Shown: positions 1 through 64,000 of the stretch, in pieces
Position numbering within the stretch: position 1 is the stretch's first letter
How the letters are laid out: the number at the start of each line of letters is the position of its first letter
DNA from: Ostreococcus lucimarinus
Lineage: Eukaryota
Reading direction: 5' to 3' (one strand)
Assembly (NCBI GenBank): GCA_000092065.1
Contig: CP000598.1
Length of the DNA stretch: 64,000 bases
Position numbers and translations under genes: made by a program
Notes under the pieces: model-generated
Databases searched by the model: none
What the model was told of the DNA's origin: nothing
The model's input: only the letters and a program-made list of their open reading frames with translations

Positions 1-1908
1 AAAAAGCTCTGCGCCGGGGACGAAGTGTTGATCCCGGCGGTGTGCTGGTCCACGAGTTTGTGGCCGATCGTACAAATGGGCCTGATTCCAGTGTTCGTGG
101 ACGTGGACGTGGCGACGATGAACGTGGACTTGGACGACTTGGAAGCGAGAATCACGGATAAGACGCGAGGCGTGCTCGCGGTGCACGTCCTCGGCAACAT
201 GTGCGATATGGACAGGCTGATGGATATTTGTGCCCGTCGCGACTTGCTCCTCGTCGAAGACACGTGCGAATCGCTGGGAAGCACGTACGGCGGGAAGTGC
301 GTGGGGACGTTTGGGAGTTTTGGCTCGTACAGTTTTTACTTTTCCCACCACATCACCACGGGCGAAGGTGGAATGGTCGTGTGTCAGACTCAAGAAGACG
401 CCGATCTCGTCCGATGCTTGCGCGCGCACGGCTGGACGCGCGAGCTTTCTAACAAAGATGAGTTACACGAACAAAACGCGCACATAGATTCGCGTTTCAT
501 GTTCGTCAACGTCGGGTACAACTTGCGCCCCATGGAAATCTCTGGGGCTGTCGGGAAGTGCCAGCTTCTTCGTCTGGACTCGATGAACGCCAACAGAAAA
601 GAAAACCGCGAGCGCTTGCTTCGAGCTCTGCAGTCGCACGATAAATGGAACGATCAATTCCGCTTCCCGGTCGCCCCGAATGCGTCCGCCGACCCGGCGT
701 GGTTCGGCTTCGTGGCCGTGCTTCGACGCGATCTGCAGAAGCGCCTGCCGACGTATTTGGAATTTCTCACCAGACACAAGATTGAAAATCGTCCAATCAT
801 CAGCGGTAACTTTGTGCACCAGCCGGCGATCAAAACTTTGGGATTGAGCGTTGACCCGAACGGATATCCTGGCTCGGACGAGCTGGGCACGTGCGGGTTT
901 TTCATCGGCGTGCACACGTATCGCCTGTCGGATGCGCAGATCTCGTACCTCGCCGACACCATGCTCGCCTTCGACTTTGACTGCGCCGTGAACAGAAAAG
1001 TCGTGCTCGTGACTGGTGGCAGCGGTCTCGTCGGTCGAGCGCTCAAAGAACACGTCAAAACATCGGCGAACACAAACGATTCATGGATTTTTACATCTTC
1101 CAAAGATGCTGATTTGTGCTCTTACGACGAGACGAAGAGGCTCTTCGAGCGATATCGCCCGACGCACGTCATTCACCTCGCGGTGAAGCTCATGGCGGGC
1201 GGCGACATGTCGAAAATGGCGGCGAGTCTCATTCAGGATAACAACGCGATTAACGCTAATGTTCTTCGTTGCGCGCACGAAATCGACTGCGACAAGGTTG
1301 TCTCTGTCTTATCTTCTTTCGCTTACCCGAAAGACGTGAGTTTGCCGATCACAGAAAAGCGACTGCACGACGGTCCTTGCCATCCGTTGTATGAGTCTTA
1401 CGGTTCGTCAAAGCGTAACCTCGAAATTCTATCGCGCGCCTACCGCGCGCAACATGGTAGGAAGTTCGTCACCGTCATTCCGAGCAATATATTTGGAACC
1501 ATATCGCAACTGCGCGAGGGTGGTCCGGTCATCGACGCGCTCATGAGCAAGGCTGCGCAATCCGCGGCTACAGGTTCTGAATTCACATGCAGAGGCACCG
1601 GTGCGCCGTGCCGTCAGTTCTGCTACGCACCCGATCTAGCGCGCGTGCTCATTTGGTCTTTGGAACATTACGACGAAGAAGAGCCAATAAATGTCGCTGG
1701 GGAAGAGATCAGCATACGCGCCGTGGCGGAGCTCATCGCCAACATGTTCGGCGTCGAGAAACGCTTGTCGTTTGACGCGTCGTTTCCAGATGGGCCCATG
1801 TACCGCACGCTAAGCGATGATAAGCTCCGACGTCTGTATGAAGGTTACGAGCAAACCGATTTCGAAACGGCACTTCGAAGCGTCGTCGCACGCGTCATCA
1901 ACGCGTAA
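1..1908 (+). CDS. 5'-truncated bifunctional-looking protein. The N-terminal DegT/ColD-like PLP sugar 3-dehydratase domain (to ~nt 960) is fused in one open frame to a GDP-L-fucose synthase / GDP-colitose synthase-like SDR reductase (nt ~961-1908). An internal ATG at 961 could start a separate reductase gene instead.
   Basis: The frame is open from position 1 (KKLCAGDEVLIP...), so the gene begins upstream of the window. The motif FGSYSFYFSHHITTGEGG is DegT-like, with His in place of the canonical PLP-lysine (ColD/E1 3-dehydratase subfamily). The C-terminal half has KVVLVTGGSGLVGRAL (Rossmann) and YGSSK (YxxxK), typical of GER/FX-type GDP-fucose synthases. There is no stop between the two domains. 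Confidence 0.7.
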   Translation, partial: KKLCAGDEVLIPAVCWSTSLWPIVQMGLIPVFVDVDVATMNVDLDDLEARITDKTRGVLAVHVLGNMCDMDRLMDICARRDLLLVEDTCESLGSTYGGKCVGTFGSFGSYSFYFSHHITTGEGGMVVCQTQEDADLVRCLRAHGWTRELSNKDELHEQNAHIDSRFMFVNVGYNLRPMEISGAVGKCQLLRLDSMNANRKENRERLLRALQSHDKWNDQFRFPVAPNASADPAWFGFVAVLRRDLQKRLPTYLEFLTRHKIENRPIISGNFVHQPAIKTLGLSVDPNGYPGSDELGTCGFFIGVHTYRLSDAQISYLADTMLAFDFDCAVNRKVVLVTGGSGLVGRALKEHVKTSANTNDSWIFTSSKDADLCSYDETKRLFERYRPTHVIHLAVKLMAGGDMSKMAASLIQDNNAINANVLRCAHEIDCDKVVSVLSSFAYPKDVSLPITEKRLHDGPCHPLYESYGSSKRNLEILSRAYRAQHGRKFVTVIPSNIFGTISQLREGGPVIDALMSKAAQSAATGSEFTCRGTGAPCRQFCYAPDLARVLIWSLEHYDEEEPINVAGEEISIRAVAELIANMFGVEKRLSFDASFPDGPMYRTLSDDKLRRLYEGYEQTDFETALRSVVARVINA

Positions 1909-2034
1909 TACATCGGCTGTTTGACGATATACATCTTGTAAAAGTCGCATTTGTATGTCGCATACAGCTATGATGAGATAGTTCAGTAAGCGTAGCTCAA
2001 CGCTTTGTAAGTTGATCTACAAACTCTATAAACT

Positions 2035-3216
2035 CTACTTTTTCGTGCCGGCAAAGCTGTAGTGCGCCGCGCAAATCATCACGATAGCAGCGCCGGCGAC
2101 AGTCGACTCGGACAAGGTGGAGTAATCCATAAAGTATGCGGTAAAAAATATCAGCGCAAACTTGTTGGTGTTGTTGAGTATCGTAATACTCGTCGGGGTG
2201 ATCAAGCGATTGAGCTGAAACGCGGAAACGCTCAAGCAAAATCCTAGCGTGCACGAAACGAAGAGTGCGACGCACTGCGATTTTGTCGCGCCGCTCGCCA
2301 TAAACTTTTGTAGCGTCTCGTTTTCTCTTTGAGCGAACCCGACGATGGCGCACACGGGTAAGGATAGTAAGTTATTATAGTACGCCATGGTCCAGCTGTT
2401 CATATCGAGCTCGTTCACGAGCGATTTGACCTTGATTTGATACGCCGTCGTCGCCGCTACGTTCACCGCAAGCCAGGCGTACCCCGTAAAGTCAAAATTC
2501 GAAGCCGCGTCCAGATCGCCCGACGCGTACACCAACGACCCTGCGCACATTCCTAATATCGCCAAAATCCTCGGTTTCGTCTGCACCGTGCCCAGACAAA
2601 AATAATCCGCTATGGCGATCGTCACCGTACCTAAATTTCTTTGCACTATGAGCGTCGTCGCCGTCACGAACTTGAGCGCCAGCATGGACGACGCGAGCAT
2701 GGCGTAAAACAAAAGCACGAGCGCGAACCAACGTTTGGCTTTATGTCGCCGCACCGGCTCGATCTGCAGACTCAGCACCGATTTCCCGAACGCGAGCAAC
2801 ACCAGCGTCACCGCGTTTTGCGCGAACAGCACCGCGTTCGGGGCGGGGAAGAACCCCATGATTTGTTTATTCAGCACGGTGAGCGCGCTGCCGGATAGAC
2901 AAAACGCCGCGGCGACCAAGGTGATCGTGACGACCGCCATCGCGACGGCTGCGTGTCGTCCGCCGTCGCGCGCGATCGCGTCGTCCGGTTTCGCGTCGAC
3001 TCGAGGCCCGCCGTCTCGCGAGCCGCGCCGACGACTGACTCGCGCGCGTTTTGAATTCGTCCGTCGATTTCCGGAATTCCAAAATTCCACGTCAAAATTT
3101 TGCGCCGCGCCGCGTCCGGCTGGCGCCGCACCACTCCGCACGGGCGATCGCGCCCGGAAAGCGATCGGATCGTCGGGAAACTGATCAATAAACGACGTGC
3201 AATATTTTGATAGCAT
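2035..3216 (-). CDS. Golgi nucleotide-sugar transporter, TPT/GDP-sugar-transporter-like. It has a long Arg-rich N-terminal extension if the ATG at 3216 is used; an alternative ATG at 2940 lies just before the first transmembrane segment.
   Basis: The ORF is 393 aa with multiple hydrophobic segments (IVQRNLGTVTIAIADYFCLGT, AYFMDYS...) and resembles the SLC35C/VRG4 family. It ends ...AGTKK. The ATG at 3214-3216 was verified on the minus strand. Confidence 0.6.
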   Translation of the reverse strand: MLSKYCTSFIDQFPDDPIAFRARSPVRSGAAPAGRGAAQNFDVEFWNSGNRRTNSKRARVSRRRGSRDGGPRVDAKPDDAIARDGGRHAAVAMAVVTITLVAAAFCLSGSALTVLNKQIMGFFPAPNAVLFAQNAVTLVLLAFGKSVLSLQIEPVRRHKAKRWFALVLLFYAMLASSMLALKFVTATTLIVQRNLGTVTIAIADYFCLGTVQTKPRILAILGMCAGSLVYASGDLDAASNFDFTGYAWLAVNVAATTAYQIKVKSLVNELDMNSWTMAYYNNLLSLPVCAIVGFAQRENETLQKFMASGATKSQCVALFVSCTLGFCLSVSAFQLNRLITPTSITILNNTNKFALIFFTAYFMDYSTLSESTVAGAAIVMICAAHYSFAGTKK

Positions 3217-3287
3217 TAATATATTATTAAATATGATAATTCAGATCCGTCTGGTCATCGCAAACCCTGGATCCTTCGGACTGTGCT

Positions 3288-3930
3288 GATTCGACCCCCT
3301 GGAAATTTCAGACAGTTTCCCAAACGAGGCCCGTTTTTTCAAACGCCACCAGTGAGTTTTTTGAGCCCATTTGACCGACCGTGACTCAAGAACGACCCCC
3401 TCATTGTGTACATTCACTACTCTACGCGCGCGACGCGCCCGCGAACGCGCGAGAAAAGCGCACGGCGCGGTCGTACACGAACTTTTTTCTCTTCGCAGCG
3501 ACTTTTACGCGTCGAGACGTCCCAGCGACGGCTGGGGATCGCCATTTGATGCGATTTTGGACGATTTTGGCATTCGAGTCCCACGTGCTAAGTTGAGTCA
3601 TGACTCGTCAAATTTAGTAAAATTCAACACGCTTTTGCGGCGCCGTGAACGCGCACTTCGAAATAAAAACAAATTCACATCGCGTGAATCATTTGAGGTA
3701 AGCTTGAACGTTCAGAATACTCCGTGAAACTGCCTTGAACACCTTCGATTAAGATGTCAAACGTGTCGAATTTGGTACTTTTTTGTGAATTTGGGATATT
3801 TCACGCCGCGTTATCTCTCAATCGCGCGCTTTCCCCGCACGTCGGTTGACCTACACGCTCGTGAAATGTCTGAATGACCCCCTGTTTCAGGGGATCTGGA
3901 AACTGTCTGAAATTTCCAGGGGGTCGAATC
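3288..3930. repeat. MITE-like structure: a perfect 33-bp terminal inverted repeat (tgattcgaccccctggaaatttcagacagtttcc at 3288-3320, with its reverse complement at 3898-3930) enclosing ~577 bp of non-coding DNA.
   Basis: I matched the two arms base for base. There is no long ORF inside. The structure sits in the divergent intergenic region between the transporter (-) and the dehydratase (+). Confidence 0.55.
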
Positions 3931-4259
3931 CGCAAAGTCCCGGAAATTTCGAAAATTTGGATTCCTGCGCAGCGGGTGTCCCGCGATGATGATCGAAATC
4001 GTCTCGCATCATCGTATTCAGAGATGTATGAAATCTATGAAAATACGAAATGTGATTTAAATCAGTTTTTCCCGACGCCGCACCGACGTTCGTTTCTGCG
4101 CGCGCCGGTGCGCGCGGCGCCAATAGGCGAGGCGTCGCGTCGAGATCTCGTGAGCGTCGTCATCGAGCGCCCTCGAGGCGCGCGCGGTATTCGCGAGCAT
4201 GTCGTCGAGATAATCTCCGAAAATCTAGACGCGCTCGACCGAGACGCCCGTCCGCCCGC

Positions 4260-5450
4260 ATGCGCATCCTTCTCACCGGTGGCGCCGGCTTCATCGGCTC
4301 GCACGTCGCCGAGCGCCTCGCGTCGAGGCATCCCGAGTACACGGTGCGCGCACGATTTCGACCACGTGTGCGTGCGTCGAACAACGCACGGACTTTGCAC
4401 CCATCTCTCGCGCGAACGACTGACCGCGAACGACTCGTCGCGCTCGGACAGATTGTCGTCCTGGACAAGCTCGACTATTGCTCGAGCTTGAAAAATCTCG
4501 AACGCGCGAAAGAATGCGCGAACGTGCGGTTCGTCAAGGGCGATGTGCGTTCGTTCGATTTATTGAGTTACGTCTTGCAAAGCGAGCGCATCGACACCGT
4601 CGTGCACTTCGCCGCGCAGAGTCACGTGGACAACTCTTTCGGGAACTCGTACGAGTTCACGAAGAATAACATCGAGGGCACGCACGCGTTACTCGAGGCG
4701 TGCGTGCGAGCGCAGACGACCGAAATTCGACGATTCCTGCACGTGTCCACGGATGAGGTATACGGGGAAAATCTCATGGATTCAAACACCGAGCACGCGG
4801 CGCTCCTGACGCCCACCAACCCGTACGCCGCGACCAAGGCGGGCGCGGAGATGCTCGTCATGGCGTACGGACGCTCGTACGGATTGCCGTACATCATCAC
4901 TCGCGGAAACAACGTGTACGGGCCGAATCAGTATCCAGAGAAGGCGATTCCAAAGTTTTCAATCCTCGCGAAACGCGGGGAAAAGATTTCTATACACGGC
5001 GACGGCGACGTGACGCGTTCGTACATGCACGTCGACGATGCGGGTTCGGCGTTCGACGTCATTCTCCACCGCGGAACGCCGGCGCAGATTTATAACATCG
5101 GCTCGCGCGAAGAACGGACGATCTTGTCCGTCGCTCGGGATGTCTGTAAGCTCCTCGATCGCGACCCGGAAACGACCATCGAGCACGTGAGCGATCGAGC
5201 CTTCAACGACCGAAGATATTTCATCGATTGCTCAAAGCTTTTAGCGCTCGGATGGCGACAAGAAAAGTCCTGGGACGTCGGTCTCGCGGAAACCGTGCGT
5301 TGGTACTCGAATAACGATTTGAGCGCGTACTGGGGCGAATTCTCACCCGCGTTGCGCCCGCACCCTTCGGCGAGCGCGGATGGGCGACGACGATCGCTCG
5401 AGTTTGATTTCACGAATGATTCTGACGATCGCGCGACACCGACTTTGTAA
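4260..5450 (+). CDS. NAD-dependent dTDP/UDP-glucose 4,6-dehydratase (RmlB/UGD-like). It may contain a 108-nt in-frame intron at 4344-4451.
   Basis: The protein starts MRILLTGGAGFIGSHV and has YAATK (YxxxK). It is collinear with RmlB except for a 36-aa Arg-rich insertion between HPEYT and VVLDKLDY. That insertion is bounded by GT...AG (gtgcgc...cggacag). Confidence 0.8.
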   Translation: MRILLTGGAGFIGSHVAERLASRHPEYTVRARFRPRVRASNNARTLHPSLARTTDRERLVALGQIVVLDKLDYCSSLKNLERAKECANVRFVKGDVRSFDLLSYVLQSERIDTVVHFAAQSHVDNSFGNSYEFTKNNIEGTHALLEACVRAQTTEIRRFLHVSTDEVYGENLMDSNTEHAALLTPTNPYAATKAGAEMLVMAYGRSYGLPYIITRGNNVYGPNQYPEKAIPKFSILAKRGEKISIHGDGDVTRSYMHVDDAGSAFDVILHRGTPAQIYNIGSREERTILSVARDVCKLLDRDPETTIEHVSDRAFNDRRYFIDCSKLLALGWRQEKSWDVGLAETVRWYSNNDLSAYWGEFSPALRPHPSASADGRRRSLEFDFTNDSDDRATPTL

Positions 5451-5779
5451 TACGCGCATCTATCTTCCTCGGGCGCGAGTATCACTTTGCGCGTCCATGT
5501 AATTATTTGCGGCGCGCTGTTGGAGGCGGGTTGAAAAACACCCCGCGTGGCGTCACGCGTCACTCACCGCCTCGCTTCGCTCGATTATGACACGCGTCTC
5601 AATCGCTTGAGAGGAGGCAGAGAAAGCATGCTTTCCTAGCAACAGCCTTTATTTTTCGACCGAGGCGCGGACGAGTCGCGGGGACGCCGCGACGGCGTTC
5701 GGTTTTCGCGAAGGGAAACGACGCACTGAGGGGTGACGCGCACGACCGTTGGGGCGGAGGGGCGTTTTTCTAAGCGGCG

Positions 5780-7192
5780 ATGGATCATGGATGCCAACCA
5801 CCACGGACGTTTCAAGCGAGGCACTCGTGTCGACTGTGGTTCGTTTTCACCGTCTCAGTGGCGTGCGTCGTCGTCGGATCGCGCGGGGCGTCGTACGGAA
5901 CGTACGAGAACGACGGCGGTGTCACTCGGGAGCGGCGCGCGGATCGTGCGCGACGACCGGCTATAGAGTCTAGATCATCCTTGAGCGAAGTGACTCGTGA
6001 AACGTACGAGCGCGCACGAACGGTCTTCGAGGAATTTTTAAATGAGCGGAGCGCGCAGTGCGGGCGCGCGTTCACGGAGACGCGCACGCACTTTGGCGCT
6101 CCCGTGGAAACACCTCCATACCCTGGGGGACCTCCTCCTGGTACCGGTGCGGTGCTCACAGAGATGGTGCGAGCTGCGGCGGCGGCGTGGCATAGAAACA
6201 TGTCGTACGTGATGCGTGGTAAATGGGCGTTGGTTTCGGATAGCGACTGCGCTGAGGCAGAGTTTCAAGGATTTGCCTGCATGTTCCCAGGATTGTCGCG
6301 CTCGTGTCGAGCCTTGGAAGGTGAAAACCCGATGTTGAATTTACAAGACGCGCAAGACTTCTGGCGTCACTGGAGCAAAAATCTCAGCGTTGATGCGATT
6401 TTTTTATTTGGGCTCGCCGCGGATGCGCTGACAGACGTCCGTCGCGCGAGCGTCAAAGTGAAGAGTTTTCTCGAACACGACCTATCGAGTGCATTAGCGG
6501 GATCTGAGAGCGAAGGAATCGCAGTCGGTATACATTTTCGCAACCGTGGAGATATCAGACTCGATGGGAGATTGAGGATACCTCTGGAGCGTTACGTCGA
6601 GTGGGTGGATGGGCTTGGGAATTCAACGAAAATTCGTGCCGTTTACGTCGCCACAGATCACGATGGACTGGATGTTCGCGAGCTCAACGAGCGTTTTCCC
6701 GGTCGTTCGTACGAATTCCGAATGATCAAGCGTTTGTGGGCACCAGCGACCGCCACAAACCTGTGGCAGACGACGACGACGGCGACGGCGGGTGGTTTGA
6801 AGTTTGAAACCGCGAAAACACAAATGGTCGTCGAGGCGTTGAGCGACATCAACATTCTCTCGCACTGCGACGCATTTCTCGGCTCGATATCAAACTTTTT
6901 GCCCTTCATCATGTCGCTTTTACACGCGCGGGATCCACTTCGTGAACGCGGTCGTATTTGCGGTTTCATGAACACAAACGTAACCACTTTCGGAGGTCAC
7001 GCCGCGGCGGAAGAACTCACGAAAGCTACGAGCGAATTCGCCTCGGGGCTGGATGACGCGCACGCCGGAGACGTAGGATCAAAGGAAGCGATCGTTTCGT
7101 GTGTTGGGGATAGATCGTTACGCGACTATTGGATGGTGCTTTACGGGCATAACATTCCGAGCGAGACCGTAGACGTGCTGCCCCTGCGATGA
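5780..7192 (+). CDS. Type II membrane glycosyltransferase of the GT23 / O-FucT / NodZ superfamily (FUT8-like fucosyltransferase).
   Basis: The ATG is at 5780. There is an N-terminal signal anchor (LWFVFTVSVACVVVG). Conserved motifs GIHFRNRGD (compare HVRRTDK) and VYVATDHDGL (compare VYLATDDP) are present. Confidence 0.45.
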   Translation: MDHGCQPPRTFQARHSCRLWFVFTVSVACVVVGSRGASYGTYENDGGVTRERRADRARRPAIESRSSLSEVTRETYERARTVFEEFLNERSAQCGRAFTETRTHFGAPVETPPYPGGPPPGTGAVLTEMVRAAAAAWHRNMSYVMRGKWALVSDSDCAEAEFQGFACMFPGLSRSCRALEGENPMLNLQDAQDFWRHWSKNLSVDAIFLFGLAADALTDVRRASVKVKSFLEHDLSSALAGSESEGIAVGIHFRNRGDIRLDGRLRIPLERYVEWVDGLGNSTKIRAVYVATDHDGLDVRELNERFPGRSYEFRMIKRLWAPATATNLWQTTTTATAGGLKFETAKTQMVVEALSDINILSHCDAFLGSISNFLPFIMSLLHARDPLRERGRICGFMNTNVTTFGGHAAAEELTKATSEFASGLDDAHAGDVGSKEAIVSCVGDRSLRDYWMVLYGHNIPSETVDVLPLR

Positions 7193-7280
7193 ACGTAGAA
7201 ATGATCCATCCAACACAAATACTACTTGTAACTACTCGCAAGCTATTTTGTTCGCTATTTTGTTCGTTGTCGATACGATT

Positions 7281-8858
7281 TTATCGGCGTCCACCCTCGT
7301 CGAGAAGTCTTTTGATTTCCGCGGTGGGGTACTTTGACTTGTAGACAAAGTGCGGTAAAGGTCCCGCCGGATCGAGATTCTGGACGGGATCTGTTTGAGG
7401 CACCCATATATCAACCTTTCTGAGCCATTTCGCGGATATCGTGAATTGTTTCTCTTCGTGCCCGCCGCCGGGATACGGCCAGATGATCAAGTGCGAATCT
7501 TTCGCGAGGAAAAAGGACGAAAAGCCTACGCCGCCACCCGGGCAGACAAGAGTTGACGCGTTGAGAAATACGTCGATTTGTTCTTCCAAAGTGGTGTCAG
7601 GCGTAATGACGTAGTGCTTGACATTTTCGGCGCCGCGAGTCGATCGCAGCATACCGAGCACTTCCTCTTGATTGTCAAAGTCGTAAAAAGAGTACGAATC
7701 TTCCCGTCGCTTTGTGACGAACACAGTCGCGTTCTTCGAAGCCTTACGTTCGGGGTCGCGCCCGATGTTGCGAATGATGTGATCTCTGTACCCTTCGACG
7801 TCCGAGGCGTTCGCATGTAATATGCGTGCCAAGTGGTCTGGAGATCCAATGACGAGATGTTCGTAACACGTCGTCTCTCCTTGGGCGAGCGCTCGCAACT
7901 CTACGCCTAAAGCCCGCGAGAGAACCTCGACGTGTCTTTCGCACGCGGGGACCGCTAGGTGCGCGGTGTGGGGTAAATTCACCGGGTGGGCCGTCGTACA
8001 ATTCCTCATCACTAGAGCGGTGCGCTTCGTGCTCGCGCTATTCCAATGTGTTGAATACGACGAAGGTGCATCGTCAAGGTTTTGTGACAAGAAACGAAGA
8101 CGCGTCCAAATCCCAAAAAAGTTGTCTGCAAGCATATGCCCCCAGTTTCCAGCGGCAAAATAGGACGCCAACGTGAAAAATCCTTTGAGTTCAATCGGCC
8201 ATTCTCGATTCTTGCCGTTCGCGTCGACGTGAGAGAGTGTGGTTGCGTACTGAATGTCATTGGGCATCGCCGCATCCACGCGTACGACGCCGTACGACAC
8301 ACCAGCGGAGTAGTCACCGCTCGTCGACTGAACCGGATCCACCGCGTACACAACTCCTCGCTCGAGCCCCGCTTGCGTGAGCAATTCTTCGTCTCCAAAC
8401 AATGTCACCTTCGCGACGTATGGCGGGTCCAGAGGAGTCGCGCCGTACGCGGACTGTCTCGGAAACGACACGCAGGCGTGCTTCACGTAACAAGAAAACT
8501 GCGCTTTGCCGTTGACCGCAAAAGTTCTCTCGCAGCGTAGCTTTGACGCTCGGCGGTGCGTTCCCATCGCGCCGTCAACGCTAAACGACGCTGTCTTTGA
8601 GCTGTGAGAAGAGTTGTCAGTGCTCTCTCTCTCGCGCTCTTCACCGACCGAGGTCGTCGACGTCGACCTCGCCTCGACCCGTGGGTTGACGATATGCGAC
8701 GACGTGTCATCAAATCGCACGCGCGCCGTTATCGAGGCGAGAAGACGAGTTTCGCCTCGCCACGTGAGGCAGACGCTCGCGAGCGCGAGCGCGAGGACGA
8801 GGAGAAATAGTCCCGCGCGTCCAGGACGACCAGTGTGACTTCGCAGCGCTGAATCCAT
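7281..8858 (-). CDS. Type II membrane glycosyltransferase, GT61 / DUF563-like.
   Basis: The ATG at 8858 was verified. There is a signal anchor (LFLLVLALALASVCL). The C-terminal motif LEEQIDVFLNASTLVCPGGGVGFSSFF matches the GT61 pattern xEEQ(I/V)...A...HGAGLTN. Confidence 0.45.
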   Translation of the reverse strand: MDSALRSHTGRPGRAGLFLLVLALALASVCLTWRGETRLLASITARVRFDDTSSHIVNPRVEARSTSTTSVGEERERESTDNSSHSSKTASFSVDGAMGTHRRASKLRCERTFAVNGKAQFSCYVKHACVSFPRQSAYGATPLDPPYVAKVTLFGDEELLTQAGLERGVVYAVDPVQSTSGDYSAGVSYGVVRVDAAMPNDIQYATTLSHVDANGKNREWPIELKGFFTLASYFAAGNWGHMLADNFFGIWTRLRFLSQNLDDAPSSYSTHWNSASTKRTALVMRNCTTAHPVNLPHTAHLAVPACERHVEVLSRALGVELRALAQGETTCYEHLVIGSPDHLARILHANASDVEGYRDHIIRNIGRDPERKASKNATVFVTKRREDSYSFYDFDNQEEVLGMLRSTRGAENVKHYVITPDTTLEEQIDVFLNASTLVCPGGGVGFSSFFLAKDSHLIIWPYPGGGHEEKQFTISAKWLRKVDIWVPQTDPVQNLDPAGPLPHFVYKSKYPTAEIKRLLDEGGRR

Positions 8859-9189
8859 GACACGCGTTCGCGCGCGCGATCGACCGGGTGAATCATGGTG
8901 CCATCGCCGTCGCGAGAGGTGTCTCGCGACGTTTTAAACGCTCGATCGCTTTTGTGAAGTCGTCGAGCTTTGAGGTGCGATGTTTGCAGAATGACCTCTG
9001 AACCCGGCGGCGGTTTGAAGAGTAGTCTACCCGAGGTGCGACTTCATCGTGCGAGTATGTTTGGATCGCGAGTATTTGTACTGCATTACTTAGTACTGTT
9101 ACAAACGTATTCAGAATACTATCACGGCACTATTGCACCGTGTTACGTTCCCGCGCCGACAAAAATTGCAGTCTTTGTCGACGTCGCGA

Positions 9190-10398
9190 TCATCCATCCA
9201 TAATAGTCAACTTATCCCCCGGAAGAATTTCACGGATATCAACGCACGCATCACCTTTAGGTTCGAAATTTTCGTCACACCAAGTACACCCCCCATGATG
9301 TACGCCGAGGCAAGCTGAACAGTTGGCAAAGTGAAGCAAGTACGACGCGACGGCGGCGCCCTTTGCCCGCGGCGGTTTGTGCGCAAACCAATGCTCTAGA
9401 AAGCTGTAATGAAAAACTGGCCCTATGTTTACGACTGGGTTAATCTCTACTTGAAAGTGCGCGTCGGTCACGGTTCGCGCCATGAACGCAGCTAATTCTC
9501 GGAAGAAATCGCTGTGTGGTTTCCCCGCCGCCATGACGCTGCTCAACACGTCTATTTTCGAACTAAAATCAGCCAAAAGAGGAGAGATGACGTCCGGTTT
9601 GCTCGAATCAAAGTGCTGATATATCCCACCGCGACTCTCATCGCCCGGTTCGAGCACCATGAGCGCCTCGAACTCGCTCAAAATTGGCCGCCACGACTTC
9701 TTGCATTCCACGTCCAAGTCAAACGCCAATCCTCCAAACTTTTCAAGTAAAAGCGGTCGCGACATTTCCGCCAATTTCAACCCATGGTTCGATCGCGAGC
9801 TGTTCATTTTACGCACGGCCTCGTCCATGCCCTCGATTCCACTTTCTTTGGCGTACTCGTCCAAAAACTTGGCGATGCCCTTGTCGGTGAAGAACACGTA
9901 TCGCAAATCCGGCATGCACTCGAGGAACGATTTTATAAACGGCGCTTTCACGGCCGGCACGCACGTGGTCTTCCACGTGAGAAATCTCGTGTATTCTCGT
10001 CGCGATGCGCCCTCGCACGCGTATTCGGTTTGCGGGAGATCGTTTCCGCGCAAAACGTACTCGTCCCAAACGCGCGTGGGCGTCGCGCTCGCCGCGCCTT
10101 CTCTCACCTCGCGCACGCGACGAGGCGCGTCGCACGGTGCGTCACCATCGTCGCCGTCTTCGCGCGGATCGTTCGCGAATGCATCGTCGCCGCCGTCGGA
10201 CGTCGCGCGCGCGAATCCACCGTCGCCCCGTCCCGAGGCTCGCGACACGTCGGCGGCGAGCCCAGGGCGCGCGCGCGCCCGCCTCGAGCCCGAGAACAGG
10301 CGTCGTTCGCGCGACGACGCGACGACGCACGCCGTACCGAGCAGCGCGACGGCGATGAAAACGCGCTTACTCCGCCCCGCGCGCACCTTGCCCGTCAT
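9190..10398 (-). CDS. Type II membrane glycosyltransferase, GT32 (Gly_transf_sug, OCH1-like DXD) family.
   Basis: The ATG at 10398 was verified. There is a signal anchor (VFIAVALLGTACVV). Motifs PDLRYVFFTD and LLLEKFGGLAFDLDVEC match the GT32 pattern YGG.Y.D.D..C. Confidence 0.45.
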   Translation of the reverse strand: MTGKVRAGRSKRVFIAVALLGTACVVASSRERRLFSGSRRARARPGLAADVSRASGRGDGGFARATSDGGDDAFANDPREDGDDGDAPCDAPRRVREVREGAASATPTRVWDEYVLRGNDLPQTEYACEGASRREYTRFLTWKTTCVPAVKAPFIKSFLECMPDLRYVFFTDKGIAKFLDEYAKESGIEGMDEAVRKMNSSRSNHGLKLAEMSRPLLLEKFGGLAFDLDVECKKSWRPILSEFEALMVLEPGDESRGGIYQHFDSSKPDVISPLLADFSSKIDVLSSVMAAGKPHSDFFRELAAFMARTVTDAHFQVEINPVVNIGPVFHYSFLEHWFAHKPPRAKGAAVASYLLHFANCSACLGVHHGGCTWCDENFEPKGDACVDIREILPGDKLTIMDG

Positions 10399-10594
10399 CG
10401 ACGACGACCGCGCGTTCGCGTTCGCGTTGTGGGGCGACGTCGCGACGGGCGCGCGTTCGCCCCGAGTCGTCGGCGCGCTTCAAAGCTCGACGCGGAGACG
10501 AATTCGATCGATCCGACCATCGCGCACCGCGAATGTCCGACGCGTCACGCGAACCGGCGCGCGTCGAGTAGAGCGACTCGGCGCGCGCGCCGCG

Positions 10595-11395
10595 ATGCGC
10601 GTGCTCGTGCTCGGGTCGAGCGGGTTGATCGGCGCACCCTTGGTGGCTCGTCTTCGTCGCGCCGGTCACGATGTCACGGAATGGGACGTCGCCATGGATC
10701 GCGCGCACGATTTAACGGACGCCGCGAACGTGCCTGGCGCGCGCGACGCGATCGAGTCGAGTGATTTCGTCTTCTTTCTCGCCTTTGACGTCGGCGGCGC
10801 AAAGTACATCAGTACTCCCACCGCGAGTTTCATCCATCGAAACAGTCTCTTGATGGCGAACACGTTTAGTTTACTGCACGGCAAGCGGTTCGTTTTCGCC
10901 TCGAGCACGATGTCAAACATGGACGTCCCTTACGGCACTTTAAAACGTCTCGGCGAGCACTACACGAGCGTGCTCTCTGGAATCTCTGTGCGATTCTGGA
11001 ACGTCTACGGTCCTCAAAAGTACGGCGAGAGATCGCACGTGATCACCGATTTTATTCACAAGCTTCGAACGACCGGTTCGATTACCATGATGACTTCTGG
11101 CGCAGAAAAGCGCCAGTTTCTGCACACAGAAGACTGCGCGCGGTGTTTGGAAACAATCGCCGCGCACTACGACGAGATGCCACCCGTAGTAGACGTCACG
11201 AGTTTCGAGTGGACGACTGTTAGGGAGCTGGCTGAGTTGCTTTGCGATGACGTGGTCGCTCGTAACGACAACCGAGACAGCCACACGAAGTCGAACGAAC
11301 CGAGTCCGTTCATCCTTAGTTACTGGCGCCCCGCGATAAGTTTACGAGAAGGCATCGCGCAACTGCTCGCAGAATCAAGGACGGCGAAACGTTAA
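10595..11395 (+). CDS. Short NAD(P)-dependent epimerase/dehydratase (extended SDR).
   Basis: The ATG at 10595 begins MRVLVLGSSGLIGAPLV (GxxGxxG); PYGTLK gives YxxxK. The upstream part of the tracked ORF (9659-10594) is antisense to the GT32-like gene and is not taken as coding. Confidence 0.55.
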   Translation: MRVLVLGSSGLIGAPLVARLRRAGHDVTEWDVAMDRAHDLTDAANVPGARDAIESSDFVFFLAFDVGGAKYISTPTASFIHRNSLLMANTFSLLHGKRFVFASSTMSNMDVPYGTLKRLGEHYTSVLSGISVRFWNVYGPQKYGERSHVITDFIHKLRTTGSITMMTSGAEKRQFLHTEDCARCLETIAAHYDEMPPVVDVTSFEWTTVRELAELLCDDVVARNDNRDSHTKSNEPSPFILSYWRPAISLREGIAQLLAESRTAKR

Positions 11396-11599
11396 AGACG
11401 TAGTGCGCAAAACACGTAGCACTCTTAGTAGTTTAGCAGTAGTGTTCAACTTAGCCGTAAAACGATGCTTTAAGACGCCGAGATGGAGAATGGCTCGTCC
11501 TCACTCCGCAGCGCTTTGTCACGCGAAGACGCTCGCGAGTCAGAAGTACGATGAGACATCACTACAAACCCACACACGTGATCTCACAGTAGCTTTACG

Positions 11600-13117
11600 A
11601 TGCCGCGATTCAGTAGGAAACGCGCGTTGAGCATACTTTTTGCGTGCGTCGTCACGAGTTCGATTTATTTCTACGCTTCGCACACGGGACGTTCGAAAAT
11701 CTCGATAGCAGTCGACGACATCGCGAAACGTGCGAGTGCGCTCCATTCGCCACGCTCGCGAGATGTGGAAAGCTTACGCAGCGTCTCTCGTCGCGCGAGC
11801 CCGGTTGCGAGTTTTGACTTTGAGTTCGCCGAGTTGAAGTTTCAAAGAGTCGTCGACGCGAGCGCCGTCGGCGACGCCGCTTCAACCACGCCGGCGTCTA
11901 TATCGTGCGACTCCGCTATTAACGACTCCGCGCGAGTCTTGACGGATGATTTCAGCGAAATCCTGGCGTGGGCATCGGCGGTGCGGCGCGAGTCGAAACT
12001 AGTGCATCTGGTGAAGTCAGCGACGCCGAGGGTGTTCGTCACCGGCTTGCTACACAACAGCTGCGTGCTCATGCACCACTACGTCGTCGAGGTGTTGAAG
12101 TTTATTCTCCTGTACGGCAACGATGAAGGTTTTGAGAATGTCTTCGTATCCCTGTACTCGAGCGGCGACGGTGACTGCGCGGTGTTGACGCTCGAAGCGT
12201 TCAAAGAACTTTTAGACGCCATCGGCGTTCCAAACGTCATCAAGACTCGGCAACGCGAGCGTATTCCTGGCATGGCGCGCATCGACTTTTTGCAAAGCAT
12301 TCGAAACGCGGCGATGGAACCTTTATATTTGAGTGATACACCGTACGACGAAGTCGTGTTTCTTTCTGACGCATTCTTTTGCGCCGGAGACATTGTGCGC
12401 TTGCTACGTCACACCGAAGCGAGCATCAAGTGTGGATTAGATTTTGATGGTACCACGAACGCGATGAAGTTTCGAGACACGTGGGTCGCGCACGACATGA
12501 GTGGACGCATGTTCACCAAAGAGTTCCCGTTTGTGCACGACGTCGTCTCGTCGCACGCCTTGAACGGCGGGGCACCTTTCCAGGTTTTGTGCTGCTGGAA
12601 TGGCCTACTGACCTTGCGTGCAAAAGTATTTACTGATCTCGGCGTGCGGTTTAGACGCTCTTTAGACGATACAGAGTGTCACGCCGCGGAAACCGAGCTC
12701 ATTTGTCACGATTTTGCGGCGCTTGGACACCCGAAGATGTTGGTTGATCCGCAAGTGACGGTGACGTATACAAAGGCGGAGTACGTCGCGCTGAGTAATT
12801 CGCGCTCGAGCCCGCACTCGTATTCTTTGAGGCGCACAAACATGTTCTCGAATGAGTCGATCGCTACGGTGGAGACGTGGGCAGAGCGCCCGTCGAGCAC
12901 GGAATGTGCCCCACTCGATGGGCACGCGGGCGATCATCCAGACAGAGGACGAATTCGACACGTCGATTGGAACGCGCACTACGCCGAAATGGGTGTTCCT
13001 GTTGCATCGGAGAAGAAGATTACGAGTTTACACGCCTGTGACGGTCCTTCGGCGAGCCAGTGCGTGCTGAGTGGTGGTAAACGCGCATTTGTTTCGCGCG
13101 ACGCGATGAGTAGATGA
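11600..13117 (+). CDS. Type II membrane protein; the putative glycosyltransferase (Cap59/GT69-like) assignment is a guess.
   Basis: The ATG is at 11600. There is a signal anchor (ALSILFACVVTSSIYFYA) and a luminal globular domain with a DxD-like DAFFCAGD. It lies inside the glycosylation island. Confidence 0.35.
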   Translation: MPRFSRKRALSILFACVVTSSIYFYASHTGRSKISIAVDDIAKRASALHSPRSRDVESLRSVSRRASPVASFDFEFAELKFQRVVDASAVGDAASTTPASISCDSAINDSARVLTDDFSEILAWASAVRRESKLVHLVKSATPRVFVTGLLHNSCVLMHHYVVEVLKFILLYGNDEGFENVFVSLYSSGDGDCAVLTLEAFKELLDAIGVPNVIKTRQRERIPGMARIDFLQSIRNAAMEPLYLSDTPYDEVVFLSDAFFCAGDIVRLLRHTEASIKCGLDFDGTTNAMKFRDTWVAHDMSGRMFTKEFPFVHDVVSSHALNGGAPFQVLCCWNGLLTLRAKVFTDLGVRFRRSLDDTECHAAETELICHDFAALGHPKMLVDPQVTVTYTKAEYVALSNSRSSPHSYSLRRTNMFSNESIATVETWAERPSSTECAPLDGHAGDHPDRGRIRHVDWNAHYAEMGVPVASEKKITSLHACDGPSASQCVLSGGKRAFVSRDAMSR

Positions 13118-13235
13118 ATAAAACATTCAGATTTGCTGGCAGCGGTGATTGGAACGCTTGCAGTATGACTTTCGTTTGACGTGATGAAACGTGTAGTAAC
13201 CTGTGCATTATAACTATCAACATTTATTACCAATT

Positions 13236-14258
13236 TTAGACTACATTTGAATACAGAAACGTCGACCCGATGACGAGCGCTATGCCGAGAGATGCCGTAA
13301 CGCTCAGGTTGTGTCCGTCGTTGGCGAACACCGTCGTCGCGAGGGCGCAATTACATATGGAAATAGACACGGCAAAGCATTTGAGCACGTTCCCCGCGTA
13401 TCGCAACACCGCCGCGACGACTAAACCACCGGCGGCTTGTAGCGCGATGACGAGCAACACGACGCTGTCGTATCCTTGAAACACGCTTTCGTTCGCGCGC
13501 AAGCGCTCTCCATCGCGCCACACTGATCCAATCAACGCCACTGGAAGTGAAAAGCACGCCAGTTGTGCGTTTCGGAACCATACCGATCGCTTTTGAGCGT
13601 CCACTTCTTTGTACATTTTCTCTAAATACGCCCCCGCGAAACCAGACGTAAACGCGGCGGTGAGCACGGCGACCATACCTCGCAGAGTGTCTTCCGGCCG
13701 CGCTCTATCCGACGGCACATTGCTCCGATGTCCTTCCTCGTTCTGTACCATGATCATCCCACACACGAGCACCAACAACGCTACATATTGTTTACGCGTG
13801 ATTCGCGTTCCCAGGAGCACGACGCTACAAATCGCGCTCGTGAGAATTTTGCTCTGCGAACACACCATGTATGCGGTCGGGCTCAGCAACCGCACGCCCT
13901 CGAAAAGGAGGTTGTTTTGTATCACGTACAGCACCGATGGGACCGCGAGCCGCGTCGCGTTGGATGGCACCTCGCGAAGCGCGTCCCGGGCGGCGCTTTG
14001 TCCGTCGGACGCGACCAACAAAATATAGCTCAAAACGAGTTTGACGAGCTCGGCGCTCGCGATGACTGTGGATACGACGTAAGGCGTCGCGGCTGTTCGA
14101 TACGAAAACTTCGTCATGAGCACCAAGGCGGTGTTTTGGATCGTCAAGATGAAAAGCGCCAGCGCTTGATGCTTTCGCGACGCTGACGAAGTGACTGGAA
14201 CGACGCCTGATGCACGCGTCGTGGTGTTTGCCTTTCGCTCCAGGTAAGGTGCCTGCAT
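13236..14258 (-). CDS. Nucleotide-sugar transporter of the UDP-Gal/CMP-Sia (SLC35A, Nuc_sug_transp) family.
   Basis: About 10 hydrophobic segments are present, and TSGFAGAYLEKMYKE matches the SLC35A motif GFAGVYFEKILK. The first in-frame ATG is at 14258; the tracked start at 14300 is TTG. Confidence 0.7.
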   Translation of the reverse strand: MQAPYLERKANTTTRASGVVPVTSSASRKHQALALFILTIQNTALVLMTKFSYRTAATPYVVSTVIASAELVKLVLSYILLVASDGQSAARDALREVPSNATRLAVPSVLYVIQNNLLFEGVRLLSPTAYMVCSQSKILTSAICSVVLLGTRITRKQYVALLVLVCGMIMVQNEEGHRSNVPSDRARPEDTLRGMVAVLTAAFTSGFAGAYLEKMYKEVDAQKRSVWFRNAQLACFSLPVALIGSVWRDGERLRANESVFQGYDSVVLLVIALQAAGGLVVAAVLRYAGNVLKCFAVSISICNCALATTVFANDGHNLSVTASLGIALVIGSTFLYSNVV

Positions 14259-14300
14259 ATGTCGATTCGCCAACGCTGTTTCGCTGAACGCAATACTCAA

Positions 14301-15296
14301 CTACACTTCGTTACTGCGATGCGACGTAAACTTCCCGTAGGACAGCGACGTGTCGCGCGAAAATCTTCGCGAGCGCCGAATGAAGATTTCGCCGCGATGC
14401 GTCTCTCGGCCGAAGGATGAGCGGAAGTGTATATCACGCTCGCAGGCGCGATATGTTGTCGAAACTGCGCGGGGCGAAAATTTCACCTGTTGAATTAATT
14501 TCACCGCGTAAAATTTAAGGGCGAGTAAGAGATAGAAATTCCTTGTCGGAATAGCGAGTAATTTTCCAATTTTCGCTATTCTTTTTTTTCAAAAGAGATG
14601 GGCCGGAATAAAAACGCTCCGTGCCAACCTCGCGACGCGTTGCGCGCGAACGACGCGCGCTCAACGACGAAAGATCAACGCATGACGTGAGCGAGACACA
14701 ATTTCACGAGCGTGGCGTCGCGACTCGACCGATATCACGGTGGTGCGCGCTCATTCAATTTGAGGTGCTTTTCCAAAAGAGTTAGAACATGATGTTACAA
14801 CAACGACGCACGGCGCGCGCGACTGCCCGCTATCGACTATGAAACGGTTGAAAACGATGCGCGCGCGTTACTGTTAATTAATGCGCGTCACGGCTTCCAC
14901 CATCGCGCGCGGCACTGGCGCGGCGACGGTGACGCTTCGAATTGTTTTTCAAAAGAGATAGCCGGAAGAGCGTTGTCGGCATAAGACCCCCTAAAAATTA
15001 ACTCGTCACGTGACGAGTCGTCGCTATGCGAACAAGATCCTTGTCCGCGTAAATCGGCCCGATTTACGCGGATAAAAAGCTTGTCCGCATAAGATTTACG
15101 CGGATAAGCCATCTCTTATGAAAAAAAACGGCCCTTATCCGCGTAAATCGCCGATTCTATTTTCGAATTTCGCATCTCTTAGTCGGCCTAACGCGGTTAA
15201 CGTTCATCTAGACCGACGGTCGGGTATGTCCTGGTAAAACCGTTGTCGCACTCTGAGGCCCCGCGCACATTCGACAGACGTCGCTGTTTTGAAGCG
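14301..15296. promoter_or_regulatory. Divergent intergenic/promoter region. It contains an 18-bp perfect palindrome with a G-box core (actcgtcacgtgacgagt, 15001-15018), a 27-bp perfect inverted repeat (ccgcgtaaatcggcccgatttacgcgg, 15045-15071), and three copies of tttt(c)caaaagag(a/t)t(g/a)g.
   Basis: Read directly from the sequence. There is no long ORF. The region is flanked by divergently oriented transporter (-) and methyltransferase (+) genes. Confidence 0.35.
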
Positions 15297-16436
15297 ATGC
15301 GAAACAAACGAAGGACGCGACGGCTTCGTATCACGGTGATTTCCATTACGCTGGCGTCATCCATGTCGTTCATCATGTACCGTAGTCTTTCGTCGTCGTC
15401 GTCGTCGTTGAAAACGCACCGTGACGACGTCTCGCCACTTGAACGTTCAATCGCTGACGTCGTGCGCGACTTAAAGGCTACGCGCGAGCGTGTGTTGCGC
15501 GATGTTTTAGCGACCGCAGTGAGTACGGATACGACGGATGCGCGAGAGGTCGAAAACAGTTCGCCGATCGCGGACGCGCTCGATCAAGCGAAGCGAATCA
15601 TCGAGAACTTTGACCGCGCTGGTCGCTCGAACGCCAGAGAGGATGAAGCCGAATCACTCGAGACGTTACGTAGTGTAGTCGAGAGCGTGAGTGATGTACA
15701 ACGTTTAGCGGCAAATCCGAATTCGCCGGTGGTGAGGCGCGCGAAGAAGCGTTCAGAGCTGTTCAACAGAATTCACGACGCAAATTTATGGGGCAGCGCG
15801 GAGTCGAGATCCGGGGGCGGTTCGACGAAAGCGACGACGAGTACCGCGGCGAGATGTATCGGCGAATGGATTCGAAAGTATGACATCAAGACTTTCTTGG
15901 ACTTGCCGTGCGGCGACGCGAATTGGCAAGCAGGCATCCCTGGGATTGAGAACGTAAGATACACTGGCATGGATATAAGCGTCGGCGCGCTCGAGACGGC
16001 GAAGACGCGCATGTCTGAGGTTCAAACCGATATCGACGATTTTCGCACGCATGATATCGTCGCGTTACCTATGCGCCAACGTTACGACGCCATCATGCAT
16101 CGCGACGTCGTGCAACACTTGTCTTACGAAGAAGCCCTGCGAGGTTTGTCCAATTTCGCGAAGAGCGGTTCGACGTACTTCATCGTCAGCACGCACCCGA
16201 AATCGACGGAGCGAGGCGTGGAATCGGACGTCGGTGTAGCGCGCGATATTGGATACACGTATCAAAACAACATGCAGTCGGAGCCATTCAACTTCCCGCC
16301 GCCGTTGGAAATGTGCGACAACTACGCGAACAACGACGCTTCAAAGATTGCGATTTGGAGAATCGCGGACCTTCCGAATTTCGAACGTAAGCTCGCGCAT
16401 ATTTCAACGCACGAAAGCGGCGCGCGAAAGATTTGA
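15297..16436 (+). CDS. Membrane-anchored class I SAM-dependent methyltransferase (possibly a sugar O-methyltransferase).
   Basis: The first ATG is at 15297 (the tracked start 15243 is TTG). There is a signal anchor (ITVISITLASSMSFIM), a motif-I-like FLDLPCGDANW, and a later DVVQHL acidic motif. Confidence 0.5.
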   Translation: MRNKRRTRRLRITVISITLASSMSFIMYRSLSSSSSSLKTHRDDVSPLERSIADVVRDLKATRERVLRDVLATAVSTDTTDAREVENSSPIADALDQAKRIIENFDRAGRSNAREDEAESLETLRSVVESVSDVQRLAANPNSPVVRRAKKRSELFNRIHDANLWGSAESRSGGGSTKATTSTAARCIGEWIRKYDIKTFLDLPCGDANWQAGIPGIENVRYTGMDISVGALETAKTRMSEVQTDIDDFRTHDIVALPMRQRYDAIMHRDVVQHLSYEEALRGLSNFAKSGSTYFIVSTHPKSTERGVESDVGVARDIGYTYQNNMQSEPFNFPPPLEMCDNYANNDASKIAIWRIADLPNFERKLAHISTHESGARKI

Positions 16437-16439
16437 CGT

Positions 16440-17110
16440 TAGCGTAGCGCGGGTTGTCATTCGCCACCACGCGCTCGAGCGTCGCGCGCGGCGACGCGCG
16501 GCGCGACGCTCGAGCGCGCATCGACCGGCGTCGCTCGTTCGCACCAAACCGCGCGCCAAACGCGCGCGGCGCGTTCGAACGTCGCCGTCGCGCGCGTCGC
16601 GAGAAAAGGCGCGAAATCACACGCGCGCGCGGCGCTAAGATTGCGTGTCCACGTGATCGTATTGCAGTGATCCAAACGACCGTGTGAATAAAACTCGAAA
16701 CACCATAAAAACCAACGCCGCGCCCGCGTCGCGCGCGGCGTCGCGCGTCGCCGCGCGCGAGGGCGTCTCGGGGTTGGGCGTCGCGCGCGTCGAGCGACGC
16801 GCCGCTCGCGGACGGGCGAATCGAATCGTGCGCGCGCGCGGCGCGCACGTCGCGCGGCGCGCGGCTTGCGGCGCACGTCGCGCGGCGTGCGCGCGGCGAG
16901 AGGTCGCGCGGCGCGCGGTCGCGCGCGCGCGCGACGAATTCGACGACGTTCCGTGAGCCGCATTCCGCGTCGTCATCCATCGACGCTCACGGCGTCGGGA
17001 TCGCGACGACGACGCGCGCGCGCGGTGCGTTAGGTGCGTCGTGTTGTTGAATAGTGCGCGAGCGCGTCGGTGCGCGTCGGGGCGATCGCCGCGCGCGTGT
17101 GGCGAGCAAA
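16440..17110. repeat. Low-complexity CpG-only tract of roughly 650 bp ((CGCG)n / gtcgcgcg-type), followed by a (GATTT)n microsatellite at ~17133-17175.
   Basis: Read directly. The Arg-rich ORFs on both strands here are artefacts of the composition. Confidence 0.5.
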
Positions 17111-19722
17111 CACGCGTCGGGCGCTCTGATAGATTTGATTTGATTTGTTTGATGTGTTTGATTTGATTAGTGATATTGAAGTCGCCGTCGGCGCGGCGCG
17201 TCCGCGGTTCGGTCATCGCTACCGCGAAGACACCGCGGGACCACCGGTGCATTCAGCTGGTGAACGATTGACGTGTCTCGCACCGAGCAAAATCCCCGAG
17301 GCTTGCTTGCGTCGCTTATAGGGAGTTGCTTCGTCGCACACACGCTGCGAAAAAAAAGCGTGTCATTATTAATTATTTTATTTCTGATGAGATCAACCTT
17401 GGCGTGCTCGAAGATCCATCGAGCCGCCTTTAATGCGGGTAGGATTGCTCGCGAAAATGTGGCGGTATCGATGTATGCGTCGCCGGCCGCAGCGGACCTC
17501 GCCGCGCCTAAGTAGACGAAACACTAACTGAAGAATAATTCCAATGAAAAAATTGCGAGGGGCATGGTCAAAACGCAACGTACGGGATTTGACGATGCTC
17601 AAGAGTCTCGATTCATTGGGTGGGGCTAATCATTACGACATATGTCGAACCGCGTAGCGTTCTAACGTCGCCTCTTTGCGTTCAAAGTGTATGGAGGAAT
17701 TCAAAATAATTTTGCATTCAGTAAAATAAACCAGTGTAATTCGTGAAAACTAAAATCTGCAAGAATCGAGCGACGGGCGCGAATTACGACTGCTGGCTCC
17801 TCACATCGATCCAGATGATGACGTTGGTTGTCTGCAAACAGCGATGAAACCAACTTCGCGTCGAGTGCGTGCCGCAAATAATTAATATTTAAAATAAATA
17901 TTTAAAATAAATTACAATGAATTCCCTCGGATTGGTGATGTTGTTCGCTTTAACGCACGTTCAAACACTCGAGCGTCATCCTCGCCTCGTGCACTCCTTC
18001 GTGACGCTCAATTGGCTGTCTATGTGCCACACCACGGTCACTCTACCTGTCTAACTTTGACGAACAGCGCGTTGAAGACGTGCGTAATTATTTAATTAGT
18101 ATTTGTTTTCAGGAAATAAATTTTGCGGCAGACAATGGTGACCTTAATCTCACACGTTAGCGACCTGTAGACGCCGACCTCGTTAATCTTATCCGTTTAC
18201 GCGAAAATGGCTTCTTTCTGCACAACCATCTGCGTATTTTGGAATTATTTCACGTCGATTGCTTACATAAATATTTCAAAGACGGCCTCGTTTTCGTGGT
18301 CGCGGAGTGCGTCGATGTCGATTCTCCGGCACAATTACCCTGCCACGCTTCTGCACTTCGCGCGCTGATACTGATGAGCGCGACGACGGCGTCGTTCGAA
18401 TTCGAGACGCCAGTCGGTCGGTTTCAAGCCGCGCGGCGCAGCGACAAAAGTTAGAACAGAGCGAACGTCCACGCGCTCGCGTTTTGCGCACGACGAGGCG
18501 TTCGTGCGTCAATGTCACCCATCAAGCGTCGCGCGACGCGCGATGAGATTAGTGGCGCGTCGTGTGGGAACACGGACGAGCGAACCAATTCTCGTGACGG
18601 GGGTGTCTTCGTCTCCGGCGATGATGACTGTCGCACGCCAGATTCGGATTTTCGCACGCCTGGTTCAACGTTCGCCGGTGTTTATATAAGGGGGGTTGTC
18701 ACGCAGACCGCCAATGTCTCAGTAGTGGCGTGTGTATGCACATCGAACAATGGTGTCTTTCAGTGATGGCGTGTGTATTTTTGTAATGTATGTTTCCGTG
18801 ATGGCGTGTGTATTTTGCAATATATCAGTACTAAGTATATATTACTTTCCACGCCCTAATGTATGGGGTGTTAGCACTTCTCGATCGCCACGCGCGCGCG
18901 CTTGGCTTTTGCATGTGAAATTTCGCGAGTCATCACTCGAGAATAAGTACACCGCACGCACCGATTCTCGCGTCTTAAGTCCGCGCCGTCGCCGAGATAT
19001 CAGTCGATGTTGAGCTCATTTTTTTGTGGGCGACGACGCGAGGTAGCACTCGGTGACGCAAAACGCGAGCGCGGTCGATTTGCGGCGTGGTATTACATTG
19101 TCATCTACTGTTCAATTCCTAGTTTGTCATTTCGCTATCTTTTCGTACATTTGTTTCGTCTAGTTTTCTTCGTCGCTCGGGACGTCATCATCTTCATCGT
19201 CTTCGTCGTCATTTTCGTCGGCAGCGCCGCTCGCATTCACGGGCCGCCCTGGAAGCTCCTGGTCGGAGTCGGGGTAGAATTCGGGATGGTGCACGGAGAG
19301 GTACTCCAAGCATTCATCTTTGATCGCCTGCTTTCTGTCACCTTGCCTCGGTCGCTTGTTCGTCGCGACGCCGTAAATCACCCTCCGCGATCCTCAACTA
19401 GTAGCATCATCAGTTAATACCATCAAACTGAAGTTATTTTTATGAACACGATATCGATAGTTTGTCCAGACGGACGAGATGTAAATCAATGAAACTGAGA
19501 CCGTGTCTCGAGCAGAGACACTAATCGCCGTGTGAGACAACACCGATCAACGTGATGTCGCAACATCAGTTTATTACCTTCGCGAACTGACGAGTAAAAT
19601 TCACCAGTGATGAATGTGGTCTTCAGCAGCCGCCCGCTTTAGGATTTTGACTCCTTTGTGGTCTAACGTCAATGTAATATCAAGATGGGTTCCGGTTGAC
19701 TACTGAAACCACCTGCGGTGAA

Positions 19723-20772
19723 TTACACGATTACATTGATATGTTTCGCCAGTTCAACGGCATACTCATAGAGTTCTACGTCGTATTTGAACTTTTGATA
19801 TAAAGCTGCCTGAACTTGTACATCGCCTTGATAAAAATCCTCGTCCTTCACACTACGTAGAGTATTGTTTGAGCTACGACTCGAATCAATCGTGAAGTTG
19901 GTAACACCAAGATTTTGAAAGAACACGCGCAAATCCTGATCGTATGTTTCTCTGACCAATATTGCGCTGAAGTGTCGTAATCGTTCTTTCGCGGTTTCAA
20001 GAAGAAGGGCCATTATTTCATCTCTAGTCATCGTCGCTAGTTGCGTGGTGTTCTTCAATGATGTCGCTGTCGCTATCGATTGTATGTCATCAGTTCTTGT
20101 TATGCCAGTCAAAGAAAATATTATATGCCCTGGTACGCTTTCACGATGTGTGTCCATGAGGAGGTTTTCTCTGAATGAATGCGATGCCAGTCTAGCCGCA
20201 TAGCTTGTCGCAGACAGCTCGGAAATTTGCTGCGCTGTATACCCGCTCTTTCTGAAATAGTTGACGTTATGCGCGATATGACTGTTATACATGTCGTATG
20301 GATGTCGAATAGCGGTGGCGTACACCCAAGGACGTTCAGTGCTTGTGTTGAAATGAGGTGACATAGGGTGCTCCATCCCAAAAAATTCAACTCGTCGTCC
20401 CCCGGTAGTCAACTCAGAGAACAAATCCTGCTGCTGTTCGAAGTCACCGTAGGCACGCGCGTCAGGTCCGCAGGTTGGTGAGGTCACTAACTCACAGTTA
20501 CAACTCCGGTTTCCGCGCACTCCTGCTCCTGACGCATCCATGGAGCTGCACAGCGTTGTCCCACCAGCCTTCTTCAAGTGCACAAAATATACTACACTCT
20601 GTCCCTGGCGCGTTCTGAACCGCCTAACAGCATCAATATCACTTCGCTCGTATTCCGTCGGGATGACGTGCTTTGCAACTCGTTTTACCAGATCATCACC
20701 AGAGTTTCGCAAGTATATCGATGAGCCCCACGTGGCGATTAAACACCCTATGACGAAGATTCGCGCTTGCAT
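19723..20772 (-). CDS. Type II membrane carbohydrate sulfotransferase (Sulfotransfer_2 / HS6ST-like).
   Basis: The first ATG is at 20772 (the tracked start at 20814 is TTG). There is a signal anchor (IFVIGCLIATWGSSIYL). The 5'-PSB-like motif VVYFVHLKKAGGTTL matches FIHIQKTGGTTF. Confidence 0.6.
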   Translation of the reverse strand: MQARIFVIGCLIATWGSSIYLRNSGDDLVKRVAKHVIPTEYERSDIDAVRRFRTRQGQSVVYFVHLKKAGGTTLCSSMDASGAGVRGNRSCNCELVTSPTCGPDARAYGDFEQQQDLFSELTTGGRRVEFFGMEHPMSPHFNTSTERPWVYATAIRHPYDMYNSHIAHNVNYFRKSGYTAQQISELSATSYAARLASHSFRENLLMDTHRESVPGHIIFSLTGITRTDDIQSIATATSLKNTTQLATMTRDEIMALLLETAKERLRHFSAILVRETYDQDLRVFFQNLGVTNFTIDSSRSSNNTLRSVKDEDFYQGDVQVQAALYQKFKYDVELYEYAVELAKHINVIV

Positions 20773-21023
20773 ACGTCGTTCACGGTGGTTCGAAAACGAA
20801 ATAGTTGCATCCAAGTTTGTTCATGTCGTAGCGCGTCACTACACACCGCGCGCGTCCGGGTGACGCTGATTGGCGCGGGAAGCGGCCGTGGCAGCCTATG
20901 AGAAACCTTGGGTATAAGTCGCGATGGTTGCCGCGGAACTGGCTAAATCCAGCCTTGTTTTTTGGGGTGGGGTAAAACGACCAATCGTGACTCAATATCC
21001 GTTTATATATTTAGTGCACACTT

Positions 21024-21198
21024 TGCGAGCTATACCTTATATGATGGTGAGCAATCGGGCCTAGTGCGTCGATAAGTGATGATAATTACAATCAGTTGTG
21101 GTTAGTTCATTAATGAGTGTTAACTCGTCAATTAGTCCCGCTAGGTTACTAGGGGAAGCTACTATATTTCATATTTTACTCTTCAGATTTCTAACACA
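21024..21198 (-). repeat. copia 3' LTR
   Basis: Identical to 26579-26753 and preceded by the PPT. Confidence 0.8.
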
Positions 21199-21213
21199 CC
21201 TCCTTAGCTTTCT

Positions 21214-24200
21214 CTAGTCTGAGGGCTTACCAATACCTTTGAAAGGTTGGATTTCCTCACTTTCGACCTTCTCGAGATATTCTTGAAATGTGTGCAGAGC
21301 GTCACTCTTCACCATACCTTCACTCAACCTCTGGTTGATGAAGTCTCGTATGTCCTTCGAAGATATATGACTTAACATCACGTTGAAGTGATTAGAACAC
21401 TCGTGAACGTCTGCTGGACCTGAAAAGTTCTTCTTGTTCGGCAATATCTTTGTCAACATATCGGCTAAGTTGTGTGATGATCCTATGTTAAATGGCTGTA
21501 TAATCCCTTCTCTGTGAGCATAATGTTGGATCCAGGAGTATCTTATTTCCATATGCTTGTTTGACTTAGACGACATAGTTTCCATTGCCTGTCGAATGGC
21601 TGTCGTATTATCGCAGAAGAGTGGTACTCTTGACAGTTTAAATCCAAGCTCTCGAAACAACAAAATTTGAAAGAATAAATCTTTCGCGGCTTCATACATT
21701 GCCATGAACTCTGCTTGCGCTGAACTCGTGGCTGGTATTCCTTGCAGTTTGCTCTTCCAATTGGTAGGGCCGCATGAAAAAGATATATACCCCGATGTGG
21801 ATTTTCTTCCGCATCTATCTTTCGAATTTAAGGATAACTTTTGGCCTGCCCAATCCGAGTCTGTAAATCCTGCAAGTCTCACTATACCATTGCATTCAGC
21901 ACCGTTGTAGGTTAATGGAATATTGGGGTTCCTCTTGAGATATCCAACCGCTCTGCATAAAGCGCTAAATTGCTTATGCGTTGGGTTACTTGCTACCCTT
22001 CCAGCTAGACTGCATACCACAGCAAGATCTGGTCGAGTAGCAGTATTAAACCAATTCAGACTTCCCAGCACTTGTTGATATGTTGTCCGCTTCATCCTGT
22101 CTACTGCATCTGTGTCATCCTCCTTGGCGAGAACAAACGTATCTGATGGTAGTAATGGCGAATTGCAAGCATTGATATCTTGCACAGGACATTTTGCCAG
22201 AAACTGCGCAATTGAATATTCTTGGTTGAGTGTGTAACAATTCTTCCCTAATCTCTTTATATGGATGCCGTTGTACACCTTTATCCTTTCAAATTGCGAA
22301 ACTTTGTAAATTCTGGAAAATTCTTTGTGGAACTGCTTGACAACCTCATCGTTCTCAGCGGTTATCAGAAGATCATCTACCAATACTGAAATGATCATGA
22401 AGGGCTTGCTATTGCTCATCTTAACAAACAAACAGCTATCCTTACATAATTGGTTCAAACCCAGAGACCTTAGAGTCTTGGTTACATGCAAATACCAACA
22501 CCGTCCCGCTTGCTTTGTGCCATACAAGGGTCTGCGTAACTTGTAGACCATTCCTTTCGGAAGCGGATGTGACCTTGGGGCCTTGACGTATATATCATCT
22601 AGGAGTTCCCCTTGCGTGTAAGCTTGGGATACATCTATCGTAAAGATGTCCCATCCTAATATCGCCGCCAAGTTTATGAGTATCCTAAATGTGGTCATGG
22701 AAGCAACGGCACTAAATGTGTCGTGGTAGTCCTTCAACCAAACTTGGGTGAATCCTTGCACTACCAATCTAGACTTAAGGGAACCATCTGGTTTTACCTT
22801 ATCTACCCATTTGGATCCACAAATATTTGCATCTCCGGCTTCAACAATACTGACCTCCATTAATGTGGTTTCGAGCAATCCATTGAGCTCTTTTGCTCTG
22901 CTCTCTGAGAAATCCACACTTGACTCATCAATAATTTTACCGTATTCTTCGCCTTTTGCGACGGCTGTGGCTAGCACACTGTGTGCTGCCCTATTTGTCG
23001 AATCAGCGTTATTTAGCGCAGGATTCAATTTTACCGTTTTATCGCCGTAACTCCCGCCCTGGAGCTGGATATGCGAATACTTACATGTGAGGTAGATAAC
23101 CTGTTTCTTGAGCTCATCCTCAGAAACTCTACCATTCTCTTTGAAGTGGTTAACGAGATGTTCAATATCGTCAGTCGGTTGATCAGTCCCAACATCAGCA
23201 TTGTTCTCTGCGTCAACACCTCCTTCAACTTCTTCAAGGATCTCTGGAGAAAACCCGCTAGGCCCCCAGCCTGGATACTTATCCTGAAGGCTACTCTGGT
23301 CCATCCTTGTCCGTTCCCTCGCAAATTCGAGAAAATCCTCGACTAGACCAGCATTGGCGTTATTGAGCGCCGGAACTACATCGCTAGCGTTATTGAGCGC
23401 TGAGCCAGCGTTATTTAGCGCTGCTTCGGCGTTATTGAGCGCCGGAAATGGTTCGCTAGCGTTATTGAGCGCTGAGCCAGCGTTATTTAGCGCTGCTTCT
23501 CCCCCGGACTGCGGATAATCCTCGTCAAGATCGTCATCTTCGCAATCACTTTCAGATTTGTATCCTTGGTCCTCCTTTTGAGAATCCAACAAATCATTCA
23601 ACCAATCGTCCAGGTCACGGCGGTCGGAAAGCTCCGGTGGGAGGATAACAAGCTCCGGTGGGAGGATACTATTGTCGGTTAGCTCTGTTCGGTCTCCTGT
23701 TAATCCAGGATGCTCCCCATTCTGTGCATTCACCGACCCAGCGTTATTGAGCGCCGGTCTATTTACATAATTTTCATGGTCGAAGATCAACTCCGACGTT
23801 TCTTGAACATAACCTGGTGCTGATCCTTGGCGTTTCAGGATGCTGTTGGACAAAACCACAACATATTTCTTCGGGTGCAAAGTTACACTAGAGTAACCTA
23901 TGAACCACACTGGAAATCTACTCACACACCAATCCGGCCTTGAAGCCGGGTGCTGATTACTCAAATTTTGAGCAATCACATTCCGCGCCATATACGCCTT
24001 ACAACCAAATGGATGTAAGACTTGGATATCCACACCGTGTCCAAAAACTTCATAATACGGAGATTGCAACTTATTGTGCACTTTGACTCCAGTTATATTT
24101 CTTACTGTGGCGGCGTACTTCATGGCATATACCCAAAACTCACTCGGCACGCCACTTGCTATCAAGAGCTTTTTGGCGATTATCTTGAGTGCTTGATTCG

Positions 24201-25212
24201 TCCTTTCTGCTACGCCATTTTGCCACGGATGTCCTACATCACTCTTGGAAAATACCATTCCATGATCATCACAGAATTTTCCAAATGTAGACTTGATATC
24301 GCCACCACCATCGGAGTGTATCCGCTTGAGTCGAATTTCTCCATCTTGATGGTATCTTCTGCGGTGGTCTTGTATTAACGCTAGATCGCGCTTAAATTCC
24401 TTAAGCGCATGTGTCAGTGACCTTTCCTCAACGGTGGACGGCCGATTGCTCTCTACGGGGTAGACCAGCTGGAATCTGGTATACTCATCTGTAACGGTCA
24501 AACATGCCTTTTGATCTACAATCTTACAAACCATAGAACCTCTTGGCGGTCCGAAAGTCACGTCCATGTGGACAATTTCAAACGGTTTTGTACATCGCTT
24601 GGTACTCCTCTTACCGTGATTCGTTTGTCTTGTATGACCTATCTTGCATGTGACGCAATTATCGGCAGCATTATTCAACTTTGCTTGTAGCTCGTCCAGA
24701 GGTTTGTCACTTGTTATCCAACTATTGTTGAATGCAGTAAGTAATGTATTACTTGACACATGGCCAAGTGTATCATGTATTAACGTCGGTATCCAGAATA
24801 TGGGCCGTTTTGACGATATATCTATCACCGGCAATCCATCGTGACGTCGACGAACATTAACATCATGATATTTTCCATCTTCATCTGGTAATTTGATACT
24901 TCCGCCGGAGTCATTTAGGCTAATCGGGTAACCTGTGCATGATAATATTCCGGCTCCTGGAAGATCGGCTCCAGGGGCACAGTTTGCCTCGAAATGGAAT
25001 TCAAAATGTTTTCCTTCCGTGTCAACTAGATCAACCTTTGCAACTCCTGATTTGGTCACTACCGTAGTGCCGTTGATAGAGGTCAAGATTTCGTTTCCTC
25101 GAGACTTCACGTTGTGCAACTTTAGTGCATCATTTATTACACTCACACACGCTCCACTGTCGACCAGTAAAGTATTTTTGTTGCCTAGATGATATGTCTC
25201 GAGGATTATCGG
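21214..25212 (-). CDS. copia Pol (protease-integrase-RT-RNaseH). It is read in frame directly after the gag UGA and has no ATG of its own.
   Basis: Reading on from the gag stop gives PIILETYHLGNKNTLLVDSGACVS..., so the PR active site lies immediately downstream of the stop. The tracked ORF start at 25146 is a GTG. Confidence 0.8.
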   Translation of the reverse strand, partial: PIILETYHLGNKNTLLVDSGACVSVINDALKLHNVKSRGNEILTSINGTTVVTKSGVAKVDLVDTEGKHFEFHFEANCAPGADLPGAGILSCTGYPISLNDSGGSIKLPDEDGKYHDVNVRRRHDGLPVIDISSKRPIFWIPTLIHDTLGHVSSNTLLTAFNNSWITSDKPLDELQAKLNNAADNCVTCKIGHTRQTNHGKRSTKRCTKPFEIVHMDVTFGPPRGSMVCKIVDQKACLTVTDEYTRFQLVYPVESNRPSTVEERSLTHALKEFKRDLALIQDHRRRYHQDGEIRLKRIHSDGGGDIKSTFGKFCDDHGMVFSKSDVGHPWQNGVAERTNQALKIIAKKLLIASGVPSEFWVYAMKYAATVRNITGVKVHNKLQSPYYEVFGHGVDIQVLHPFGCKAYMARNVIAQNLSNQHPASRPDWCVSRFPVWFIGYSSVTLHPKKYVVVLSNSILKRQGSAPGYVQETSELIFDHENYVNRPALNNAGSVNAQNGEHPGLTGDRTELTDNSILPPELVILPPELSDRRDLDDWLNDLLDSQKEDQGYKSESDCEDDDLDEDYPQSGGEAALNNAGSALNNASEPFPALNNAEAALNNAGSALNNASDVVPALNNANAGLVEDFLEFARERTRMDQSSLQDKYPGWGPSGFSPEILEEVEGGVDAENNADVGTDQPTDDIEHLVNHFKENGRVSEDELKKQVIYLTCKYSHIQLQGGSYGDKTVKLNPALNNADSTNRAAHSVLATAVAKGEEYGKIIDESSVDFSESRAKELNGLLETTLMEVSIVEAGDANICGSKWVDKVKPDGSLKSRLVVQGFTQVWLKDYHDTFSAVASMTTFRILINLAAILGWDIFTIDVSQAYTQGELLDDIYVKAPRSHPLPKGMVYKLRRPLYGTKQAGRCWYLHVTKTLRSLGLNQLCKDSCLFVKMSNSKPFMIISVLVDDLLITAENDEVVKQFHKEFSRIYKVSQFERIKVYNGIHIKRLGKNCYTLNQEYSIAQFLAKCPVQDINACNSPLLPSDTFVLAKEDDTDAVDRMKRTTYQQVLGSLNWFNTATRPDLAVVCSLAGRVASNPTHKQFSALCRAVGYLKRNPNIPLTYNGAECNGIVRLAGFTDSDWAGQKLSLNSKDRCGRKSTSGYISFSCGPTNWKSKLQGIPATSSAQAEFMAMYEAAKDLFFQILLFRELGFKLSRVPLFCDNTTAIRQAMETMSSKSNKHMEIRYSWIQHYAHREGIIQPFNIGSSHNLADMLTKILPNKKNFSGPADVHECSNHFNVMLSHISSKDIRDFINQRLSEGMVKSDALHTFQEYLEKVESEEIQPFKGIGKPSD

Positions 25213-25215
25213 TCA

Positions 25216-26391
25216 CTCGTCTTTCTCTTTTGGATCAGACTCGTTCCCTCTTGGTTTCTTATTGGCAAACTTGTCTACCCGCCGCTGCAGATCAGGACGT
25301 AACGGCGATTTACACTCCCAATACCTGTGACCTTTCCTGTTACAGTTGAAGCAAGCTCCTTTCGGCTGAAACTTCTTCCGCTTCAGATTATTCACAGCAA
25401 GCTGTTTAGGTGATGTCTCCTGATCGAGTTTATCAGCTATAACAAGCTTATTCGTGCATTTGGTAAAGTCCAGTTTGTCGCGCTGCTGGGAAAGTAACTC
25501 CTCACACACCTTTTTGACATTCGTTCGAGACAGCGGAGACGCCAACAACATAACGAGTATTGTTTCGGTGAAACCACTGAATTCGATCGTTTCCGAAGTG
25601 GTGAGTTCGTTCCCATTTATCGTGAACGCAGATTGAACCTGCCGACGCAACCTCAGCCCGTTGTTGAGTCTAACTTGACTATCATTTGGGAGGGAAGTAA
25701 ACAATTTTCTTTTGTTACCCAAGAATTCCGCCATGTTTCCGGATCCAGTGTACTTTATGTCATTTAACCGATTCTCTACGAGAGTTTGGATCGTTGAGTA
25801 AGGGTCTAATTCCAGAAGTAATCTGTCTAACAAAGTAATCCCCGACCAAGTCGCTCTTGACGCTCTCATGTCGCTTACGAGCTTCTTGAGTTGTTCAGGA
25901 AATACATTTGATAAATCAAAAACGCCGTCAGCCAGTTCTTGATCCGCAACATCGAGCGGTACCAATGTCCTATCCGGATGTAACTTCTCATAGTCTTTCA
26001 CTGTAACACGATTATTCTCAGCGTTAGCAGGTGGTAACCCCGGGAGTCCGTTGGAATCCCTTTCATCCTGCATTACGTTGTAAACGTATTTACACAAATC
26101 GATGTTATCACGGAATGTAATATCCAGCGAAGCTACGATTGCGGTGATCCTGCAAAGATCCATATTGGCATTTTTATACTTTGCATCAATGTAGTGGCGC
26201 AACAGCTTATCCGCAGCGATCGACACACTGACGGCCTCCGTTTTCCTTCTTCCGTTGATTTTAGAAGATGTAAACCTGTAGTTCAAAGATTGAACCATTA
26301 AATCTATAAATTCGACTACGTTGTCGCCTTGAACACCGCTCTTGAAACGCGTGAACGACGCCAGGTCCGTTGGTAGGAACGCTTCCGACAT
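25216..26391 (-). CDS. copia Gag (capsid/nucleocapsid with one CCHC zinc knuckle)
   Basis: The ATG at 26391 was verified. The protein ends ...SDPKEKDE, followed by TGA at 25215-25213. Confidence 0.8.
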
Positions 26392-26578
26392 CTTGCTTTG
26401 GTTAAGCGTTTTAAGGCGTTACTAAATTTAGAATCTTCTAAAAATAGAACGATTCGCTCTAAAAATAGAACGACTCTTTACAAACCGATCGAGGCGCAAA
26501 AGGCACTCTTCCGATTGACACTAATCGTAGGTCCACGCTAGCGTGCTGCACGTCGTCGCAGATGGCAGAATCGTACGA

Positions 26579-26753
26579 TGCGAGCTATACCTTATATGAT
26601 GGTGAGCAATCGGGCCTAGTGCGTCGATAAGTGATGATAATTACAATCAGTTGTGGTTAGTTCATTAATGAGTGTTAACTCGTCAATTAGTCCCGCTAGG
26701 TTACTAGGGGAAGCTACTATATTTCATATTTTACTCTTCAGATTTCTAACACA
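26579..26753 (-). repeat. copia 5' LTR
   Basis: Identical to 21024-21198. Confidence 0.8.
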
Positions 26754-28654
26754 CTTCGACTATGTATCACGAATGCGGATCCTCGCACTTGAGAAACCTC
26801 GGATTTATACGTCGCGATGGGTGTCGTGCGTGAGAAACCTTGGGTTTATAAGTCGCAATAGATGTCGTGCGTGCTTGGCTTGTCTGATGCTGATTCATAC
26901 GCGCTAAGTCTATATGTAGGTCTAGTTCGTGTACAAGTAGTGTAGACATGCACGTCAGCAACAAAAAACTCCGCCGGTGCATTTGGCTTGAAAAAGTTCG
27001 AGCTCTATCACTAGATGCGACCTACCAATGATCACACCGTTCGTGTTCCTCTTAACCAACTTTGCTTGTGTGCTTCTCTGTCGGATATCTTGTCATTCTT
27101 GACCTTCTCGAAATTTGTCTCTATCCAATCCATGATCCACTTGCCCCACTCATGAATATGGCGACTCCAGACGTCGACTTCATTCCAAGATCTGATTTTC
27201 CAGGAAATAATTCTTCATTTACAAAGTTCGAATCACTAAACGCTGCCGGACATATACTCGAGTCCTTCCTGAAGTACAGTTCTACGACTTAAAATGTTCG
27301 TCAAATCAAGATTCGATACAAAGTGCGCAAATTCCGAATCGTCCAGAAGGCTGCGGCATAGATTTGTTTTTGCAACGTAAAAACGGCTTGAAAACTATCG
27401 GCCTTGAGAAATCTCAAGACAATGTCAATGTTGGCACACGTCAGCTCATCGGCGCTCACACACTCACTAAGCGCGATCATGCCGAGTCTGCAAACAGTGT
27501 TGTAAGTCTGGCTATCATATTTGTATTTGCTTACTGCGCTCTTTTCATTTTAAAGAGGATGCCGAAGCGGATTTAAAGTTGGCCACGTTGAGAGGCTCAG
27601 ATAAGAGCATGTATTATTAGCTTGTATTCTTGATAAGCCTTTCCGGATAGAATGCGTGACGAGTTACGACTCAACTGCAACTGTGAACATCAATCGAAAC
27701 TGAAAGTTCAGAAGTTGTGACCGCTCGCTGGAAAATTGACCCACTACCGACGGTGACAGTCGCCGTGGCGAATTGTTTTTGTTTGGGCACTGCGCAGACG
27801 AAATCGAGAATTTTGGCGATATGAGGTGAGGACTATGCGAGGCGGGGGGAGAGTCTACGCGGTCTTGGTCCCAGTGGCATTCCTTCCTAGCCGACTGCGT
27901 CTCTGTAGGAACGTTTCGCCGTCGATGAGCTACACCAGAAGTATCGCGACGGCATATCGCGACGATGGGCGCCGCCGCCTAGGCGCGGGAAGTCTGATCC
28001 CGGCTACGAAAGATATAAGACCCACCCCGCGTTACGAAAGTCTTGATACAGTGTATGGTTTTTCATAGTGCAGTGCAACGAACGTGTCGAATACGATGAC
28101 GCGTGAAATGAAGGGGAAACGACGACCAAACGGGGTTCCACAGCGCGCAGGGTTCGTGCGTATTTCGCGCGCGGCGTCTTGTCGGCGTGCTCATCCATCG
28201 CGACGAAAGTGGGCGAGGCCGATGCACGTTGGCTTTTACACGTTCTGCGCGTCGTTCGCCGATCCGGCGTGGGGACGCGGTTCTCGCGCGCGCGTCGCGC
28301 GTCGCGCGCGCCGCGAAGGCGACGACGACGACGATCGCGCTTCCGAGACCCTCGTCGCGCGTCTCCGCGCGCGTCGCGTCGCGTGCGGTTCGCGCGACGC
28401 GTCGCGCGCGCGCGACTGGGCTCGTTCGGTGCGTTGCGCCGCCGCGGTGCGGTGGCGGCGCGCGCGACCGCGCGGGCGCGCGTTTCAGTGATGGCGTGCG
28501 TGATTGCATAACGCCCGTTTCAGTGATGGCGTGTGTGTCTGTTGCGATGATGGTATATATGGCTCGTTTCGAAGTAAAATATGTATATTAGATCGTATTA
28601 TGATACATTTAAGTCTATCTGTGTGATCCATGGATACATTTTCGTTCGATTGAT

Positions 28655-29641
28655 TTTTTCGGTCGCGAAAGCGCGCGGTCGCCGGGTCAACCAACACCTT
28701 CATCTCCGGGGGGGATCGAAGATTGTTTTTTACGGTCGCGCGCGCGGTCGCCGCGGACGCCCCCGCCCTCGTCGACGCCGCGCTGACTGTCGCGCGCTGA
28801 CTGACGCGCGCTGACTGACGCGCGCGCGATCGAACGCCGCGAGTGGGGAAAGGCGAACGCGCGACGTCGTCGCGCGCGCCCCCGCGCGTCCCGGAGCGAA
28901 CCGCGCGTCGTCGTCGTCGCCGTCGCCGTCGCGCGCGTACGCTTCGGAACGCGAAAATCGTTTTTCGTCGCGGGGGGACTGCGGTGCGGGTCGTCTCACA
29001 CTTCGGGACGCCGACGATGGTGTCGTCCGGCGACGCCGACGTCGACGACGCGGTCGAACGACGCCATCGGCGCGGTCGCGGTCGCGCCGTTCACGATCTT
29101 CTGCCGTCGTCCTCGACGGCGCCAGCGCGCGCAGCGGCAGATCTCGCGGCGATTCAAAAAACCGATACGATCGACGATCGCGCCAACGCGAAACGCGCGC
29201 GAACAGCGACGGCGTCGCCCGACGAGAGTTCCCCTCCCATGATTTCGTTCGACGATATGTTCATCGATGCGCTCGACGGCTTCACGACGTACACCGAGGC
29301 GAAAACGAACACCGTCCCGCCGGTTGAAGCAGCAACCGGTCGAGGCGCGCTCCCGAGGCGGTTTTGCAAGAGCTGTCGGAAAGCGCTCGACGTGTTTCGT
29401 GATTTCGACGGGGAGCTGAAGACGTGTCGACTGTGTTTGCGCGTGCGCAAGAAGGACGCGAAACGCAAACGCGCGCTACGGCGGGCGGACGCGAAAAGGT
29501 CGGGCGACGGCGACGGTAAAAAAGGCGCGGCTTCGTAGAGAAGCTGAACGCAGGGAACGACGACGAGTCGCGGATGCGCGCGAAACGATCGATCTTTGAT
29601 TCGACGCGCCTTCGGTATAGTAGTGTGTTTTGCTCTGTAGC
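28655..29641. repeat. Segment duplicated at 58354-59158. The second copy carries a ~190-bp internal deletion. The segment includes GC-rich low-complexity sequence and a small C-x2-C...C-x2-C ORF.
   Basis: Aligned directly; the two copies are near-identical outside the deletion. Confidence 0.6.
29017..29538 (+). CDS. Hypothetical basic protein with a putative C4 zinc-binding motif (FCKSCRKAL...CRLCL). A duplicated copy is at 58717-59055.
   Basis: The first in-frame ATG is at 29017. The ORF is conserved in both copies, but the context is GC-rich, so the coding status is uncertain. Confidence 0.3.
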   Translation: MVSSGDADVDDAVERRHRRGRGRAVHDLLPSSSTAPARAAADLAAIQKTDTIDDRANAKRARTATASPDESSPPMISFDDMFIDALDGFTTYTEAKTNTVPPVEAATGRGALPRRFCKSCRKALDVFRDFDGELKTCRLCLRVRKKDAKRKRALRRADAKRSGDGDGKKGAAS

Positions 29642-30292
29642 GACACGGCGATTGGGGTCAGGCTCAACGCGCTGGAGTCGGCGAAGACGGCGCTCGAGCA
29701 AGTGGACGTGGACGTGCGCGCGCTCATCGGTGCGCTGAACGCGACGGACACGGTGATGCGCGCGACAAATGCTGAGTTGAAGACACGGTTGGATGCTTTG
29801 AATACCACGGACGTAGAGATGAAAGCCAAAGACACCGAGTTGAGCGGGCGAATTGATGCCTTGAACGCCACGGATACAGAATTGAAGACCGCGGATGCGT
29901 TGCTGGGGAGCAGAATTGATGCCCTGAATACGACAGACGCGGCGTTGAAAGCCGAGGATGCGAATCTGTCGAACAGAATCGACATCCTGAACGCCACCGA
30001 CGCTGTACTGAAGGGCGTGGACGACGGCTTGTCGAGCCGCATCGACGCCCTGACGAACATTTACGTCAACGAGCTCAATCTCACGGACGAGCAGCTCATC
30101 GTCACCGACGCGACGCTTGGCTCGCGCATCGACAGGTTGAACGAGACGCAGTACGAGCTCAAGGGCATGGACGCGGGTTTATCGATTCGAATCGACGCGC
30201 TCGACGACTCGAAAGCCGAGCTGCAGCGCGTGGATACCGAAGTCGCCGCGGTCATAGCGTCTTTGAACACCATGGGTGAGGAGCTCAAGTAG
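29630..30292 (+). pseudogene. Fragment of a 21-aa-repeat (RIDALNATD...) protein gene, paralogous to the gene at 31079-32599 but lying on the opposite strand.
   Basis: It contains only the repeat region, with no signal peptide and no C-terminal domain. It abuts a transposase remnant. Confidence 0.3.
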
Positions 30293-30321
30293 CTATTTTT
30301 TTCGAAAACACGAGTACTACT

Positions 30322-30540
30322 ATGGCTACTATCTCTACTCCAACTGGCCGCGAAGCCGCGTGGACCGAGCGACTGGAGTCCGTCAGGAAGGATGTCGAGC
30401 GATGTTTTGGTCACTTGAAGAAGCGCTTTCAGATACTTCGCTTGCCATCTAGCGTGATATCGTTCGCCCAGATCGTGTGTCTCCTAAGGTTGAGTCAAGC
30501 CTTCGTGAGGACTAACGGCGCCGTCAGTGGTCGGGGCGTC
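30322..30540 (+). pseudogene. C-terminal remnant of a PIF/Harbinger (DDE_Tnp_4) transposase.
   Basis: The remnant carries WTERLESVRKDVERCFGHLKKRFQILR. That matches the Harbinger signature E(R)xFGxLKxRFxIL containing the last catalytic E. No N-terminal part is present, and short repeats occur at 30546-30665 and 30935-31000. Confidence 0.5.
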
Positions 30541-31078
30541 GGTTAATTCAATGTCTCTGTCTTCTTCGTGTGCGCTATTGTCCACAAAGGCGCGCGTCGC
30601 AATGCGCGCCAGCACCACGCGCCCGGCGTCATCAAGCGCCCGCCCAACGTATTCAACGCTTGTGTGAGGGCTAGCCGCATTTTAACGTCGCACGCTTGCG
30701 ACGTTAACTCGGTTTGTTCCGCAACTTCGAGGTGGTTGTGTATGACTCGGAGGCGCGCGACGCCGTTTTCGCTGCGCCTTCTGATGTGCGCATGCTGTGC
30801 GCTCGCGATAATTCAATCTCATATTGCTTACAGCCTTCGGACCAGGCATTTCCTTCTCTTTTACCTTGTGACAAAGAAGTGGATGAATCAGTGAATACTG
30901 GTATGCTCTGATACTTGAAACCCATGGTCGGGTAATTCTATGTCTCTGTCTTCTTCTTGTTCACATCCAACGTATTCGACACTTGTGCGACAACGAGCGG
31001 AGTAAAAATTTGGCTAAATTCCTGGGCAAATACACACGAATGCACACTGGGCGACTCTAGCGGCGCGGCGTGATCAAA

Positions 31079-32599
31079 TCACCAATACGTTCCGTCGACA
31101 GAGCTCTCAAAAGAGGTGATCGCCACCACGGCGCTGTATGCCCCATTACCGAGGACGAAAACGAACCGATACTCGCCACCATTTGATACACTGAAAACAA
31201 CACTGCTCGCGTCAGATCCGTGCGCGAAGATTTTCGTCCAAGATGATGTCGAACTCTCCAAGTACACATCGCATGAATCGTCAAAAATCAGAGACATAGT
31301 GTAAGAACCACTCGCCAAGGCGTACCAGCCAGAAATTGTGATCCAATTGTTGTTTGTGCCGTAAAAAGAATCGCCCGACGGTCCGCACGCATCGATCCAG
31401 CAGTGCCAGTGATTGCAAAATCCAGTGTTGAACGTTCGATCGGGCTCGTCTTTCTCCAAACACGGTTGACCGTCGATCGTCTCCCATCCGAGACCAATTG
31501 ACCCCGAAGTCTTTGAGTACGCCATGCCCACCTCTCGCCATGCACCCTCGCCACATTGTGTGTAATCGGAGACCCATGTGGAGGCGGCACACGTAGCGCT
31601 GAAAGAAAAGACTCGTTCTTTGACGACAGTTTCCGAAGGACGGCTGCTCCCTGAATATGAAGGTGAACGGTACCACACGTCACTGGATGACGGTCTTCCG
31701 CTTTGCGTCGTTTGACTCACCTGATTAGGACTCGGTGGCGGCGGACTCGGTGGCGGACTCGGCGGCGGGCTCGGCGGCGTCTCGCACGTTTCTCCCGACC
31801 AAGAGCCGGCACACACGCATGTCCACTGCGTGCCGTCGTACTGCAACTTTTCGCCTCCGGGAGGTATACATTTTGGTGGTAAAGTGCTGTTTGAAAGCGC
31901 GTCCACGCGCGCGAGAAGCTCGTTGATTCTGCTCAGCAACGCCGTTTCGTTCGCCTTGAGTTCGGCGTTCGTGGCGTTGAGCGCGTCCAGTCTGCTCGTC
32001 ATCGCAACATCGCTCGCCTTGAGTTCGGCGTTCGTGGCGTTGAGCGCGTCCAGTCTGCTCGTCATCACGGCACTCAACTCTACTTCCGTGGCGTTCAGAG
32101 CGTTCACGCGCGATTCTAAAGCCGCATGCGTCGACTCCACGGTATCAACTCGACTCGAAATGCCCACGCTCGAAGACGCGCCGCAGTACACGTCGCCGTC
32201 GACGCGCACCTTTTGTGTCTTCAAGACGATTTCGGCGTCCGTCCCAACGCTCTCCACGTACACGTCGCCGTCGTCGTTGGCGACCGTGACGCGCTTCAGC
32301 GTTGAATCGTGCGCCACGGGCTGCGCGGGGCGTCGAAAAGCAAAGAACGCGGTCAGTCGACTCGGGTCGGGCGGTCGGGGCGGGGAGCGAGAGATCGTTC
32401 GTTCGTTTGACGACGGTCGGTGGCGCCACGCACCCAGCGTTGTGCGCGCACGACGATCATCGCCGCGGCGAAAACGCTCGCGAACGCGCGGATCGATCGC
32501 GCCGCGCGCGGCGTTCGACGCGAGGGGCGTCGACGGCGTCGTCGGGCATCGTTCGCGGGGGGACGAAAGACGCTGTGAGGGTTTCGCCGCGCGATCCAC
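31079..32599 (-). CDS. Secreted/surface adhesin-like protein. It has 21-aa repeats that each carry an N-A-T sequon, an EGF-like Cys cluster, a Ser-Pro3 (extensin/HRGP-like) linker, and a C-terminal PA14/GLEYA-like domain. The start is uncertain because no ATG occurs at the ORF start; there may be an upstream exon.
   Basis: The repeats read TSRLDALNATNAELKA.... The linker is SPPPSPPPSPPPPSP. The C-terminal region has DDSCDVYL...GGEYRFVFVLGNGAYS. Confidence 0.45.
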   Translation of the reverse strand: MDRAAKPSQRLSSPRERCPTTPSTPLASNAARGAIDPRVRERFRRGDDRRARTTLGAWRHRPSSNERTISRSPPRPPDPSRLTAFFAFRRPAQPVAHDSTLKRVTVANDDGDVYVESVGTDAEIVLKTQKVRVDGDVYCGASSSVGISSRVDTVESTHAALESRVNALNATEVELSAVMTSRLDALNATNAELKASDVAMTSRLDALNATNAELKANETALLSRINELLARVDALSNSTLPPKCIPPGGEKLQYDGTQWTCVCAGSWSGETCETPPSPPPSPPPSPPPPSPNQVSQTTQSGRPSSSDVWYRSPSYSGSSRPSETVVKERVFSFSATCAASTWVSDYTQCGEGAWREVGMAYSKTSGSIGLGWETIDGQPCLEKDEPDRTFNTGFCNHWHCWIDACGPSGDSFYGTNNNWITISGWYALASGSYTMSLIFDDSCDVYLESSTSSWTKIFAHGSDASSVVFSVSNGGEYRFVFVLGNGAYSAVVAITSFESSVDGTYW

Positions 32600-32800
32600 G
32601 TCGACGCGAAAGAAGCGCGCCGTGCGCGATCGCGCGGCGTCGAACGCATAGCGGACGTACGACGCGCGCTTCGGCGGCGCGCGCGATGATCAGAGACGTC
32701 GCGCGCTTCGGCGACGCGCGTGCGGGCGCGGTGGCAGGAGCGGAGAAGAACGGCGCCACCGTCCGTCAGATTCGCAAAGACTGCGTACCGTGAACGCACG

Positions 32801-32880
32801 TCGCGATTTCCCGCGCCGCGCGTCGCGCGTCGTCGGGTGCTGTGGACCGACCCCGCGGTTTTGTGCGAAATGAAACGCGA
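32801..32880. repeat. Direct repeat of about 78 bp, recurring at 60352-60431, 27.55 kb away.
   Basis: The sequence gtcgcg(a/g)tttcccgcgccgcgcgtcgcgcgtcgtcgggtgctg...accgaccccgcggttttgtgcgaaatgaaa is near-identical at both sites. The flanks are unrelated. Confidence 0.6.
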
Positions 32881-33252
32881 ATGAAATCGGCGCGGACGTG
32901 ATTCGGATGCGGTGGCGTTACGTTCTGTTCCGATCCGCGTGCGCACGCACTTTTGTCACGTACTCACGCACATTTGTGTGGCATGTGATTACTCATGTGT
33001 GAAAAAAACGTTCCGAACCGTTCCGCACGGTTGTTCGAGGGTCGTCATCGGCGGAGAACGACGACAAAATTAAGGGGTATAAAGATTAGCGAATATGTAA
33101 ATGTAAGGAGTAACCATGGGCTCCAACGTTAATCGCCTCGAAATGCTTTCCGTTATCGATGACTTGCATGAAAAGTATCAACATTTACACCATAAATCGA
33201 AGCTCTAAACCCTAAACATAGTTTTCGTTTTTTTTGCTCAGGTTTCGCCAGG

Positions 33253-33366
33253 CACGTGTCAAAAATTGGCAAATTCTGAAACTCGTTTTTTGCTAGGGTT
33301 TAGCTTTAACGTCTCCGAACGCTCCGACGGGGAGGCGATGACGCCGCCGCCACTCGTCGACGCCTC
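33253..33366 (+). promoter_or_regulatory. Conserved upstream module (copy 1 of 4), containing ctagggtttagc and lying upstream of the giant DUF285 gene.
   Basis: It aligns with 46951-47065, 50010-50176 and 51756-51946. A CCCTAAA x2 interstitial telomere-like motif sits just upstream at 33196-33212. Confidence 0.4.
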
Positions 33367-33838
33367 CGTCCGCGGTCGTTCGCGTCGACATAGTTCAAGT
33401 GGTACCCTTGGACGACGGGCCCACCCGTGCGCACCCACGGGTGGGTGAAGTGCGTTTCCGTGGCGCGCCGTCGCCGTTCGGTCCTTCGCGGGCGACCGTA
33501 GCGCAACCGGGCGATCTCCGTGCGGGCGGCGCGACGCGACGCCGGTGCACGCATCGCAAGGGGCACACGCCGGGGGCACGGCGCCATTCGCGGCGAACGG
33601 TACGCCACCACACACGTTCGCAGCGGCGGACGGCATGCGTGGGCGGGTTGGAGGCAACGTTGTATTGAAAATTGCGTACAGCACTGTTGGGCAGACCGGC
33701 TCGTTGAAGCAGCATACGGATCTACGAGCGAAAGCATTTTCTCCGTCGAATATCATAGGGAAACAGCATGATAGATCAGTTGCACGGTCGAATCACAGTG
33801 CTCGAGCATCCTTCAGTTATCATACGTTGAAGGTGAAA

Positions 33839-36800
33839 ATGATTTTAACACTCGTATCCATCGCTATATCCATGGGAAATACACTTGCGAGTGGTAGCAT
33901 AGCGCTCACCGACGCAACGTTTTCTACTGCGATCGCTAGTTGCCTCGAGGAGGCAGCGTCGGATGGCCTGTGTACTTCTTACGGCTTTGCAAGTGGGTTC
34001 GGAGCGATGCCTGATTGGGACACGGGCAATGTCACGAACATGGGTAGTGCATTTTCGTCTAAATACTACTTCAATGCATCCATCGGGAACTGGAACACGT
34101 CGCGAGTGACGTATATGGGTTCCATGTTTCAGTCTGCGTATTCGTTTAATCAGGACATCGGGAACTGGAACACGTCGCAGGTGACGAACATGTATTCCAT
34201 GTTTCAGTCTGCGAATTCGTTTAATCAGGACATCGGGAACTGGAACACGGCGCGAGTGACGTATATGGGTTCCATGTTTCAGTATGCATCTTCGTTTGAT
34301 CAGGACATCGGGGGCTGGAACACGTCGCAGGTGACGAACATGTATTCCATGTTTCAGTATGCGTCTTCGTTTGATCAGGATATCGGGAACTGGAACACGT
34401 CGCGAGTGACGTATATGTATTCCATGTTTCAGGGCGCATCTGCGTTTGATCAGGACATCGGGGGCTGGAACACGTCGCGAGTGACCAATATGGGTTCCAT
34501 GTTTCAGTATGCATCTTCGTTTGATCAGGACATCACAAACTGGAACACGTCGCGAGTGACCAATATGGGTTCCATGTTTCAGTATGCATCTTCGTTTGAT
34601 CAGGACATCACAAACTGGAACACGGCGCGAGTAACGTACATGACCAACATTTTCCAAAACGCGACGGCGTTTCAGGCGAAATATACATGTTCGACCGTTC
34701 AATCTGGACCCATCGCATCGTGTTCGCAGTGCGTTGCAAACTGTGCCGCTTGTAGTAACACTGCGTCGGGTGTTTGTAGTGTTTGCATGACTGGGTACAC
34801 ATTAGACGGAGGAATGTGTGCGGCACCCGCTGCGGCGCTCACCGACGCAACGTTTTCTACTGCGATCGCTAGTTGCCTCGAGGAGGCAGCGTCGGATGGC
34901 CTGTGTACTTCTTACGGCTTTGCAAGTGGGTTCGGAGCGATGCCTGATTGGGACACGGGCAATGTCACGAACATGGGTAGTGCATTTTCGTCTAAATACT
35001 ACTTCAATGCATCCATCGGGAACTGGAACACGTCGCGAGTGACGTATATGGGTTCCATGTTTCAGTCTGCGTATTCGTTTAATCAGGACATCGGGAACTG
35101 GAACACGTCGCAGGTGACGAACATGTATTCCATGTTTCAGTCTGCGAATTCGTTTAATCAGGACATCGGGAACTGGAACACGGCGCGAGTGACGTATATG
35201 GGTTCCATGTTTCAGTATGCATCTTCGTTTGATCAGGACATCGGGGGCTGGAACACGTCGCAGGTGACGAACATGTATTCCATGTTTCAGTATGCGTCTT
35301 CGTTTGATCAGGATATCGGGAACTGGAACACGTCGCGAGTGACGTATATGTATTCCATGTTTCAGGGCGCATCTGCGTTTGATCAGGACATCGGGGGCTG
35401 GAACACGTCGCGAGTGACCAATATGGGTTCCATGTTTCAGTATGCATCTTCGTTTGATCAGGACATCACAAACTGGAACACGTCGCGAGTGACCAATATG
35501 GGTTCCATGTTTCAGTATGCATCTTCGTTTGATCAGGACATCACAAACTGGAACACGGCGCGAGTAACGTACATGACCAACATTTTCCAAAACGCGACGG
35601 CGTTTCAGGCGAAATATACATGTTCGACCGTTCAATCTGGACCCATCGCATCGTGTCGATCGGGGTCACCATTTCAGAATTCGACCGAGTTGAAGCTTGC
35701 GGTCGACAGCTGTTTACTCGCGGATCCAACAGGAAATTGTGATTGCAGAAGTTCTCTGGTCGACTGCCGGGCGGCGAGCGGCGATTCAATATCGAAATGG
35801 GATACACGCTTCGTAACGAATATGAGCTCCTTGTTTGCAGGATCAGATCAATTTAACGCAGATTTAGGTGCTTGGAACACAAGTGCCGTTACTTCGATGT
35901 CGCACATGTTTCATGGAGCCGCTGCGTTCAACAAAGACATTAGTGGTACGTATAATGCGAATATCTTCGCGTGGGACGTGAGCGGCGTGACGGACATGAC
36001 TCGAATGTTCGAAGGCGCTAATAGTTTCGCTCAGGACATCAGCTCGTGGAACGTGGTGAACGTCGCGAGCATGGACAGTATGTTTTCGGGCGCAAACGCG
36101 TTCAACGCGCCCATCGGCAGTTGGAACACAGACGGCGTGACAAACATGTTTCAGATGTTCCACTCAGCACATGTGTTCGATCAACCAATCGGAAGCTGGA
36201 ACACGGAACGGGTGACGAGCATGCAGTGCATGTTCATGTATGCGCGTGAATTCAATCAGGATATCAGCTCCTGGAACACGGTCAACGTGGTAAATATGTG
36301 GGATATGTTTAATAGTGCGGATGCGTTCAACCAGAACATTGGGTTATGGAACACAGAGGAGGTGACGGATATGAGATACATGTTCTATAACGCGGGTGCG
36401 TTCAACCAGCCCATAGGGTCGTGGAACACCGCCAATGTCACGACCATGCGATCTATGTTTCAGGGCGCATCTGCGTTTAATCAGGACATCGGAAACTGGA
36501 ACACGACTTCTGTCACGGACATGTACAGCATGTTTGGTAGCGCGACGGCGTTCAATCAGAACATCACGGGATGGCACACGCCGAATACTGGTATTACTTG
36601 CGATTCATCGCAAACGGCGTGTGGTGATACAGGGTGTTTTGACATCGGTAATTGTGCTGCTGCGATGTTTTCCGGTGCGACAGCTTGGTTAGCGAGGTAT
36701 GCTCGCATGGATGGGAATGCGTCGAGCACCGATGGACCTCCGTCTCAGTGGGTCGGCCCGACACCATTTTTGAGTCGAGACGCTTTAGTCGCGGCGGTTG

Positions 36801-39800
36801 ATAATTGCTTGACCGAGGACGAGACGGGAAGTTGCGATTGCTCTGATTACGACGTCGATTGTGGCGCCGCCGTAAAGCTGCCGATCACGGAATGGGACGT
36901 GAGCCTCATCGTGGATATGAACGAGCTATTTAAGGCTCGAGCAGCTTTCAATCAACCGGTTGGTGTTTGGAACACTAGTAGCGTGACGGATATGAGCGGC
37001 ATGTTTGAGAGCGCATCCGCGTTTAACCAGCCCGTTGGTAACTGGAACACGGGTAGTGTGACGGACATGAGCGGCATGTTTGAGAGCGCATCCGCGTTTA
37101 ACCAGCCCATTGGTAACTGGGCCACGGGCAGTGTGGCGGATATGAGCGGGATGTTTGAGAGCGCATCTGAATTCAATCAGAATATTAGTAGCTGGTCAGT
37201 CGCTTCTGTGGTGAACATGCAATCCATGTTTTCCTCTGCTTCATCCTTCGAGCAAGACATCACTGGATGGATTTCAACTAGTGTCACGACGGACATGGCG
37301 ACGGACATGTTTCTCTCTGCGACAGCTTGGCTGCGAACATTCGCACGCACAGATGGCGAAGACACCCCCCATGGTCCACCATCCGATTGGGGCGAACCGT
37401 GTGGCAATGGGTGGTACGATGAGAAAGTTCAGGGGGAGAAGGAGGATGACTTTTGTGAGCCAAAAGTGAACGGGATTGAAGTGAAAGGATGTGCAGATGA
37501 CTGCAAAGTAAAAACGAACTGGAAGTGCGACAATGTCGACTTGCTACGCCCCGGTGATGACTTCGACAGCTACAATTGTACGTGCGACAACCCGGTGGGC
37601 ACGTATGCATCACCTAATCTTGATAATGATTGTGCTCGCACAGATTGCGTTTATGTCGAACGGTGTCTCGCTAACGGCCTAGGCTGTGCGCCCGGTGCCG
37701 GTGGAATGTGGGACGTGGGACGTGGAACGTGGGACGCGGTGAACGCATGCGGCAAGTGCTTGAGGGCCGCTGATATTGCCGAGCTCCCACTCAACGAACG
37801 AAGTAGGCACAACAAGGCTGGCTATTACAAGACTGGGCAGACGTGCACGGCTTGTCCTGCGACATCAGCCGCGGGACTTTTCGCTGCGGCTGCGGTTGTC
37901 GTCGTCCTCGCTTTTTGTGGTTTCAAAGCCTCTCAATTGATGGGCGCTCAAGCGACGAACAATTTGAAGAAAATTGTCGAGTCGCTGCAGTTCTTCTCTC
38001 TTTCGCTCAGTATGAGTATCAAGTGGCCTGGGCCCGTACTCAATCTCGGTAAATATTTGGAAGCTTTCACGTTCAGCATTGAGTTTCTACGACCCCAATG
38101 CGTCGCTGCGGGGCTGGATTGGCTCAATATATTTTTGTCCTCGGTGTTTGTCGTTCCCGCTCTCATCTTCATAATCATCGTCGTGAACAATAGACGGGCG
38201 AGGCACCGTTACAAAACAACGGTGCGCGCGATCGACAGTGAACGACACGAGGATGGCGAAACGGTCTACTGGATCGAGAAACCAGGGTTCCTGTGGGGTA
38301 CGCGGAGAGCTTACGAGTCCAAGGGCGGAGATAAGATTGTTCGTGAGTTGCAGCGCCAGTATCGGTTTCGAGCCGCGCTTCGATCTTTCGGCGTACTGTC
38401 ACTGACCATCCTGTACCTTCCCATCGTGCGTATGTGCCTTCAGTCATACGATTGCATAAAGATAGACGGCGTGGATGGGCTTCGATTGGAGCATGACATA
38501 GATATCCTCTGTGAAAGCGAAGGGCACGTGATCATCCAGGCCGCCGCCGCGGTGATGTTGGCCATTGTCGGTATCGGCATGCCAATTTACGTCGTTATGC
38601 AAGTTCGTAAGATCCGTTTGAGTGGTAAACTGGATGATCCGCAGACTATCGACTCGTATGGTCCGTTCTACGACGTCTACCGGCGCGAGGAGCTCACACA
38701 TGATCACAAATTGGAGATTGCGAGGATTCGACAAACCGCGGTCGAGTCGTCCTCATTTCGACGAGGCGAAGGCACGAGCGACGAACGTCCTTTCGATGCA
38801 GCAACTGATGATATTGCAGAAGAAATCGCAAATGAAGTCAGGGTCGACACGGAAGAAGATTCAAGCGACGTCGATCGTGTTGACGTCGAGGACGATAGTG
38901 GCACTCCACCACCTCAGAAAGTTTCATCCGGTCTCGGTAAGCTCGCTCGGGCGTTAACGATGACGAAGTCTGCTTTAGGCCGGACGACGTCAGCGAAAGC
39001 GCGCGAACGGGCACATCGAATGCACTGGAAGGACAGGTTCGCGCTTCACTACCTGGCCGTTGAACTAGTGCAGAAGAGTTGCGTCATTTTGACGACGTCT
39101 CCGATAGTGGCCGAAACCGCGGTGAGCGGTTGGGCTCTGGTTGTCGTACACTGGTTTACCGGCGCCTTCGTCTACGTGTGTCAGCCTTGGCGCATCATGA
39201 CGCTCGGCTTCGGCAAATACAAGGTGCGAAATTGCTTGAACAAAGTCGAGTCCTTGGCTGGATTTTTGCAGGGCGTGGGACCGTTCTTGGCAATGATCTT
39301 CCCTGTTCAGAGAAACGAGTTCGGTGAGGTGAAGCAAACTGTGACACTCTCAGCCATAACTGTCCTGCTGACCATCATAATCACCGGGCTGCTTTCTATT
39401 CGTATCATTGTTTTCGTCGGCGAACGCGTCGCCGTCAAACGAAAGAAGATGGATATCGACAAGGATCCCGAGAAATGCATGCAAAATGTTCACAAACAAC
39501 TGGTCAAGCTCGCAACCAACAGAGCGATTGTGAGCATGTTTGCTTTCAAGGCAGATTTCGACATTAAGCGCCGTAAAGCACGCGCGAGGCTGGAAGATAC
39601 TCGCCAAGCGATGTTATCGCGCATCGATATCTTGAAGTCACAACAGACCGACGAGGACCATTCCGATAAAATTACCGCGTTGTACGAAGTGGCGAATGAA
39701 ATGGCACACATCGTGAATACGATCGTACCCCAAGCACCGCCAACAGGTCCAAACGCAGAAGGGTGTATCGAATTGCTGGATGAACAACTGGCATCAATTC

Positions 39801-41368
39801 TCAAGGACGTCGACGTCCGAGCGCAGGCGAACGCGTTAGACGCTCCGAATTCTGCGGCGGTACATATCGTGATGAAGGTCCACGCGTTCGATACAATCAT
39901 ATGTCGACTTGACGAACATTTGCTCGAATTCGCGGCGGCAGAACGTGTGAGTGAGCTCGCCGAGCTGGGTCGAAGACACGCTGAATTACGACATACGCGA
40001 CGTTGTGTCGCGATAGGTTTCGGCGACGCAGAGCTTCGAGCTACTTTCGATGCGCTAAGATCGTGCATCGAGGCACTCCGCCATGCCGTTGAGAACGACG
40101 ACTTCGAAGCTGTATTCACAACTTTCAATGGTGGGAAGGAGATCATTGATTCTCACTTACGATGGTGTCGGGATCAATGTGAATTGTTCAAGAGCGCCGA
40201 GGACGAGCACCCCGATTTCCTCGAGGACGAGCCTCCACTGACGACCGAGTTTTTCAAGGCGACAGTCAAGGTGATACAATCCCATGAAAAGCAACTGTCT
40301 AAATTTAAATCGGAATGTATTCGTAACTGGCCCCCGCTTTTCAAGAACTTTGGCCGCGTCAAGTACATACAAGGCTTTGCTGAGCAACTTCAGAATCAAC
40401 TCCATCTCGATCTCAATGAAAGCACGCCGGAGGAGGCCAAGGCTGTTTTCGATCAGGTGTTGGCCTTCACAGATGGCTTCGCGCTTTGGTGCGGCGATTT
40501 AGTGGCACAGGTCGAAGGCTCAGATGTCTTCATCTTGTTTGAGCCAATCGCCCGCGCGATGGTGGAAAGCTTGAAAGCCATCAGAGCAGACGCTGAGTCG
40601 CAAAGTGCACTCGCGAGGCAAGCATTGAGTACGATAGATTATGTGGTGACGCAACGGGCGTTGGCCGCAACGACGCGGTCGGGCTTGCAGACAGCACTCG
40701 CGGATGGTACGTCTGCGCTTGAAGACCAGCTCGCCGCAGAAATTGCAGACATGGACGCTGCGAAGATTTCTCGAGAGACTACTTTCGAGACCGAAAAGAT
40801 GCGCACCGAGGAAGCTTTGAATACATTAGAGCAAGAGTTGGACGGTAGGCGAGCGGTTTTAGAGGACGACATTCGATCGCAACAGGACACTATCGCGCGG
40901 CTACAAAACTTGAAACGGGAAGAGGCCGCGGCATCGAGCTCTATAAACCCGTTGAAATGGGAGCGTTTCAGTCGAAGCACTGAGCTCGCCGAAGCTGTAA
41001 GTGCACTCCGTATGAGCAAACAAAACTTGAAGAATGAAGAGCTTGCAAATGAGAAGGCCCGCGGGGATGCGCGTAAGGCGGTTCATTCGTTGGAACGGGG
41101 CCTGAAAAAGGACCTGGTCGAATGTGACGTCCGAGCAAAGAAAATCCGAGACGATGTGGCAAAGGAGCTGAAGAAACAAACTATGGATGCTCAGAGGAAG
41201 ACACCCGAAGATGCTAAAGCCCATAAGGCTAGTCTGGCTTCCAGGCGCGCGGTGTTCCAGCAACAACGCGCCGCCGCTAAACTCATCGCGAGCGAAAGTA
41301 GAGAAGCTACGCGAATTCAAGCACAGCTTGCATACTACATGCGAAATTTAAAGGCGCGCGAATCGTGA
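33839..41368 (+). CDS. Giant (about 2500 aa) type I transmembrane protein with the following layout:
- signal peptide ([19 protein letters not shown]);
- about 40 DUF285 (PF03382, 'Mycoplasma lipoprotein'-type, ~26 aa) repeats in four blocks;
- Cys-rich modules;
- a TM/multi-TM region;
- a long cytoplasmic coiled-coil domain that is shared with the gene at 51947-53832.
   Basis: The repeat unit is FQ(Y/S)[14 protein letters not shown](R/Q)VT(N/Y)M(G/Y)SMF. The hydrophobic stretch [17 protein letters not shown] is at about 37.87 kb. The first ATG in frame with a signal peptide is at 33839. Confidence 0.75.
33902..35767 (+). repeat. Perfect in-frame tandem duplication: two units of 933 bp (311 aa). 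Bases 33902-34723 are identical to 34835-35656, and each unit encodes 10 DUF285 repeats.
   Basis: Read directly. The antisense ORFs at 33845-34702 and 34802-35635 translate identically over 277 aa. Confidence 0.8.
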
Positions 41369-41702
41369 TATAACGGTCGACTACGAGGAATACACGCATA
41401 GTCGAAACATGAGCACCCTGTCGCAGAAGGAGCTGAGTTTCCGCTTCGTTACGGATGAGATTGTGCGAGAAGACATGCCACATTCAAATTCGGGGCGATG
41501 GCTCACAAATCAGGCAAGAGAAGACAGGTGCACGTGCAAACTCTCAGCGGAACGAGTTGGTCGTCTCGAAGATCTCGGTGTTTGGTGAGACCAAGCCGAC
41601 GCACAGGAGGAGCACTTCGATGCCTGGAGGTACAGAAGATGTAACTCATCTTAAGCGTACGACTATTCAGACCTTGGGGGTTCCGCTTAAGATTTCTTCG
41701 GA

Positions 41703-42020
41703 ATGGAATCTCTGAACGCAAGGCGTGGATGTACATTAAACCATGAACGAGGCGGGCCACGGTTCGATTTTTTGGATTACAAGTGTAGGTCTACTTTTAC
41801 GTTTCGTGGACTCTGCTTGAGTCGGCCGATGTCACCATGTCAGTCAGGTGCTTCGAGTGCACTAGAGACGTGACCGCCCATACACAGGACGTCGAGCTCG
41901 GCGTGCCTGATTTCACGACTCGGCGACCATGGTTTGAAACCGAAATGACCATCGGCTTCAGGCCCAGGCGCGGCCGCAATGCTACTTTAAACTTAATATT
42001 TTTTTTTTGAAAAAAGAGTA
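41703..42020. repeat. Dispersed repeat of about 310 bp, with a second copy at 48395-48703. It ends in a T10/A6 tract and is flanked by taagat(t/c)tcttc(a/g)gaa. It is absent from the otherwise homologous position at ~54130.
   Basis: The two copies are about 93% identical over ~300 bp. The site is empty in the paralogous segment. Confidence 0.45.
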
Positions 42021-42227
42021 GTAAGAGTAATAAAAATAAACTTTTTTTTGTTTGAGTTGGGGCACCCCAACATGATAAAACCGCACATCGCGGCGAGCCG
42101 CGCGACGACGATCACTTCGGTCACATTTCCAGTCAGTGATTCTCGTCGTGTGATTCATCGTGTTTGACGTCGACGTTGATGTACCACATGTAAGATCTCT
42201 TCAGAACCAATCGTGTGAGTGAAGTGT

Positions 42228-42725
42228 TCAGGCCAAGTCGCGTAACTCATCTAGCGTAAATTGATACTTGTCGAGACTGCGCTTTGAAGGCAGCGTGCCA
42301 CGCGCTCGAGCATTCTTGAGGCACGTCTTACGCAGTATTCTTTTCGCGTGCTGCTTGTAATAATTGAGTTGTCTGTAGTTACCATCGCCGCCGTCACGCT
42401 TCGGCGTATATTGGGCTCTGCTGTAGGCTTGACTCTCGTCCACGTTCTCGTGACACGCGTGTTTCTGGCTGCGTCCAGCAGCTCGGGAGTTGAATAAGCC
42501 GTCGCGCTTCTCTCTCATGTATGCACTTTTACGTTGATGGAGCTCTCCAGCTGGAATGTCCTTTTCGAGAACTCTCACGTCCGCGTCGCCAAACGTGAAG
42601 ATTGGATGTCGTGCGTATTTATGCGAGGCAAGGCGCGCTCTGAGCGAACCTGTCGTCGATCCGATGTACGTTTTGTCACATTTCGCATTATCGCTAAACA
42701 TTTCGTACACGCACCCCGTAGGCAT
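42228..42725 (-). CDS. Standalone GIY-YIG family nuclease (homing-endonuclease-like), 165 aa, copy A.
   Basis: GCVYEMFSDNAKCDKTYIGSTTGSLRARLASHKY gives GIY-(11)-YIG, then Arg, then His. The catalytic Glu/Asn context MREKRDGLFNS is present, and there is a basic C-terminal tail. The ATG was verified. Confidence 0.7.
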   Translation of the reverse strand: MPTGCVYEMFSDNAKCDKTYIGSTTGSLRARLASHKYARHPIFTFGDADVRVLEKDIPAGELHQRKSAYMREKRDGLFNSRAAGRSQKHACHENVDESQAYSRAQYTPKRDGGDGNYRQLNYYKQHAKRILRKTCLKNARARGTLPSKRSLDKYQFTLDELRDLA

Positions 42726-43150
42726 TTGTCCTGGTTACCTATCCATCCCTAAGAAAATATTGTTGCCTCCTCCTGCGGTTTGCAGTCACATTCGAGAGAC
42801 CATAGGTACTCGTGTCGCTGCGTGGGGTGCAAGGTCCGGGGTGTAGATATCGAACCGCCTGATTTCACACCTGGACGTTCGTGATCCGACGAGACCTGAC
42901 GAAATGACGAACTTGTTTTGTCGTCCCCAAATTCGTCAGCCCGTCGTTCGGTCACACTTTGTGTGTACCAATGATGAAAATGACGAAATGTTAAAATATT
43001 TTAATGTTTATTTTTATTTTAGATCTATGACAAGCAACAGTGTAGACCTTTATGAAAACAGTTCGTCATTCGTCATTTCGTCAGGATCCAAACCATGGTC
43101 TTTTCGGTGTCTTGTTGAGTCTTCATATTGCAAATGTACGAATCACAAAA

Positions 43151-43669
43151 TTAGTATGAACACCAGACGACCGCCGGCGCGAGCTCCGTCTCCCCCGTGT
43201 ACCCATTGTTCTTCAGCCACTCGAAGCACCCGTCGCGGTCAATTTCCCAATAGACGCCCTTCTCGTCCCTACCTTGCCTCAGGTGGTCCTCTTCCATTGG
43301 GATCCTGTGGCCCTTTTCCTTCTTGAAGAAGTCCTTGAGCTTATTGCCGACCTTCGTCGCGCTATCTTGTCCACGCGCAGCCGCTGGCAACCACGTCTGG
43401 TATTCGATGAAGATGTCACTGTTGCGGATTTTATTTCCAACCCACTTCTCAGGGAATTCAACAGTGACGCAATGCTCAAACCATCGAGTGAACTTGGGCA
43501 TGCAGCCACGCTTCATTTCCGAATACGCGTCGGTCGTAGGTCTCGTGCGCTCCACATGATAACCGGTACGGAGAAGTTTATATTTATTAATTAAAGACTC
43601 GCGCGTGTTGGCGCTAAATGATTTTATTGCTGCCGAGAGACTCAAGTTTGGCCGTCGTTTGAGTCGCAT
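43151..43669 (-). CDS. Hypothetical 172-aa basic protein encoded next to the GIY-YIG gene (copy A).
   Basis: The first ATG is at 43669 (the tracked start is TTG). I recognise no family. It has motifs such as KFTRWFEHCV and GVYWEIDRDG. Confidence 0.45.
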   Translation of the reverse strand: MRLKRRPNLSLSAAIKSFSANTRESLINKYKLLRTGYHVERTRPTTDAYSEMKRGCMPKFTRWFEHCVTVEFPEKWVGNKIRNSDIFIEYQTWLPAAARGQDSATKVGNKLKDFFKKEKGHRIPMEEDHLRQGRDEKGVYWEIDRDGCFEWLKNNGYTGETELAPAVVWCSY

Positions 43670-43746
43670 CGATGGGTCGCGCCCGCCGATATAACGCCGG
43701 CGTTTCGGACACGATCTTGAAAACAAGCACTGGTTGACTTGATTGA

Positions 43747-46272
43747 TTAGGAAACCTTATCCGTGCCTTTTACGCTGAGCCCGGTCATGGACGGCTTCGT
43801 CGGCATGGTGAACGCGGTGTAGTCCGCCGCCGTGGGCACCGTGATGCTCGTGTCGTACGACATCCCGGAGCACGCCGACGCATCGGCGGGAGCAAGCATT
43901 TCGACACCACTTTCGAGTTTCAAGACGTACCGGTCGCCAGTCGATGGTTGTTTGAACGTGGTGCCATCGGGGATCAGGACATCCGGACGGCGATGGTAAC
44001 CATTGTTGTCGTCGCACTCCTCGTTGCCATACTGGTCGACCTCGGGCGCCGCGCGCGAACCAGTCATCGGATTGAAGCAAATGAACGGCGCGTCGCCCAA
44101 CCAACCGCCTTCGTAACGCACGTTGAGATTCACCCCGGAGTAGTCGGTACCGGATGGAGAGCGCAGCAACACGGCGTCCGTGGGTATCTTGCCTTGAAGC
44201 TGGAGAGGCGCATCCATGAACTTCTTTGACGCGGAGTCCGAAGGATCTTCGAGCCACGCCATGCCCTCCCAATTGCTTGAGCTCCACTCGTAGTGCACAT
44301 CCAATTTGTTGGGTTCCTCGCAAACGTCGGTAGTGGCGGTGCAACTCAAAGTGTCGAGGTTCGCAGGTGTAGCTTCGAAGAGAACCATATGAACTTCTCC
44401 CGAGTCAAAGAATGAGTTGGTTGGGTCCATTACGACTTCAGCGCCGAGGGTGCCGGAAACGTCTTCCTTCAACGAGCCGGTATCTTTGTCGAAGACGTAC
44501 TTTTTATAAGTGCTTCGAGCGTCGTTGTATCCGTTCGGCGAGCCGTAGAACTGGCTGTCGTGACTGCTCGCACTCGATAGCTTCGTCTGGTCGATACACC
44601 GCTCGCCGCACGTGAGTGCGAGGTGGCTGCTGAGCGACCCAGGGGGGACGGTTTGCGCGTCAGACACTTTGAAGTGCGTCAGGTTAAGCAAACTCGCAGA
44701 GCCTCGGCCGAAGATGCTTCCCCAGCAGCGTATGATTTGGTTGTCAATGTCAGCCATCGTGAGCGCACGCGGAGTCGTGATTGAGTTCGTGTTCAGCGAT
44801 CCACCGTTCCAAGTTCGCTTCGACGACAACACGAGTGCGTTCGCGTCGGAGTCATACCTGAACTTGACCTCAACTTCTGCAGCGTTAGTGTCATCCCAGA
44901 ACCAGCCTGTGATCGTCGCCCCTTGGTAGTCGCTTGCGCTTCGCACCGTCGCCGTGAACTTGTACAACACCCCGCGTGAGACTTTGAGCCTCTTGTTCAC
45001 GTTCAGTATCGGATCATCCCAATCGACAATTTCCTCTACTACGTTCCCGTCGGTGAACGCGGTTTGAGCGATAGTCTTCTCGGCGGTACTGAGCGCGGTG
45101 TCGGAAATGTAGTCGTAATCGGAAATGTAGAGATTGCCCGGATAGTGCAGATCAGCATTATACGTCTTGCCGTCGCTGCCTGTAGCCTGAAGATGCACGT
45201 AGCTTTGAAGGTTCACCTTCGCCCCGTTGCTGTCGTACGCGCCGTAGCGCTCACCGAAGAACGATCTGTTCTCGAGTTCATCGCAGAATGACTGCCCGTA
45301 CGCCTTCGTCTTGACGAGCGTAGCGGTAGTCACCAATTGACCCGCTTGTGTCGAACCATTATCAAAGTCGATGGTCTGGAAAGAGGCCTTCGTGATGTCG
45401 TTTTCTGCGCGCGATTTAGCACCCGCGGTGAATGAATTGCTGCCTCGTGTCACCTCTTCCCACCACGTGACCCCGGTCGCCGTGCAATCCGAATCCGCGT
45501 CGGTGGTTTCGCACTCGCGACGAACCACACCTTTGATGCGTTGGGACGCGGTCGAGCCAGTCGGCGATTGGTACGTAAAGGTAAAGTTTTTCACCAAGAT
45601 TTTGTCAGACTTGATGGCGACGTCATCGCGCTTGACGATCATTTCCGTGTCGATGTTCGGCATTTCTGGGGTATCGCTGAGGGCTACCCAGACGTTCGTC
45701 TTGAAATCACGGGTATCGCTCGCGTCGTCGATGTCTGGGCCCGTGGCGTTGACGACCCAACGGTACGTAACCTTACCCTTGATTCGGTCGCCGTCGCTGT
45801 TGTCACAGTGGAAAGGATCGATCTCAGCGATGTATGGGCCAGTGTTCAGGTTCGCCGTCCAGTTCACCGAGGCGACGTAGCAAAGAACCATGTTTGGTAT
45901 CTGGAAAATTTCGGTACTTACAGCGTCGACGAACGTCTCCGCCGGCGGCGCCGTGGCGTAGTCGGACGTCGAAGAGAACGAAGACACTTCGAGAGGCGTC
46001 ACCTCGACGAGCGAACGACCATCGATTCGAGACGAACCAGAAGACGTCGTCGAAACACCCTCTGACGGGATCATGGTGACTTTACGCGGCGTCAACGCCG
46101 CCTTGAGCGCGTTCGTCTTCGCCGCGCCCGACAGCCCGCTGACGGTGGTCGGGGTCGGGGCCGGGGCCGGGGTCGCGTCGTCATCCCTGAGCCCGATGCC
46201 GAGGCCGGTGCCAAGGGCGACCACCACGGCGGCGACACCAACGATCGCGATCGCAACGCCACGTCTCACCAT
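43747..46272 (-). CDS. Protein of about 841 aa anchored by a signal anchor or N-terminal TM segment. It has a (TPAP)n linker and a large Ser/Thr/Asp/Trp-rich ectodomain. Copy A.
   Basis: The ATG was verified. The N-terminus reads VAIAIVGVAAVVVALGTGLGIGL. I recognise no catalytic motif. Confidence 0.55.
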   Translation of the reverse strand: MVRRGVAIAIVGVAAVVVALGTGLGIGLRDDDATPAPAPTPTTVSGLSGAAKTNALKAALTPRKVTMIPSEGVSTTSSGSSRIDGRSLVEVTPLEVSSFSSTSDYATAPPAETFVDAVSTEIFQIPNMVLCYVASVNWTANLNTGPYIAEIDPFHCDNSDGDRIKGKVTYRWVVNATGPDIDDASDTRDFKTNVWVALSDTPEMPNIDTEMIVKRDDVAIKSDKILVKNFTFTYQSPTGSTASQRIKGVVRRECETTDADSDCTATGVTWWEEVTRGSNSFTAGAKSRAENDITKASFQTIDFDNGSTQAGQLVTTATLVKTKAYGQSFCDELENRSFFGERYGAYDSNGAKVNLQSYVHLQATGSDGKTYNADLHYPGNLYISDYDYISDTALSTAEKTIAQTAFTDGNVVEEIVDWDDPILNVNKRLKVSRGVLYKFTATVRSASDYQGATITGWFWDDTNAAEVEVKFRYDSDANALVLSSKRTWNGGSLNTNSITTPRALTMADIDNQIIRCWGSIFGRGSASLLNLTHFKVSDAQTVPPGSLSSHLALTCGERCIDQTKLSSASSHDSQFYGSPNGYNDARSTYKKYVFDKDTGSLKEDVSGTLGAEVVMDPTNSFFDSGEVHMVLFEATPANLDTLSCTATTDVCEEPNKLDVHYEWSSSNWEGMAWLEDPSDSASKKFMDAPLQLQGKIPTDAVLLRSPSGTDYSGVNLNVRYEGGWLGDAPFICFNPMTGSRAAPEVDQYGNEECDDNNGYHRRPDVLIPDGTTFKQPSTGDRYVLKLESGVEMLAPADASACSGMSYDTSITVPTAADYTAFTMPTKPSMTGLSVKGTDKVS

Positions 46273-46409
46273 CGTCGCGCGTTGAAATGCGGCGACGACA
46301 AGTGGCGACGGTGACGCGATCTGCCCGCACGCAATTCAATTCCTTCGGGTCACCTTATCTTTTGGAGCCCCCGGAAACGCGACTGTTTACCAATACGATG
46401 GTTCCCGGG

Positions 46410-46950
46410 TATTGATTACTGGGCCTGTTGGCGCCCCGCGGGTGTGTGTGTGCCAGCCCGTAGGGTTTAAGGTTTAGGATCCGAAATATGGAGCCTCGCT
46501 ATTAAGCCGGGGATCCTCCGCGGGCACGCGCCCCCGCGGGCGTGTGTGTTTTCGCGGTCGGTCGGACGGGAAGCCTGTTGGCGCCCCACGGGTTTGTGTG
46601 TCGGTCCTTAGCGTTTGGGGTTTAGTATCGGACATACGGAGCCTCACTATTTAGCGGTATGACCACATATATTAATTGATTTATACCATTCATCCCGCGC
46701 ATAAAATCGGGTAGATTACTGTACAGTAATCTACCCGACTTTATGCGCGGGATGAATGGCATAAATCCCATAGTATATGGGGACCGGACCGGCGGGACGT
46801 GTGATTTTTTACCGTAGGGGTCATGATTGGTCGTTCGGGGGTACTCGTATGAAATAATGAAACACCATACTTTTATTTACATTTTGGTTTATTAAAAAAA
46901 CCCGTACGTGCATTTACTACAGAATTGACCACTTTTCGCGCGGGTTTCAC
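46410..46950. repeat. Dispersed intergenic repeat with a related copy at ~49440-50040. It contains the perfect palindrome ttactgtacagtaa (28 bp in copy 1: cgggtagattactgtacagtaatctacccg) and gggtttag-type motifs.
   Basis: Aligned directly. The two copies are related but diverged. Confidence 0.4.
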
Positions 46951-47065
46951 CAGAAAGCTTCAAAAATCGTGCCTTTTCTAAAACTCAATTTTCGCTAGGG
47001 TTTAGCGCCCCCGGTTTTCCGAGGATGCGGGCAGATCTCGCCGTCGGCGCCACTCGTCGACGACC
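46951..47065 (+). promoter_or_regulatory. Conserved upstream module (copy 2 of 4), ending at the ATG of the gene at 47066.
   Basis: It reads ...ctagggtttagcgcccccggttttccgaggatgcgggcagatctcgccgtcggcgccactcgtcgacgacc|ATG. Confidence 0.45.
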
Positions 47066-48181
47066 ATGGCCTCCCCGTCGCTCGATGCCGTGCGTTGGAG
47101 CGAATACCGGGCGCTCATGCAAGCGTGGGAAGCGTTTAACCCACACAGGGAGCTCCTGCGTCGGTTTTTACAGAAGCAATCGCACACGGAGCAGTGCCCA
47201 CCCGGCGTCCCGTACGTACCAGATCTGCCGGAGCCGGAGTACTTCGCCGTGAAGAGACGAATCGAGGCCGGGGAAACCGTTCCATGTCCTGGATTCTTAC
47301 GCGAACGCGACAACCGGCGCAATCAATGCCGCTGCGGGGCTCCACTCAGAGTTGATGACACTGGCAATATCTCCTGCACTTCCAAAATTCCCCGTCATGA
47401 GAACTATGGTCCTGTACCTCGTTGCTGTTGCTGGGCCGAAGAAGAGCACGCTCGTAACCAACGACATGACATGCCGCCGTATATTTTAAGGCCGCCACCC
47501 ATAGTGTCCCCCCCTCAAGTACCACCGTCGTCTCAAGTGCTCTTGAGCTTTTTGGAGGGGGTCAGGCCAAGCATGAACGCCAACTACCTGCGATGCGTTC
47601 AAGACATAGACGAAGAGCTCGCTCGTCTGAATGAGCAGCTTGCGGACAACAGCATTTCAACGACGAGGCGTGAAGCGATTCAACAGCATATAGTGAGCGA
47701 ACGCTCCAAACTTGAGGCCAAAGACACACAGTTACAAGATTTTTTTAACACGACGACCGCACTGGCAGAATCCGTGCACACGTTCGAGCACAGAGTGGCA
47801 GAGAAATACCAGAAAGCTGTGGATGCATACATTAAAGCGCAACTGGATGAAGTGGTCGTACCTCCGGATAGTAGAGGGAATCCAAAGTTTAAGGACTCAG
47901 TCGATGGCATCGACAGAGAGTTGGCCAAGTTAGAATCAGAAAATGGAGGCATCTCCAACGACAGCGCTCGCGCTCGCGTCGCCTCCAAACGTAAGAGCGT
48001 GGAAGAGTGTGAATCAGAGCACAAGCGCCTCAAAACCACTTCGGTTGAGTACAACTTGTCTATTTTGAAAGGGAGTTTGGAAAAAGACAAATCTATGTCT
48101 GCTGAAGACAAAAGACGCTGGGAATGCGTCATAAACGCCGTCGGGTTGTTACGAGCAAACGATGCACCAAGAACGCCGTAG
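47066..48181 (+). CDS. Hypothetical coiled-coil protein, family member A (371 aa).
   Basis: The ATG was verified. It is paralogous to the gene at 50177-51220 (YLRCVQDIDEELARLNEQLADNSISTTRREAIQQHI versus YLRTVERIDKNIQVLEAQLQDENISETRRSVIPQHI). Confidence 0.55.
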   Translation: MASPSLDAVRWSEYRALMQAWEAFNPHRELLRRFLQKQSHTEQCPPGVPYVPDLPEPEYFAVKRRIEAGETVPCPGFLRERDNRRNQCRCGAPLRVDDTGNISCTSKIPRHENYGPVPRCCCWAEEEHARNQRHDMPPYILRPPPIVSPPQVPPSSQVLLSFLEGVRPSMNANYLRCVQDIDEELARLNEQLADNSISTTRREAIQQHIVSERSKLEAKDTQLQDFFNTTTALAESVHTFEHRVAEKYQKAVDAYIKAQLDEVVVPPDSRGNPKFKDSVDGIDRELAKLESENGGISNDSARARVASKRKSVEECESEHKRLKTTSVEYNLSILKGSLEKDKSMSAEDKRRWECVINAVGLLRANDAPRTP

Positions 48182-48756
48182 CAACAGTATGGGCAAACAG
48201 TTAGGCGTTCTCCATGGCCTCCATTCGCGCGACCAGAGCGTTGACGCGCTCTTCGAGTTCGTCGATGCGGCGTTGTTTAGCGTCGTTCGCGCTCTCTACA
48301 TCGGCGCGACATAGAATAACGATAATCTATATCTGCTATATCTGCTTAATATTCTGCTTAAGATTTCGGCACCCTCGCTTAAGATCTCTTCAGAATGGAA
48401 TCTCTGAATGCAAGGCGTGGATGTACATTAAACCATGAACGGACCACGGTTCGATTTTTTTTATTACAAGTGTAGGTCTACTTTTACGTTTGGTGGACTC
48501 CGCTTGAGTCGGCCGATGTCACCGTGTCAGGTGTTCAGAGTGCACTAGAGACGTGACCGCCGATACACAGGGCGTCGAGCTCGGCGTGCCTGATTTCACG
48601 ACTCGGCGACCATGATTTGAAACCGAAATGACCATCGGCTTCAGGCCCAGGCGCGGCCGCAATGCTACTTTAAACTTAATATTTTTTTTTTGAAAAAAGA
48701 GTACTATAGTACTTTTGGTGTTTAAACGTGTTCGTGATATGATTGATAGTCCGTGA

Positions 48757-49407
48757 TTATACGTCGACTTTTGCGGGCGCCTGTTGGACGTAGATGACTT
48801 GCGGCTGCTGCGGCCGCGTCGCCACGGCGGTGGCGATGAGCTGGTCGCGTCGGTACGCGAAGCACCCGCACCGCCCACAGTAGCAGCACGAGACGATGAG
48901 CAACGTCAGGCCGACGACGGTACCAATGATGATGCCCGCGATCGCGCCACCGTCTGGTTTACAGCAGTCGTCACCGCAGCATACGTTTTGGCCGCCCGTG
49001 TACATACTGCACCATTTACCGCCTTTTTTGTGGAGTGGTGGGCACCCGTGGGCGCCGTCCCAGCATTTGGCTCCATTGGCAACTTCCGTGGCGATTTCTG
49101 TTCCACACGAGGTGTAACTGGAAATTGTGTCCGTACACTTGGACGGGCACGATTGGTCGATCGAGTTGCCATACGGTGGCGGTCCCGCGCTGCACCCGAA
49201 ACAGTCTGAGCACACACCGACCGTCACGCCGTTGTAGGTCCCGGTGTTGTAACAGAACTCTTCGCTCGATGCCCAGGGGTTCGCGCTCGCGTAGCCGCTC
49301 GAAACAACGCAGTCGGTGTGGGTTGAACACGTGTCGCCCGCGTCCGCGCGCGCGGTGTGCGCGACGGCGAGGCCGAAAACGAACGGTACGAGGAGGTTCT
49401 TAAACAT
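48757..49407 (-). CDS. Small type I membrane protein with a signal peptide (MFKNLLVPFVFGLAVAHTARA), a Cys-rich ectodomain, one TM segment and a short tail.
   Basis: The ATG at 49407 was verified. About 28 Cys lie in the ~150-aa ectodomain. The TM segment reads IAGIIIGTVVGLTLLIVSCCYC. Confidence 0.5.
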   Translation of the reverse strand: MFKNLLVPFVFGLAVAHTARADAGDTCSTHTDCVVSSGYASANPWASSEEFCYNTGTYNGVTVGVCSDCFGCSAGPPPYGNSIDQSCPSKCTDTISSYTSCGTEIATEVANGAKCWDGAHGCPPLHKKGGKWCSMYTGGQNVCCGDDCCKPDGGAIAGIIIGTVVGLTLLIVSCCYCGRCGCFAYRRDQLIATAVATRPQQPQVIYVQQAPAKVDV

Positions 49408-50009
49408 CTTTGGCGTGGGTTTATCTCGCAAAAGGATTTCAGCGAGGCTTGAGGTGCGCCGCAAAGTGAGGCCCGGAGATCCGGGGATCCTCCGCAGCCC
49501 CGCGGGCGTGTGCCTGGCGTGTGCCCTTCGCGGTCGGTCGGACGAGGGGCCCGTTGGCGCCCCGCGGGTTTGTGTGCCAGCCCCAGGGTTTAGGGGTTAG
49601 GATCGGACATATGGAACCTCACTAATTAGCCGCATGACCTCATACATTAAGTTATTTATATCTAGTCATCGCGCGAAATGGCGTGGGTAAATTACCGTAC
49701 TAGGGTTTCCGTAAATAAAATACGTACCGAAAATAATGAATTAATTTACACGGGCGTGCCACGACGTCGTCGCACGCGCTCGTGAAAATTTGGTTGACGG
49801 CTTGGATTCGAGATTTTGGGGAGGTAAAATTCGGCCAAATCCCGCGCATATATTACTGTACAGTAATCAAAGCGCGGGATGTGGCCAAAGTCTTTGGGTC
49901 ACAGCCCCTCACTTTGGGGGCTGCAGTGACGGGATGTGGGAATTTTACCGTATGGGTCGTGACTCGTCGTTGGGGGTACTACTATGAAATCCCATAATTC
50001 TATTGTACA

Positions 50010-50176
50010 TAGGGTTTAGAAATTAGGGTTTAGACGTCAAAAATCGCTCGGGTTCCATCAGAAACGTGTCAAAAACGGGCCTTTTCTGAAACTCGATTTT
50101 TGCTAGGGTTTAGCGCCCCCGGTTTTCCGAGGATGCGGGCAGAGCTCGCCGTCGGAGCCACTCGTCGCCGCACACG
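50010..50176 (+). promoter_or_regulatory. Conserved upstream module (copy 3 of 4), including tagggtttagaaattagggtttagac.
   Basis: It aligns with the other three copies and ends at the ATG at 50177. Confidence 0.45.
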
Positions 50177-51220
50177 ATGACCGATTCAGTCGCGCACGCC
50201 TCACCGACATGGAGAACGTACTCATTAAACCCGTCGCTGCAACCGGACTGGATGAACGGCACGGCGGAGGTAGAGGCGGTCAAAACAGCGGAGGATGATC
50301 TCGAGCGCTCGTACAAGAACAAGCCGTTCTTCAAGGACGCAAGCTACGAGGCATTCGCCAGACAACGAGACGAGTATGACAAACCGACGCCCGACGGCCT
50401 CGAGGAGTTCAAGCGCATCTTACGGTCGAATTATCTTCGCACCGTAGAGCGCATCGATAAAAATATCCAAGTTCTGGAAGCCCAGCTACAAGACGAGAAT
50501 ATCTCTGAAACGCGACGGTCGGTTATCCCGCAGCACATCGAGGACACTCGTGCGAAATTAAAAGAGCAAGACAATTCATTGAACGCGCTGTGCGCCGATG
50601 TGGATGCGGTTATCGCAGATTTGAAAGGCTTGCCCGATAAAATTGCCGACATTAAAGAGCGCGCCTCTGAACAACTTCAGCGACACAAAAGAAAAAGGAC
50701 TAATGCATCTTTGGAACGCAACCTCGAGGAGTTGAGCGATGCGTTGCGCAGCTACGAGGCGAAAAAAGAACAGGAGAGGCTCACCCTTTGTGAACACCAA
50801 ATTCGCCAACAGAATCTGCCATTGTCCCAGTATGTTCGCTACTCAGGGGGAGGAGTTATCGACGTTGTTCATCCTGTGGGTGTCATCGGCTGCGATGGTA
50901 GTAACCTCAGCGTTGATGGTCGTGGTGGTCGTGGTGGTCGTGGTGGTCGTGGTGGTCGTGGTGATCGTGTTCTTTCGGTTAATCGTCAACGTTACTTTGA
51001 AGTGCCACAATGGCGGCCTGAATGGGGACCTGAGAAGCAATTTTGTGCGTGCAAGAGCTTCCAAGAATGGTACAAAGTCGACGCCGGAGACCTTCTTTAC
51101 AGCGCGCTTCGTGGCGTAGAGGGCGCGCTAAAGGCGCTCAGTGGTTCGGGAGATGACACCTCTTCGCTTCGACGGCGCTTGGGCGATGCCAATTTGGACG
51201 AGGCAAGCACAGGGAGTTAA
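50177..51220 (+). CDS. Hypothetical coiled-coil protein, family member B (347 aa), with a (RGG)5 tract encoded by a (ggtcgtggt)n microsatellite.
   Basis: The ATG was verified. It is paralogous to the gene at 47066. Confidence 0.55.
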   Translation: MTDSVAHASPTWRTYSLNPSLQPDWMNGTAEVEAVKTAEDDLERSYKNKPFFKDASYEAFARQRDEYDKPTPDGLEEFKRILRSNYLRTVERIDKNIQVLEAQLQDENISETRRSVIPQHIEDTRAKLKEQDNSLNALCADVDAVIADLKGLPDKIADIKERASEQLQRHKRKRTNASLERNLEELSDALRSYEAKKEQERLTLCEHQIRQQNLPLSQYVRYSGGGVIDVVHPVGVIGCDGSNLSVDGRGGRGGRGGRGGRGDRVLSVNRQRYFEVPQWRPEWGPEKQFCACKSFQEWYKVDAGDLLYSALRGVEGALKALSGSGDDTSSLRRRLGDANLDEASTGS

Positions 51221-51755
51221 TATATGTGGACGTATATTTTGTTGTCCACGAATGGCGCGATATAGAATAACGATATCTAGCCGCTCTCCACCGCCTCCAG
51301 TCTCGACACAATGTCACTGAGCTCACTGCGGAGTTCGTCGATTTGCTGATCTCTCGATGCAACGGCGGCCTCTAAATCGGCGATTTGAGCGTCGTGCTGT
51401 TGCTGTATGCGGTCAACTTCCTGTAATGCTGCGGTTGAGAGCGTTGAAATTGCCGATTCTTGGAGGTGCTTGAAATCGGTAACAACCTCACCGTAGACGA
51501 ACAATCCGCGCCGCGCGCGCGCCAGTCCGGTGCGGGGTCGACCGAACTAGCCGTTGGTCGTAGTTTCCGACCGTTTGAATTTGAATTCGCTGCGCGCGCG
51601 GCGCTTGAAGACGACCGTTGGGGCCCAACGAGCATGTAAATCTTTGAGGCAGTTTTCGCCGCGCATGACGCGACGTGGTGTGCGTCGGAGTACGTCTCCG
51701 GCCGTCTCGACGGCGCGGAAAGGTTGCAAGAAGTCTCCTCGACGCATTACATTAA

Positions 51756-51946
51756 ATCTAGGGTTTAGAAATTAGGGTTTAGACATCAAAAATCGCCGAG
51801 GTTCCATCAGAAAGTTGTCAAAAACGTGGCTTTTCTAAAACTCGATTTTTACTAGGGTTTAGCGACCTCCGGTTTTTCGGCGGAGGAATTGCGTGCGGGC
51901 AGATCTCGTCGTTGTCGCCACTCGTCGACGCGGCGATGCTCTCAAC
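51756..51946 (+). promoter_or_regulatory. Conserved upstream module (copy 4 of 4).
   Basis: It aligns with the other copies. Confidence 0.45.
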
Positions 51947-53832
51947 ATGGCAAAGGTGAAGATAATGCTAATATTGTCGATGGTGTTGATACTGCGCATG
52001 CCGAGCGCACTCGCAGGCGCACTCACACACGCACTCCTCCGTGTGGGTGGTCCACGTGTAAGGCAAGCTGTCGAAAAAGGGATGAAACAAGGCATTATGG
52101 ATTCGTTTCCAGGAGGCGTCCAGGACCTCCTCGCATACTTGCACCGCCACAGAGAGGACGAAATCAAACAGGAGTTTGGGTGCATGGCGCTCATGATCAT
52201 GTGCCGGGAAAACACTGAGAACAGACGCATCGCCGGAGAGCAGGGCGCGATCCAGGCCGTCGTGAACGCCTTGAACCGCCACAGAGAGAACAAGGAAGTG
52301 CAGAGGGACGGACACATGGCGCTCGTGATCATGTGCGAGGACAACACCGAGAACAGACGCATCGCCGGAGAGCAGGGCGCGATCCAGGCCGTCGTGGACG
52401 CCTTGAACCGCCACAGAGGGAACAGGGAAGTGCAGAGGGACGGACAACTGGCGCTCGCGATCATGTGCAAGGACAACACTGAGAACAGACGCATCGCCGG
52501 AGAGCAGGGCGCGATCCAGACCGTCGTGGACGCCTTGAACCGCCACAGAGGGAACAGGGAAGTGCAGAGGGACGGACAACTGGCGCTCGCGATCATGTGC
52601 AAGGACAACACTGAGAACAGACGCATCGCCGGAGAGCAGGGCGCGATCCAGACCGTCGTGGACGCCTTGAACCGCCACAGAGGGAACAAGGAAGTCCAGG
52701 CGAACGGGCACATGGCGCTCGCGAGCATGTGCATTAACAACACTGAGAACAGACGCATCGTAGACGCGTATGGGCAAACAGTTAGTTATTCTCCACAGCC
52801 TCCATTCGCGCGACCAGAGCGTTGAAGGACAGCGGGCGCAGTGATGATGCGCAAATAAACGCACTGTACGCGATTGCAAACGAGATGGCGCACGCTGTGA
52901 ACATGATCTCGATTCAAGGTGTCGCTGAAGGCCCGGGCGTTGAAGAACGAGTAAAACACACACAAGATTTCCTACAGCAACTTTTGTCGGACGTCGACAT
53001 CAAACTTGAGATCGAAGAAAAGCAAAACGCCGAGGCTCTGCGTGTGGTATTGCGAGTGCACGCGTATGGTCGTGCCATGAAAATTATCGAGGATCACATG
53101 CTAGAATATGCGCGCGCTGAACAAGTGGAGGAGCTGGCCGTGCTCGGACAAGAATCTGCGGCACTGTTAGAAGAACAAAACCTCCTTTCCATGGGTTTTG
53201 GCGTCAAGGAGCTGAATATGTCGATACTGGCAATCGACGCGGAGCATTTCACTGTGCACCTAGAGAAAGCTACTTCCCTGGACGAAGTCGGCAGTGCTGT
53301 GGCCATTCTCAACGCCGTCAATTCCATTGCAGTCCGTCATCTCGAGTGGAGAGATGCGAGCGTTGCAACTTTTAGCCACCTTGAAACCGAAGAGTCCATT
53401 GGTATTGAAGTCAAAATCAACAGGGACGTACTATATTCTGCTGCGATGCTTCTGAAAGATCACGAATCCCAGCTGAACCAAGAACTGGCGAGGCGCGCGC
53501 GCGAATGGAAGCTTCTGTTTAAGAATTTTGGAAAAGTGAAATTCAACCAGACGCTTGAAGAAATGGTTCAGGTGGAGCTCACCTCGCCTGAAGGCGCGGA
53601 CGCTGATTTAACACGCCGTGCTAAAAAATTTGTGGATTGGTGCGTGGAATCTTCACAGCAGCTGAGCCGAGGGGAGTTTAACCAGCGTCTTCCTGGGATT
53701 ACGGAAACGGCATATATCAGCCTAAAATCCCTCGCACAGAAGTCTGCCAGTTCGCTCGTTAAGATCGCACAAAAAACAGCTGCATCGAGGCGTAGCAAAA
53801 CAAAGACGTCAATATTCGGGTTTGCGCGCTAA
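51947..53832 (+). CDS. Armadillo-repeat protein (five or six 42-aa ARM units, three near-identical) joined to a C-terminal domain homologous to the cytoplasmic tail of the giant DUF285 protein. The two reading frames are broken near 52768-52825, either by a 50-nt intron (52768-52817, GT..AG) or by a frameshift.
   Basis: The ARM units read ENRRIAGEQGAIQAVVDALNRHRGNREVQRDGQLALAIMCKDNT. The downstream ORF has NALYAIANEMAHAV...LRVHAYG, matching [15 protein letters not shown]...MKVHAFD in the giant protein. Confidence 0.45.
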
Positions 53833-54161
53833 ATCCGCCAACCGAACGCCAGAATTGTTATGTTACGCTCGATGATAACATGGTTGGGTTGGGGCAAATG
53901 CCCACAAATCAGCGTCAGGCGAAGGAAGACAGGTGCGTCTGCAAATTCCAAATTCTCGGCAGAACAAGTTCGTCGACTGGAAGAGCTCGGCCGGTTTGGA
54001 GACAAACCCGCCATATTGGAAGAGCACTTCGCTGCCTGAGGGTACAGAAGATGTAGCTAATCAGAAGCGTGCGACCGTTAAGACCTTGGGGATTCGACTC
54101 GCTTAAGATTTCGGCACCCTCGCTTAAGATTTCTCCAGAACGAATCGTGTGAGTGAAGTGG

Positions 54162-54659
54162 TCAAGCCAAGCCACGCAACTCATCTACCGTAAATTGATA
54201 CTTGTCGAGACTGCGCTTCGAAGGCAGCGTGCCGCGCGCTCGAGCATTCTTGAGGCACGTCTTACGCAGTATTCTTTTCGCTTGCTGCTTGTAATAACTG
54301 AGTTGTCTGTAGTTACCATCGCCGCCGACCCGCTTCGGCGTATATTGAGCTCTGCTGTAGGCCGGACTCCCGTCCACGTTCTCGTGGCACGCGTGTTTCT
54401 GGCTGCGTCCAGCAACTCGGGAGTTGAATAAGCCGTCGCGCTTCTCTCTCATGTAGGCACTTTTACGTTGATGGAGCTCTCCAGCTGGAATGTCCTTTTC
54501 GAGAACTCTCACGTCCGCGTCGCCAAACTTGAAGATTGGATGTCGTGCGTATTTATGCGAGGCAAGGCGCGCTCTGAGCGAACCTGTCGTCGATCCGATG
54601 TACGTCTTGTTACATTTCGCATTATCGCTAAACATTTCGTACACGCATCCCGACGGCAT
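54162..54659 (-). CDS. GIY-YIG nuclease, copy B.
   Basis: Near-identical to copy A; the ATG was verified. Confidence 0.7.
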   Translation of the reverse strand: MPSGCVYEMFSDNAKCNKTYIGSTTGSLRARLASHKYARHPIFKFGDADVRVLEKDIPAGELHQRKSAYMREKRDGLFNSRVAGRSQKHACHENVDGSPAYSRAQYTPKRVGGDGNYRQLSYYKQQAKRILRKTCLKNARARGTLPSKRSLDKYQFTVDELRGLA

Positions 54660-55092
54660 TTGTCCTGATTACCTATCCATCCCTAAGAAAATATTGTTGC
54701 CAAAAGTGCTCCTCCTGTGGTTTGCAGTCACATTCGAGAGACCATAGGTACTCGTGTCGCTGCGTGGGGTGCAAGGTCCGGGGTGTAGATATCGAACCGC
54801 CTGATTTCACACCTGGACGTTCGTGATCCGACGAGACCTGACGAAATGACGAACTTGTTTTGTCGTCCCCAAATTCGTCAGCCCGTCGTTCGGTCACACT
54901 TTGTGTGTACCAATGATGAAAATGACGAAATGTTAAAATATTTTAATGTTTATTTTTATTTTAGATCTATGACAAGCAACAGTGTAGACCTTTATGAAAA
55001 CAGTTCGTCATTCGTCATTTCGTCAGGATCCAAACCATGGTCTTTTCGGTGTCTTGTTGAGTCTTCATATTGCAAATGTACGAATCACAAAA

Positions 55093-55611
55093 TTAGTATG
55101 AACACCAGACGACCGCCGGCGCGAGCTCCGTCTCCCCCGTGTACCCATTGTTCTTCAGCCACTCGAAGCACCCGTCGCGGTCAATTTCCCAATAGACGCC
55201 CTTCTCGTCCCTACCTTGCCTCAGGTGGTCCTCTTCCATTGGGATCCTGTGGCCCTTTTCCTTCTTGAAGAAGTCCTTGAGCTTATTGCCGACCTTCGTC
55301 GCGCTATCTTGGCCACGCGCAGCCGCTGGCAACCACGCCTGGTATTCGATGAAGATGTCACTGTTGCGGATTTTATTTCCAACCCACTTCTCAGGGAATT
55401 CAACAGTGACGCAATGCTCAAACCATCGAGTGAACTTGGGCATGCATCCACGCTTCATTTCCGAATACGCGTCGGTCGTAGGTCTCGTGCGCTCCACATG
55501 ATAACCGGTACGGAGAAGTTTATATTTATTAATTAAAGACTCGCGCGTGTTGGCGCTAAATGATTTTATTGCTGCCGAGAGACTCAAGTTTGGCCGTCGT
55601 TTGAGTCGCAT
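55093..55611 (-). CDS. Hypothetical 172-aa protein, copy B.
   Basis: Identical organisation to copy A. Confidence 0.45.
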   Translation of the reverse strand: MRLKRRPNLSLSAAIKSFSANTRESLINKYKLLRTGYHVERTRPTTDAYSEMKRGCMPKFTRWFEHCVTVEFPEKWVGNKIRNSDIFIEYQAWLPAAARGQDSATKVGNKLKDFFKKEKGHRIPMEEDHLRQGRDEKGVYWEIDRDGCFEWLKNNGYTGETELAPAVVWCSY

Positions 55612-55688
55612 CGATGGGTCGCGCCCGCCGATATAACGCCGGCGTTTCGGACACGATCTTGAAAACAAGCACTGGTTGACTTGATTGA

Positions 55689-58220
55689 TTAGGAAACCTT
55701 ATCCGTGCCTTTTACGCTGAGCCCGGTCATGGACGGCTTCGTCGGCATGGTGAACGCGGTGTAGTCCGCCGCCGTGGGCACCGTGATGCTCGTGTCGTAC
55801 GACATCCCGGAGCACGCCGACGCATCGGCGGGAGCAAGCATTTCGACACCACTTTCGAGTTTCAAGACGTACCGGTCGCCAGTCGATGGTTGTTTGAACG
55901 TGGTGCCATCGGGGATCAGGACATCCGGACGGCGATGGTAACCATTGTTGTCGTCGCACTCCTCGTTGCCATACTGGTCGACCTCGGGCGCCGCGCGCGA
56001 ACCAGTCATCGGATTGAAGCAAATGAACGGCGCGTCGCCCAACCAACCGCCTTCGTAACGCACGTTGAGATTCACCCCGGAGTAGTCGGTACCGGATGGA
56101 GAGCGCAGCAACACGGCGTCCGTGGGTATCTTGCCTTGAAGCTGGAGAGGCGCATCCATGAACTTCTTTGACGCGGAGTCCGAAGGATCTTCGAGCCACG
56201 CCATGCCCTCCCAATTGCTTGAGCTCCACTCGTAGTGCACATCCAATTTGTTGGGTTCCTCGCAAACGTCGGTAGTGGCGGTGCAACTCAAAGTGTCGAG
56301 GTTCGCAGGTGTAGCTTCGAAGAGAACCATATGAACTTCTCCCGAGTCAAAGAATGAGTTGGTTGGGTCCATTACGACTTCAGCGCCGAGGGTGCCGGAA
56401 ACGTCTTCCTTCAACGAGCCGGTATCTTTGTCGAAGACGTACTTTTTATAAGTGCTTCGAGCGTCGTTGTATCCGTTCGGCGAGCCGTAGAACTGGCTGT
56501 CGTGACTGCTCGCACTCGATAGCTTCGTCTGGTCGATACACCGCTCGCCGCACGTGAGTGCGAGGTGGCTGCTGAGCGACCCAGGGGGGACGGTTTGCGC
56601 GTCAGACACTTTGAAGTGCGTCAGGTTAAGCAAACTCGCAGAGCCTCGGCCGAAGATGCTTCCCCAGCAGCGTATGATTTGGTTGTCAATGTCAGCCATC
56701 GTGAGCGCACGCGGAGTCGTGATTGAGTTCGTGTTCAGCGATCCACCGTTCCAAGTTCGCTTCGACGACAACACGAGTGCGTTCGCGTCGGAGTCATACC
56801 TGAACTTGACCTCAACTTCTGCAGCGTTAGTGTCATCCCAGAACCAGCCTGTGATCGTCGCCCCTTGGTAGTCGCTTGCGCTTCGCACCGTCGCCGTGAA
56901 CTTGTACAACACCCCGCGTGAGACTTTGAGCCTCTTGTTCACGTTCAGTATCGGATCATCCCAATCGACAATTTCCTCTACTACGTTCCCGTCGGTGAAC
57001 GCGGTTTGAGCGATAGTCTTCTCGGCGGTACTGAGCGCGGTGTCGGAAATGTAGTCGTAATCGGAAATGTAGAGATTGCCCGGATAGTGCAGATCAGCAT
57101 TATACGTCTTGCCGTCGCTGCCTGTAGCCTGAAGATGCACGTAGCTTTGAAGGTTCACCTTCGCCCCGTTGCTGTCGTACGCGCCGTAGCGCTCACCGAA
57201 GAACGATCTGTTCTCGAGTTCATCGCAGAATGACTGCCCGTACGCCTTCGTCTTGACGAGCGTAGCGGTAGTCACCAATTGACCCGCTTGTGTCGAACCA
57301 TTATCAAAGTCGATGGTCTGGAAAGAGGCCTTCGTGATGTCGTTTTCTGCGCGCGATTTAGCACCCGCGGTGAATGAATTGCTGCCTCGTGTCACCTCTT
57401 CCCACCACGTGACCCCGGTCGCCGTGCAATCCGAATCCGCGTCGGTGGTTTCGCACTCGCGACGAACCACACCTTTGATGCGTTGGGACGCGGTCGAGCC
57501 AGTCGGCGATTGGTACGTAAAGGTAAAGTTTTTCACCAAGATTTTGTCAGACTTGATGGCGACGTCATCGCGCTTGACGATCATTTCCGTGTCGATGTTC
57601 GGCATTTCTGGGGTATCGCTGAGGGCTACCCAGACGTTCGTCTTGAAATCACGGGTATCGCTCGCGTCGTCGATGTCTGGGCCCGTGGCGTTGACGACCC
57701 AACGGTACGTAACCTTACCCTTGATTCGGTCGCCGTCGCTGTTGTCACAGTGGAAAGGATCGATCTCAGCGATGTATGGGCCAGTGTTCAGGTTCGCCGT
57801 CCAGTTCACCGAGGCGACGTAGCAAAGAACCATGTTTGGTATCTGGAAAATTTCGGTACTTACAGCGTCGACGAACGTCTCCGCCGGCGGCGCCGTGGCG
57901 TAGTCGGACGTCGAAGAGAACGAAGACACTTCGAGAGGCGTCACCTCGACGAGCGAACGACCATCGATTCGAGACGAACCAGAAGACGTCGTCGAAACAC
58001 CCTCTGACGGGATCATGGTGACTTTACGCGGCGTCAACGCCGCCTTGAGCGCGTTCGTCTTCGCCGCGCCCGACAGCCCGCTGACGGTGGTCGGGGTCGG
58101 GGCCGGGGCCGGGGCCGGGGTCGCGTCGTCATCCCTGAGCCCGATGCCGAGGCCGGTGCCAAGGGCGACCACCACGGCGGCGACACCAACGATCGCGATC
58201 GCAACGCCACGTCTCACCAT
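55689..58220 (-). CDS. The same ~843-aa membrane-anchored protein, copy B.
   Basis: Identical apart from an extra APAP encoded by one more GGGGCC unit. Confidence 0.55.
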   Translation of the reverse strand: MVRRGVAIAIVGVAAVVVALGTGLGIGLRDDDATPAPAPAPTPTTVSGLSGAAKTNALKAALTPRKVTMIPSEGVSTTSSGSSRIDGRSLVEVTPLEVSSFSSTSDYATAPPAETFVDAVSTEIFQIPNMVLCYVASVNWTANLNTGPYIAEIDPFHCDNSDGDRIKGKVTYRWVVNATGPDIDDASDTRDFKTNVWVALSDTPEMPNIDTEMIVKRDDVAIKSDKILVKNFTFTYQSPTGSTASQRIKGVVRRECETTDADSDCTATGVTWWEEVTRGSNSFTAGAKSRAENDITKASFQTIDFDNGSTQAGQLVTTATLVKTKAYGQSFCDELENRSFFGERYGAYDSNGAKVNLQSYVHLQATGSDGKTYNADLHYPGNLYISDYDYISDTALSTAEKTIAQTAFTDGNVVEEIVDWDDPILNVNKRLKVSRGVLYKFTATVRSASDYQGATITGWFWDDTNAAEVEVKFRYDSDANALVLSSKRTWNGGSLNTNSITTPRALTMADIDNQIIRCWGSIFGRGSASLLNLTHFKVSDAQTVPPGSLSSHLALTCGERCIDQTKLSSASSHDSQFYGSPNGYNDARSTYKKYVFDKDTGSLKEDVSGTLGAEVVMDPTNSFFDSGEVHMVLFEATPANLDTLSCTATTDVCEEPNKLDVHYEWSSSNWEGMAWLEDPSDSASKKFMDAPLQLQGKIPTDAVLLRSPSGTDYSGVNLNVRYEGGWLGDAPFICFNPMTGSRAAPEVDQYGNEECDDNNGYHRRPDVLIPDGTTFKQPSTGDRYVLKLESGVEMLAPADASACSGMSYDTSITVPTAADYTAFTMPTKPSMTGLSVKGTDKVS

Positions 58221-59354
58221 CGTCGCGCGTTGAAATGCGGCGACGACAAGTGGCGACGGTGACGCGATCTGCCCGCACGCAATTCAATTCCTTCGGGTCA
58301 CCTTATCTTTTGGAGCCCCGGAGATGCGACTGTTTACCAATACGATGGTTCCCTTTTTTCGGTCGCGAAAGCGCGCGGTCGCCGGGTCAACCAACACCTT
58401 CATCTCCGGGGGGGATCGGAGATTGTTTTTTACGGTCGCGCGCGCGGTCGCCGCGGACGCCCCCGCCCTCGTCGACGCCGCGCTGACTGTCGCGCGCTGA
58501 CTGACACGCGCTGACCGACGCGCGCGCGATCGAACGCCGCGAGTGGGGAAAGGCGAACGCGCGACGTCGTCGCGCGCGCCCCCGCGCGTCCCGGACCGAA
58601 CCGCGCGTCGTCGTCGTCGCCGTCGCCGTCGCGCGCGTACGCTTCGGACCGCGAAAATCGTTTTTCGTCGCGGGGGGACTGCGGTGCGGGTCGTCTCACA
58701 CTTCGGGACGCCGACGATGGTGTCGTCCGGCGACGCCGACGTCGACGACGCGGTCGAACGACGCCATCGGCGCGGTCGCGGTCGCGCCGTTCGCGATCTT
58801 CTGCCGTCGTCCTCGGCGGCGCGCGCGAACACCGTCCCGCCGTTTGAAGCAACCGGTCGAGGCGCGCTCCCGAGGTGGTTTTGCAAGAGCTGTCGGAAAG
58901 CGCTCGACGTGTTTCGTGATTTCGACGGGGAGCTGAAGACGTGTCGACTGTGTTTGCGCGCGCGCAAGAAAGACGCGAAACGCAAACGCGCGCTACGGCG
59001 GGCGGACGCGAAAAGGTCGGGCGACGGCGACGGTAAAAAAGGCGCGGCTTCGTAGAGAAGCCGAACGCAGGGAACGACGACGAGTCGCGGATGCGCGCGA
59101 AACGATCGATCTTTGATTCGACACGCCTTCGGTATAGTAGTGTGTTTTGCTCTGTAGCCTCGCGTGTTGTAACTACCGTTGTACATTTACATCAATGCGT
59201 CGTCGCGTTCGCGGCGATTTTACGTCGTCGTTCGTTCGCGACGCTTCGTTGGACATGGCGCTTCGACACAGAAGAATCCGACGCGCGCACAGTCCGTGGT
59301 GTCGCGCGCACGTCATCGCACACGTCTCATTTCTTATTTCTCCGCTCCAACTCG

Positions 59355-59980
59355 CTATCCTTCTGTCATAAAGCACACCCGGTCCGCGTCCGGGACGACG
59401 TCCTTCTCGTACTCGACGTTCGCGCAGTACATGTGTATTCGAAACAGCGCGCACCCCGTGCCGCACATGCCCGCGTGCACGTGATCGCCTCGAAAAAATA
59501 CGACGGCGCCGTTCGGCACGGGCACGAAGTCCGTTGCCTTGGTCGCGTTCATGGGTATCGGCTTCGACACGATCATCGAGATCTGCTTATGGTCGGAACA
59601 CTTTCGACCGTCGAGATCCGTGTGCCAGTCTTGGCGCTTCGTCTTGCTCTCGCCCTTCGGGGAGTGGCAATAGATGACGCTCGCGCCGCGTCGGTCGCCG
59701 CTCTCCTTCAACCCGCTCAAGAGCCACCCCTTGCGCGACGCCCGCGCGCTTCAGCGCGGCGCCGCAGTACGGATGGAACCGACGCGAGGTCTCGGGCGCT
59801 TCCCCGCGCGCGTTCACGACGTGCGTCCAGCGACTCTTCGTCCACGCCCCGCCCTTCGCTTCGCGCGCGTCGGTCGAGGGTTGGCGTCGATGATTTCTCG
59901 ACGGATCGTCTTCATCCGTGCGTCCGTGAGGCACCGCTCGAACACGGCGTAGCGCTCTTTGGACGGATCGAACATGGCCG
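59355..59980 (-). pseudogene. Fe(II)/2-oxoglutarate dioxygenase-like (PhyH-like) gene interrupted by a frame break near 59720-59815. It may be an intron-containing gene or a pseudogene.
   Basis: The sequence WHTDLDG ... VVFFRGDHVHAG gives an H-x-D...H facial-triad-like pattern. The upstream segment ...MFDPSKERYAVFERCL lies in another frame. Confidence 0.3.
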
Positions 59981-60351
59981 CGCCGTGTGAGGTGCACTGT
60001 TTCCCCTTGATCTCCGCCGCGCTCGCTCCCGCCGCGCGCGCGTGTCCAGACCCACGGCGTACGCGAGACGGCGCGTCGTCGCCGCGCTCGTCGGCTTCCA
60101 CGCGTTCGGGAACCTGACGTGTTTGGGTAACCCACGAACGGCGCGCGCGGCGAGCGCCTCCAGGCGCGCGCGCCGCGCGGGAACTCTTCACCGTGCGCGC
60201 GTTTCCACTCGGCGAACACGCCGAGGGCGAGCGCGACTACGCGTCGACGGTGCGTTCCGCGAGTTCGCACCCGCGCCGGCGACGCCTGATCGTCTCGGCG
60301 CGCGATCGTCGCGGCATGGGACGCGTTGGAGGGCGGGGGTCGGGACGCGTC

Positions 60352-60431
60352 GCGGTTTCCCGCGCCGCGCGTCGCGCGTCGTCGGGTGCTGCGGGGACCG
60401 ACCCCGCGGTTTTGTGCGAAATGAAATCGTT
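60352..60431. repeat. Second copy of the ~78-bp direct repeat.
   Basis: See 32801-32880. Confidence 0.6.
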
Positions 60432-61262
60432 CGTCTAACCGTACTGCTGCGAGTAGTCTCGGTCGTTCAAGTAAAGGTGGCGCGCCCAGTGCTGGTCGGC
60501 CGGAAACACCACGCGCGAGGGGAGGGGCGGCTGAAAATTCGGTTTCTGAGGTATTCTCGAGCGCGTGGTTGTCCCTCCCGAGCGCGCGTTTCGCCGTGGA
60601 ATCGTCCTTCGTCGAGTGCTCGTCGAAGCGTGACTCACCGTCGTCCGCTGACGTGGCGTCACGAGTCGATACGCGATTTCGCGGGTCACTCTCCCCGATT
60701 CGTGAACCGCCAAACGTAAATTAATATCTTTGCGCGCGAAAAAAGATCTTTTGACAGCTGTCAAAAAGCCGTTCGAATGCGCGAACGCTCGAATGGCGCC
60801 GCGCCAGCAGTTCGCCGCGCGCGCGACGAGGCGACGAGTCGATCGACCCGATTCATTGATTTCCAAACATCTTTGATTCGCGATAAAACGCTCGCTCGCT
60901 CGCTCGCTCGCGCCATGAGTGAACCTACGGAAACGAAAACGGCGGACCCGTTGAATTGGAAGAATGAGGAAAACGTCAAGCGCTTCGTTCGACCGAGTCG
61001 CTGGTTGTCTCTCGATATCGCGGGCTACCCGGTGCGTGACACATTTCTGTCGATCGAATTTCGCTCGCGCGTCCTGCGCGAAGCGCGCGCGTAGGACGCG
61101 TTTGGGTCGAATGCACCGCGGCCCGATTTTCGAAATTATTTCGCGCGCGATGACACCTTCGTCACGAGTATCGTCGCTTCTGGCGACGTGCGCGCGCAAA
61201 GACAACGAACTGGCAAATACAAAATCCATCATCGACTGACTCGCGAATCCCGCGCGACGTAG

Positions 61263-63488
61263 ATGTTGCGCATCAACTGGGTCTCCGCCGCGCTCGCGTC
61301 CTCCCTGCTCTGGGGCTTCATCATCTGGGTGCTCGTCGACGAGACGGGATCGTCAAGCGAAGTGACGCGTTGGACGAAGTGGATCACGAGTAACTTTACG
61401 TGGCTGTACGTCGTCACGCAGGATGTCTGGTTTATCTTCATCTTGTATCTTTTGGGTACAAAGTACAAAGACGTGAAACTCGGTCGCGACGACGAAGAAC
61501 CCGCCTTTGACTATTACGAATGGTTTTCCATGATGTTTGCGTGCGGTATCGGCGTTGGTCTGTACACTTTCAGCGTCATGGAACCCATCAGCTACTACCG
61601 CGGCGTCGTGTCAAAGCTTCCGATCGTCAACGACGATCAGCGCGCGCAGCAGGCGATCACGCTCACGCTCTTCCACTGGGGCCTTCACGGTTGGATTCCG
61701 TACGTCCTCGTCGCGATGACTTTGGGCGTCGTGTGCTACCGTCACGGACGTCCGATGACTATCCGCTCCGCGTTTTATCCGCTCTTCGGCGAAAATATCA
61801 ACGGTCTCTTCGGCGACGCGATCGACGCGTTGTCCATCGCGACGACGACGTTCGGCGTGTGCACGTCCCTCGGGCTCGGCGTCACGACGATCGCGTCTAC
61901 GATGAACCGCTTGAACAGCGATGTGGATCCAAACGATGACGCCACCAAGATCCTAATCATCTGGTTGATCACTGCCGTCGCATGTACGTCGGTCATTTTG
62001 GGTTTGAAGAACGGCATCAGAAGGCTTTCCAAGATTACGTTCTCCATCGGTCTCATCTTGCTCTTTGGAATCATCGTCGCGGACAACCCTTGGTTCTTAC
62101 TCAACTCTTTCGTGCAATCGATGGGTCATTACGTGCAATGGGTCACGCAGCTCGGCTGGGACACGGACACGTGGCCCGCGTCCGAAGCCATCATGCGCGA
62201 CACGGGCGCTTGGCACTACCTCGCTTGGGGCGCCAAGGGTGAGAGCGATGCGATCGCGCGGACGCTTTCGACGCGTGGCGCCACCGCCCTGACCGACACT
62301 GAGCTTAACACCATGTGGGGCGTGCGAACCGACGACGGTTTCATGAACACGTGGACCCTCTTCTATTGGGGGTGGTGGATTTCGTGGGCCCCGTTCGTCG
62401 GCATGTTCATCGCCAGGATCTCGCGTGGTAGAACCGTCGGTGAAGTCATCAAGGGTGCATTCATCGCGCCTATTTTGTTTGGTTTCTTTTACCTCACCGT
62501 TTTGGGCTCCCTCGGAATCAAAATGGAGCGCATCGCCGAGCTCGCGTTGACGACGGCGCCGGCGGACGTCGACTGGCGAAGCGGCGACGTCAAGTGCACC
62601 ACCCTCGGGTACGCCGCTGACGGGACGCCGACCACCGCCGGATCGATTCAGCTCGCGAAAGAGGGCTACTACGCTCTGTCGTGCCGTCCGACATCGTCGC
62701 ACATCCTTGACATCGTTGAGCCTTACGGCAAATTATCGACGCTCTTTCAAGCGATGATTCTCATCGCCATCATCCTGTACTTTATCACGTCGTCGGATTC
62801 TGGATCGTACGTCGACGACTTGATCTCCGCCATGGGCTACGAAAATCCGCCAGTGTTGCAAAAGGTTTACTGGGCGTGCACCGAAGGCGCGCTCGCGCAA
62901 GCTTTGGTGACTTCCGGCGGCTTGAAAGTGGTGCAAGGCGTCTCCATCGTCTGCGGTTTGCCGTTTACGTTTGCTCTCAACTTTATGGTCGTCTCTCTCT
63001 GGCGCGCGCTGAAGGATGAATTCAACGACGAGGCGCAACAAAAAACTCGCAAGGGGTTCAATACGTGCATGCTGGACGTCCTCGAAGGGTACGAGCCGGA
63101 AACCGCAGGCGCGAACGCGCCGGATCGCAAAACGCGCGTCGTCGCCGCATTGAAAAATTTCATCTACCCGTTCGACGCGATTCGCAAGGCGAAGATCGCC
63201 GTGGGGACGGATGAAAAATTTGCCTCCATCAACGCCGCCGTGGTCACTGGCGTGCTGTGGACTGCGATCGGTCTCCTCGCGTCCACGAAAGCCGGCGCGG
63301 GCGCGCACTCCGTGGCGTGGCTCTTCTACCTCATCTTGATTTTCTGCATCGCGAACATTCGCCGAGAAGTTCGCGCGTCCAGAAACATTCTCGGTAACAT
63401 CATGGAGGATTACACCGCCGCTGCTTTGTATCCGCTCGCGCTCGCGCAGATGGAACACGAGGCTGAATCCGACCCGAAGCTGGCGTAG
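61263..63488 (+). CDS. BCCT-family (betaine/carnitine/choline) transporter, 741 aa.
   Basis: The ATG was verified. It has the canonical BCCT signature NTWTLFYWGWWISWAPFVGMFIARISRGRT and 12 predicted hydrophobic helices. Confidence 0.85.
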   Translation: MLRINWVSAALASSLLWGFIIWVLVDETGSSSEVTRWTKWITSNFTWLYVVTQDVWFIFILYLLGTKYKDVKLGRDDEEPAFDYYEWFSMMFACGIGVGLYTFSVMEPISYYRGVVSKLPIVNDDQRAQQAITLTLFHWGLHGWIPYVLVAMTLGVVCYRHGRPMTIRSAFYPLFGENINGLFGDAIDALSIATTTFGVCTSLGLGVTTIASTMNRLNSDVDPNDDATKILIIWLITAVACTSVILGLKNGIRRLSKITFSIGLILLFGIIVADNPWFLLNSFVQSMGHYVQWVTQLGWDTDTWPASEAIMRDTGAWHYLAWGAKGESDAIARTLSTRGATALTDTELNTMWGVRTDDGFMNTWTLFYWGWWISWAPFVGMFIARISRGRTVGEVIKGAFIAPILFGFFYLTVLGSLGIKMERIAELALTTAPADVDWRSGDVKCTTLGYAADGTPTTAGSIQLAKEGYYALSCRPTSSHILDIVEPYGKLSTLFQAMILIAIILYFITSSDSGSYVDDLISAMGYENPPVLQKVYWACTEGALAQALVTSGGLKVVQGVSIVCGLPFTFALNFMVVSLWRALKDEFNDEAQQKTRKGFNTCMLDVLEGYEPETAGANAPDRKTRVVAALKNFIYPFDAIRKAKIAVGTDEKFASINAAVVTGVLWTAIGLLASTKAGAGAHSVAWLFYLILIFCIANIRREVRASRNILGNIMEDYTAAALYPLALAQMEHEAESDPKLA

Positions 63489-64000
63489 TAACGTCGACGC
63501 CGTCCAAGACTTCTTTTTTCCAAACCGTCCTTTTATTAATCGAGCTCGATGACGACGAGTCGCAGACTTTTCGTTCATCAAGAGCAATCAAATCACGTTG
63601 GGTGAGCGATCACCGTTCACGGGCCCGCGAGGCCGGTGAGCTTTTACCATCGGTTGACCTGCGTCGTCGTCACCCGTACGCGTTGGAACAAATCATACGT
63701 GTTGTGCGTGTTGTCCACCGTCGCCGCTCGAACTGCATCCAGCGTCGACGGTGCTCGTTGTTGTGTTTGACTTTATTACATTTCTCTCATCGGTCCTACG
63801 TAATACTTTGGCTGACATGAATTAATTTAATAACCACAAGAAATTTACTTTACGAAACCGTCGTCGTCCGCGCGCCGCGTCCGCGCGTTCGCGTCGTTCA
63901 TCTTGAAAACACCCGCGAGATACCGATAGATGAATCCAGAGTACGGTACCACCGCTCGCCGGTCTCTCGCTCGCGACGCGTCGCCGACGGCGGTGGACGT

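Follow-up and report, generated by a model that had tools for sequence, protein, structure and literature searches.

3,6-Dideoxyhexoses are regarded as characteristic of bacterial O-antigens; for eukaryotic cases such as nematode ascarylose and Trichinella tyvelose, we know of no biosynthetic genes, and to our knowledge a GDP-linked 3,6-dideoxy-D-hexose is not known from bacteria, in which tyvelose is CDP-linked. The GDP-4-keto-6-deoxy-D-mannose 3-dehydratase ColD (WbdK; Escherichia coli O55 and Yersinia pseudotuberculosis) has a histidine in place of the Schiff-base lysine, a Ser-His-His motif, an EDxCE motif and no Fe-S motif, all features that it shares with the algal protein analyzed here. 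These common features suggest the same PMP-dependent 3-deoxygenation with transamination-based recycling of the cofactor, although identity to ColD is only 36-45%, and the algal/viral form is reductase-fused, does not lie in a gmd-man operon and has its gene in a eukaryotic nucleus or a giant-virus genome, with a GDP-linked substrate predicted. ColC (GDP-L-colitose synthase; E. coli O55 WP_000698393; locus L018, 4864-5787), which acts directly after ColD, has in common with the algal reductase domain the SDR/GDP-fucose synthase (GFS) fold, the Ser-Tyr-Lys triad and NADPH. ColC has the Cys109 and His179 equivalents and epimerizes C-5, as L-colitose formation requires, whereas the algal domain has Phe and Pro at these positions and falls phylogenetically with the eukaryote-type GFS. 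In E. coli, colC is a separate gene that precedes colD with a 4-nt overlap; the fused gene has the reverse order.

Reduction of a GDP-4-keto sugar without epimerization, giving a D-deoxy sugar, is known from members of the GFS and GMD families, namely the heptose C4-reductases of Campylobacter jejuni, which carry the annotation GDP-L-fucose synthase, and Rmd and GDP-6-deoxy-D-talose synthase, but these are stand-alone bacterial enzymes with 3-hydroxylated substrates, none of which is known to be fused to a 3-dehydratase. The E1/E3 system of the CDP pathway (RfbH/AscC with AscD) employs the same His-for-Lys family and also leads to a 3,6-dideoxyhexose; however, E1 has a [2Fe-2S] cysteine motif and needs the E3 reductase, whereas the algal protein is without the motif. 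The Fe-S motif divides E1 and SpnQ from ColD (review, PMC8987622). In human GFS (FX, TSTA3; 4b8z, 4bl5), a Cys/His dyad is the acid-base pair for C-5 epimerization; the C116A and H186A substitutions abolish activity, and with C116S the C5-unepimerized intermediate is prematurely reduced to a D-sugar (PMC12362431).

The gene of interest lies at the 5' end of a 64,000-nucleotide stretch of Ostreococcus lucimarinus DNA (the window). On the + strand, frame 1 stays open from nucleotide 1 to a TAA at 1906-1908, giving 635 codons and running off the window's 5' end; window 1-1908 (+) thus holds the last 635 codons of a gene with 748. The missing 5' end was recovered from TARA metagenome contigs that are 99.8-99.9% identical to window 1-12000, and the full 748-residue protein, with N terminus MSQTNGK and C terminus VINA, is predicted identically on 121 metagenome contigs, Tara among them. 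Pfam matches are to DegT_DnrJ_EryC1 (residues 5-281, 1.6e-63) and Epimerase (residues 335-565, 2.6e-35). Relative to an 80%-identical homologue, pN/pS is 0.14 for the N-terminal and 0.17 for the C-terminal domain; both domains are under purifying selection. The features of the gene and its convergent neighbor are as follows.

1..960, + strand: ColD-type PMP/PLP sugar 3-dehydratase domain, assigned by Pfam DegT, ColD structure matches and the AF2 model; the last 320 of ~433 domain residues, the first 113 codons lying upstream of the window
256..270, + strand: Glu86-Asp87-Thr88-Cys89-Glu90, aligned on ColD L-E-D-N-C-E (native Asp159/Glu162)
343..351, + strand: Ser115-His116-His117, equivalent to ColD Ser187-His188-His189
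961..963, + strand: internal ATG, Met321, a hydrophobic residue within the final helix of the ColD domain
967..999, + strand: interdomain linker AFDFDCAVNRK, part of a family-wide LxFxF motif (junction alignment)
1000..1905, + strand: GDP-fucose-synthase-like extended SDR domain, from the Pfam Epimerase match and human GFS 4b8z
1015..1035, + strand: GGSGLVG, the GxxGxxG dinucleotide-binding motif, its three Gly kept in 83-84 of 86 fused homologues
1312..1320, + strand: Ser438-Ser439-Phe440, with Ser438 as the catalytic Ser (S107 in E. coli, S114 in human) and Phe440 at the general-base Cys position (C109/C116)
1399..1413, + strand: Tyr467...Lys471, the YxxxK of the SDR triad (Y136/K140 in E. 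coli, Y143/K147 in human)
1525..1527, + strand: Pro509 at the general-acid His position (H179 in E. coli, H186 in human)
1906..1908, + strand: TAA stop, the end of the open reading frame
2035..3216, - strand: GDP-mannose-transporter (Vrg4) family membrane protein of 393 residues, convergent neighbor, from solved-structure matches

The best solved-structure match of the N-terminal domain is E. coli ColD (2.3e-69 for the part in the window, 1.6e-83 for the full domain), followed for the full domain by E1 (1.8e-65), with the best aminotransferase, GDP-perosamine synthase, at 1.8e-41. ColD is likewise the top fold match of the AF2 model (TM 0.91, rmsd 2.6 Å, to 2gms). The HMMER alignment to solved ColD structures places Ser115-His116-His117, within SFYFSHHITTGEGG at residues 111-124 (nt 331-372), on Ser187-His188-His189, and the deposited ColD mutants 3b8x (H188N) and 2r0t (H188K) reveal that the first His of Ser-His-His is the lysine position. 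His116 thus stands in place of the Schiff-base (internal-aldimine) lysine, in agreement with the sequence-only reading, which had proposed a DegT-family domain of the ColD/E1 type rather than an aminotransferase; each of the three residues recurs in 87 of 88 fused homologues. Glu86-Asp87-Thr88-Cys89-Glu90 is invariant in 23/23 diverse fused homologues, and we take the EDxCE-region residues (ColD Asp159/Glu162) to be cofactor ligands. The E1-type Cys-rich Fe-S insert (rdCyCapgCdntC) is not present in the query and aligns to gaps there. The N-terminal domain has the DegT (fold-type I aminotransferase) fold and, by sequence, belongs to the ColD/E1-type 3-dehydratase family, with ColD as its nearest characterized relative and 3-dehydratase activity predicted.

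The C-terminal domain is 39-40% identical to human GFS (4b8z, 6.8e-60), compared with 27% to E. coli Fcl and 20-21% to E. coli O55 ColC, and its model superimposes on human GFS with TM 0.89-0.94 and rmsd 1.6 Å (pLDDT >90). Its closest characterized relatives are the human and Naegleria GFS, and a bipartition in our neighbor-joining trees, which are rough and without bootstrap (Kimura distances, own neighbor-joining routine), holds 87 fused C-terminal domains together with human GFS. The earlier description of this domain as a ColC-type epimerase-reductase has therefore to be given up, the domain being only ~21% identical to ColC, grouping with eukaryote-type GFS and missing the epimerization dyad. 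The SDR triad is intact (Ser438, Tyr467 and Lys471; Tyr is kept in 84/87 and Lys in 78/87 fused homologues), as are, in comparison with human GFS, the NADPH motif, Lys194 and Arg215, with Lys282 changed to Arg; all three belong, with Trp208, to the GDP-binding residues of human GFS, and Arg215 and Lys282(Arg) are beta-phosphate ligands. Five other residues of human GFS are all replaced: Asn79 by Met and Asn140 by Tyr in the sugar pocket, the guanine-stacking Trp208 by Arg, and the dyad residues Cys116 and His186 by Phe440 and Pro509. Since the Trp208 position also varies across the fused family (M/F/R/Y/L), it is not assured that the reductase is specific for GDP. The substrate of the domain would, unlike that of human GFS, be without a 3-OH group.

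The dyad is missing from nearly all of the 87 fused homologues examined. Where ColC, Fcl and human GFS have Cys, the family has V50/F17/E7 and others, and where these enzymes have His, Pro is found in 74 of 87; a few distant fused homologues retain the dyad, e.g. P0105 (S-T-C ... H). Unfused Fcl/ColC-like genes adjoining ColD genes in bacterial and viral loci (n = 35) encode Cys in 32 cases and both Cys and His in 26. The His of GPHDNF was considered as the counterpart of E. coli Fcl His179 and was rejected, since residue counting leads to SNSHVIP (human His186). The loss of the Cys/His dyad suggests that the reductase domain would not carry out C-5 epimerization, although another residue might act as a substitute base, and we predict from the sequence that it is an NADPH-dependent 4-ketoreductase without epimerase activity.

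The two domains are joined in one frame by an 11-residue linker, without an intervening stop or frame change up to the TAA, so the in-frame fusion to a GFS-family domain proposed from sequence alone stands. Eleven residues is also the median linker length across fused homologues. The fused family counts no fewer than 87 database clusters and is frequent among protists, bdelloid rotifers and giant viruses; among the viral contigs, a scan with a single-protein query found none, whereas an alignment-based query found relatives. Fusion is the usual form of the ColD plus GFS-like family in eukaryotes and giant viruses, contrary to the expectation that a fused eukaryotic version would be unusual, and the fused gene is present in 0 of 80 bacterial loci examined. 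Apparent long bacterial matches (L041, L052 and L058) proved to be adjacent separate genes.

That the fusion is merely apparent, with one protein for ColD and another, the reductase, whose translation begins at the internal ATG (961), is an arrangement that the sequence-only reading had itself raised, and to which we give very little weight. The ATG is 13 codons ahead of the Rossmann fold, natural ColD-only alleles in close relatives end in the linker (allele L179 stops inside it), and giant-virus contigs L103-105 carry the two domains as overlapping separate ORFs. Against this, only 44 of 88 homologues have Met in the Met321 column (M44/L21/I17/F4/V2), and the 80%-identical homologue P0005 has Leu there; judged by this alignment, the ATG is not a conserved start codon. 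Uninterrupted fusion is also seen across the database clusters and in complete ORFs that span both domains in several protist transcriptome assemblies (TRINITY; MMETSP Chromera), and the same 748-residue product recurs on the 121 contigs. The ColD-only alleles show that some lineages either do without the reductase domain or have it supplied in trans.

The locus is eukaryotic, as had been supposed: window 11600-13114 encodes exactly XP_001422291.1 of O. lucimarinus CCE9901, on a 149,386-bp record, and the fused gene lies on the small outlier chromosome (SOC), chromosome 18, of this species, the size of which is given as ~150 kb (table in Yau et al. 2016, PMC5082852). The SOC is lower in GC and rich in glycan genes, and the window contains glycosyltransferases, nucleotide-sugar transporters, methyltransferases and a copia element. 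The gene does not head this island, as had been thought, for metagenome contigs reveal further glycan genes upstream, including GT90 and Methyltransf_22. A GDP-mannose 4,6-dehydratase (GMD), which had been looked for immediately upstream, is present neither in the window nor in the 8 kb upstream of it (identical metagenome contigs), and no E3-like gene is found near the fused gene. The nearest 4,6-dehydratase (4260-5450), 2.3 kb downstream, is of the dTDP/UDP-glucose type (TIGR01181 329 bits; 6vlo 3.2e-80) and is not retained beside fused genes elsewhere. For the convergent neighbor at 2035..3216, the solved homologues are GDP-mannose transporters only (9s35, 4.8e-16; 5oge, 1.1e-7), and on an unrelated 205-kb contig (L182) a 38%-identical homologue of it (3e-53) adjoins a 36%-identical fused gene. 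GMD lies beside the ColD/reductase gene pair in relatives from giant viruses and bacteria (L100/101, L103/104, L058 and L154), and transferases with GT11 and GT10 domains flank the fused genes of L181 and L183.

These observations bear on which reactions the protein may catalyze. A ColD-ColC fusion making GDP-L-colitose, by 3-deoxygenation followed by C-5 epimerization and 4-reduction, would be in accord with the real ColD-type N-terminal domain, with the position of the C-terminal domain within the broad GFS/ColC family and with the dyad retained by distant homologues such as P0105. Such a product appears improbable, however, given Phe440 and Pro509 where E. coli O55 ColC has Cys and His, the inactivity of human GFS C116A and H186A, the closer identity to and clustering with human GFS rather than ColC, and the E. 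coli order colC-colD, which is the reverse of that of the fused domains. Since L-colitose needs C-5 epimerization and the dyad is absent, the colitose-type part of the earlier proposal of a GDP-3,6-dideoxyhexose is unlikely, whereas a nucleotide-linked 3,6-dideoxyhexose remains a reasonable product. It is also rather doubtful, though worth consideration, that the same two steps act on UDP- or dTDP-4-keto-6-deoxy-D-glucose, supplied by the 4260-5450 neighbor, to give a paratose/abequose-type NDP-3,6-dideoxyhexose. The proximity of an NDP-glucose 4,6-dehydratase, the locus without GMD and the poor conservation of GFS Trp208 and the sugar-pocket Asn residues are consistent with this route; but the nearest characterized relatives of both domains are GDP-sugar enzymes (ColD and, after E1, GDP-perosamine synthase; human and Naegleria GFS), Arg215, Lys282(Arg) and Lys194 are retained, and the conserved partner is a GDP-mannose-transporter homologue. 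Moreover, it is GMD or GT10/GT11-domain genes that are found beside the gene pair of relatives, and the 4,6-dehydratase neighbor is not conserved beside fused genes elsewhere.

Automatic annotation of relatives as aminotransferase, E1 or GDP-fucose synthase, and NCBIfam scores under the equivalog cut-offs (E1 model NF011936, 241 bits against 423, with a query lacking its first 113 residues; GFS model NF047922, 152 against 500), could be taken to mean that the N-terminal domain is an ordinary sugar aminotransferase or that the C-terminal domain is a decaying, inactive remnant. We consider either highly improbable. A plain aminotransferase was rejected on account of the His at the catalytic Lys position, and matches to ColD/E1 surpass those to any aminotransferase by 20-40 orders of magnitude; an inactive C-terminal domain was rejected on account of purifying selection (pN/pS 0.17) and the intact triad, together with the intact NADPH motif and the confident model (pLDDT >90).

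On balance, we lean towards a bifunctional enzyme producing a GDP-3,6-dideoxy-D-hexose that is imported into the Golgi and placed on surface glycans. The 748-residue protein, probably cytosolic, would use its ColD-type domain, with PMP and with His116 serving as acid/base, to strip an NDP-4-keto-6-deoxyhexose, most likely GDP-4-keto-6-deoxy-D-mannose, of its 3-OH; the homology underlying this step is strong and the chemistry is predicted from it. As in ColD, transamination rather than an E3-type Fe-S reductase would restore PMP. The GFS-derived domain would then reduce the 4-keto group with NADPH, giving GDP-3,6-dideoxy-D-hexose, with L-colitose not expected. Should hydride transfer take place on the face used by GDP-fucose synthase, the product would be GDP-3,6-dideoxy-D-arabino-hexose, i.e. 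GDP-tyvelose, an analogue of GDP-mannose; the tyvelose configuration is thus the most likely one, with both nucleotide and product being predictions. The GDP-mannose-transporter-like neighbor is a probable Golgi importer of the product, after which SOC glycosyltransferases may place the sugar on surface glycans, the determinants of susceptibility to prasinoviruses in this algal group. Our literature searches yielded no report of a 3,6-dideoxyhexose in Mamiellales, nothing relevant on colitose, tyvelose or 3-dehydratase in algae, protists, rotifers or giant viruses, and no paper describing a ColD::GFS-like fusion.

More speculatively, eukaryotes and giant viruses may share a pathway to GDP-3,6-dideoxy-D-hexose (GDP-tyvelose or its 4-epimer), via a fusion of ColD to an epimerase-dead GFS that arose from adjacent giant-virus genes; in Ostreococcus the pathway might remodel surface glycans from the 'viral immunity' chromosome, and possibly drain the GDP-4-keto-6-deoxymannose of prasinovirus GMD, altering virus susceptibility. 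This wider scheme is a tentative one. From a family so conserved and abundant in marine protists, bdelloid rotifers and giant viruses, 3,6-dideoxy sugars are predicted in eukaryotic and viral glycans. The family also suggests how GDP-fucose synthase, with its three activities, can shrink to a simple reductase after fusion to an upstream 3-deoxygenase. It would further link one particular chemistry with prasinovirus resistance, which in this picoalga of global importance is controlled by the hypervariable chromosome. The published SOC table lists one 'Pyridoxal/vitB6' gene for this chromosome (PMC5082852).

The gene at window 1-1908 is a genuine fusion and was correctly spotted in the sequence-only reading; the combination is a variant of known enzyme kinds. 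The open frame, both Pfam domains and the motif are all located, and therefore that observation was correct as written:

1-1908, plus strand: fused open reading frame, frame 1, open from nt 1, 635 codons, extending 5' of the window
1906-1908, plus strand: TAA stop of the fused frame, frame 1
aa 5-281, plus strand: DegT_DnrJ_EryC1 domain (Pfam, 1.6e-63)
aa 111-124 (nt 331-372), plus strand: motif SFYFSHHITTGEGG, within the fused frame
aa 335-565, plus strand: NAD-dependent epimerase/dehydratase domain (Pfam, 2.6e-35)

TARA and other marine metagenome contigs match window 1-12000 at 99.8-99.9% identity, and gene calls on near-identical contigs give a full-length protein of 748 aa, starting MSQTNGK, which is identical on 121 contigs and automatically named 'CDP-6-deoxy-D-xylo-4-hexulose-3-dehydrase'. 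The interdomain linker has 11 residues, the family median, and an LxFxF motif is family-wide; the ATG at 961 falls in a variable homologue column (M44/L21/I17/F4/V2; Leu in an 80%-identical homologue), and ORFs from the transcriptomes of relatives run through both domains. The exact product of window 11600-13114 is XP_001422291.1 (Ostreococcus lucimarinus CCE9901), from a 149,386-bp record that agrees in size with the small outlier chromosome (SOC, chromosome 18; ~150 kb) in the table of Yau et al. 2016 (PMC5082852); the single 'Pyridoxal/vitB6' gene given there for this chromosome is probably the fused gene. Literature searches found no publications on the fused ColD::GFS-like family (GFS, GDP-fucose synthase).

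The N-terminal domain is ColD-type: when the full domain is compared with all solved structures, E. coli O55 ColD scores 1.6e-83, E1 1.8e-65 and a putative NDP-4-keto-6-deoxyglucose 3-dehydratase 5e-49, versus 1.8e-41 for the best aminotransferase, GDP-perosamine synthase. Window S115-H116-H117 aligns with ColD Ser187-His188-His189, in a register identified via the ColD mutant entries H188N (3b8x) and H188K (2r0t), which bears out the proposed His at the Schiff-base Lys position; His116 is kept in 87 of 88 fused homologues. The Cys-rich stretch of E1 (rdCyCapgCdntC) is absent, being gaps in the alignment to E1; the [2Fe-2S] motif is present in E1 and SpnQ and absent from ColD, in which PMP is recycled by transamination with glutamate (reviewed in PMC8987622). 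When superposed on ColD, an AlphaFold2 model with a mean pLDDT of 83.7 (>90 over most of both domains) gives a TM score of 0.91. The sole low-confidence spot within its folded domains is the S-H-H active-site loop (residues 320-322 of protein P0001; window aa 115-117), with a pLDDT <50 that plausibly reflects a model without cofactor.

The second domain does not conform to the 'ColC-type epimerase-reductase' originally proposed. In alignment, using the authentic colC and colD of E. coli O55:H7 CB9615 as reference (colC lies upstream of colD there, with a 4-nt overlap), it is 21% identical to ColC, 27% to Fcl and 40% to human GFS; among solved structures it is closest to human GFS (6.8e-60) and Naegleria GFS, with E. 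coli Fcl at 7e-26. It retains GGSGLVG, Ser438, Tyr467 and Lys471; however, whereas ColC, Fcl and human GFS all have the Cys/His dyad for C-5 epimerisation, it has Phe440 at the general-base Cys position (E. coli 109, human 116) and Pro509 at the general-acid His position (179/186). Across 87 fused homologues these columns are V50/F17/E7 and others, and P74/Q7 and others, respectively. Human GFS C116A and H186A are inactive, and in C116S premature reduction of the C5-unepimerised intermediate leads to the release of ~70% GDP-D-altrose (PMC12362431). In the window domain, Met403 and Tyr464 stand in place of Asn79 and Asn140, which line the sugar pocket of human GFS; Arg215 (a beta-phosphate ligand) and Lys194 are retained, Lys282 is Arg, and the guanine-stacking Trp208 is Arg531, in a column that varies across the fused family. 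Purifying selection acts on both domains to a similar degree (pN/pS 0.14 for the N-domain and 0.17 for the C-domain against the 80%-identical homologue, with dS saturated), which indicates that the C-domain is in use rather than a decaying remnant. From its residues, we assign it as a GFS paralogue in which the epimerase machinery has been lost.

Three of the neighbouring genes are:

2035-3216, minus strand: convergent neighbour, GDP-mannose-transporter-like (solved homologues 9s35, 4.8e-16, and Vrg4, 1.1e-7)
4260-5450, plus strand: dTDP/UDP-glucose 4,6-dehydratase-like gene (TIGR01181, 329 bits; best structure 6vlo, 3.2e-80)
10595-11392, plus strand: short GFS/GME-like SDR, 266 aa (best solved matches human GDP-fucose synthase, 9e-10, and GDP-mannose 3,5-epimerase, 1.5e-7)

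GDP-mannose transporters are the sole solved homologues of the first product, and on an unrelated 205-kb contig a 38%-identical transporter homologue (3e-53) lies beside a 36%-identical fused gene; enzyme and transporter are thus a conserved pair. The dehydratase scores 48 bits with the gmd model versus 329 with TIGR01181. Its Rossmann motif is directly followed by an Arg/Ser-rich insertion of ~45 residues, which may be spliced out; the O. lucimarinus model at NCBI that shares its 90% cluster has 360 aa versus 396 in the window. Beyond it lie weak GT61 and DXD transferases, the short SDR and a CAP59-type mannosyltransferase, followed by a second nucleotide-sugar transporter and a methyltransferase. 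The short SDR, with a His at the His179 column and the Cys109 region deleted, might act in trans on a GDP-sugar. Upstream of the fused gene, near-identical metagenome contigs carry a 105-aa ORF, which on variant contig L016 has a cold-shock domain, two ORFs of unknown function, a GT90 gene, a third such ORF and a Methyltransf_22 gene; a GDP-mannose 4,6-dehydratase (GMD), whose presence immediately upstream was a suggested check, is not among these genes.

In the chemistry that we propose, the ColD domain would 3-deoxygenate GDP-4-keto-6-deoxy-D-mannose, and the 4-keto product would then be reduced without C-5 epimerisation, giving a GDP-3,6-dideoxy-D-hexose. The colitose-type product of the sequence-only reading required an epimerase; with Phe440/Pro509 in place of the dyad the second domain would be a reductase only, and L-colitose is therefore unlikely. 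The GFS hydride face is unchanged by C-5 epimerisation, as seen with L-fucose and the D-altro by-product of C116S, and such same-face delivery makes the arabino configuration, i.e. tyvelose (3,6-dideoxy-D-mannose), the more likely product. Tyvelose also fits the GDP-mannose-type neighbours, namely the transporter and the CAP59-like transferase, which presumably has GDP-mannose-type donor specificity. GDP as the nucleotide is uncertain: the vicinity has no GMD, the Trp208 position is not conserved, and the adjoining dehydratase is of the glucose series. The predicted chemistry of the fused protein is directly testable.

The suggestion that the fusion is unusual needs revising: the fused form is common in eukaryotes and giant viruses, and no fused ORF occurs in any of the 80 bacterial loci kept from a scan of about 186,000 species of bacteria and archaea, one genome apiece. 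That scan gave ColD-only matches, the best (55-58% identity) in Bdellovibrionaceae and Vicinamibacterales. Among the 120 best listed of 7,386 relatives at E <= 1e-10, those with the fused architecture include proteins of Bathycoccus prasinos, Chromera velia and bdelloid rotifers (Rotaria, Adineta), alongside many metagenome clusters and complete ORFs from transcriptomes (TRINITY, MMETSP). Giant-virus contigs with the fused gene include L108 (159 kb) and L181 (132 kb), the latter also carrying Pox_A22, PCNA, Rpb1 and TFIIB and, at L181:7367-9055, an SDR+GT11 fusion near the fused gene, one gene (Methyltransf_21) upstream. On the giant-virus-like contig L183, a 1068-aa GT2/GT31/GT10/Methyltransf_21 protein (4651-7857) adjoins the fused gene for P0105, which has an intact Cys/His dyad and is a candidate for a true fused enzyme of colitose type.

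At bacterial and viral loci, unfused Fcl/ColC-like genes beside ColD genes keep the Cys in 32 of 35 cases (26 with His, six with Arg), whereas nearly all the fused homologues have lost the dyad; dyad loss thus tracks the fusion lineage. The three exceptions (S-N-Y-K-R, where Asn and Arg occupy the dyad positions) are the giant-virus contigs L103-105 (129-428 kb), where separate ColD and GFS-like ORFs (~5750-7860) overlap by ~20 nt in the domain order of the window fusion, and in L103 and L104 GMD follows ~6 kb further on; this arrangement may represent the pre-fusion state. On contigs L100/101 a dyad-intact pair directly adjoins GMD. In a rough neighbour-joining tree, fused C-domains and human GFS form one bipartition, with the giant-virus GFS-like genes next out and E. 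coli Fcl, ColC and bacterial neighbours farther. ColD-only alleles (a gene on contig L179 and about 12 other clusters; 71-90% identity to the window N-domain) nest inside the fused clade. The L179 gene (860-2242; P0017; 89% aa and 82% nt identity) ends ...AFDFTDIAH and stop, its homology to the window ceases at nt 977, within the linker, and no SDR/reductase gene lies downstream in L179.

The chromosomal context of the fused gene varies between species. In a related species, the 29-kb contig L002 has the 80%-identical homologue (P0005) among housekeeping genes (Rpc34, RbcX, MYST acetyltransferase, kinases), adjoining a UDP-glucose/GDP-mannose dehydrogenase, and is not an obvious glycan island. 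Compared with window 5450-13236, strain variant L014 has a Nuc_sug_transp gene directly after the 396-aa dehydratase and is without the ~8 kb bearing the GT61, DXD, short-SDR and CAP59 genes, indicating that the outlier chromosome is structurally polymorphic in natural populations. Two further features lie farther along the window:

21214-25146, minus strand: Ty1/copia-type polyprotein, 1310 aa (domains RVT_2, rve)
33545-41368, plus strand: 2607-aa ORF with 13 DUF285 repeats (1193 bits)

The copia polyprotein lies in a low-GC block (window 18000-28000; 0.44-0.49 versus about 0.55 elsewhere), and the repeats of the 2607-aa ORF suggest a surface-repeat protein.

What the first reader, a model, noticed from the sequence alone, without database searches (positions are those of the whole stretch)
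1..20814. A 20-kb glycan biosynthesis and decoration island
Eleven consecutive genes encode nucleotide-sugar synthesis (3-dehydratase/reductase, 4,6-dehydratase, epimerase), two Golgi nucleotide-sugar transporters, GT23-, GT61- and GT32-like type II transferases, a further type II membrane protein, a methyltransferase and a sulfotransferase. Nearly all have N-terminal signal anchors. A functional cluster of this kind is atypical for eukaryotes. It is reminiscent of the glycosylation-rich 'small outlier chromosomes' implicated in virus resistance in prasinophytes, or of horizontally acquired/viral-like glycosylation modules.
Basis: inference. Interest (0 to 1): 0.65.

Follow-up and report, generated by a model that had tools for sequence, protein, structure and literature searches.

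The report
Ostreococcus outlier-chromosome glycosylation gene island
The gene cluster is real, but it is a stretch of the already described 'small outlier chromosome' (chromosome 18) of the marine green alga Ostreococcus lucimarinus, which is known to be packed with sugar-handling genes; what this work adds is a predicted pathway for a bacterial-type dideoxy sugar and evidence that wild populations shuffle the cluster's genes as cassettes.

Summary
The window is Ostreococcus lucimarinus CCE9901 chromosome 18, the 149-kb small outlier chromosome (SOC): six window proteins match its GenBank proteins exactly. The 11-gene island exists. Firm calls: a ColD-type 3-dehydratase fused to a GDP-fucose-synthase-like reductase, an NDP-glucose 4,6-dehydratase with a 108-nt intron, a short SDR, a GDP-mannose-transporter homologue, an SLC35A-type transporter and a GT69 transferase. 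Supported calls: GT23-like (by predicted fold), GT32-like and a methyltransferase. Weak: GT61-like. Unproven: the sulfotransferase.

Only 6 of 11 proteins have signal anchors.

New details:
- The fusion, the GDP-sugar transporter and the fucosyltransferase-like enzyme predict Golgi use of a GDP-3,6-dideoxyhexose. It would be colitose-like, but the reductase lacks the epimerase residues.
- Metagenome contigs 99–100% identical to the window break off at gene boundaries into alternative cassettes (GT90+GT_PLOD, GT17, a phosphonate module).
- The copia element is missing, at a precise empty site, from all five wild contigs that span it.

Function in surface-glycan diversification is inferred, not shown.

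The parts
1..1908 (+). 3' 1.9 kb of a fusion gene (748 aa in wild contigs). The N-terminal half is a ColD-type GDP-4-keto-6-deoxymannose 3-dehydratase. The C-terminal half is a GDP-fucose-synthase-family SDR reductase.
   Evidence: Pfam; PDB. The ColD catalytic His ('SHH') is conserved in all 17 aligned homologues. The frame is open from nt 1. Full length is seen in L007-L009.
2035..3216 (-). NST1: a multi-pass transporter homologous to Golgi GDP-mannose transporters
   Evidence: PDB 9s35 at 4.8e-16 and Vrg4 5oge at 1e-7. Four or more hydrophobic 19-mers. No Pfam hit.
4260..5450 (+). NDP-glucose 4,6-dehydratase (360 aa after splicing), with an in-frame 108-nt GT..AG intron at 4344-4451
   Evidence: NCBIfam TIGR01181 at 2e-98. 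PDB 6vlo at 3e-80. Intron sequence. The NCBI model of 360 aa is in the same 90% cluster. Frame-breaking variants at the intron occur in wild contigs.
5780..7192 (+). Type II membrane protein with a fucosyltransferase fold (GT23-like): the candidate GDP-6-deoxyhexose transferase
   Evidence: AlphaFold2 pLDDT 72.9, pTM 0.77. The top 36 Foldseek PDB hits are all FUT8, POFUT2, NodZ, AtFUT1 or POFUT1. Two distant homologues hit FUT8_N_cat at 2.5e-15. N-terminal anchor.
7281..8858 (-). Type II membrane protein, GT61-like (weak)
   Evidence: Pfam Glyco_transf_61 at 2.8e-5, 24.8 bits against a cut-off of 27. No PDB sequence hit. Anchor. Exact match to ABP00637.
9190..10398 (-). Type II membrane protein, GT32-like with a DXD region
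   Evidence: Pfam Gly_transf_sug at 4.6e-5, 24.5 bits against a cut-off of 23. Anchor. Exact match to ABP00638.
10595..11395 (+). 266-aa extended SDR of unknown sugar specificity (epimerase/reductase family)
   Evidence: Pfam Epimerase at 5.7e-24. Weak similarity to GDP-fucose synthase and GDP-mannose 3,5-epimerase. A 42%-identical homologue sits in viral contig L090, inside a NeuB/cytidylyltransferase/GT29 cluster.
11600..13117 (+). Type II membrane GT69 (CAP59/Cmt1-type, GDP-mannose-dependent family)
   Evidence: Pfam CAP59_mtransfer at 5.1e-53 over the whole profile. Exact match to ABP00608. Listed in 398 index blocks.
13236..14258 (-). NST2: an SLC35A-type nucleotide-sugar transporter. Its first ~25 codons (14181-14258) differ between wild haplotypes.
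   Evidence: Pfam Nuc_sug_transp at 5.8e-75. Breakpoint at 14180.
14519..15188 (.). 670-bp non-coding segment present in the reference and a few wild contigs, absent from most
   Evidence: A 94% copy of its start lies downstream of the methyltransferase cassette in L002.
15297..16436 (+). Membrane-anchored SAM-dependent methyltransferase. It is part of a cassette (15189 to about 16454) that is joined to different neighbours in wild contigs.
   Evidence: Pfam Methyltransf_25/12/11 at about 1e-6. Anchor KD 1.68. Joins at 16454.
16470..17050 (.). CG-rich low-complexity tract (CGCGCG-type repeats) with only spurious Arg-rich ORFs. Similar tracts lie at 28287-28484.
19723..20772 (-). ORFan with a weak N-terminal anchor and sulfotransferase-like motifs (FVHLKKAGGTT; IRHPYDMYNSH). 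It sits in a low-GC cassette (about 18835/19378-21023 plus 26752-27283) found in at least 3 genomic contexts.
   Evidence: HS6ST E 0.12. Sulfotransfer_2 E 0.056. Two homologue clusters. Model failed at pLDDT 35. GC 0.468. Contexts.
21024..26751 (-). Ty1/copia LTR retrotransposon (gag 25213-26391, pol 21214-25146, LTRs of about 173 nt) with a 5-bp target-site duplication CACTT. It marks the right edge of the island in this strain and is not part of the glycan machinery.
   Evidence: RVT_2 at 3.7e-45 and rve. LTRs. TSD and 1 LTR mismatch. Precise empty site in five wild contigs L195-L199.

Best explanation
This is the left-central part of the small outlier chromosome (chromosome 18) of Ostreococcus lucimarinus CCE9901. 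It is a compact set of independently transcribed eukaryotic genes, not an operon, that together could build and decorate a Golgi-made surface glycan.

Proposed mechanism (inferred):
1. Cytosolic enzymes make unusual activated sugars. The ColD-type dehydratase fused to a GDP-fucose-synthase-like reductase would turn GDP-4-keto-6-deoxymannose (supplied by a GMD encoded elsewhere) into a GDP-3,6-dideoxyhexose. The 4,6-dehydratase, perhaps with the 266-aa SDR, would make an NDP-6-deoxyhexose.
2. A GDP-mannose-transporter-like carrier and an SLC35A-type carrier import the activated sugars into the Golgi.
3. Four type II transferases (GT23-like, GT61-like, GT32-like, GT69) assemble the glycan.
4. 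A membrane-anchored methyltransferase, and possibly a sulfotransferase, decorate it.

In wild populations the locus behaves like a bacterial O-antigen locus. A conserved core is joined at gene boundaries to alternative cassettes, which would generate different surface glycotypes. By analogy with O. tauri chromosome 19, the likely selective agent is prasinovirus attachment (or grazers).

Shown here: the identity of the locus, most protein family assignments, and the structural polymorphism. Inferred: the substrates, the products, Golgi localisation, joint function, and any role in virus resistance.
For: Identity:
- Exact protein matches to CCE9901 on a 149,386-bp record, against the published 149 kb and 53% GC for chromosome 18 (PMC3491373).

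Family assignments:
-.

A coherent GDP-sugar theme:
- The ColD catalytic His is conserved, and the best match is the GDP-specific ColD rather than the CDP-specific E1 (7.9e-66 against 5.7e-49).
- The dehydratase is fused to a GDP-fucose-synthase-family domain with an intact Ser/Tyr/Lys triad.
- The next gene is a GDP-mannose-transporter homologue.
- A fucosyltransferase-fold enzyme and a GT69 lie within 10 kb.
- The fusion-transporter-dehydratase trio is kept in an 84%-identical relative.
- Giant-virus contigs place GMD next to ColD plus a reductase.

Topology fits a cytosol-to-Golgi pathway:
- The soluble enzymes have no hydrophobic segment, the transferases have one N-terminal anchor, and the transporters are multi-pass.

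Cassette polymorphism among contigs 99-100% identical to the window:
- Breaks occur at 5450, 14180, 14518/15189, about 16454, about 18825 and 19378/27283.
- The alternative content includes GT90+GT_PLOD, GT17, a second transporter with a PEP-mutase/decarboxylase fusion, and a DNA methylase.
- Each main haplotype is seen in 2-9 independent contigs.

Literature:
- SOC glyco-gene enrichment and lack of synteny (PMC3491373).
- The SOC as the locus of virus resistance through glycosyltransferase over-expression in O. tauri (PMC5082852).
- SOC hypervariability (PMC5498103; abstract of PMC13390643 as listed).
Against: - No experiment links these genes to one another or to a glycan. The genes are on both strands with their own intergenic regions, so co-regulation is not implied.
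- GMD, which the proposed first pathway needs, is not in the window and was not looked for in the genome.
- The reductase domain lacks both residues that act as epimerisation acid/base in GDP-fucose synthase. It has Phe where E. coli O55 ColC and human GFS have Cys, and Ile where GFS has His and ColC has Tyr. It is only 23% identical to true ColC. The product's configuration, colitose or a D-sugar, is therefore open.
- The GT61 call is below Pfam's threshold, and the sulfotransferase call is unproven.
- The structural haplotypes come from short-read metagenome assemblies, which can be chimeric at repeats.
- A role of the O. lucimarinus SOC in resistance had not been tested as of PMC6851583.
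Confidence: 0.8

Rival explanations
1. The island, or its dideoxy-sugar module, is a recent horizontal acquisition from a giant virus or a bacterium (a 'viral-like glycosylation module') rather than native algal DNA.
For: - The dehydratase half has bacterial relatives at 54-58% identity (Bdellovibrionota, Vicinamibacterales), and in bacteria it is not fused.
- Giant-virus MAG contigs carry ColD plus a reductase at 44-50% identity. One is a true fusion (L026), and GMD lies alongside in L018 and L021.
- The 477-aa ORF just upstream of the fusion in wild contigs is homologous (E 1e-12) to the ORF just upstream of ColD in IMG/VR contigs L021-L023. That is a shared gene pair.
- Published work reports excess HGT on SOCs (PMC3491373).
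Against: - No close relative of the fusion or the dehydratase exists in 2.9 million viral contigs. The identities are too low for a recent transfer.
- GC and GC3 of genes 1-10 are uniform and typical of the neighbouring SOC genes.
- The genes have eukaryotic features: a spliceosomal-type intron, type II anchors and SLC35 transporters.
- The same fusion architecture is spread over Bathycoccus, Chromera, bdelloid rotifers and many protist transcriptomes. The reductase half is closest to eukaryotic GDP-fucose synthase, at 39% to the human enzyme.
- Together these point to an old event rather than a recent one.
Confidence: 0.2
2. The genes are ordinary housekeeping glycosylation enzymes (N-glycan, GPI or cell-coat synthesis) that merely happen to lie together.
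For: NDP-sugar dehydratases, SLC35 transporters and GT32/GT61-type transferases also occur in core eukaryotic pathways (established knowledge). The core genes are nearly invariant (99.7-99.9% identity) and very common in marine metagenomes, with 357-436 index blocks.
Against: - Several members are near-ORFans restricted to Ostreococcus-like metagenome sequences.
- There is no synteny in Bathycoccus or in an 80%-identical relative.
- One wild haplotype (L010) breaks off at the dehydratase stop codon and continues into different genes where the window has five core genes, 5780-13117.
- The location is the SOC, whose genes are mostly species-specific (PMC3491373).
Confidence: 0.05
3. The cluster is an assembly artefact or a bacterial or viral contaminant in the reference genome.
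For: It shows bacterial-type sugar chemistry (ColD), a lower GC than the rest of the genome, and few introns.
Against: The same arrangement over 13 kb or more is recovered independently in many metagenome assemblies from different projects at 99.7-100% identity. It also has an intron, eukaryotic transporters, type II anchors and a Ty1/copia element with a target-site duplication.
Confidence: 0.01

Closest known systems
Small outlier chromosomes of Mamiellales, especially the O. tauri chromosome 19 'viral immunity chromosome' gene clusters (Yau et al. 2016, PMC5082852; Moreau et al. 2012, PMC3491373)
   Same: The window is the O. lucimarinus counterpart (chromosome 18). It shares the low GC, the few introns, the transposons and the DUF285 surface-repeat proteins. 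It also has clusters that mix NAD-epimerase/dehydratases, sugar transporters, type II glycosyltransferases and methyltransferases. Synteny between species is absent, and structure varies within a species.
   Different: The individual genes are not orthologous to the O. tauri clusters described there (RgpF/Wbx, GT92, a CMP-Neu5Ac-related enzyme). The ColD-type fusion, the GT23-like, GT69 and GT61-like set and the haplotype breakpoints described here came up in none of the literature searches I ran. A resistance phenotype has not been tested in O. lucimarinus.
E. coli O55/O111 O-antigen locus with the GDP-L-colitose pathway (gmd, colD/wbdK, colC/wbdJ, colitosyltransferase)
   Same: Both have a ColD-type PMP-dependent 3-dehydratase with His in place of the Schiff-base Lys (best PDB match 2gms, 7.9e-66). 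In both it is followed by a GFS-family reductase and sits with a fucosyltransferase-superfamily enzyme. Both loci differ between strains by whole-gene cassettes.
   Different: Here the two enzymes are fused. The reductase is not a ColC orthologue (23% identity, no Cys at the S-x-C site). No gmd, wzx or wzy is present. Golgi nucleotide-sugar transporters and type II transferases replace the undecaprenol, flippase and polymerase machinery. The transferase is GT23-like rather than GT11.
Hypervariable glycosylation islands of marine bacteria (Prochlorococcus genomic islands; the comparison is drawn in PMC3491373)
   Same: Strain-variable blocks rich in sugar-modifying enzymes, methyltransferases and membrane proteins, thought to alter virus attachment.
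   Different: This is a eukaryotic chromosome with Golgi-based chemistry. Neither the mechanism of cassette exchange nor its effect on viruses has been shown here.
Giant-virus-encoded glycosylation clusters (Chem Rev 2022, PMC9614988)
   Same: Giant-virus MAGs carry GMD + ColD + reductase next to glycosyltransferases. One gene pair is shared with the alga.
   Different: Identities are only 22-50%. The review does not mention colitose or 3-dehydratases. The algal genes have host-like composition and eukaryotic targeting features.

Membership tests
Mamiellales small outlier chromosome (SOC) | Lies on the smallest, low-GC chromosome of a Mamiellales genome | tested here: met
   Exact matches to O. 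lucimarinus CCE9901 proteins on a 149,386-bp record. Chromosome 18 is published as 149 kb and 53% GC (PMC3491373). The 2-kb GC values in the window range from 0.44 to 0.65, most between 0.5 and 0.6.
Mamiellales small outlier chromosome (SOC) | Enriched in sugar-metabolism/glycosyltransferase and methyltransferase genes, with many species-specific genes | tested here: met
   Near-ORFans.
Mamiellales small outlier chromosome (SOC) | No colinearity with other genera; structural hypervariability within the species | tested here: met
   The Bathycoccus locus L012 is not syntenic.
Mamiellales small outlier chromosome (SOC) | Expression or rearrangement linked to prasinovirus resistance | not testable with these tools
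   Shown for O. tauri (PMC5082852) and O. mediterraneus (abstract of PMC13390643). Untested for O. lucimarinus (PMC6851583).
ColD (GDP-4-keto-6-deoxy-D-mannose 3-dehydratase) | DegT-fold PMP enzyme with His replacing the catalytic Lys | tested here: met
   The 'FSHH' motif aligns with 'YSHH' of 2gms, and the H188N mutant 3b8x identifies the residue. It is invariant in 17 homologues.
ColD (GDP-4-keto-6-deoxy-D-mannose 3-dehydratase) | GDP-sugar rather than CDP-sugar specificity | tested here: inconclusive
   It is closer to ColD (7.9e-66) than to E1 (5.7e-49). It is fused to a GFS-family domain and sits next to a GDP-sugar transporter homologue. NCBIfam's nearest model is RfbH (E1), well below its cut-off. 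No assay was done.
ColC (GDP-L-colitose synthase) | GFS-family SDR with the Ser/Tyr/Lys triad | tested here: met
ColC (GDP-L-colitose synthase) | Orthology to bacterial ColC and retention of the Cys at the S-x-C site used for epimerisation | tested here: not met
   It is 23% identical to E. coli O55 ColC against 39% to human GFS. It has Phe at the Cys site and Ile at the His/Tyr site. All the eukaryotic fusions with sequence at these sites lack both residues. The roles of Cys109 and His179 are from memory of the GFS literature.
GDP-colitose pathway | GMD supplying GDP-4-keto-6-deoxymannose | not tested
   Not in the window. Adjacent in giant-virus contigs L018 and L021-23 and in E. coli O55.
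GT23 (FUT8/NodZ alpha-1,6-fucosyltransferases) | GT-B fold most similar to FUT8/NodZ | tested here: met
   Foldseek best hit is FUT8 6tkv at E 7e-6, TM 0.43, with NodZ 3six among the hits. All 36 top hits are GDP-fucose fucosyltransferases.
GT23 (FUT8/NodZ alpha-1,6-fucosyltransferases) | Direct sequence-profile match to FUT8_N_cat or NodZ | tested here: not met
   No Pfam hit even at E 10. The link is only through distant homologues. The conserved H252/R254 within 'HFRNRGD' resembles FUT8 motif I, by eye only.
GT69 (CAP59/Cmt1) | Full-length CAP59_mtransfer domain | tested here: met
   5.1e-53, profile positions 1-242 of 242.
GT61 | Glyco_transf_61 domain above Pfam's threshold | tested here: inconclusive
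   24.8 bits against a cut-off of 27, E 2.8e-5. No PDB sequence hit.
GT32 | Gly_transf_sug DXD region | tested here: met
   24.5 bits against a cut-off of 23, so only marginally met.
SLC35 nucleotide-sugar transporters | Multi-pass protein homologous to characterised NSTs | tested here: met
   NST2: Nuc_sug_transp at 5.8e-75. NST1: GDP-mannose transporters at 4.8e-16 and 1e-7. Substrates were not tested.
Carbohydrate sulfotransferases (Sulfotransfer_2/HS6ST-like) | PAPS-binding 5'-PSB and 3'-PB motifs in a sulfotransferase fold | tested here: inconclusive
   The motifs were seen by eye only. Pfam E 0.056, HS6ST3 E 0.12, and the model was unusable at pLDDT 35.
Bacterial O-antigen/polysaccharide gene cluster | Wzx/Wzy or ABC export and lipid-carrier-based assembly in an operon | tested here: not met
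   No such genes are present. The genes lie on both strands and carry eukaryotic features. The locus works like one at the population level but is not a member.
Ty1/copia LTR retrotransposon | gag-int-RT order, LTRs and a 5-bp TSD | tested here: met

The most novel reading that the evidence does not exclude
The conserved core of the island (ColD-type dehydratase/reductase fusion, GDP-sugar transporter, fucosyltransferase-fold enzyme) is a Golgi pathway for a bacterial-type GDP-3,6-dideoxyhexose, either colitose or a D-configured relative. I found no report of such a pathway in an alga.

The same fusion is spread through protists, bdelloid rotifers and giant viruses. In O. lucimarinus it anchors an O-antigen-like 'glycotype' locus whose flanking cassettes (GT90+GT_PLOD, GT17, a phosphonate module, methyltransferase, ST-like gene) are reshuffled at gene boundaries in natural populations.
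Probability: 0.35. Interest if true: 0.6.

Novelty: already known. Interest (0 to 1): 0.3.

Why it matters
The finding as stated rediscovers a published feature. The O. lucimarinus SOC and its load of sugar, transporter and methyltransferase genes are tabulated in Moreau 2012 and Yau 2016. I recall, but could not retrieve the paper, that the idea that they alter the cell surface goes back to the 2007 genome paper.

The value here is in the detail, which gives testable chemistry and population genetics for a locus whose function in this species is still untested:
- A specific sugar to look for: a GDP-3,6-dideoxyhexose.
- A candidate transporter and transferase for that sugar.
- Exact junctions at which wild haplotypes differ.

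If surface glycotype really sets virus host range in the most abundant Ostreococcus clade, these junctions could serve as markers for tracking host-virus arms races in ocean metagenomes.

Tried and rejected
- Structure prediction of the ST-like ORF with its 3-sequence alignment failed (pLDDT 35), so no fold search was possible.
- Direct Pfam, NCBIfam and PDB sequence searches gave nothing for GT23L, and no Pfam or NCBIfam hit for NST1. GT61L and GT32L have no PDB sequence match.
- Single-protein scans of IMG/VR for close viral relatives of the fusion and the dehydratase found none.
- PADLOC defence models gave only one marginal generic methyltransferase hit.
- Rfam and tRNA scans of the whole window were empty.
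- I looked for a shared sequence motif at the nine haplotype breakpoints and found none. A repeat of the 14162-14180 junction sequence does not recur in the window.
- I first read the fusion as a plain ColD+ColC colitose synthase. I withdrew the ColC orthology after fetching the true E. coli O55 ColC and finding the key residues unconserved.
- I considered that the 266-aa SDR completes a UDP-rhamnose pathway with the 4,6-dehydratase. It is not similar to the RmlD-like domain fused to the dehydratase in relative L016, so this stays open.
- The 2007 genome paper could not be retrieved.
- Literature searches for GMD in Ostreococcus found nothing usable.

Full report
**What the window is.** Six proteins encoded in the window are exact matches to GenBank proteins of Ostreococcus lucimarinus CCE9901 (ABP00637, ABP00638, ABP00608, ABP00650, ABP00612; ABP00605 in the same 90% cluster). 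They lie on a record of 149,386 bp. Moreau et al. 2012 list O. lucimarinus chromosome 18, the small outlier chromosome (SOC), as 149 kb and 53% GC, with 78 ORFs of which 16 are in sugar metabolism and 5 are methylation enzymes (PMC3491373). Yau et al. 2016 count 8 glycosyltransferases, 6 NAD epimerase/dehydratases, 4 sugar transporters, 11 methyltransferases and one pyridoxal enzyme on it (PMC5082852). The 2-kb GC values in the window run from 0.44 to 0.65, most between 0.5 and 0.6.

**The observation.** ORF listing and family searches confirm eleven glycan-related genes in a row, with nothing else between them.

1. 1-1908+ is the 3' part of a 748-aa fusion. The frame is open from nt 1 and the full length is seen in wild contigs. 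It scores DegT_DnrJ_EryC1 at 1.9e-60 and Epimerase at 2.5e-35.
2. 2035-3216- has no Pfam hit. It matches solved GDP-mannose transporters (9s35 at 4.8e-16; yeast Vrg4 5oge at 1e-7).
3. 4260-5450+ is an NDP-glucose 4,6-dehydratase (TIGR01181 at 2e-98; best structure 6vlo at 3e-80). It has an in-frame GT..AG intron at 4344-4451. Removing the intron restores the consensus and gives the 360-aa NCBI model.
4. 5780-7192+ has no Pfam or PDB sequence hit. It has 7 close homologue clusters in 5.8 billion proteins and 29 hits in 1.84 billion representatives. Two of the distant hits match FUT8_N_cat at 2.5e-15 and one matches NodZ. An AlphaFold2 model (pLDDT 72.9, pTM 0.77) has as its 36 best PDB neighbours only GDP-fucose-dependent fucosyltransferases, led by FUT8. 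'GT23-like' holds as a fold-level statement.
5. 7281-8858- hits GT61 at 2.8e-5, below Pfam's threshold.
6. 9190-10398- hits Gly_transf_sug (the Pfam domain that marks CAZy family GT32) at 4.6e-5, just above the threshold.
7. 10595-11395+ is a 266-aa SDR.
9. 13236-14258- is an SLC35A-type transporter (5.8e-75).
10. 15297-16436+ is a generic SAM methyltransferase.
11. 19723-20772- is called a sulfotransferase on two motifs only. Support is HS6ST at E 0.12 and Sulfotransfer_2 at E 0.056. It has two homologue clusters in the whole database and its structure model failed. That call is unproven.

Hydropathy shows one N-terminal anchor in the four transferases and weaker ones in the methyltransferase and the ST-like ORF. 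The three soluble enzymes have none and the two transporters are multi-pass. So 6 of 11 proteins have anchors, not 'nearly all'.

**A coherent GDP-sugar module.** The dehydratase half is closest to E. coli O55 ColD and keeps the His that replaces the usual Schiff-base Lys. The H188N mutant entry 3b8x pinpoints this residue, and it is invariant in 17 homologues. ColD makes GDP-4-keto-3,6-dideoxymannose. The fused domain belongs to the GDP-fucose synthase family and has an intact Ser/Tyr/Lys triad. The gene next door is a GDP-mannose-transporter homologue, and a fucosyltransferase-fold enzyme and a GT69 follow within 10 kb. An 84%-identical relative keeps the fusion-transporter-dehydratase trio. 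Giant-virus contigs place GMD beside ColD plus a reductase. This points to synthesis, Golgi import and transfer of a GDP-3,6-dideoxyhexose.

**Why I do not call it a colitose synthase.** I fetched the true colitose genes from E. coli O55:H7 CB9615. The algal reductase domain is 23% identical to ColC but 39% identical to human GDP-fucose synthase. It has Phe where ColC and GFS have the Cys of S-x-C, and Ile where GFS has His and ColC has Tyr. None of the eukaryotic fusions with sequence at these sites has the Cys or the His. From memory of the GFS literature, those two residues are the epimerisation acid/base pair. Whether the product is L-colitose or a non-epimerised D-sugar therefore cannot be decided here. 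GMD is not in the window and was not looked for elsewhere.

**Distribution and origin of the fusion.**
- The same fusion occurs in Bathycoccus (56% identity), Chromera, bdelloid rotifers and many protist transcriptomes.
- Bacteria have the dehydratase alone, at up to 54-58% identity.
- Giant-virus MAGs have the two enzymes adjacent or fused at 44-50% identity.
- No close viral relative exists.
- The 477-aa ORF just upstream of the fusion in wild contigs is homologous (E 1e-12) to the ORF just upstream of ColD in three IMG/VR contigs.
- I found no paper that links Ostreococcus with a 3-dehydratase. A 2022 review of giant-virus glycans never mentions colitose.

Together these suggest an old bacterial-derived dehydratase joined to a eukaryote-type reductase, shared among protists and their viruses. 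They do not suggest a recent import. GC and GC3 of genes 1-10 are uniform.

**Synteny.** The Bathycoccus fusion sits on a 160-kb record among unrelated genes. In an 80%-identical relative the identical protein is found once beside housekeeping genes and once beside other ORFs.

**Population structure.** The exact GT69, methyltransferase and ST-like proteins are each listed in 357-436 blocks of the metagenome index. Contigs 99.2-100% identical to the window leave it at defined points.

- At 5450, the stop codon of the dehydratase, L010 continues into a second transporter (26% identical to NST2), a dehydrogenase and a PEP-mutase/phosphonopyruvate-decarboxylase fusion. That is a phosphonate cassette.
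- At 14180, inside the first codons of NST2, four kinds of flank follow:
  - the reference type;
  - the same without the 670-bp segment 14519-15188 (the commonest, nine contigs);
  - GT90 + GT_PLOD (L001, L108);
  - GT17 (L005, L102, L104, L106).
- About 18 nt after the methyltransferase stop (about 16454), at least four different continuations exist. One leads to a DNA methylase (L200).
- L103 and L111 skip from 18825 to sequence like 28821/58521.
- The ST-like cassette occurs in three contexts: reference-like (L198), between GT4 genes (L195, L196, L199), and beside housekeeping genes (L197).
- The copia element (21024-26751; TSD CACTT; one LTR mismatch) is precisely absent from all five wild contigs that span the site.

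No common motif marks the breakpoints. Because these are short-read assemblies, chimeras are possible. However, most haplotypes are seen in several independent assemblies.

**Comparison with what is known.** The locus is a member of the SOC class. At the population level it works like a bacterial O-antigen locus or the hypervariable islands of marine bacteria, but with Golgi transporters and type II transferases in place of Wzx/Wzy machinery. SOC glyco-gene content, lack of synteny, hypervariability and the link to resistance in O. tauri and O. mediterraneus are published (PMC3491373, PMC5082852, PMC5498103; PMC13390643 from its abstract). For O. lucimarinus the resistance link was still untested in 2019 (PMC6851583).

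**Verdict.** The novelty class is 'already known'. The dideoxy-sugar prediction and the cassette map are modest new leads, and they justify an interest of about 0.3.

Noticed in passing
window 21024-26751 (TSD at 21019-21023 and 26752-26756): A Ty1/copia element with near-identical LTRs and an intact 5-bp duplication (CACTT). It is precisely absent from five wild contigs (L195-L199), which join 21023 to 26750. It therefore looks like a recent insertion, private or rare to the reference strain.
   Followed up: yes
L010:1-4117 (joins the window at 5450): An alternative haplotype replaces everything after the dehydratase stop codon. It carries a second nucleotide-sugar transporter, a 3-hydroxyisobutyrate-dehydrogenase-like enzyme and a PEP mutase fused to a TPP decarboxylase, which would be a phosphonate-biosynthesis cassette.
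   Followed up: partly
L007:14158-15591 (just left of the window) and L021:6679-7746, L022, L023: The unannotated 477-aa ORF immediately upstream of the fusion gene in wild contigs is homologous (E 1e-12) to the 355-aa ORF immediately upstream of ColD in three large IMG/VR contigs. The gene pair is shared between alga and virus-like contigs. Its function is unknown.
   Followed up: partly
L090:7776-13872: The best viral relative of the 266-aa SDR (42% identity) lies in a marine viral contig between two DegT aminotransferases, a GT29-like gene, a cytidylyltransferase and NeuB. That is a nonulosonic-acid-type cluster, which hints at a different role for this SDR.
   Followed up: no
L197 and L013: The exact ST-like protein, and in a relative the fusion protein, are also found next to ordinary housekeeping genes (poly(A) polymerase, RRS1, RRP12; RNA polymerase III subunit, RbcX). 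This could reflect SOC-to-standard-chromosome translocations or assembly chimeras.
   Followed up: no
window 42191-46371 vs 54125-58319; 28654-29630 vs 58354-59147: There is a direct duplication of about 4.2 kb, 11.94 kb apart, carrying near-identical 841/843-aa membrane-anchored ORFans. A second repeated segment of about 1 kb lies 29.6 kb apart. Wild haplotypes L103 and L111 join 18825 to this second repeat.
   Followed up: partly
window 33545-41368: A 2607-aa protein with 13 DUF285 stretches (75-nt repeat units), two 100%-identical internal blocks about 933 nt apart, and a long C-terminal membrane/coiled-coil part. It matches the 'cell surface repeat lipoprotein' class drawn on the O. tauri SOC map.
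   Followed up: partly
window 27744-27827: A short fragment with 71% identity over 28 aa to the GDP-sugar transporter NST1, probably a pseudogene relic just beyond the ST cassette.
   Followed up: no
window 31079-32599 (-): An ORF with LNATxxELK-type repeats and an extensin-like SPPPSPPPSPPPPSP stretch. It is a possible O-glycosylated surface protein encoded near the island.
   Followed up: no
window 16470-17050 and 28287-28484: CG-rich low-complexity tracts (CGCGCG-type) that produce long spurious Arg-rich ORFs on both strands. One lies directly after a recombination-prone junction (about 16454).
   Followed up: no
L200:7204-9654: In one wild haplotype the methyltransferase gene is followed by an 816-aa DNA (cytosine) methylase with CXXC and Tudor-like domains, instead of the reference sequence.
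   Followed up: no

What the first reader, a model, noticed from the sequence alone, without database searches (positions are those of the whole stretch)
25144..25216. copia gag and pol separated by a single in-frame UGA, implying stop-codon readthrough rather than one ORF or a frameshift
Gag ends ...KEKDE-TGA. The same frame continues as PIILETYHLGNKNTLLVDSGACVS, so the protease catalytic DSG motif lies 19 codons after the stop. Typical Ty1/copia elements use one ORF or a +1 frameshift. The element is otherwise intact, and its identical LTRs point to recent transposition. That would make a disabling nonsense mutation a coincidence.
Basis: seen in the sequence. Interest (0 to 1): 0.6.

Follow-up and report, generated by a model that had tools for sequence, protein, structure and literature searches.

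The report
Conserved gag-UGA-pol readthrough site, algal copia
An intact jumping gene (Ty1/copia retrotransposon) in the tiny marine alga Ostreococcus lucimarinus keeps one in-frame UGA stop codon between its coat gene and its enzyme gene; every relative found keeps the same stop and a folded RNA just after it, so the stop is most likely a leaky valve that sets the coat-to-enzyme ratio, a known strategy seen here in a new host group.

Summary
On the minus strand, gag (25216-26391, 392 aa) ends at TGA (25213-25215). The same frame runs on for 1332 codons of PR-IN-RT-RH to TAG (21214-21216). The element has identical 173-bp LTRs and a 5-bp target duplication. The window is Ostreococcus lucimarinus CCE9901, on its 149-kb contig.

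The stop is not a chance mutation. All 28 loci that carry this junction have TGA at the same in-frame position. They fall into four subfamilies; the most distant compared is 47% identical over the first 420 pol residues. Every full-length gag homologue found is a 389-437 aa stand-alone ORF. Pol just after the stop evolves under dN/dS of about 0.1-0.2.

In all 19 copies that still have the PR-coding region, a stem with 5' arm CCUCG... starts 7-8 nt after the UGA and closes a loop of about 90-110 nt. It is the most structured of 187 windows tested across the element (z about -4.5). It has two compensatory base pairs. This is the layout of the alphavirus and tobravirus readthrough stimulator.

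No SECIS was found, no splice site is conserved, and the host uses TGA as a stop.

Verdict: programmed UGA readthrough is the best explanation but is not shown experimentally. It is a new member of a known kind (Tca2, MuLV, fission-yeast Tj1). Interest is moderate.

The parts
26579..26751 (-). 5' LTR, 173 bp, TGTTAG...CTCGCA
   Evidence: Identical to the 3' LTR, 0 mismatches in 173.
26752..26756 (-). Target-site duplication AAGTG, 5' side
   Evidence: The same 5 nt flank the 3' LTR.
26571..26578 (-). 8-nt palindrome TCGTACGA directly after the 5' LTR, where a primer-binding site is expected
   Evidence: Conserved in subfamilies A, B and D. Subfamily C has TCGATCGA, also a palindrome. Its function was not tested.
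25216..26391 (-). gag ORF, 392 aa, with a CCHC zinc knuckle near the C-terminus (= OSTLU_25775 / XP_001422326.1)
25213..25215 (-). In-frame UGA between gag and pol, preceded by GAG (Glu) and followed by C: the candidate readthrough codon
   Evidence: Present at the same position in all 28 loci of four subfamilies.
25206..25212 (-). 7-nt unpaired spacer CCGAUAA between the UGA and the stem
   Evidence: Unpaired in the minimum-free-energy and centroid folds. Spacer length is 7-8 nt in all subfamilies.
25196..25205 (-). 5' arm of the closing stem, UCCUCGAGAC
   Evidence: Pairs with 25096-25105. The CCUCG core is invariant in all four subfamilies.
25096..25105 (-). 3' arm of the closing stem, GUCUCGAGGA
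   Evidence: The nucleotide motif UCUCGAGG is kept between A and B although it sits in a different codon phase: TCT CGA GGA = SRG in A, TTC TCG AGG = FSR in B.
25096..25215 (-). Whole recoding cassette: UGA, spacer, and a branched stem-loop of about 110 nt that lies over the PR-coding sequence
   Evidence: MFE -40 kcal/mol, z = -4.57 against 200 dinucleotide shuffles. It is the most structured of 187 windows across the element.
25153..25161 (-). Protease active-site codons DSG, codons 18-20 after the stop
21217..25212 (-). pol reading frame (PR-IN-RT-RH), 1332 codons, no internal stop, same frame as gag
   Evidence: dN/dS is 0.10-0.28 over the first 330 codons.
21197..21213 (-). Polypurine tract AGAAAGCTAAGGAGGTG directly 5' of the 3' LTR
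   Evidence: read from the sequence.
21024..21196 (-). 3' LTR, 173 bp
21019..21023 (-). Target-site duplication AAGTG, 3' side

Best explanation
The feature is the gag-pol recoding site of an intact, recently inserted Ty1/copia LTR retrotransposon of Ostreococcus lucimarinus. Most ribosomes translating the full-length RNA stop at the UGA and release Gag. A small fraction decode the UGA with a near-cognate tRNA (Trp, Cys or Arg) and continue in frame to make a Gag-Pol fusion, which the element's own protease then cleaves. A long branched stem-loop favours this outcome. Its closing helix begins 7-8 nt after the UGA, so it would sit at the ribosome's mRNA entrance when the UGA is in the A site. 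The leaky Glu-UGA-C context may also help. Shown here: the in-frame UGA, its strict conservation, selection on pol, and the conserved predicted structure. Inferred: that readthrough occurs, its efficiency, the amino acid inserted, and that the structure stimulates it.
For: (1) Anatomy: gag-TGA-pol in one frame, intact 1332-codon pol, identical LTRs and a target duplication.
(2) All 28 loci have TGA at the homologous in-frame position. They form four subfamilies: A is O. lucimarinus; B is about 60-65% identical in gag; C is 47% identical over the first 420 pol residues and its gag cluster contains O. tauri CEG01342.1; D is L032-L035.
(3) A HMMER profile search of 1.84e9 representative proteins found full-length gag homologues only as 389-437 aa ORFs, none fused to pol.
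(4) Pol after the stop has dN/dS of 0.10-0.19 at dS 0.14-2.0, so pol has been translated throughout the period the UGA was kept.
(5) The frame relation between gag and pol is kept in all four subfamilies despite in-frame indels on both sides of the stop.
(6) Every copy with an intact PR region folds with the same closing stem 7-8 nt after the UGA. z-scores are -4.57 (A), -2.95 (B), -3.94 (C) and -3.34 (D). The window that starts at the UGA is the most structured of 187 across the element.
(7) Two pairs change on both sides: A-U to G-C with a G-U intermediate, and C-G to U-A. 81.8% of cells are paired against at most 65% when partners are slid, and 1 of 500 shuffles reaches the observed pairing.
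(8) The 3' arm nucleotides are kept between A and B although the codon phase and the amino acids differ.
(9) A perfect 9-nt complement in this geometry occurs at 5 of 5538 positions in the element.
(10) The host uses TGA as a true stop: the gene at 11600-13117 ends in TGA and matches XP_001422291.1 exactly.
(11) The layout matches experimentally validated UGA readthrough stimulators, which have a 7-9 nt spacer, a stem of about 12 bp with a 1-nt bulge, and a loop of about 100 nt (PMC3159437).
Against: No protein, ribosome-profiling or RNA data were available, so readthrough is inferred and not observed. In Tca2, the one copia element studied experimentally, 300 nt around the gag UGA gave no readthrough above background in S. 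cerevisiae (PMC2194720). A conserved in-frame UGA therefore does not guarantee a simple local readthrough signal. The bases directly after the stop are not conserved between subfamilies (CCG, CCU, UGG, CAA) and do not match the classical UGA-CGG or UGA-CUA. Covariation support is thin: there are four lineages, the core pairs are invariant, and the alignment used was made from excised arms. In subfamily B the helix needs a shifting 1-nt bulge. The synonymous-site scan did not single out the arms. One locus, L030, has a 1-nt deletion 22 nt upstream of the UGA that puts gag out of frame. It is either a defective copy or an assembly error.
Confidence: 0.75

Rival explanations
1. Pol is expressed without decoding the UGA. 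This could be by internal or non-AUG initiation, by termination-reinitiation, or from a separate promoter or transcript near the junction. The conserved stem-loop would then serve that process, or packaging or dimerisation, and not readthrough.
For: A weak promoter was found in the Tca2 junction and local readthrough was not detected there (PMC2194720). Subfamily D has an AUG two codons after the stop, UGA CAA AUG.
Against: In A and B the first in-frame AUG lies after the protease DSG; in the window it is about codon 263. AUG initiation would therefore lose the protease. gag and pol stay in the same frame in all four subfamilies, which this model does not require. In Tca2 itself Pol followed the LTR promoter and not the junction promoter.
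Confidence: 0.12
2. A small intron spanning the UGA is spliced out of a fraction of transcripts to make a fused gag-pol mRNA, as an early O. tauri gene model assumed.
For: A 1527-aa UniParc entry (P0184) in the subfamily-C gag cluster joins gag to pol by skipping 'RKTE*WSVLGV', about 30 nt. In L027 a GTAAG lies at that point (sequence).
Against: In L027 the skipped segment ends in GG and not AG. Thirty nt is below normal spliceosomal intron size (general knowledge). The later O. tauri annotation ends gag at the stop: CEG01342.1 / XP_022840900.1, 401 aa. In A the only GT at the site is inside GAG-TGA, and it is absent from the B copies that have GAA-TGA. No donor-acceptor pair is conserved across subfamilies. 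This was judged by inspection and not by exhaustive search.
Confidence: 0.05
3. The UGA is decoded as selenocysteine. Ostreococcus has the Sec machinery (general knowledge), which would make Gag-Pol synthesis depend on selenium.
For: The codon is UGA in every copy. Stem-loops close after Sec-UGA codons are known in some selenoprotein mRNAs (general knowledge; such elements are mentioned in PMC3159437).
Against: No SECIS or any other Rfam family matched at E <= 10 on either strand across 20900-26900. The 3' UTR is at most about 190 nt, and part of it is LTR. The residue position is in a poorly conserved linker with no redox context.
Confidence: 0.03
4. The UGA is a disabling nonsense mutation in a dead copy.
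For: None beyond the presence of a stop codon.
Against: The same TGA is present in all 28 loci of four subfamilies, the most distant 47% identical over the first 420 pol residues. Pol dN/dS is 0.1-0.2. The LTRs are identical and pol is intact.
Confidence: 0.01

Closest known systems
Tca2 (pCal) of Candida albicans, Ty1/copia
   Same: It is a Ty1/copia element with gag and pol in the same frame separated by a single UGA, with a predicted RNA structure after a spacer of about 8 nt. Pol is made from the LTR-driven gag-pol RNA (PMC2194720).
   Different: Tca2 has a purine-rich spacer and a predicted compact bulged pseudoknot. Here the spacer is not purine-rich and the structure is a branched stem-loop of about 110-135 nt. 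The hosts are unrelated (yeast versus prasinophyte alga). No gag sequence similarity turned up in any search. The Tca2 junction failed to drive readthrough in S. cerevisiae; this family is untested.
Extended 3' stem-loop readthrough stimulators of alphaviruses, tobra-, peclu-, furo- and pomoviruses and coltivirus ('type II', Firth et al. 2011, PMC3159437)
   Same: These use a UGA, usually followed by C, a 7-9 nt spacer, a closing stem of about 11-12+ bp that often has a 1-nt bulge, a loop of about 100 nt with inner structure, and a total span of about 96-140 nt. The downstream gene is the polymerase. One divergent member even has UGA-UGG, as subfamily C does.
   Different: Those are RNA viruses. 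The canonical UGA-CGG or UGA-CUA triplet is not present here (CCG, CCU, UGG, CAA). There is no sequence homology. Stimulation is shown experimentally for VEEV and SINV and is not shown here.
Moloney murine leukaemia virus gag-pol readthrough
   Same: An in-frame stop lies between gag and pol. A structure 8 nt downstream stimulates about 5% readthrough and so sets the Gag:Gag-Pol ratio (as summarised in PMC2194720 and PMC3159437).
   Different: MuLV uses UAG-G and a compact pseudoknot. It is a retrovirus and not a Ty1/copia element.
Fission-yeast Ty3/gypsy elements Tj1, Tcry1 and Tosmo1-3
   Same: They have an in-frame TGA between gag and pol with a conserved Glu-codon-TGA-C context, GAA TGA CT. 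The stop in Tj1 is reported to be essential for transposition (bioRxiv 10.1101/2022.12.06.519325). Here the context is GAR TGA C in A, B and D.
   Different: They belong to a different superfamily (Ty3/gypsy). That paper describes no extended downstream structure.
retrostreo2 of Ostreococcus tauri (chromosome 8; Yau et al. 2016, PMC5082852)
   Same: It is very probably the same element family, subfamily C. It is an LTR retrotransposon given as 5,537 bp in the text and 5,910 bp in a figure legend of that paper, drawn as a POL gene plus a separate zinc-finger gene. The O. tauri CCHC protein CEG01342.1 falls in the 90% cluster of the L027 gag.
   Different: The paper treats the two ORFs as separate genes and does not mention the in-frame UGA, readthrough or the stem-loop. 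I could not read the O. tauri DNA itself, only a metagenomic copy from the same 90% gag cluster.

Membership tests
Ty1/copia (Pseudoviridae) LTR retrotransposon | pol domain order PR - IN - RT - RNase H | tested here: met
   DSG protease motif at pol residues 18-20, rve at 208-329, RVT_2 at 796-1021.
Ty1/copia (Pseudoviridae) LTR retrotransposon | LTRs ending TG...CA, a 5-bp target-site duplication, and a polypurine tract before the 3' LTR | tested here: met
   173-bp identical LTRs TGTTAG...CTCGCA, duplication AAGTG, tract AGAAAGCTAAGGAGGTG.
Ty1/copia (Pseudoviridae) LTR retrotransposon | Primer-binding site complementary to initiator tRNA-Met (3' end, or internal segment in hemiviruses) | tested here: inconclusive
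   The sequence after the 5' LTR is TCGTACGATTCTGCC, with no TGG. I could not match it to a tRNA. No tRNA gene is in the window.
Programmed stop-codon readthrough at a gag-pol junction | A single in-frame stop between gag and pol, conserved among diverged family members | tested here: met
   TGA in 28 of 28 loci from four subfamilies. No fused gag homologue was found.
Programmed stop-codon readthrough at a gag-pol junction | The downstream frame is under protein-coding selection | tested here: met
   dN/dS 0.10-0.28 over the first 330 pol codons.
Programmed stop-codon readthrough at a gag-pol junction | A Gag-Pol fusion protein is made by decoding the stop, at a measurable efficiency | not testable with these tools
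   This needs a reporter assay, ribosome profiling or proteomics.
Type II readthrough signal with extended 3' stem-loop (Firth et al. 2011) | A stem-loop whose 5' arm starts about 7-9 nt after the UGA and spans about 100-140 nt, conserved across relatives | tested here: met
   Predicted in all 19 copies with an intact PR region in four subfamilies. z-scores are -2.95 to -4.57. It ranks first of 187 windows.
Type II readthrough signal with extended 3' stem-loop (Firth et al. 2011) | Compensatory substitutions support the stem | tested here: inconclusive
   Two pairs change on both sides (AU/GU/GC and CG/UA), and 81.8% of cells are paired against at most 65% when slid. There are only four lineages, the core pairs are invariant, and the arms were excised by hand for the alignment.
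Type II readthrough signal with extended 3' stem-loop (Firth et al. 2011) | UGA followed by CGG or CUA | tested here: not met
   The triplets are CCG, CCU, UGG and CAA. The +4 base is C in A, B and D only.
Type II readthrough signal with extended 3' stem-loop (Firth et al. 2011) | Enhanced synonymous-site conservation in two peaks over the arms | tested here: inconclusive
   The 9-sequence scan did not rank the arms among the lowest windows. However, the 3' arm nucleotides persist across a change of codon phase between A and B.
Tca2/MuLV-type signal (spacer plus compact pseudoknot) | A purine-rich 8-nt spacer followed by an H-type pseudoknot | tested here: not met
   Only the spacer half of this feature was tested. 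The spacers are CCGAUAAU, CCGCUUG, UGGUCUG and CAAAUGA, which are not purine-rich. Pseudoknots were not tested, because ViennaRNA does not predict them.
Selenocysteine recoding | A SECIS element in the 3' UTR | tested here: not met
   No SECIS or other Rfam match at E <= 10 in 20900-26900 on either strand.

The most novel reading that the evidence does not exclude
A whole clade of Ostreococcus Ty1/copia elements may set its Gag:Gag-Pol ratio with an alphavirus- or tobravirus-like signal, that is, a UGA plus a long 3' stem-loop. In the literature I could search, that class of signal is described only in RNA viruses and a few cellular genes, not in an LTR retrotransposon or an alga. O. tauri is transformable (PMC8002553 title and abstract). 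The family could therefore be a tractable system for the unresolved question of how copia-type elements bypass the gag UGA, which is still open for Tca2. A more remote reading, selenium-dependent Sec insertion, is mostly excluded by the absence of a SECIS.
Probability: 0.5. Interest if true: 0.55.

Novelty: new member of a known kind. Interest (0 to 1): 0.4.

Why it matters
The finding explains why genome annotations of Ostreococcus split these elements into a 'CCHC zinc-finger hypothetical protein' and a separate 'POL' gene, or invent a 30-nt intron to join them. It marks these copies as probably functional and not broken. That matters because Ty1/copia elements are concentrated on the hypervariable outlier chromosomes linked to virus resistance in these algae (PMC5082852; bioRxiv 10.1101/2025.04.21.649811). 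For the recoding field, it adds a conserved four-lineage example of gag-UGA-pol in a copia element. It comes with a clear, mutable candidate stimulator, in a host group where stop-codon readthrough has not been studied.

Tried and rejected
Nonsense mutation or dead copy: rejected by conservation and by dN/dS.

Frameshift: not needed, because gag and pol share a frame in all four subfamilies.

UGA reassigned in the host: rejected, because an exactly matching annotated host gene ends in TGA.

Selenocysteine: an Rfam scan at E <= 10 found no SECIS.

Splicing: the fused 1527-aa O. tauri model skips about 30 nt that end in GG in the related contig, and the later annotation drops it. The GT inside GAG-TGA is absent from the GAA-TGA copies.

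Searches that found nothing: scans of genome contigs and viral contigs found no relatives. The second and third protein searches found no lineage between about 47% and about 28% identity.

Whole-region MAFFT plus RNAalifold recovered only the 6-bp core of the stem. The shuffle control on that alignment was uninformative, so I re-counted on excised arms that include subfamilies C and D.

The first sliding z-score script timed out. It was repeated with mononucleotide shuffles.

The synonymous-site scan did not highlight the arms.

Gao et al. 2003 (PMC1370496) is not held in the library. Statements about the survey of gag-pol recoding rest on citations in other papers and on memory.

L029 is a rearranged gag fragment and was not informative.
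Full report
OBSERVATION

The element lies on the minus strand. gag is 25216-26391 and encodes 392 aa ending ...DPKEKDE. It is followed by TGA at 25213-25215. The same frame then reads PIILETYHLGNKNTLLVDSGACVS... and stays open for 1332 codons to TAG at 21214-21216. Pfam places rve (208-329) before RVT_2 (796-1021) in the downstream part, which is the Ty1/copia order.

The LTRs are 173 bp with no mismatch (26579-26751 and 21024-21196). They are TG...CA and are flanked by the 5-bp duplication AAGTG, with a polypurine tract before the 3' LTR.

SOURCE

Exact look-ups show that the window is Ostreococcus lucimarinus CCE9901, on its 149,386-bp contig. gag is OSTLU_25775 / XP_001422326.1, annotated only as a hypothetical CCHC protein. 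From general knowledge of that genome, I take this contig to be the small outlier chromosome; I did not check this.

The element is a low-GC island (about 45%) in sequence of about 51-60% GC. A host gene in the window (11600-13117) matches XP_001422291.1 exactly and ends in TGA. UGA is therefore an ordinary stop in this organism.

IS THE STOP CONSERVED?

- A search with gag returned only proteins of 389-397 aa when full length, down to 59-60% identity, and none joined to pol.
- I fetched contigs for these hits, made one metagenome scan with a junction alignment, and followed up more distant gag and pol hits. This gave 27 further loci that carry the junction.
- The loci fall into four subfamilies.
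  - A is the window plus L004-L007 and L031. It is at least 86% identical to the query over the junction region.
  - B has gag about 60-65% identical.
  - C is L027, 47% identical over the first 420 pol residues. Its gag cluster contains O. tauri CEG01342.1 / XP_022840900.1. It very probably corresponds to 'retrostreo2' of Yau et al. 2016 (PMC5082852).
  - D is L032-L035, with a gag of 411 aa. L033 carries a complete 1336-codon pol between terminal repeats 5666 nt apart.
- All 28 loci have TGA at the homologous position, in frame with pol and preceded by a Glu codon (GAG or GAA).
- The following triplet differs by subfamily: CCG or CCU in A and B, UGG in C, CAA in D.
- A HMMER profile of gag run against 1.84 billion representative proteins found full-length homologues only as 389-437 aa ORFs. 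The two long hits match only the zinc knuckle.
- The nearest ordinary copia found, L025 at 25% identity, has a fused gag-pol.
- One locus, L030, has a 1-nt deletion in an A-run 22 nt before the TGA. It is a defective copy or an assembly error.
- Nine loci are internal-deletion derivatives that keep gag, the TGA and the 5' arm but have lost the protease region.

IS POL STILL USED?

Over the first 330 codons after the stop, dN/dS is 0.10-0.19 for pairs with dS from 0.14 to about 2. It is 0.28 for one very close pair. Pol has therefore been under purifying selection for the whole period during which the UGA was kept. gag and pol also remain in the same frame in all four subfamilies, despite in-frame indels on both sides; for example, 17 codons lie between the stop and the catalytic Asp in A and D, against 22-23 in C and B. 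A disabling mutation is excluded, and no frameshift is needed.

RNA STRUCTURE

In the window, the 131 nt starting at the UGA fold to -40 kcal/mol. The closing helix is UCCUCGAGAC (25196-25205) paired with GUCUCGAGGA (25096-25105), after a 7-nt unpaired spacer. The z-score is -4.57, and 0 of 200 dinucleotide shuffles fold as well. Among 187 windows of 131 nt across the whole element, the one starting at the UGA is the most structured, at z = -4.47 against -3.61 for the next.

The same closing helix appears in the minimum-energy fold of every copy with an intact protease region, in all four subfamilies:
- A: CCUCGAGAC / GUCUCGAGG.
- B: (U)CCUCGRRACGAC / GUCGUUCUCGAGG(G), 12-13 bp with a 1-nt bulge whose place shifts with the purine variant.
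- C: UCCUCGGG / CCCGAGGA.
- D: CUCGGGAUU / AAUCCCGAG.

The z-scores for B, C and D are -2.95, -3.94 and -3.34.

I counted pairs on an alignment of the excised arms: 12 distinct sequences, with the arms cut out by hand because the loops do not align.
- 81.8% of cells form standard pairs, against at most 65% when the 3' partners are slid.
- One pair shows A-U (6), G-U (3) and G-C (3). Another shows C-G (4) and U-A (2).
- One of 500 shuffles reaches the observed pairing.
- On the full-length alignment the core 6 pairs are 100% paired but almost invariant, so the shuffle control says nothing there.

A further point favours an RNA-level constraint. Between A and B the 3' arm UCUCGAGG is preserved as nucleotides, although it sits 4 nt apart relative to the protein alignment and encodes different residues: AAG TCT CGA GGA AAC GAA (KSRGNE) against AAG TCG TTC TCG AGG GAA (KSFSRE).

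A perfect 9-nt complement in this geometry is found at only 5 of 5538 positions in the element.

The weak points are these. There are only four lineages. The 5' arm core is invariant, so it could also be a primary-sequence signal. The synonymous-site scan did not pick out the arms.

ALTERNATIVES

- Selenocysteine: no SECIS or any other Rfam family matched at E <= 10 across the element.
- Splicing: an old O. tauri model (UniParc UPI0000E4B7AF, 1527 aa) joins gag to pol by skipping 'RKTE*WSVLGV'. In the related contig that 30-nt segment ends in GG, and it is too short for a normal intron. The later annotation ends gag at the stop. In A the only GT at the site is inside GAG-TGA, and it is lost in the GAA-TGA copies of B.
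- Independent initiation: in A and B the first in-frame AUG comes after the protease active site. Only D has an AUG next to the stop. This alternative cannot be excluded without experiments, and the Tca2 work is a warning. There, 300 nt around the gag UGA gave 0.3% 'readthrough' in S. cerevisiae, no more than a control stop, although Pol clearly came from the LTR-driven RNA (PMC2194720).

COMPARISON WITH WHAT IS KNOWN

An in-frame stop between gag and pol is an established strategy.
- MuLV uses UAG, an 8-nt spacer and a pseudoknot.
- Tca2 (pCal) of Candida albicans is a Ty1/copia element with UGA.
- The fission-yeast Ty3/gypsy elements Tj1, Tcry1 and Tosmo1-3 have a conserved GAA-TGA-CT. The stop in Tj1 is reported to be essential for transposition (bioRxiv 10.1101/2022.12.06.519325).

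The geometry found here is closest to the 'extended 3' stem-loop' of Firth et al. 2011. It shares the UGA, the 7-8 nt spacer, a closing stem of about 9-13 bp sometimes with a 1-nt bulge, a structured loop of about 90-110 nt, and a polymerase downstream. In VEEV and SINV that structure raises UGA readthrough 3- to 14-fold (PMC3159437). That paper does not mention retrotransposons.

The family fails the classical type II triplet (CGG or CUA) and the purine-rich spacer of Tca2 and MuLV. I therefore describe it as working like those signals without filing it as a strict member of either.

In the searchable literature, Ostreococcus copia elements are noted only as TEs enriched on the outlier chromosomes, and retrostreo2 is described as a POL gene plus a zinc-finger gene. 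I found no mention of the in-frame UGA or of readthrough.

VERDICT

The most likely mechanism is low-frequency decoding of the gag UGA, probably helped by the conserved stem-loop, to give a Gag-Pol fusion. My confidence is about 0.75 for readthrough and about 0.5-0.6 that the stem-loop is the stimulator.

This is a new member of a known kind of system and not a new mechanism. The stimulatory architecture may be new for a retrotransposon and for an alga. Interest is 0.4.

Noticed in passing
window 26571-26578 (-); L033 140-147; L027 326-333: Directly after the 5' LTR, where a tRNA primer-binding site is expected, subfamilies A, B and D have CA|TCGTACGAT and subfamily C has CA|TCGATCGAT. Both are 8-nt palindromes, kept palindromic by a TA-to-AT swap. 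There is no TGG and I recognised no tRNA match. This may point to an unusual priming or dimerisation signal.
   Followed up: partly
window about 24313-24333 (-), pol codons about 294-300 after the UGA: Nine A and B sequences show no synonymous differences over about 7 codons, against a background of 33%. This could be another RNA element or a recombination tract.
   Followed up: no
window 23344-23487: A 72-nt tandem duplication (88% identity) in the IN-RT linker of pol encodes repeated ALNNA motifs. Subfamily D has an unrelated 84-nt duplication at the equivalent place. This linker appears to be hypervariable and repeat-prone.
   Followed up: no
L030 about 1327 (22 nt 5' of the TGA at 1349): This copy is identical to L003 in the 130 nt compared around the junction except for a 1-nt deletion in an A-run, which puts gag out of frame with the TGA and pol. 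It is a defective copy or a metagenome assembly error.
   Followed up: partly
L001, L014-L017 and L019-L022: These are two recurrent internal-deletion derivatives of subfamily B. They keep gag, the UGA and the 5' arm but lack the protease region and the 3' arm. They were found on several contigs from different samples, which suggests non-autonomous copies that spread. Yau et al. describe a similar miniaturised derivative in O. tauri.
   Followed up: no
P0184 (UniParc UPI0000E4B7AF), subfamily C: An early O. tauri gene model fuses gag and pol by skipping 'RKTE*WSVLGV' and several other pol segments. It looks like a gene-prediction workaround for the in-frame stop.
   Followed up: partly
window 43747-46272 (-) and 55689-58220 (-): Two host ORFs of 841 and 843 aa in the window fall in the same 90%-identity protein cluster. 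They are a recent gene duplication on this small chromosome.
   Followed up: no
L002, L001, L029 (flanks): Copies of this family in metagenomic contigs sit next to glycosyltransferase genes (Glyco_transf_11, Gly_transf_sug, Gb3_synth, Nucleotid_trans, DUF268). This is the gene content reported for Mamiellales small outlier chromosomes.
   Followed up: no

Follow-up and report, generated by a model that had tools for sequence, protein, structure and literature searches.

All Mamiellales algae carry a small outlier chromosome (SOC), which is accessory, low in GC and rich in orphan genes. Its hypervariable nature has already been published (PMC5082852, PMC3491373, PMC5498103), and SOCs have been described as duplicating internally, undergoing translocations, carrying DNA specific to particular strains and being linked to virus resistance (PMC5498103, PMC5082852, PMC13390643). 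In Ostreococcus lucimarinus the SOC is chromosome 18 (149–150 kb, 53% GC; PMC5082852, PMC3491373), and in the sister species O. tauri the same kind of chromosome is chromosome 19, the "viral immunity chromosome". Like the O. tauri SOC, the locus described here is low in GC, carries glycosyltransferase, sugar and methyltransferase genes along with DUF285-type "cell surface repeat" genes, transposon genes and orphans, and shows large duplicated blocks, tandem repeats, strain-specific DNA and viral helicase gene fragments (PMC5082852, PMC5498103). The two SOCs nevertheless have nearly no orthology (11%; PMC5082852), and the duplications in O. lucimarinus are direct and 0.1–4 kb long, whereas in O. 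tauri long inverted repeats make up a region of ~180 kb. The virus-resistance link is a feature of the O. tauri SOC and may extend to O. lucimarinus by analogy. In a published comparison (PMC3491373), the hypervariable islands of Prochlorococcus are likewise poor in orthologues, show horizontal transfer, encode sugar-modifying enzymes, methyltransferases and membrane proteins, and play a part in virus resistance. Unlike the SOC, a separate eukaryotic chromosome, they are sections of a single prokaryotic chromosome.

Within the window, the whole 64-kb stretch of O. lucimarinus DNA analysed here, the original prediction had read positions 28500–60440 as a subtelomeric or otherwise rapidly evolving accessory region and had proposed placing the contig on its chromosome and comparing strains. 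Six window proteins matched exactly proteins of strain CCE9901 on a 149,386-bp record, which is chromosome 18; a seventh was found separately. The window has ~54% GC, and sugar-modifying and glycosyltransferase genes are clustered within it, with methyltransferase and GT17 genes just outside it. To the left, the chromosome goes on for at least 5.7 kb in identical or 99.8% identical sequence, and probably for 16 kb, the distance over which the carrying contig extends further; to the right it continues for 9.5 kb. The flagged stretch is therefore separated from the left end by no less than 34 kb (probably 44 kb or more) and from the right end by no less than 13 kb, and the right end may be as near as ~13 kb, its closeness being bounded and not excluded. 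Taken as a whole, the flagged stretch is very probably the repeat-rich interior of the SOC of O. lucimarinus CCE9901. The region is thus of a known kind, correctly seen and wrongly named: the accessory-region wording fits a window that lies on the SOC and whose wild counterparts differ in gene content past the cassette described below, while the subtelomere reading fails both on position and on telomere content. The repeats are real, but the stretch belongs to a chromosome of a type already recognised as hypervariable and tied to virus resistance, and it is not a subtelomere.

Self-BLAST within the window covered 47.9% of 28500–60440 with repeats vs. 3.6% of 1–28499, and in five Markov-shuffled versions of the window the only matches were to self. 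Every repeat in the original prediction was recovered by this search and follow-up comparisons, which bears out its claim of nested segmental duplication; the features are collected in Table 1. The region arose by nested duplication. The direct repeats B/B' and I/I' stand at its borders, B matching B' over 28654–29122 and 58354–58822 (98.5%) and over 29306–29641 and 58826–59158 (97.3%), the two parts being separated by a 183-bp indel; one wild contig (L031) breaks inside the second copy of repeat I. An old paralogy joins the giant gene and the ARM gene via the C-terminal domain (the 336-aa ORF is 31% identical at the protein level to the part encoded by 39650–40492), 3' module H (78% identity) and the cassette, whereas the 99.9% identity of the two cassettes over 3.6 kb goes back to a far more recent event. 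Repeat-protein genes have also grown in tandem. The giant gene contains an 822-bp internal duplication (33902–34723 and 34835–35656, 100% identical) and 75-bp repeat arrays, and the ARM gene a 132-bp unit repeated 4.4 times (52183–52760); neither the duplication nor the ARM array was listed in the original prediction. The retrotransposon in the same repeat-rich compartment is bounded by 100% identical 173-bp TG...CA LTRs and flanked by a 5-bp target-site duplication (CACTT); it has ~45% GC and two ORFs, one gag-like (392 aa) and one pol (1310 aa).

Table 1. Features of the window, with positions counted from its first nucleotide.
Feature	Position	Strand	Remarks
Ty1/copia LTR retrotransposon	21024..26751	-	intact; outside flagged interval
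Block B, copy 1	28654..29641	+	left partner of B/B' pair; contains 231-aa Arg-rich ORF 28843-29538
ALNATD-repeat gene fragment	29630..30292	+	~41% amino-acid identity to 506-aa gene
ALNATD-repeat gene	31079..32599	-	506 aa; ALNAT(D/N) repeats, PPSPPP linker, Cys-rich C-terminal domain
79-bp repeat I, copy 1	32799..32875	+	95% identity to copy 2; not listed in original prediction
Telobox promoter/leader module, copy 1	33193-33373	+	nhmmer E = 2e-46; upstream of giant gene
Giant DUF285/PARCEL repeat protein gene	33635..41368	+	2577 aa from first ATG
3' module H, copy 1	41537..41696	+	downstream of giant gene
3' element D, copy 1	41684..42020	+	~335 bp; originally described as ~310-bp repeat
Cassette, copy 1	42191..46406	-	GIY-YIG, helicase stump, 841-aa gene, 52-nt leader
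GIY-YIG nuclease gene, copy 1	42228-42725	-	165 aa
PrimPol-SF3 helicase stump ORF, copy 1	43151-43726	-	homology to intact gene ends ~43543-43549
Membrane-protein gene, copy 1	43747-46272	-	841 aa
Leader shared with modules, copy 1	46285-46336	-	52 nt
Bidirectional intergenic region, middle part	46421..46782	+	two ~85-bp repeat units, then palindrome
Palindrome	46663-46782		120 nt; 60-nt arms, 88% complementary, no spacer
Telobox module, copy 2	46881 to ~47065-47075	+	ahead of 371-aa gene
371-aa coiled-coil protein gene	47066-48181	+	follows module copy 2
3' element D, copy 2	48376..48703	+	
Small Cys-rich membrane protein gene	48757..49464	-	216 aa from ATG
Second bidirectional intergenic region and 347-aa gene	49481..51220	+	
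Related palindrome copy	49830-49889		
Telobox module, copy 3	49997-50176	+	ahead of 347-aa gene
347-aa gene	50177-51220	+	paralogue of 371-aa gene; follows module copy 3
Telobox module copy 4, ARM gene and 336-aa ORF	51746..53832	+	
Telobox module, copy 4	51746-51944	+	ahead of ARM-repeat ORF
ARM-repeat ORF	51947-52825	+	follows module copy 4
336-aa ORF	52822-53832	+	reading frame differs from ARM ORF
3' module H, copy 2	53949..54112	+	3' of ARM gene
Cassette, copy 2	54125..58353	-	same gene make-up as copy 1
GIY-YIG gene, copy 2	54162-54659	-	
Helicase stump, copy 2	55093-55668	-	
Membrane-protein gene, copy 2	55689-58220	-	843 aa
Leader, copy 2	58233-58284	-	
Block B', copy 2	58354..59158	+	joined straight to edge of cassette copy 2
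79-bp repeat I, copy 2	60348..60426	+	self-BLAST

In each cassette a membrane-protein gene is joined to the stump of a selfish element, the multi-copy PrimPol-helicase/GIY-YIG element. Of 12 relatives of the 165-aa ORF, 8 matched Pfam GIY-YIG, and three contigs (L036, L122, L123) contain the same GIY-YIG gene with an intact 733-aa PrimPol + DUF5906 gene 425 bp upstream of it; the stump keeps residues 602–733 of 733 only. The protein clusters of the selfish element have 601 and 898 members, vs. 84 for the 841-aa protein. The two cassettes are 98.8% identical over 4230 columns, with 30 of the 33 substitutions falling within the first 586 bp (P = 7e-23), and the sole difference between the 841- and 843-aa ORFs is a 6-bp indel (dS = 0). 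One Bathycoccus chromosome contains a ~90%-identical copy of the 841-aa gene, pointing to recent transfer between the two genera.

On either side of the genes stand shared regulatory modules, namely the palindrome, a ~65-bp telobox core and the 52-nt leader at the 5' side and elements H and D at the 3' side. The upstream module is present in four full copies of 180–200 bp and two leader-only copies on the minus strand, inside the cassettes. The palindrome folds at -50.9 kcal/mol (z = -14) and occurs in 17 module-bearing metagenome loci; H also lies 3' of other genes in L023, L024, L062 and L083, and D (93.5% identity between copies over 338 columns) 3' of a 2136-aa gene in L067. D is missing at the equivalent spot beside cassette copy 2. 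In T4-type phages, the promoter-stem-loop repeats of hyperplastic regions are mobile regulatory cassettes. There, as here, variable orphan genes are framed by short conserved hairpin and promoter repeats and rearrangement junctions coincide with repeats, which suggests module-guided shuffling, although our elements are longer (65–200 bp), include a telobox and reside on a eukaryotic nuclear chromosome. Rearrangement junctions coincide with module edges in the window, the duplication boundary at 46406 lying within 10 bp of the synteny break of L024 (~46397); from just two such coincident breakpoints we infer recombination at the modules.

Large secreted or membrane proteins had been predicted throughout, and this stands in part. 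An N-terminal membrane anchor is present in the 841/843-aa proteins, the 216/235-aa protein combines 21 Cys with a signal-like N-terminus and one predicted membrane segment, and the ARM protein (ABP00615/XP_001422298, annotated "partial") has a hydrophobic N-terminus; the claim does not hold for the 371- and 347-aa paralogues, which have no hydrophobic segment, or for the selfish-element genes (three ORFs per cassette pair). The giant protein matches Pfam DUF285 in 13 stretches (E = 0), and the 231-aa ORF has a weak C-terminal match to a Cys-rich SBP-like zinc finger. XP_001422294 has been described as the single PARCEL ORF on chromosome 18 (PMC2996958).

Wild contigs vary around these genes, as the proposed comparison of strains bears out. 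The giant protein has a wild allele of 3063 aa, a 660-bp unit that is single-copy in the window is repeated 4–5 times in L017, and in L023 and L024 the giant-gene-to-cassette junction is kept and the genes on its far side differ. Subtelomeres of yeasts, Plasmodium and trypanosomes combine nested segmental duplications, gene conversion between paralogues, high strain variation, surface-protein families, transposons and short telomere-like sequences, and the O. lucimarinus region resembles them in these respects. A true subtelomere, with duplications made by exchange between ends and interstitial telomere repeats left by end-healing or fusion, would also account for an excess of telomere-type motifs, the O. 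lucimarinus telomere unit being TTTAGGG (PMC2794166): (TTTAGGG)2 with up to 3 mismatches gave 16 matches vs. 1.6 expected, AGGGTTTAG 10 vs. 0.36 (all between 33205 and 51854) and TAGGGTTTAG 9 exact occurrences, and three ~20-nt stretches, each within a ~85-bp unit of the intergenic regions (46459–46479, 46607–46627, 49582–49602), hold three degenerate TTTAGGG units. O. mediterraneus SOCs moreover lose and regain ends (PMC13390643), and the right end is only bounded. We nonetheless judge this reading very unlikely. Unlike those subtelomeres, the region adjoins no telomere array; in the 64-kb window there is neither an array nor a site with two or more perfect units, ordinary SOC genes follow on both sides, and the sugar-gene cluster, transposon and orphans are the architecture of the entire SOC in the literature, the property belonging to the whole small chromosome. 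The predicted interstitial motifs are real and over-represented but tiny: each is a single box (TAGGGTTTAG) or ~3 degenerate units, each lies within a promoter module, a fixed distance (~60–110 nt) upstream of a start codon, and the element recurs at ~79 unlinked metagenome loci, some next to housekeeping genes. In plants the telobox, AAACCCTA, is a promoter element. Ours shares with it the motif (~1.3 telomere units), proximity to start codons, use of either orientation and a TTTAGGG host, but forms a ~65-bp block, near-invariant over dozens of loci, far beyond the need of a binding site. The motifs probably act as promoter elements and are not chromosome-end relics; our literature search found no paper linking teloboxes to Ostreococcus.

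It is unlikely, if somewhat less so, that 33–59 kb is largely a decayed integrated virus- or plasmid-like element with a viral-style promoter, duplicated via replication or repeated insertion. The PrimPol-SF3 helicase and GIY-YIG nuclease are multi-copy, highly polymorphic hallmarks of selfish DNA, most genes are orphans with common 5' and 3' modules, the 841-aa gene has apparently moved into Bathycoccus, and the O. tauri SOC has short pieces of a prasinovirus helicase gene end (PMC5498103). However, no capsid, packaging, integrase or polymerase B gene was found, nor any relatives in the viral contig collection, each cassette retains just 132 helicase residues, GC content is in line with that of the remainder of the SOC, and the same promoter element stands ahead of cellular genes such as LHC and rhomboid, also on high-GC contigs, so the telobox element does not specifically explain SOC behaviour. 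It is hardly credible that the 2007 Sanger assembly created the large duplications by wrongly resolving a collapsed or mis-joined repeat. The junctions of cassette copy 2 (54112/54125, 58353/58354) occur in no wild contig and metagenome assemblies always break around the cassette, and copy 2 could in principle be an assembly duplication; yet 50 differing positions, concentrated in a single segment, set the copies apart, their flanks are unlike on both sides, GenBank lists separate 841- and 843-aa proteins, copy 1 junctions are reproduced in several independent metagenomes, and long reads confirmed SOC duplications in the sister species (PMC5498103). As its junctions are in no wild contig, cassette copy 2 could therefore be strain-specific.

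For the interior of the O. lucimarinus SOC, three details are new: the make-up of the cassette, in which the 841-aa gene is joined to the primase-helicase stump and GIY-YIG gene of a selfish element, the recurrence of ~65 bp of the promoter module ahead of ~33 gene families in marine metagenomes, and the close copy of the 841-aa gene in Bathycoccus. Neither the cassette make-up nor the shared modules were described in the SOC literature we searched. Unequal crossing-over and gene conversion may use the shared modules and cassettes as stretches of homology, and such exchange would keep generating variants in copy number and gene content. If the experiments in O. tauri and O. mediterraneus carry over to an antiviral role in O. 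lucimarinus, prasinovirus attack would select variation in the surface and glycan-related genes.

The stretch between 28500 and 60440 had been likened to a subtelomere, with a rapidly evolving accessory region as the alternative, and these two readings fared differently. The subtelomere label is not supported, as the window contains no telomere array and the chromosome extends beyond the window on both sides. Among eight types of telomere repeat searched for across the whole window, including TTTAGGG, the telomere unit of O. lucimarinus (PMC2794166), none reaches two perfect units. To the left, contig L001 corresponds to window positions 1-15457 at 99.8% identity, with the match reaching 5.7 kb further left and the contig 16 kb more; to the right, contig L031 corresponds to 60397-64000 at 100% and runs 9.5 kb further, carrying Myb, DNA-methylase, methyltransferase and GT17 genes. 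The stretch is thus separated from the chromosome end by no less than 34 kb, and probably by 44 kb, on one side and by at least 13 kb on the other. The interstitial telomere-like motifs of the original prediction are indeed enriched, with nine occurrences of TAGGGTTTAG and 10 of AGGGTTTAG against 0.36 expected. Confined to 33.2-51.9 kb, they take two forms, namely single or doubled boxes within a promoter module, and three stretches of ~20 nt, each of three degenerate units, in an ~85-bp repeat of the same intergenic regions. All of them fall within promoter modules, which are also present at ~79 unlinked loci.

The accessory-region alternative, by contrast, is supported, since the window is part of the small outlier chromosome (SOC) and wild contigs differ from it structurally. 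Six window proteins were identical to proteins of strain CCE9901 in an exact-sequence look-up and one more was found separately; the exact matches on the 149,386-bp CCE9901 record include XP_001422291, XP_001422295, XP_001422298, XP_001422320, XP_001422333 and XP_001422338. Chromosome 18 is the SOC of O. lucimarinus, with a size of 149-150 kb, a GC content of 53% and 78-97 ORFs according to the count used (PMC5082852, PMC3491373), whereas Ostreococcus genomes exceed 59% GC (PMC3491373). At ~54% GC the window itself falls below the remainder of the genome, and its ORFs are unspliced and long. Its gene content is likewise that of an SOC, combining sugar-modifying, glycosyltransferase and methyltransferase genes with lineage-specific orphans. 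The first 17 kb form a sugar-modifying cluster with a DegT-epimerase (aminotransferase-epimerase) fusion, dehydratases, glycosyltransferases (GT61-like, CAP59 mannosyltransferase), a nucleotide-sugar transporter and a methyltransferase, Methyltransf_21 and GT17 genes lie directly outside the window, and most genes at 28-60 kb are devoid of a Pfam match. For a 366-aa methyltransferase the exact look-up returned no recorded protein. The giant ORF, with tandem DUF285 repeats in 13 stretches (Pfam E = 0), is the single PARCEL gene listed for chromosome 18 (PMC2996958). The stretch is a region of a known kind, a Mamiellales SOC, which was correctly described and wrongly named.

Some further features of the window deserve mention. 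An intact Ty1/copia LTR retrotransposon has identical 173-bp LTRs, a duplicated target (CACTT), open gag and pol ORFs with the integrase and RVT_2 reverse-transcriptase domains, and a GC content of ~45%; the insertion is apparently very recent. This element and the exact matches to eukaryotic proteins led us to reject a bacterial origin of the window. The element sits within a low-GC stretch at 18-28 kb, and a 77-bp inverted repeat flanks the sugar-gene cluster and the transposon on either side. A 336-aa ORF that follows the ARM-repeat ORF overlaps it by 4 nt in a different frame and is marked "partial" in GenBank; with lengths of 1131-1367 aa, its relatives in the cluster suggest a single larger gene that a frameshift or an intron splits in the window. 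Among the protein clusters (P0315, P0299), the 90% cluster of the 336-aa ORF includes a protein labelled as from an Acidimicrobiaceae MAG, and a 104-Mb ENA contig carries a PrimPol-helicase fragment; Ostreococcus DNA contaminating other assemblies is the probable source of both.

That paralogous blocks occur throughout 28-60 kb was borne out by comparison of the window with itself, which recovered every predicted repeat at nearly the predicted coordinates. Repeats cover 47.9% of 28500-60440 versus 3.6% of 1-28499, and five Markov-shuffled windows yielded zero repeat matches. The ALNATD-repeat gene and its own fragment share ~41% amino-acid identity. Scans of the window for tRNAs and Rfam families gave no match, and a scan for bacterial promoters and terminators gave nothing informative.

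Coordinates of repeats, modules and genes (window positions unless a contig is named)
Feature	First position	Further position(s)	Remark
4.2-kb cassette, direct duplication	42191-46406	54125-58353	98.8% identity
Block B (direct-repeat block)	28654-29641	58354-59158	second copy directly abuts cassette 2
338-bp element (3' module D)	41684-42020	48376-48703	
3' flank of giant gene and flank of ARM-gene region	41537-41696	53949-54112	78%
120-nt palindrome and its relative	46663-46782	49830-49889	folding -50.9 kcal/mol, z = -14
~65-bp telobox block	33275-33304	46977-47006, 50085-50114, 51834-51863	
~2.9-kb unit of Bathycoccus locus L034	L034 about 9711/9807-12696 = OZ116900.1 about 359-362 kb	43700-46322, 55642-58270	
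ORF of 841-aa protein, as modelled	43747-46272		
Giant gene	33635-41368		DUF285/PARCEL repeats
ARM-repeat ORF and 336-aa ORF (51947-53832)	ORF 51947-52825	ORF 52822-53832	
Ty1/copia retrotransposon	21024-26751		
77-bp inverted repeat	2552-2628	27750-27826	84% identity, 25 kb apart
~660-bp unit	16462-17123	L017 1-2951	

Comparison of strains through wild contigs revealed structural differences (L017, L023, L024). The sugar-gene cluster shows almost no variation (99.8%). The ~660-bp unit, which contains a GC-rich microsatellite and is present once in the window, occurs in four to five tandem copies in L017, an expansion closely resembling the "accordion" repeats reported from the O. mediterraneus SOC. 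In L023 and L025-L028 the junction between giant gene and cassette is kept and different genes follow past 46509. In L024 the cassette is followed by 5.2 kb of unrelated sequence and then by a B-type block with the 59.6-60.1-kb flank, all genes of 46.4-54.1 kb being absent. The giant gene also varies in length, encoding 3063 aa in L023 versus 2577 aa in the window. Metagenome assemblies are interrupted in two places, near the cassette and near the 371-aa gene.

Each copy of the cassette consists of three minus-strand ORFs, the largest of which encodes a protein of 841 or 843 aa with a membrane anchor at the N-terminus followed by a Pro/Thr linker, and devoid of Pfam domains. The protein has few close relatives (16 clusters sharing >=49% identity), and a profile search retrieved 155 representative clusters, mostly of 750-970 aa and with no known domains. 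An AlphaFold model, confident only when built with a 78-sequence alignment, reached a pLDDT of 82.9 and is rich in long beta-hairpins. Since the model had no significant neighbour among solved and viral structures, the predicted fold may be undescribed. A relative at 49% identity is found at 10001-12508 of L032, a 401-kb JGI contig, and in L033, from an Ostreococcus-like genome; its neighbours are housekeeping genes (TFIID subunit, BCCIP, RimM, Cu-ATPase, SNARE), so a standard chromosome bears a paralogue or the ancestor of the SOC gene.

The other two ORFs point to a selfish element. An ORF of 191 aa in each cassette resembles residues 602-733 of a 733-aa protein combining PrimPol and SF3 helicase, so that the window holds this 132-residue-range stump alone in place of an intact gene. 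Intact PrimPol-helicase genes occur on the wild contigs L036, L122 and L123 (DUF5906, E = 1.8e-14), and relatives of the protein also carry PF09250. Downstream of the helicase ORF by 425 bp, the same spacing as in the intact element, lies a 165-aa ORF with the motif 'GCVYEMF...KTYIGST...R..L..H', including the conserved Arg and His, which belongs to the GIY-YIG family (PF01541) and is a predicted nuclease. This domain is matched by 8 of 12 family members (best E-value 4.7e-8), and the two window copies, which themselves miss E = 0.01, are 58-95% identical to matching members. Both the helicase and the GIY-YIG identities were assigned solely via relatives, as Pfam and PHROGs gave no direct match to the cassette ORFs of the window, and a sequence-profile search of the PDB with the GIY-YIG family returned nothing useful. 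Clusters of the helicase and the nuclease hold 601 and 898 sequences, respectively, against 84 for the 841-aa protein, and hence the PrimPol-helicase/GIY-YIG element is probably multi-copy. Searches of viral contigs with the 165-, 841- and 733-aa proteins found zero relatives. A 753-aa primase of Bathycoccus, considered as an equivalent of the 733-aa Ostreococcus protein, was rejected, the two being not detectably similar. In another strain (L122, 395-12596), an intact PrimPol-helicase gene and its GIY-YIG gene stand tail-to-tail with another giant gene for a surface protein (>4236 aa; TIG, F5/8-C and G8 domains), which is followed by a 3' module like H and D; the window shows the same arrangement beside its DUF285 giant gene. 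The largest duplication of the window is thus chimeric, joining a membrane-protein gene to a selfish element that has been truncated.

The two cassette copies differ in 50 alignment columns, and 30 of their 33 substitutions fall within the GIY-YIG segment, which makes up the first 586 bp (P = 7e-23); the other 3.6 kb are 99.9% identical, and the two 841-aa ORFs have a dS of 0. Within the GIY-YIG segment any pair of copies, wild or reference, shares 94-98% identity. The selfish-gene segment was either exchanged with other copies of the element or is fast-evolving. Further left, identity drops to 78% in the 3' module H and to 31% at the amino-acid level where the giant and ARM genes are compared in their C-terminal domains. 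Such a gradient is consistent with a paralogy of old date on which a recent duplication, or a gene conversion, of the cargo gene was superimposed.

A block of 180-200 bp reaching up to the start codon is common to four plus-strand genes (giant, 371-aa, 347-aa and ARM), and its last 52 nt, the leader, also precede both 841-aa genes on the opposite strand. The surrounding element was surveyed in one scan of metagenome contigs with its 30-nt core, which returned 79 loci (L037-L115) whose longest downstream ORFs form ~33 families. The telobox motif AAACCCTA lies a short way upstream of start codons, with a median distance of 93 nt between element and ATG at 69 loci. Across 38 non-redundant contexts only ~65 bp are conserved, a nearly invariant block that includes a telobox (core TCTRAAACTC..TTTT..CTAGGGTTTAGC). 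Behind the element are genes for an LHC-type protein, an ankyrin protein, a TPR-rhomboid and numerous orphans. We rejected the possibility that the module is specific to the SOC because it occurs on contigs of low as well as high GC, several loci having 58-66% GC and ordinary gene neighbours. The ~65-bp block is conserved far beyond the needs of a binding site; on a reading that we regard as unlikely, it may be a mobile promoter defining a co-regulated set of genes. Immediately to the right of the BCCT transporter, from about 63845 to 64000 and onward in L031 (3449-8870), the SOC carries a Myb gene of the SHAQKYF class and a gene for a 778-aa fusion of a C5 DNA methylase with CXXC and Tudor domains; owing to its class, which is not telobox-type, this Myb was discarded as a candidate telobox binder. 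The palindrome accompanies the telobox element at 17 loci, and modules H and D turn up again on the 3' side of further large genes. The boundary of the duplication (46406) and the point where synteny with L024 breaks (~46397) lie <=10 bp apart, directly upstream of the leader, and these two independent junctions support module-guided recombination, short of proving it.

A cluster 84% identical to the 841-aa protein has one member annotated in Bathycoccus prasinos, on OZ116900.1 (1.05 Mb; locus L034) of a chromosome-scale assembly. Taken with ~50 nt on its upstream side and 47 nt on its downstream side, the Bathycoccus ORF matches the window gene at ~90% nucleotide identity, with a dS of 0.15 and a dN/dS of 0.54; the dS against the 49%-identity relative L032 is 2.3. 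Its GC3 is 0.71 versus 0.37-0.63 in neighbouring genes. At least four B. prasinos assemblies contain exact copies of the left-flank genes, whereas the 841-family gene has a single accession. Based on this one assembly, a recent transfer between Ostreococcus and Bathycoccus is a candidate event and the simplest reading. Contigs L116-L121 match the ~2.9-kb unit at 94-96% and then continue into a different flank that they share and that matches Ostreococcus-SOC-like contigs. For this reason they were rejected as confirmation of the Bathycoccus junction, and they look like the donor context.

We favour a mechanism in which shared modules and cassettes would recombine, the selfish element would partly seed this recombination, and viruses would select the resulting variants. 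The structural part of this mechanism is supported by the arrangements described here. Its functional part is borrowed by analogy from sister species (PMC5082852, PMC5498103, PMC13390643), O. tauri and O. mediterraneus being the species in which involvement of the SOC in prasinovirus resistance is known experimentally (PMC5082852, PMC13390643). A more ambitious reading, which we presently regard as unlikely, would make the SOC an exchange platform for surface-protein cassettes such as that of the 841-aa protein, built of leader, ORF and 3' module and travelling along with the PrimPol-helicase/GIY-YIG element, with module-guided copying inside the chromosome and occasional moves between genera; the last step is based on the Bathycoccus unit, with its ~90% identity to the O. 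lucimarinus gene, its dS of 0.15 and its 94-96% match to L116-L121.

As such, the region agrees with published Mamiellales outlier chromosomes and adds little to them. The chimeric cassette, the framing by modules with breakpoints at their edges and the apparent Bathycoccus transfer are new details beyond the papers available. The cassette provides a specific source from which breaks and homology for rearrangements of the SOC may come, and the shared 5' and 3' modules, with breakpoints at module edges, hint at how gene content shuffles. If the transfer is real, virus-exposed surface genes would be common to the most abundant marine picoalgae.
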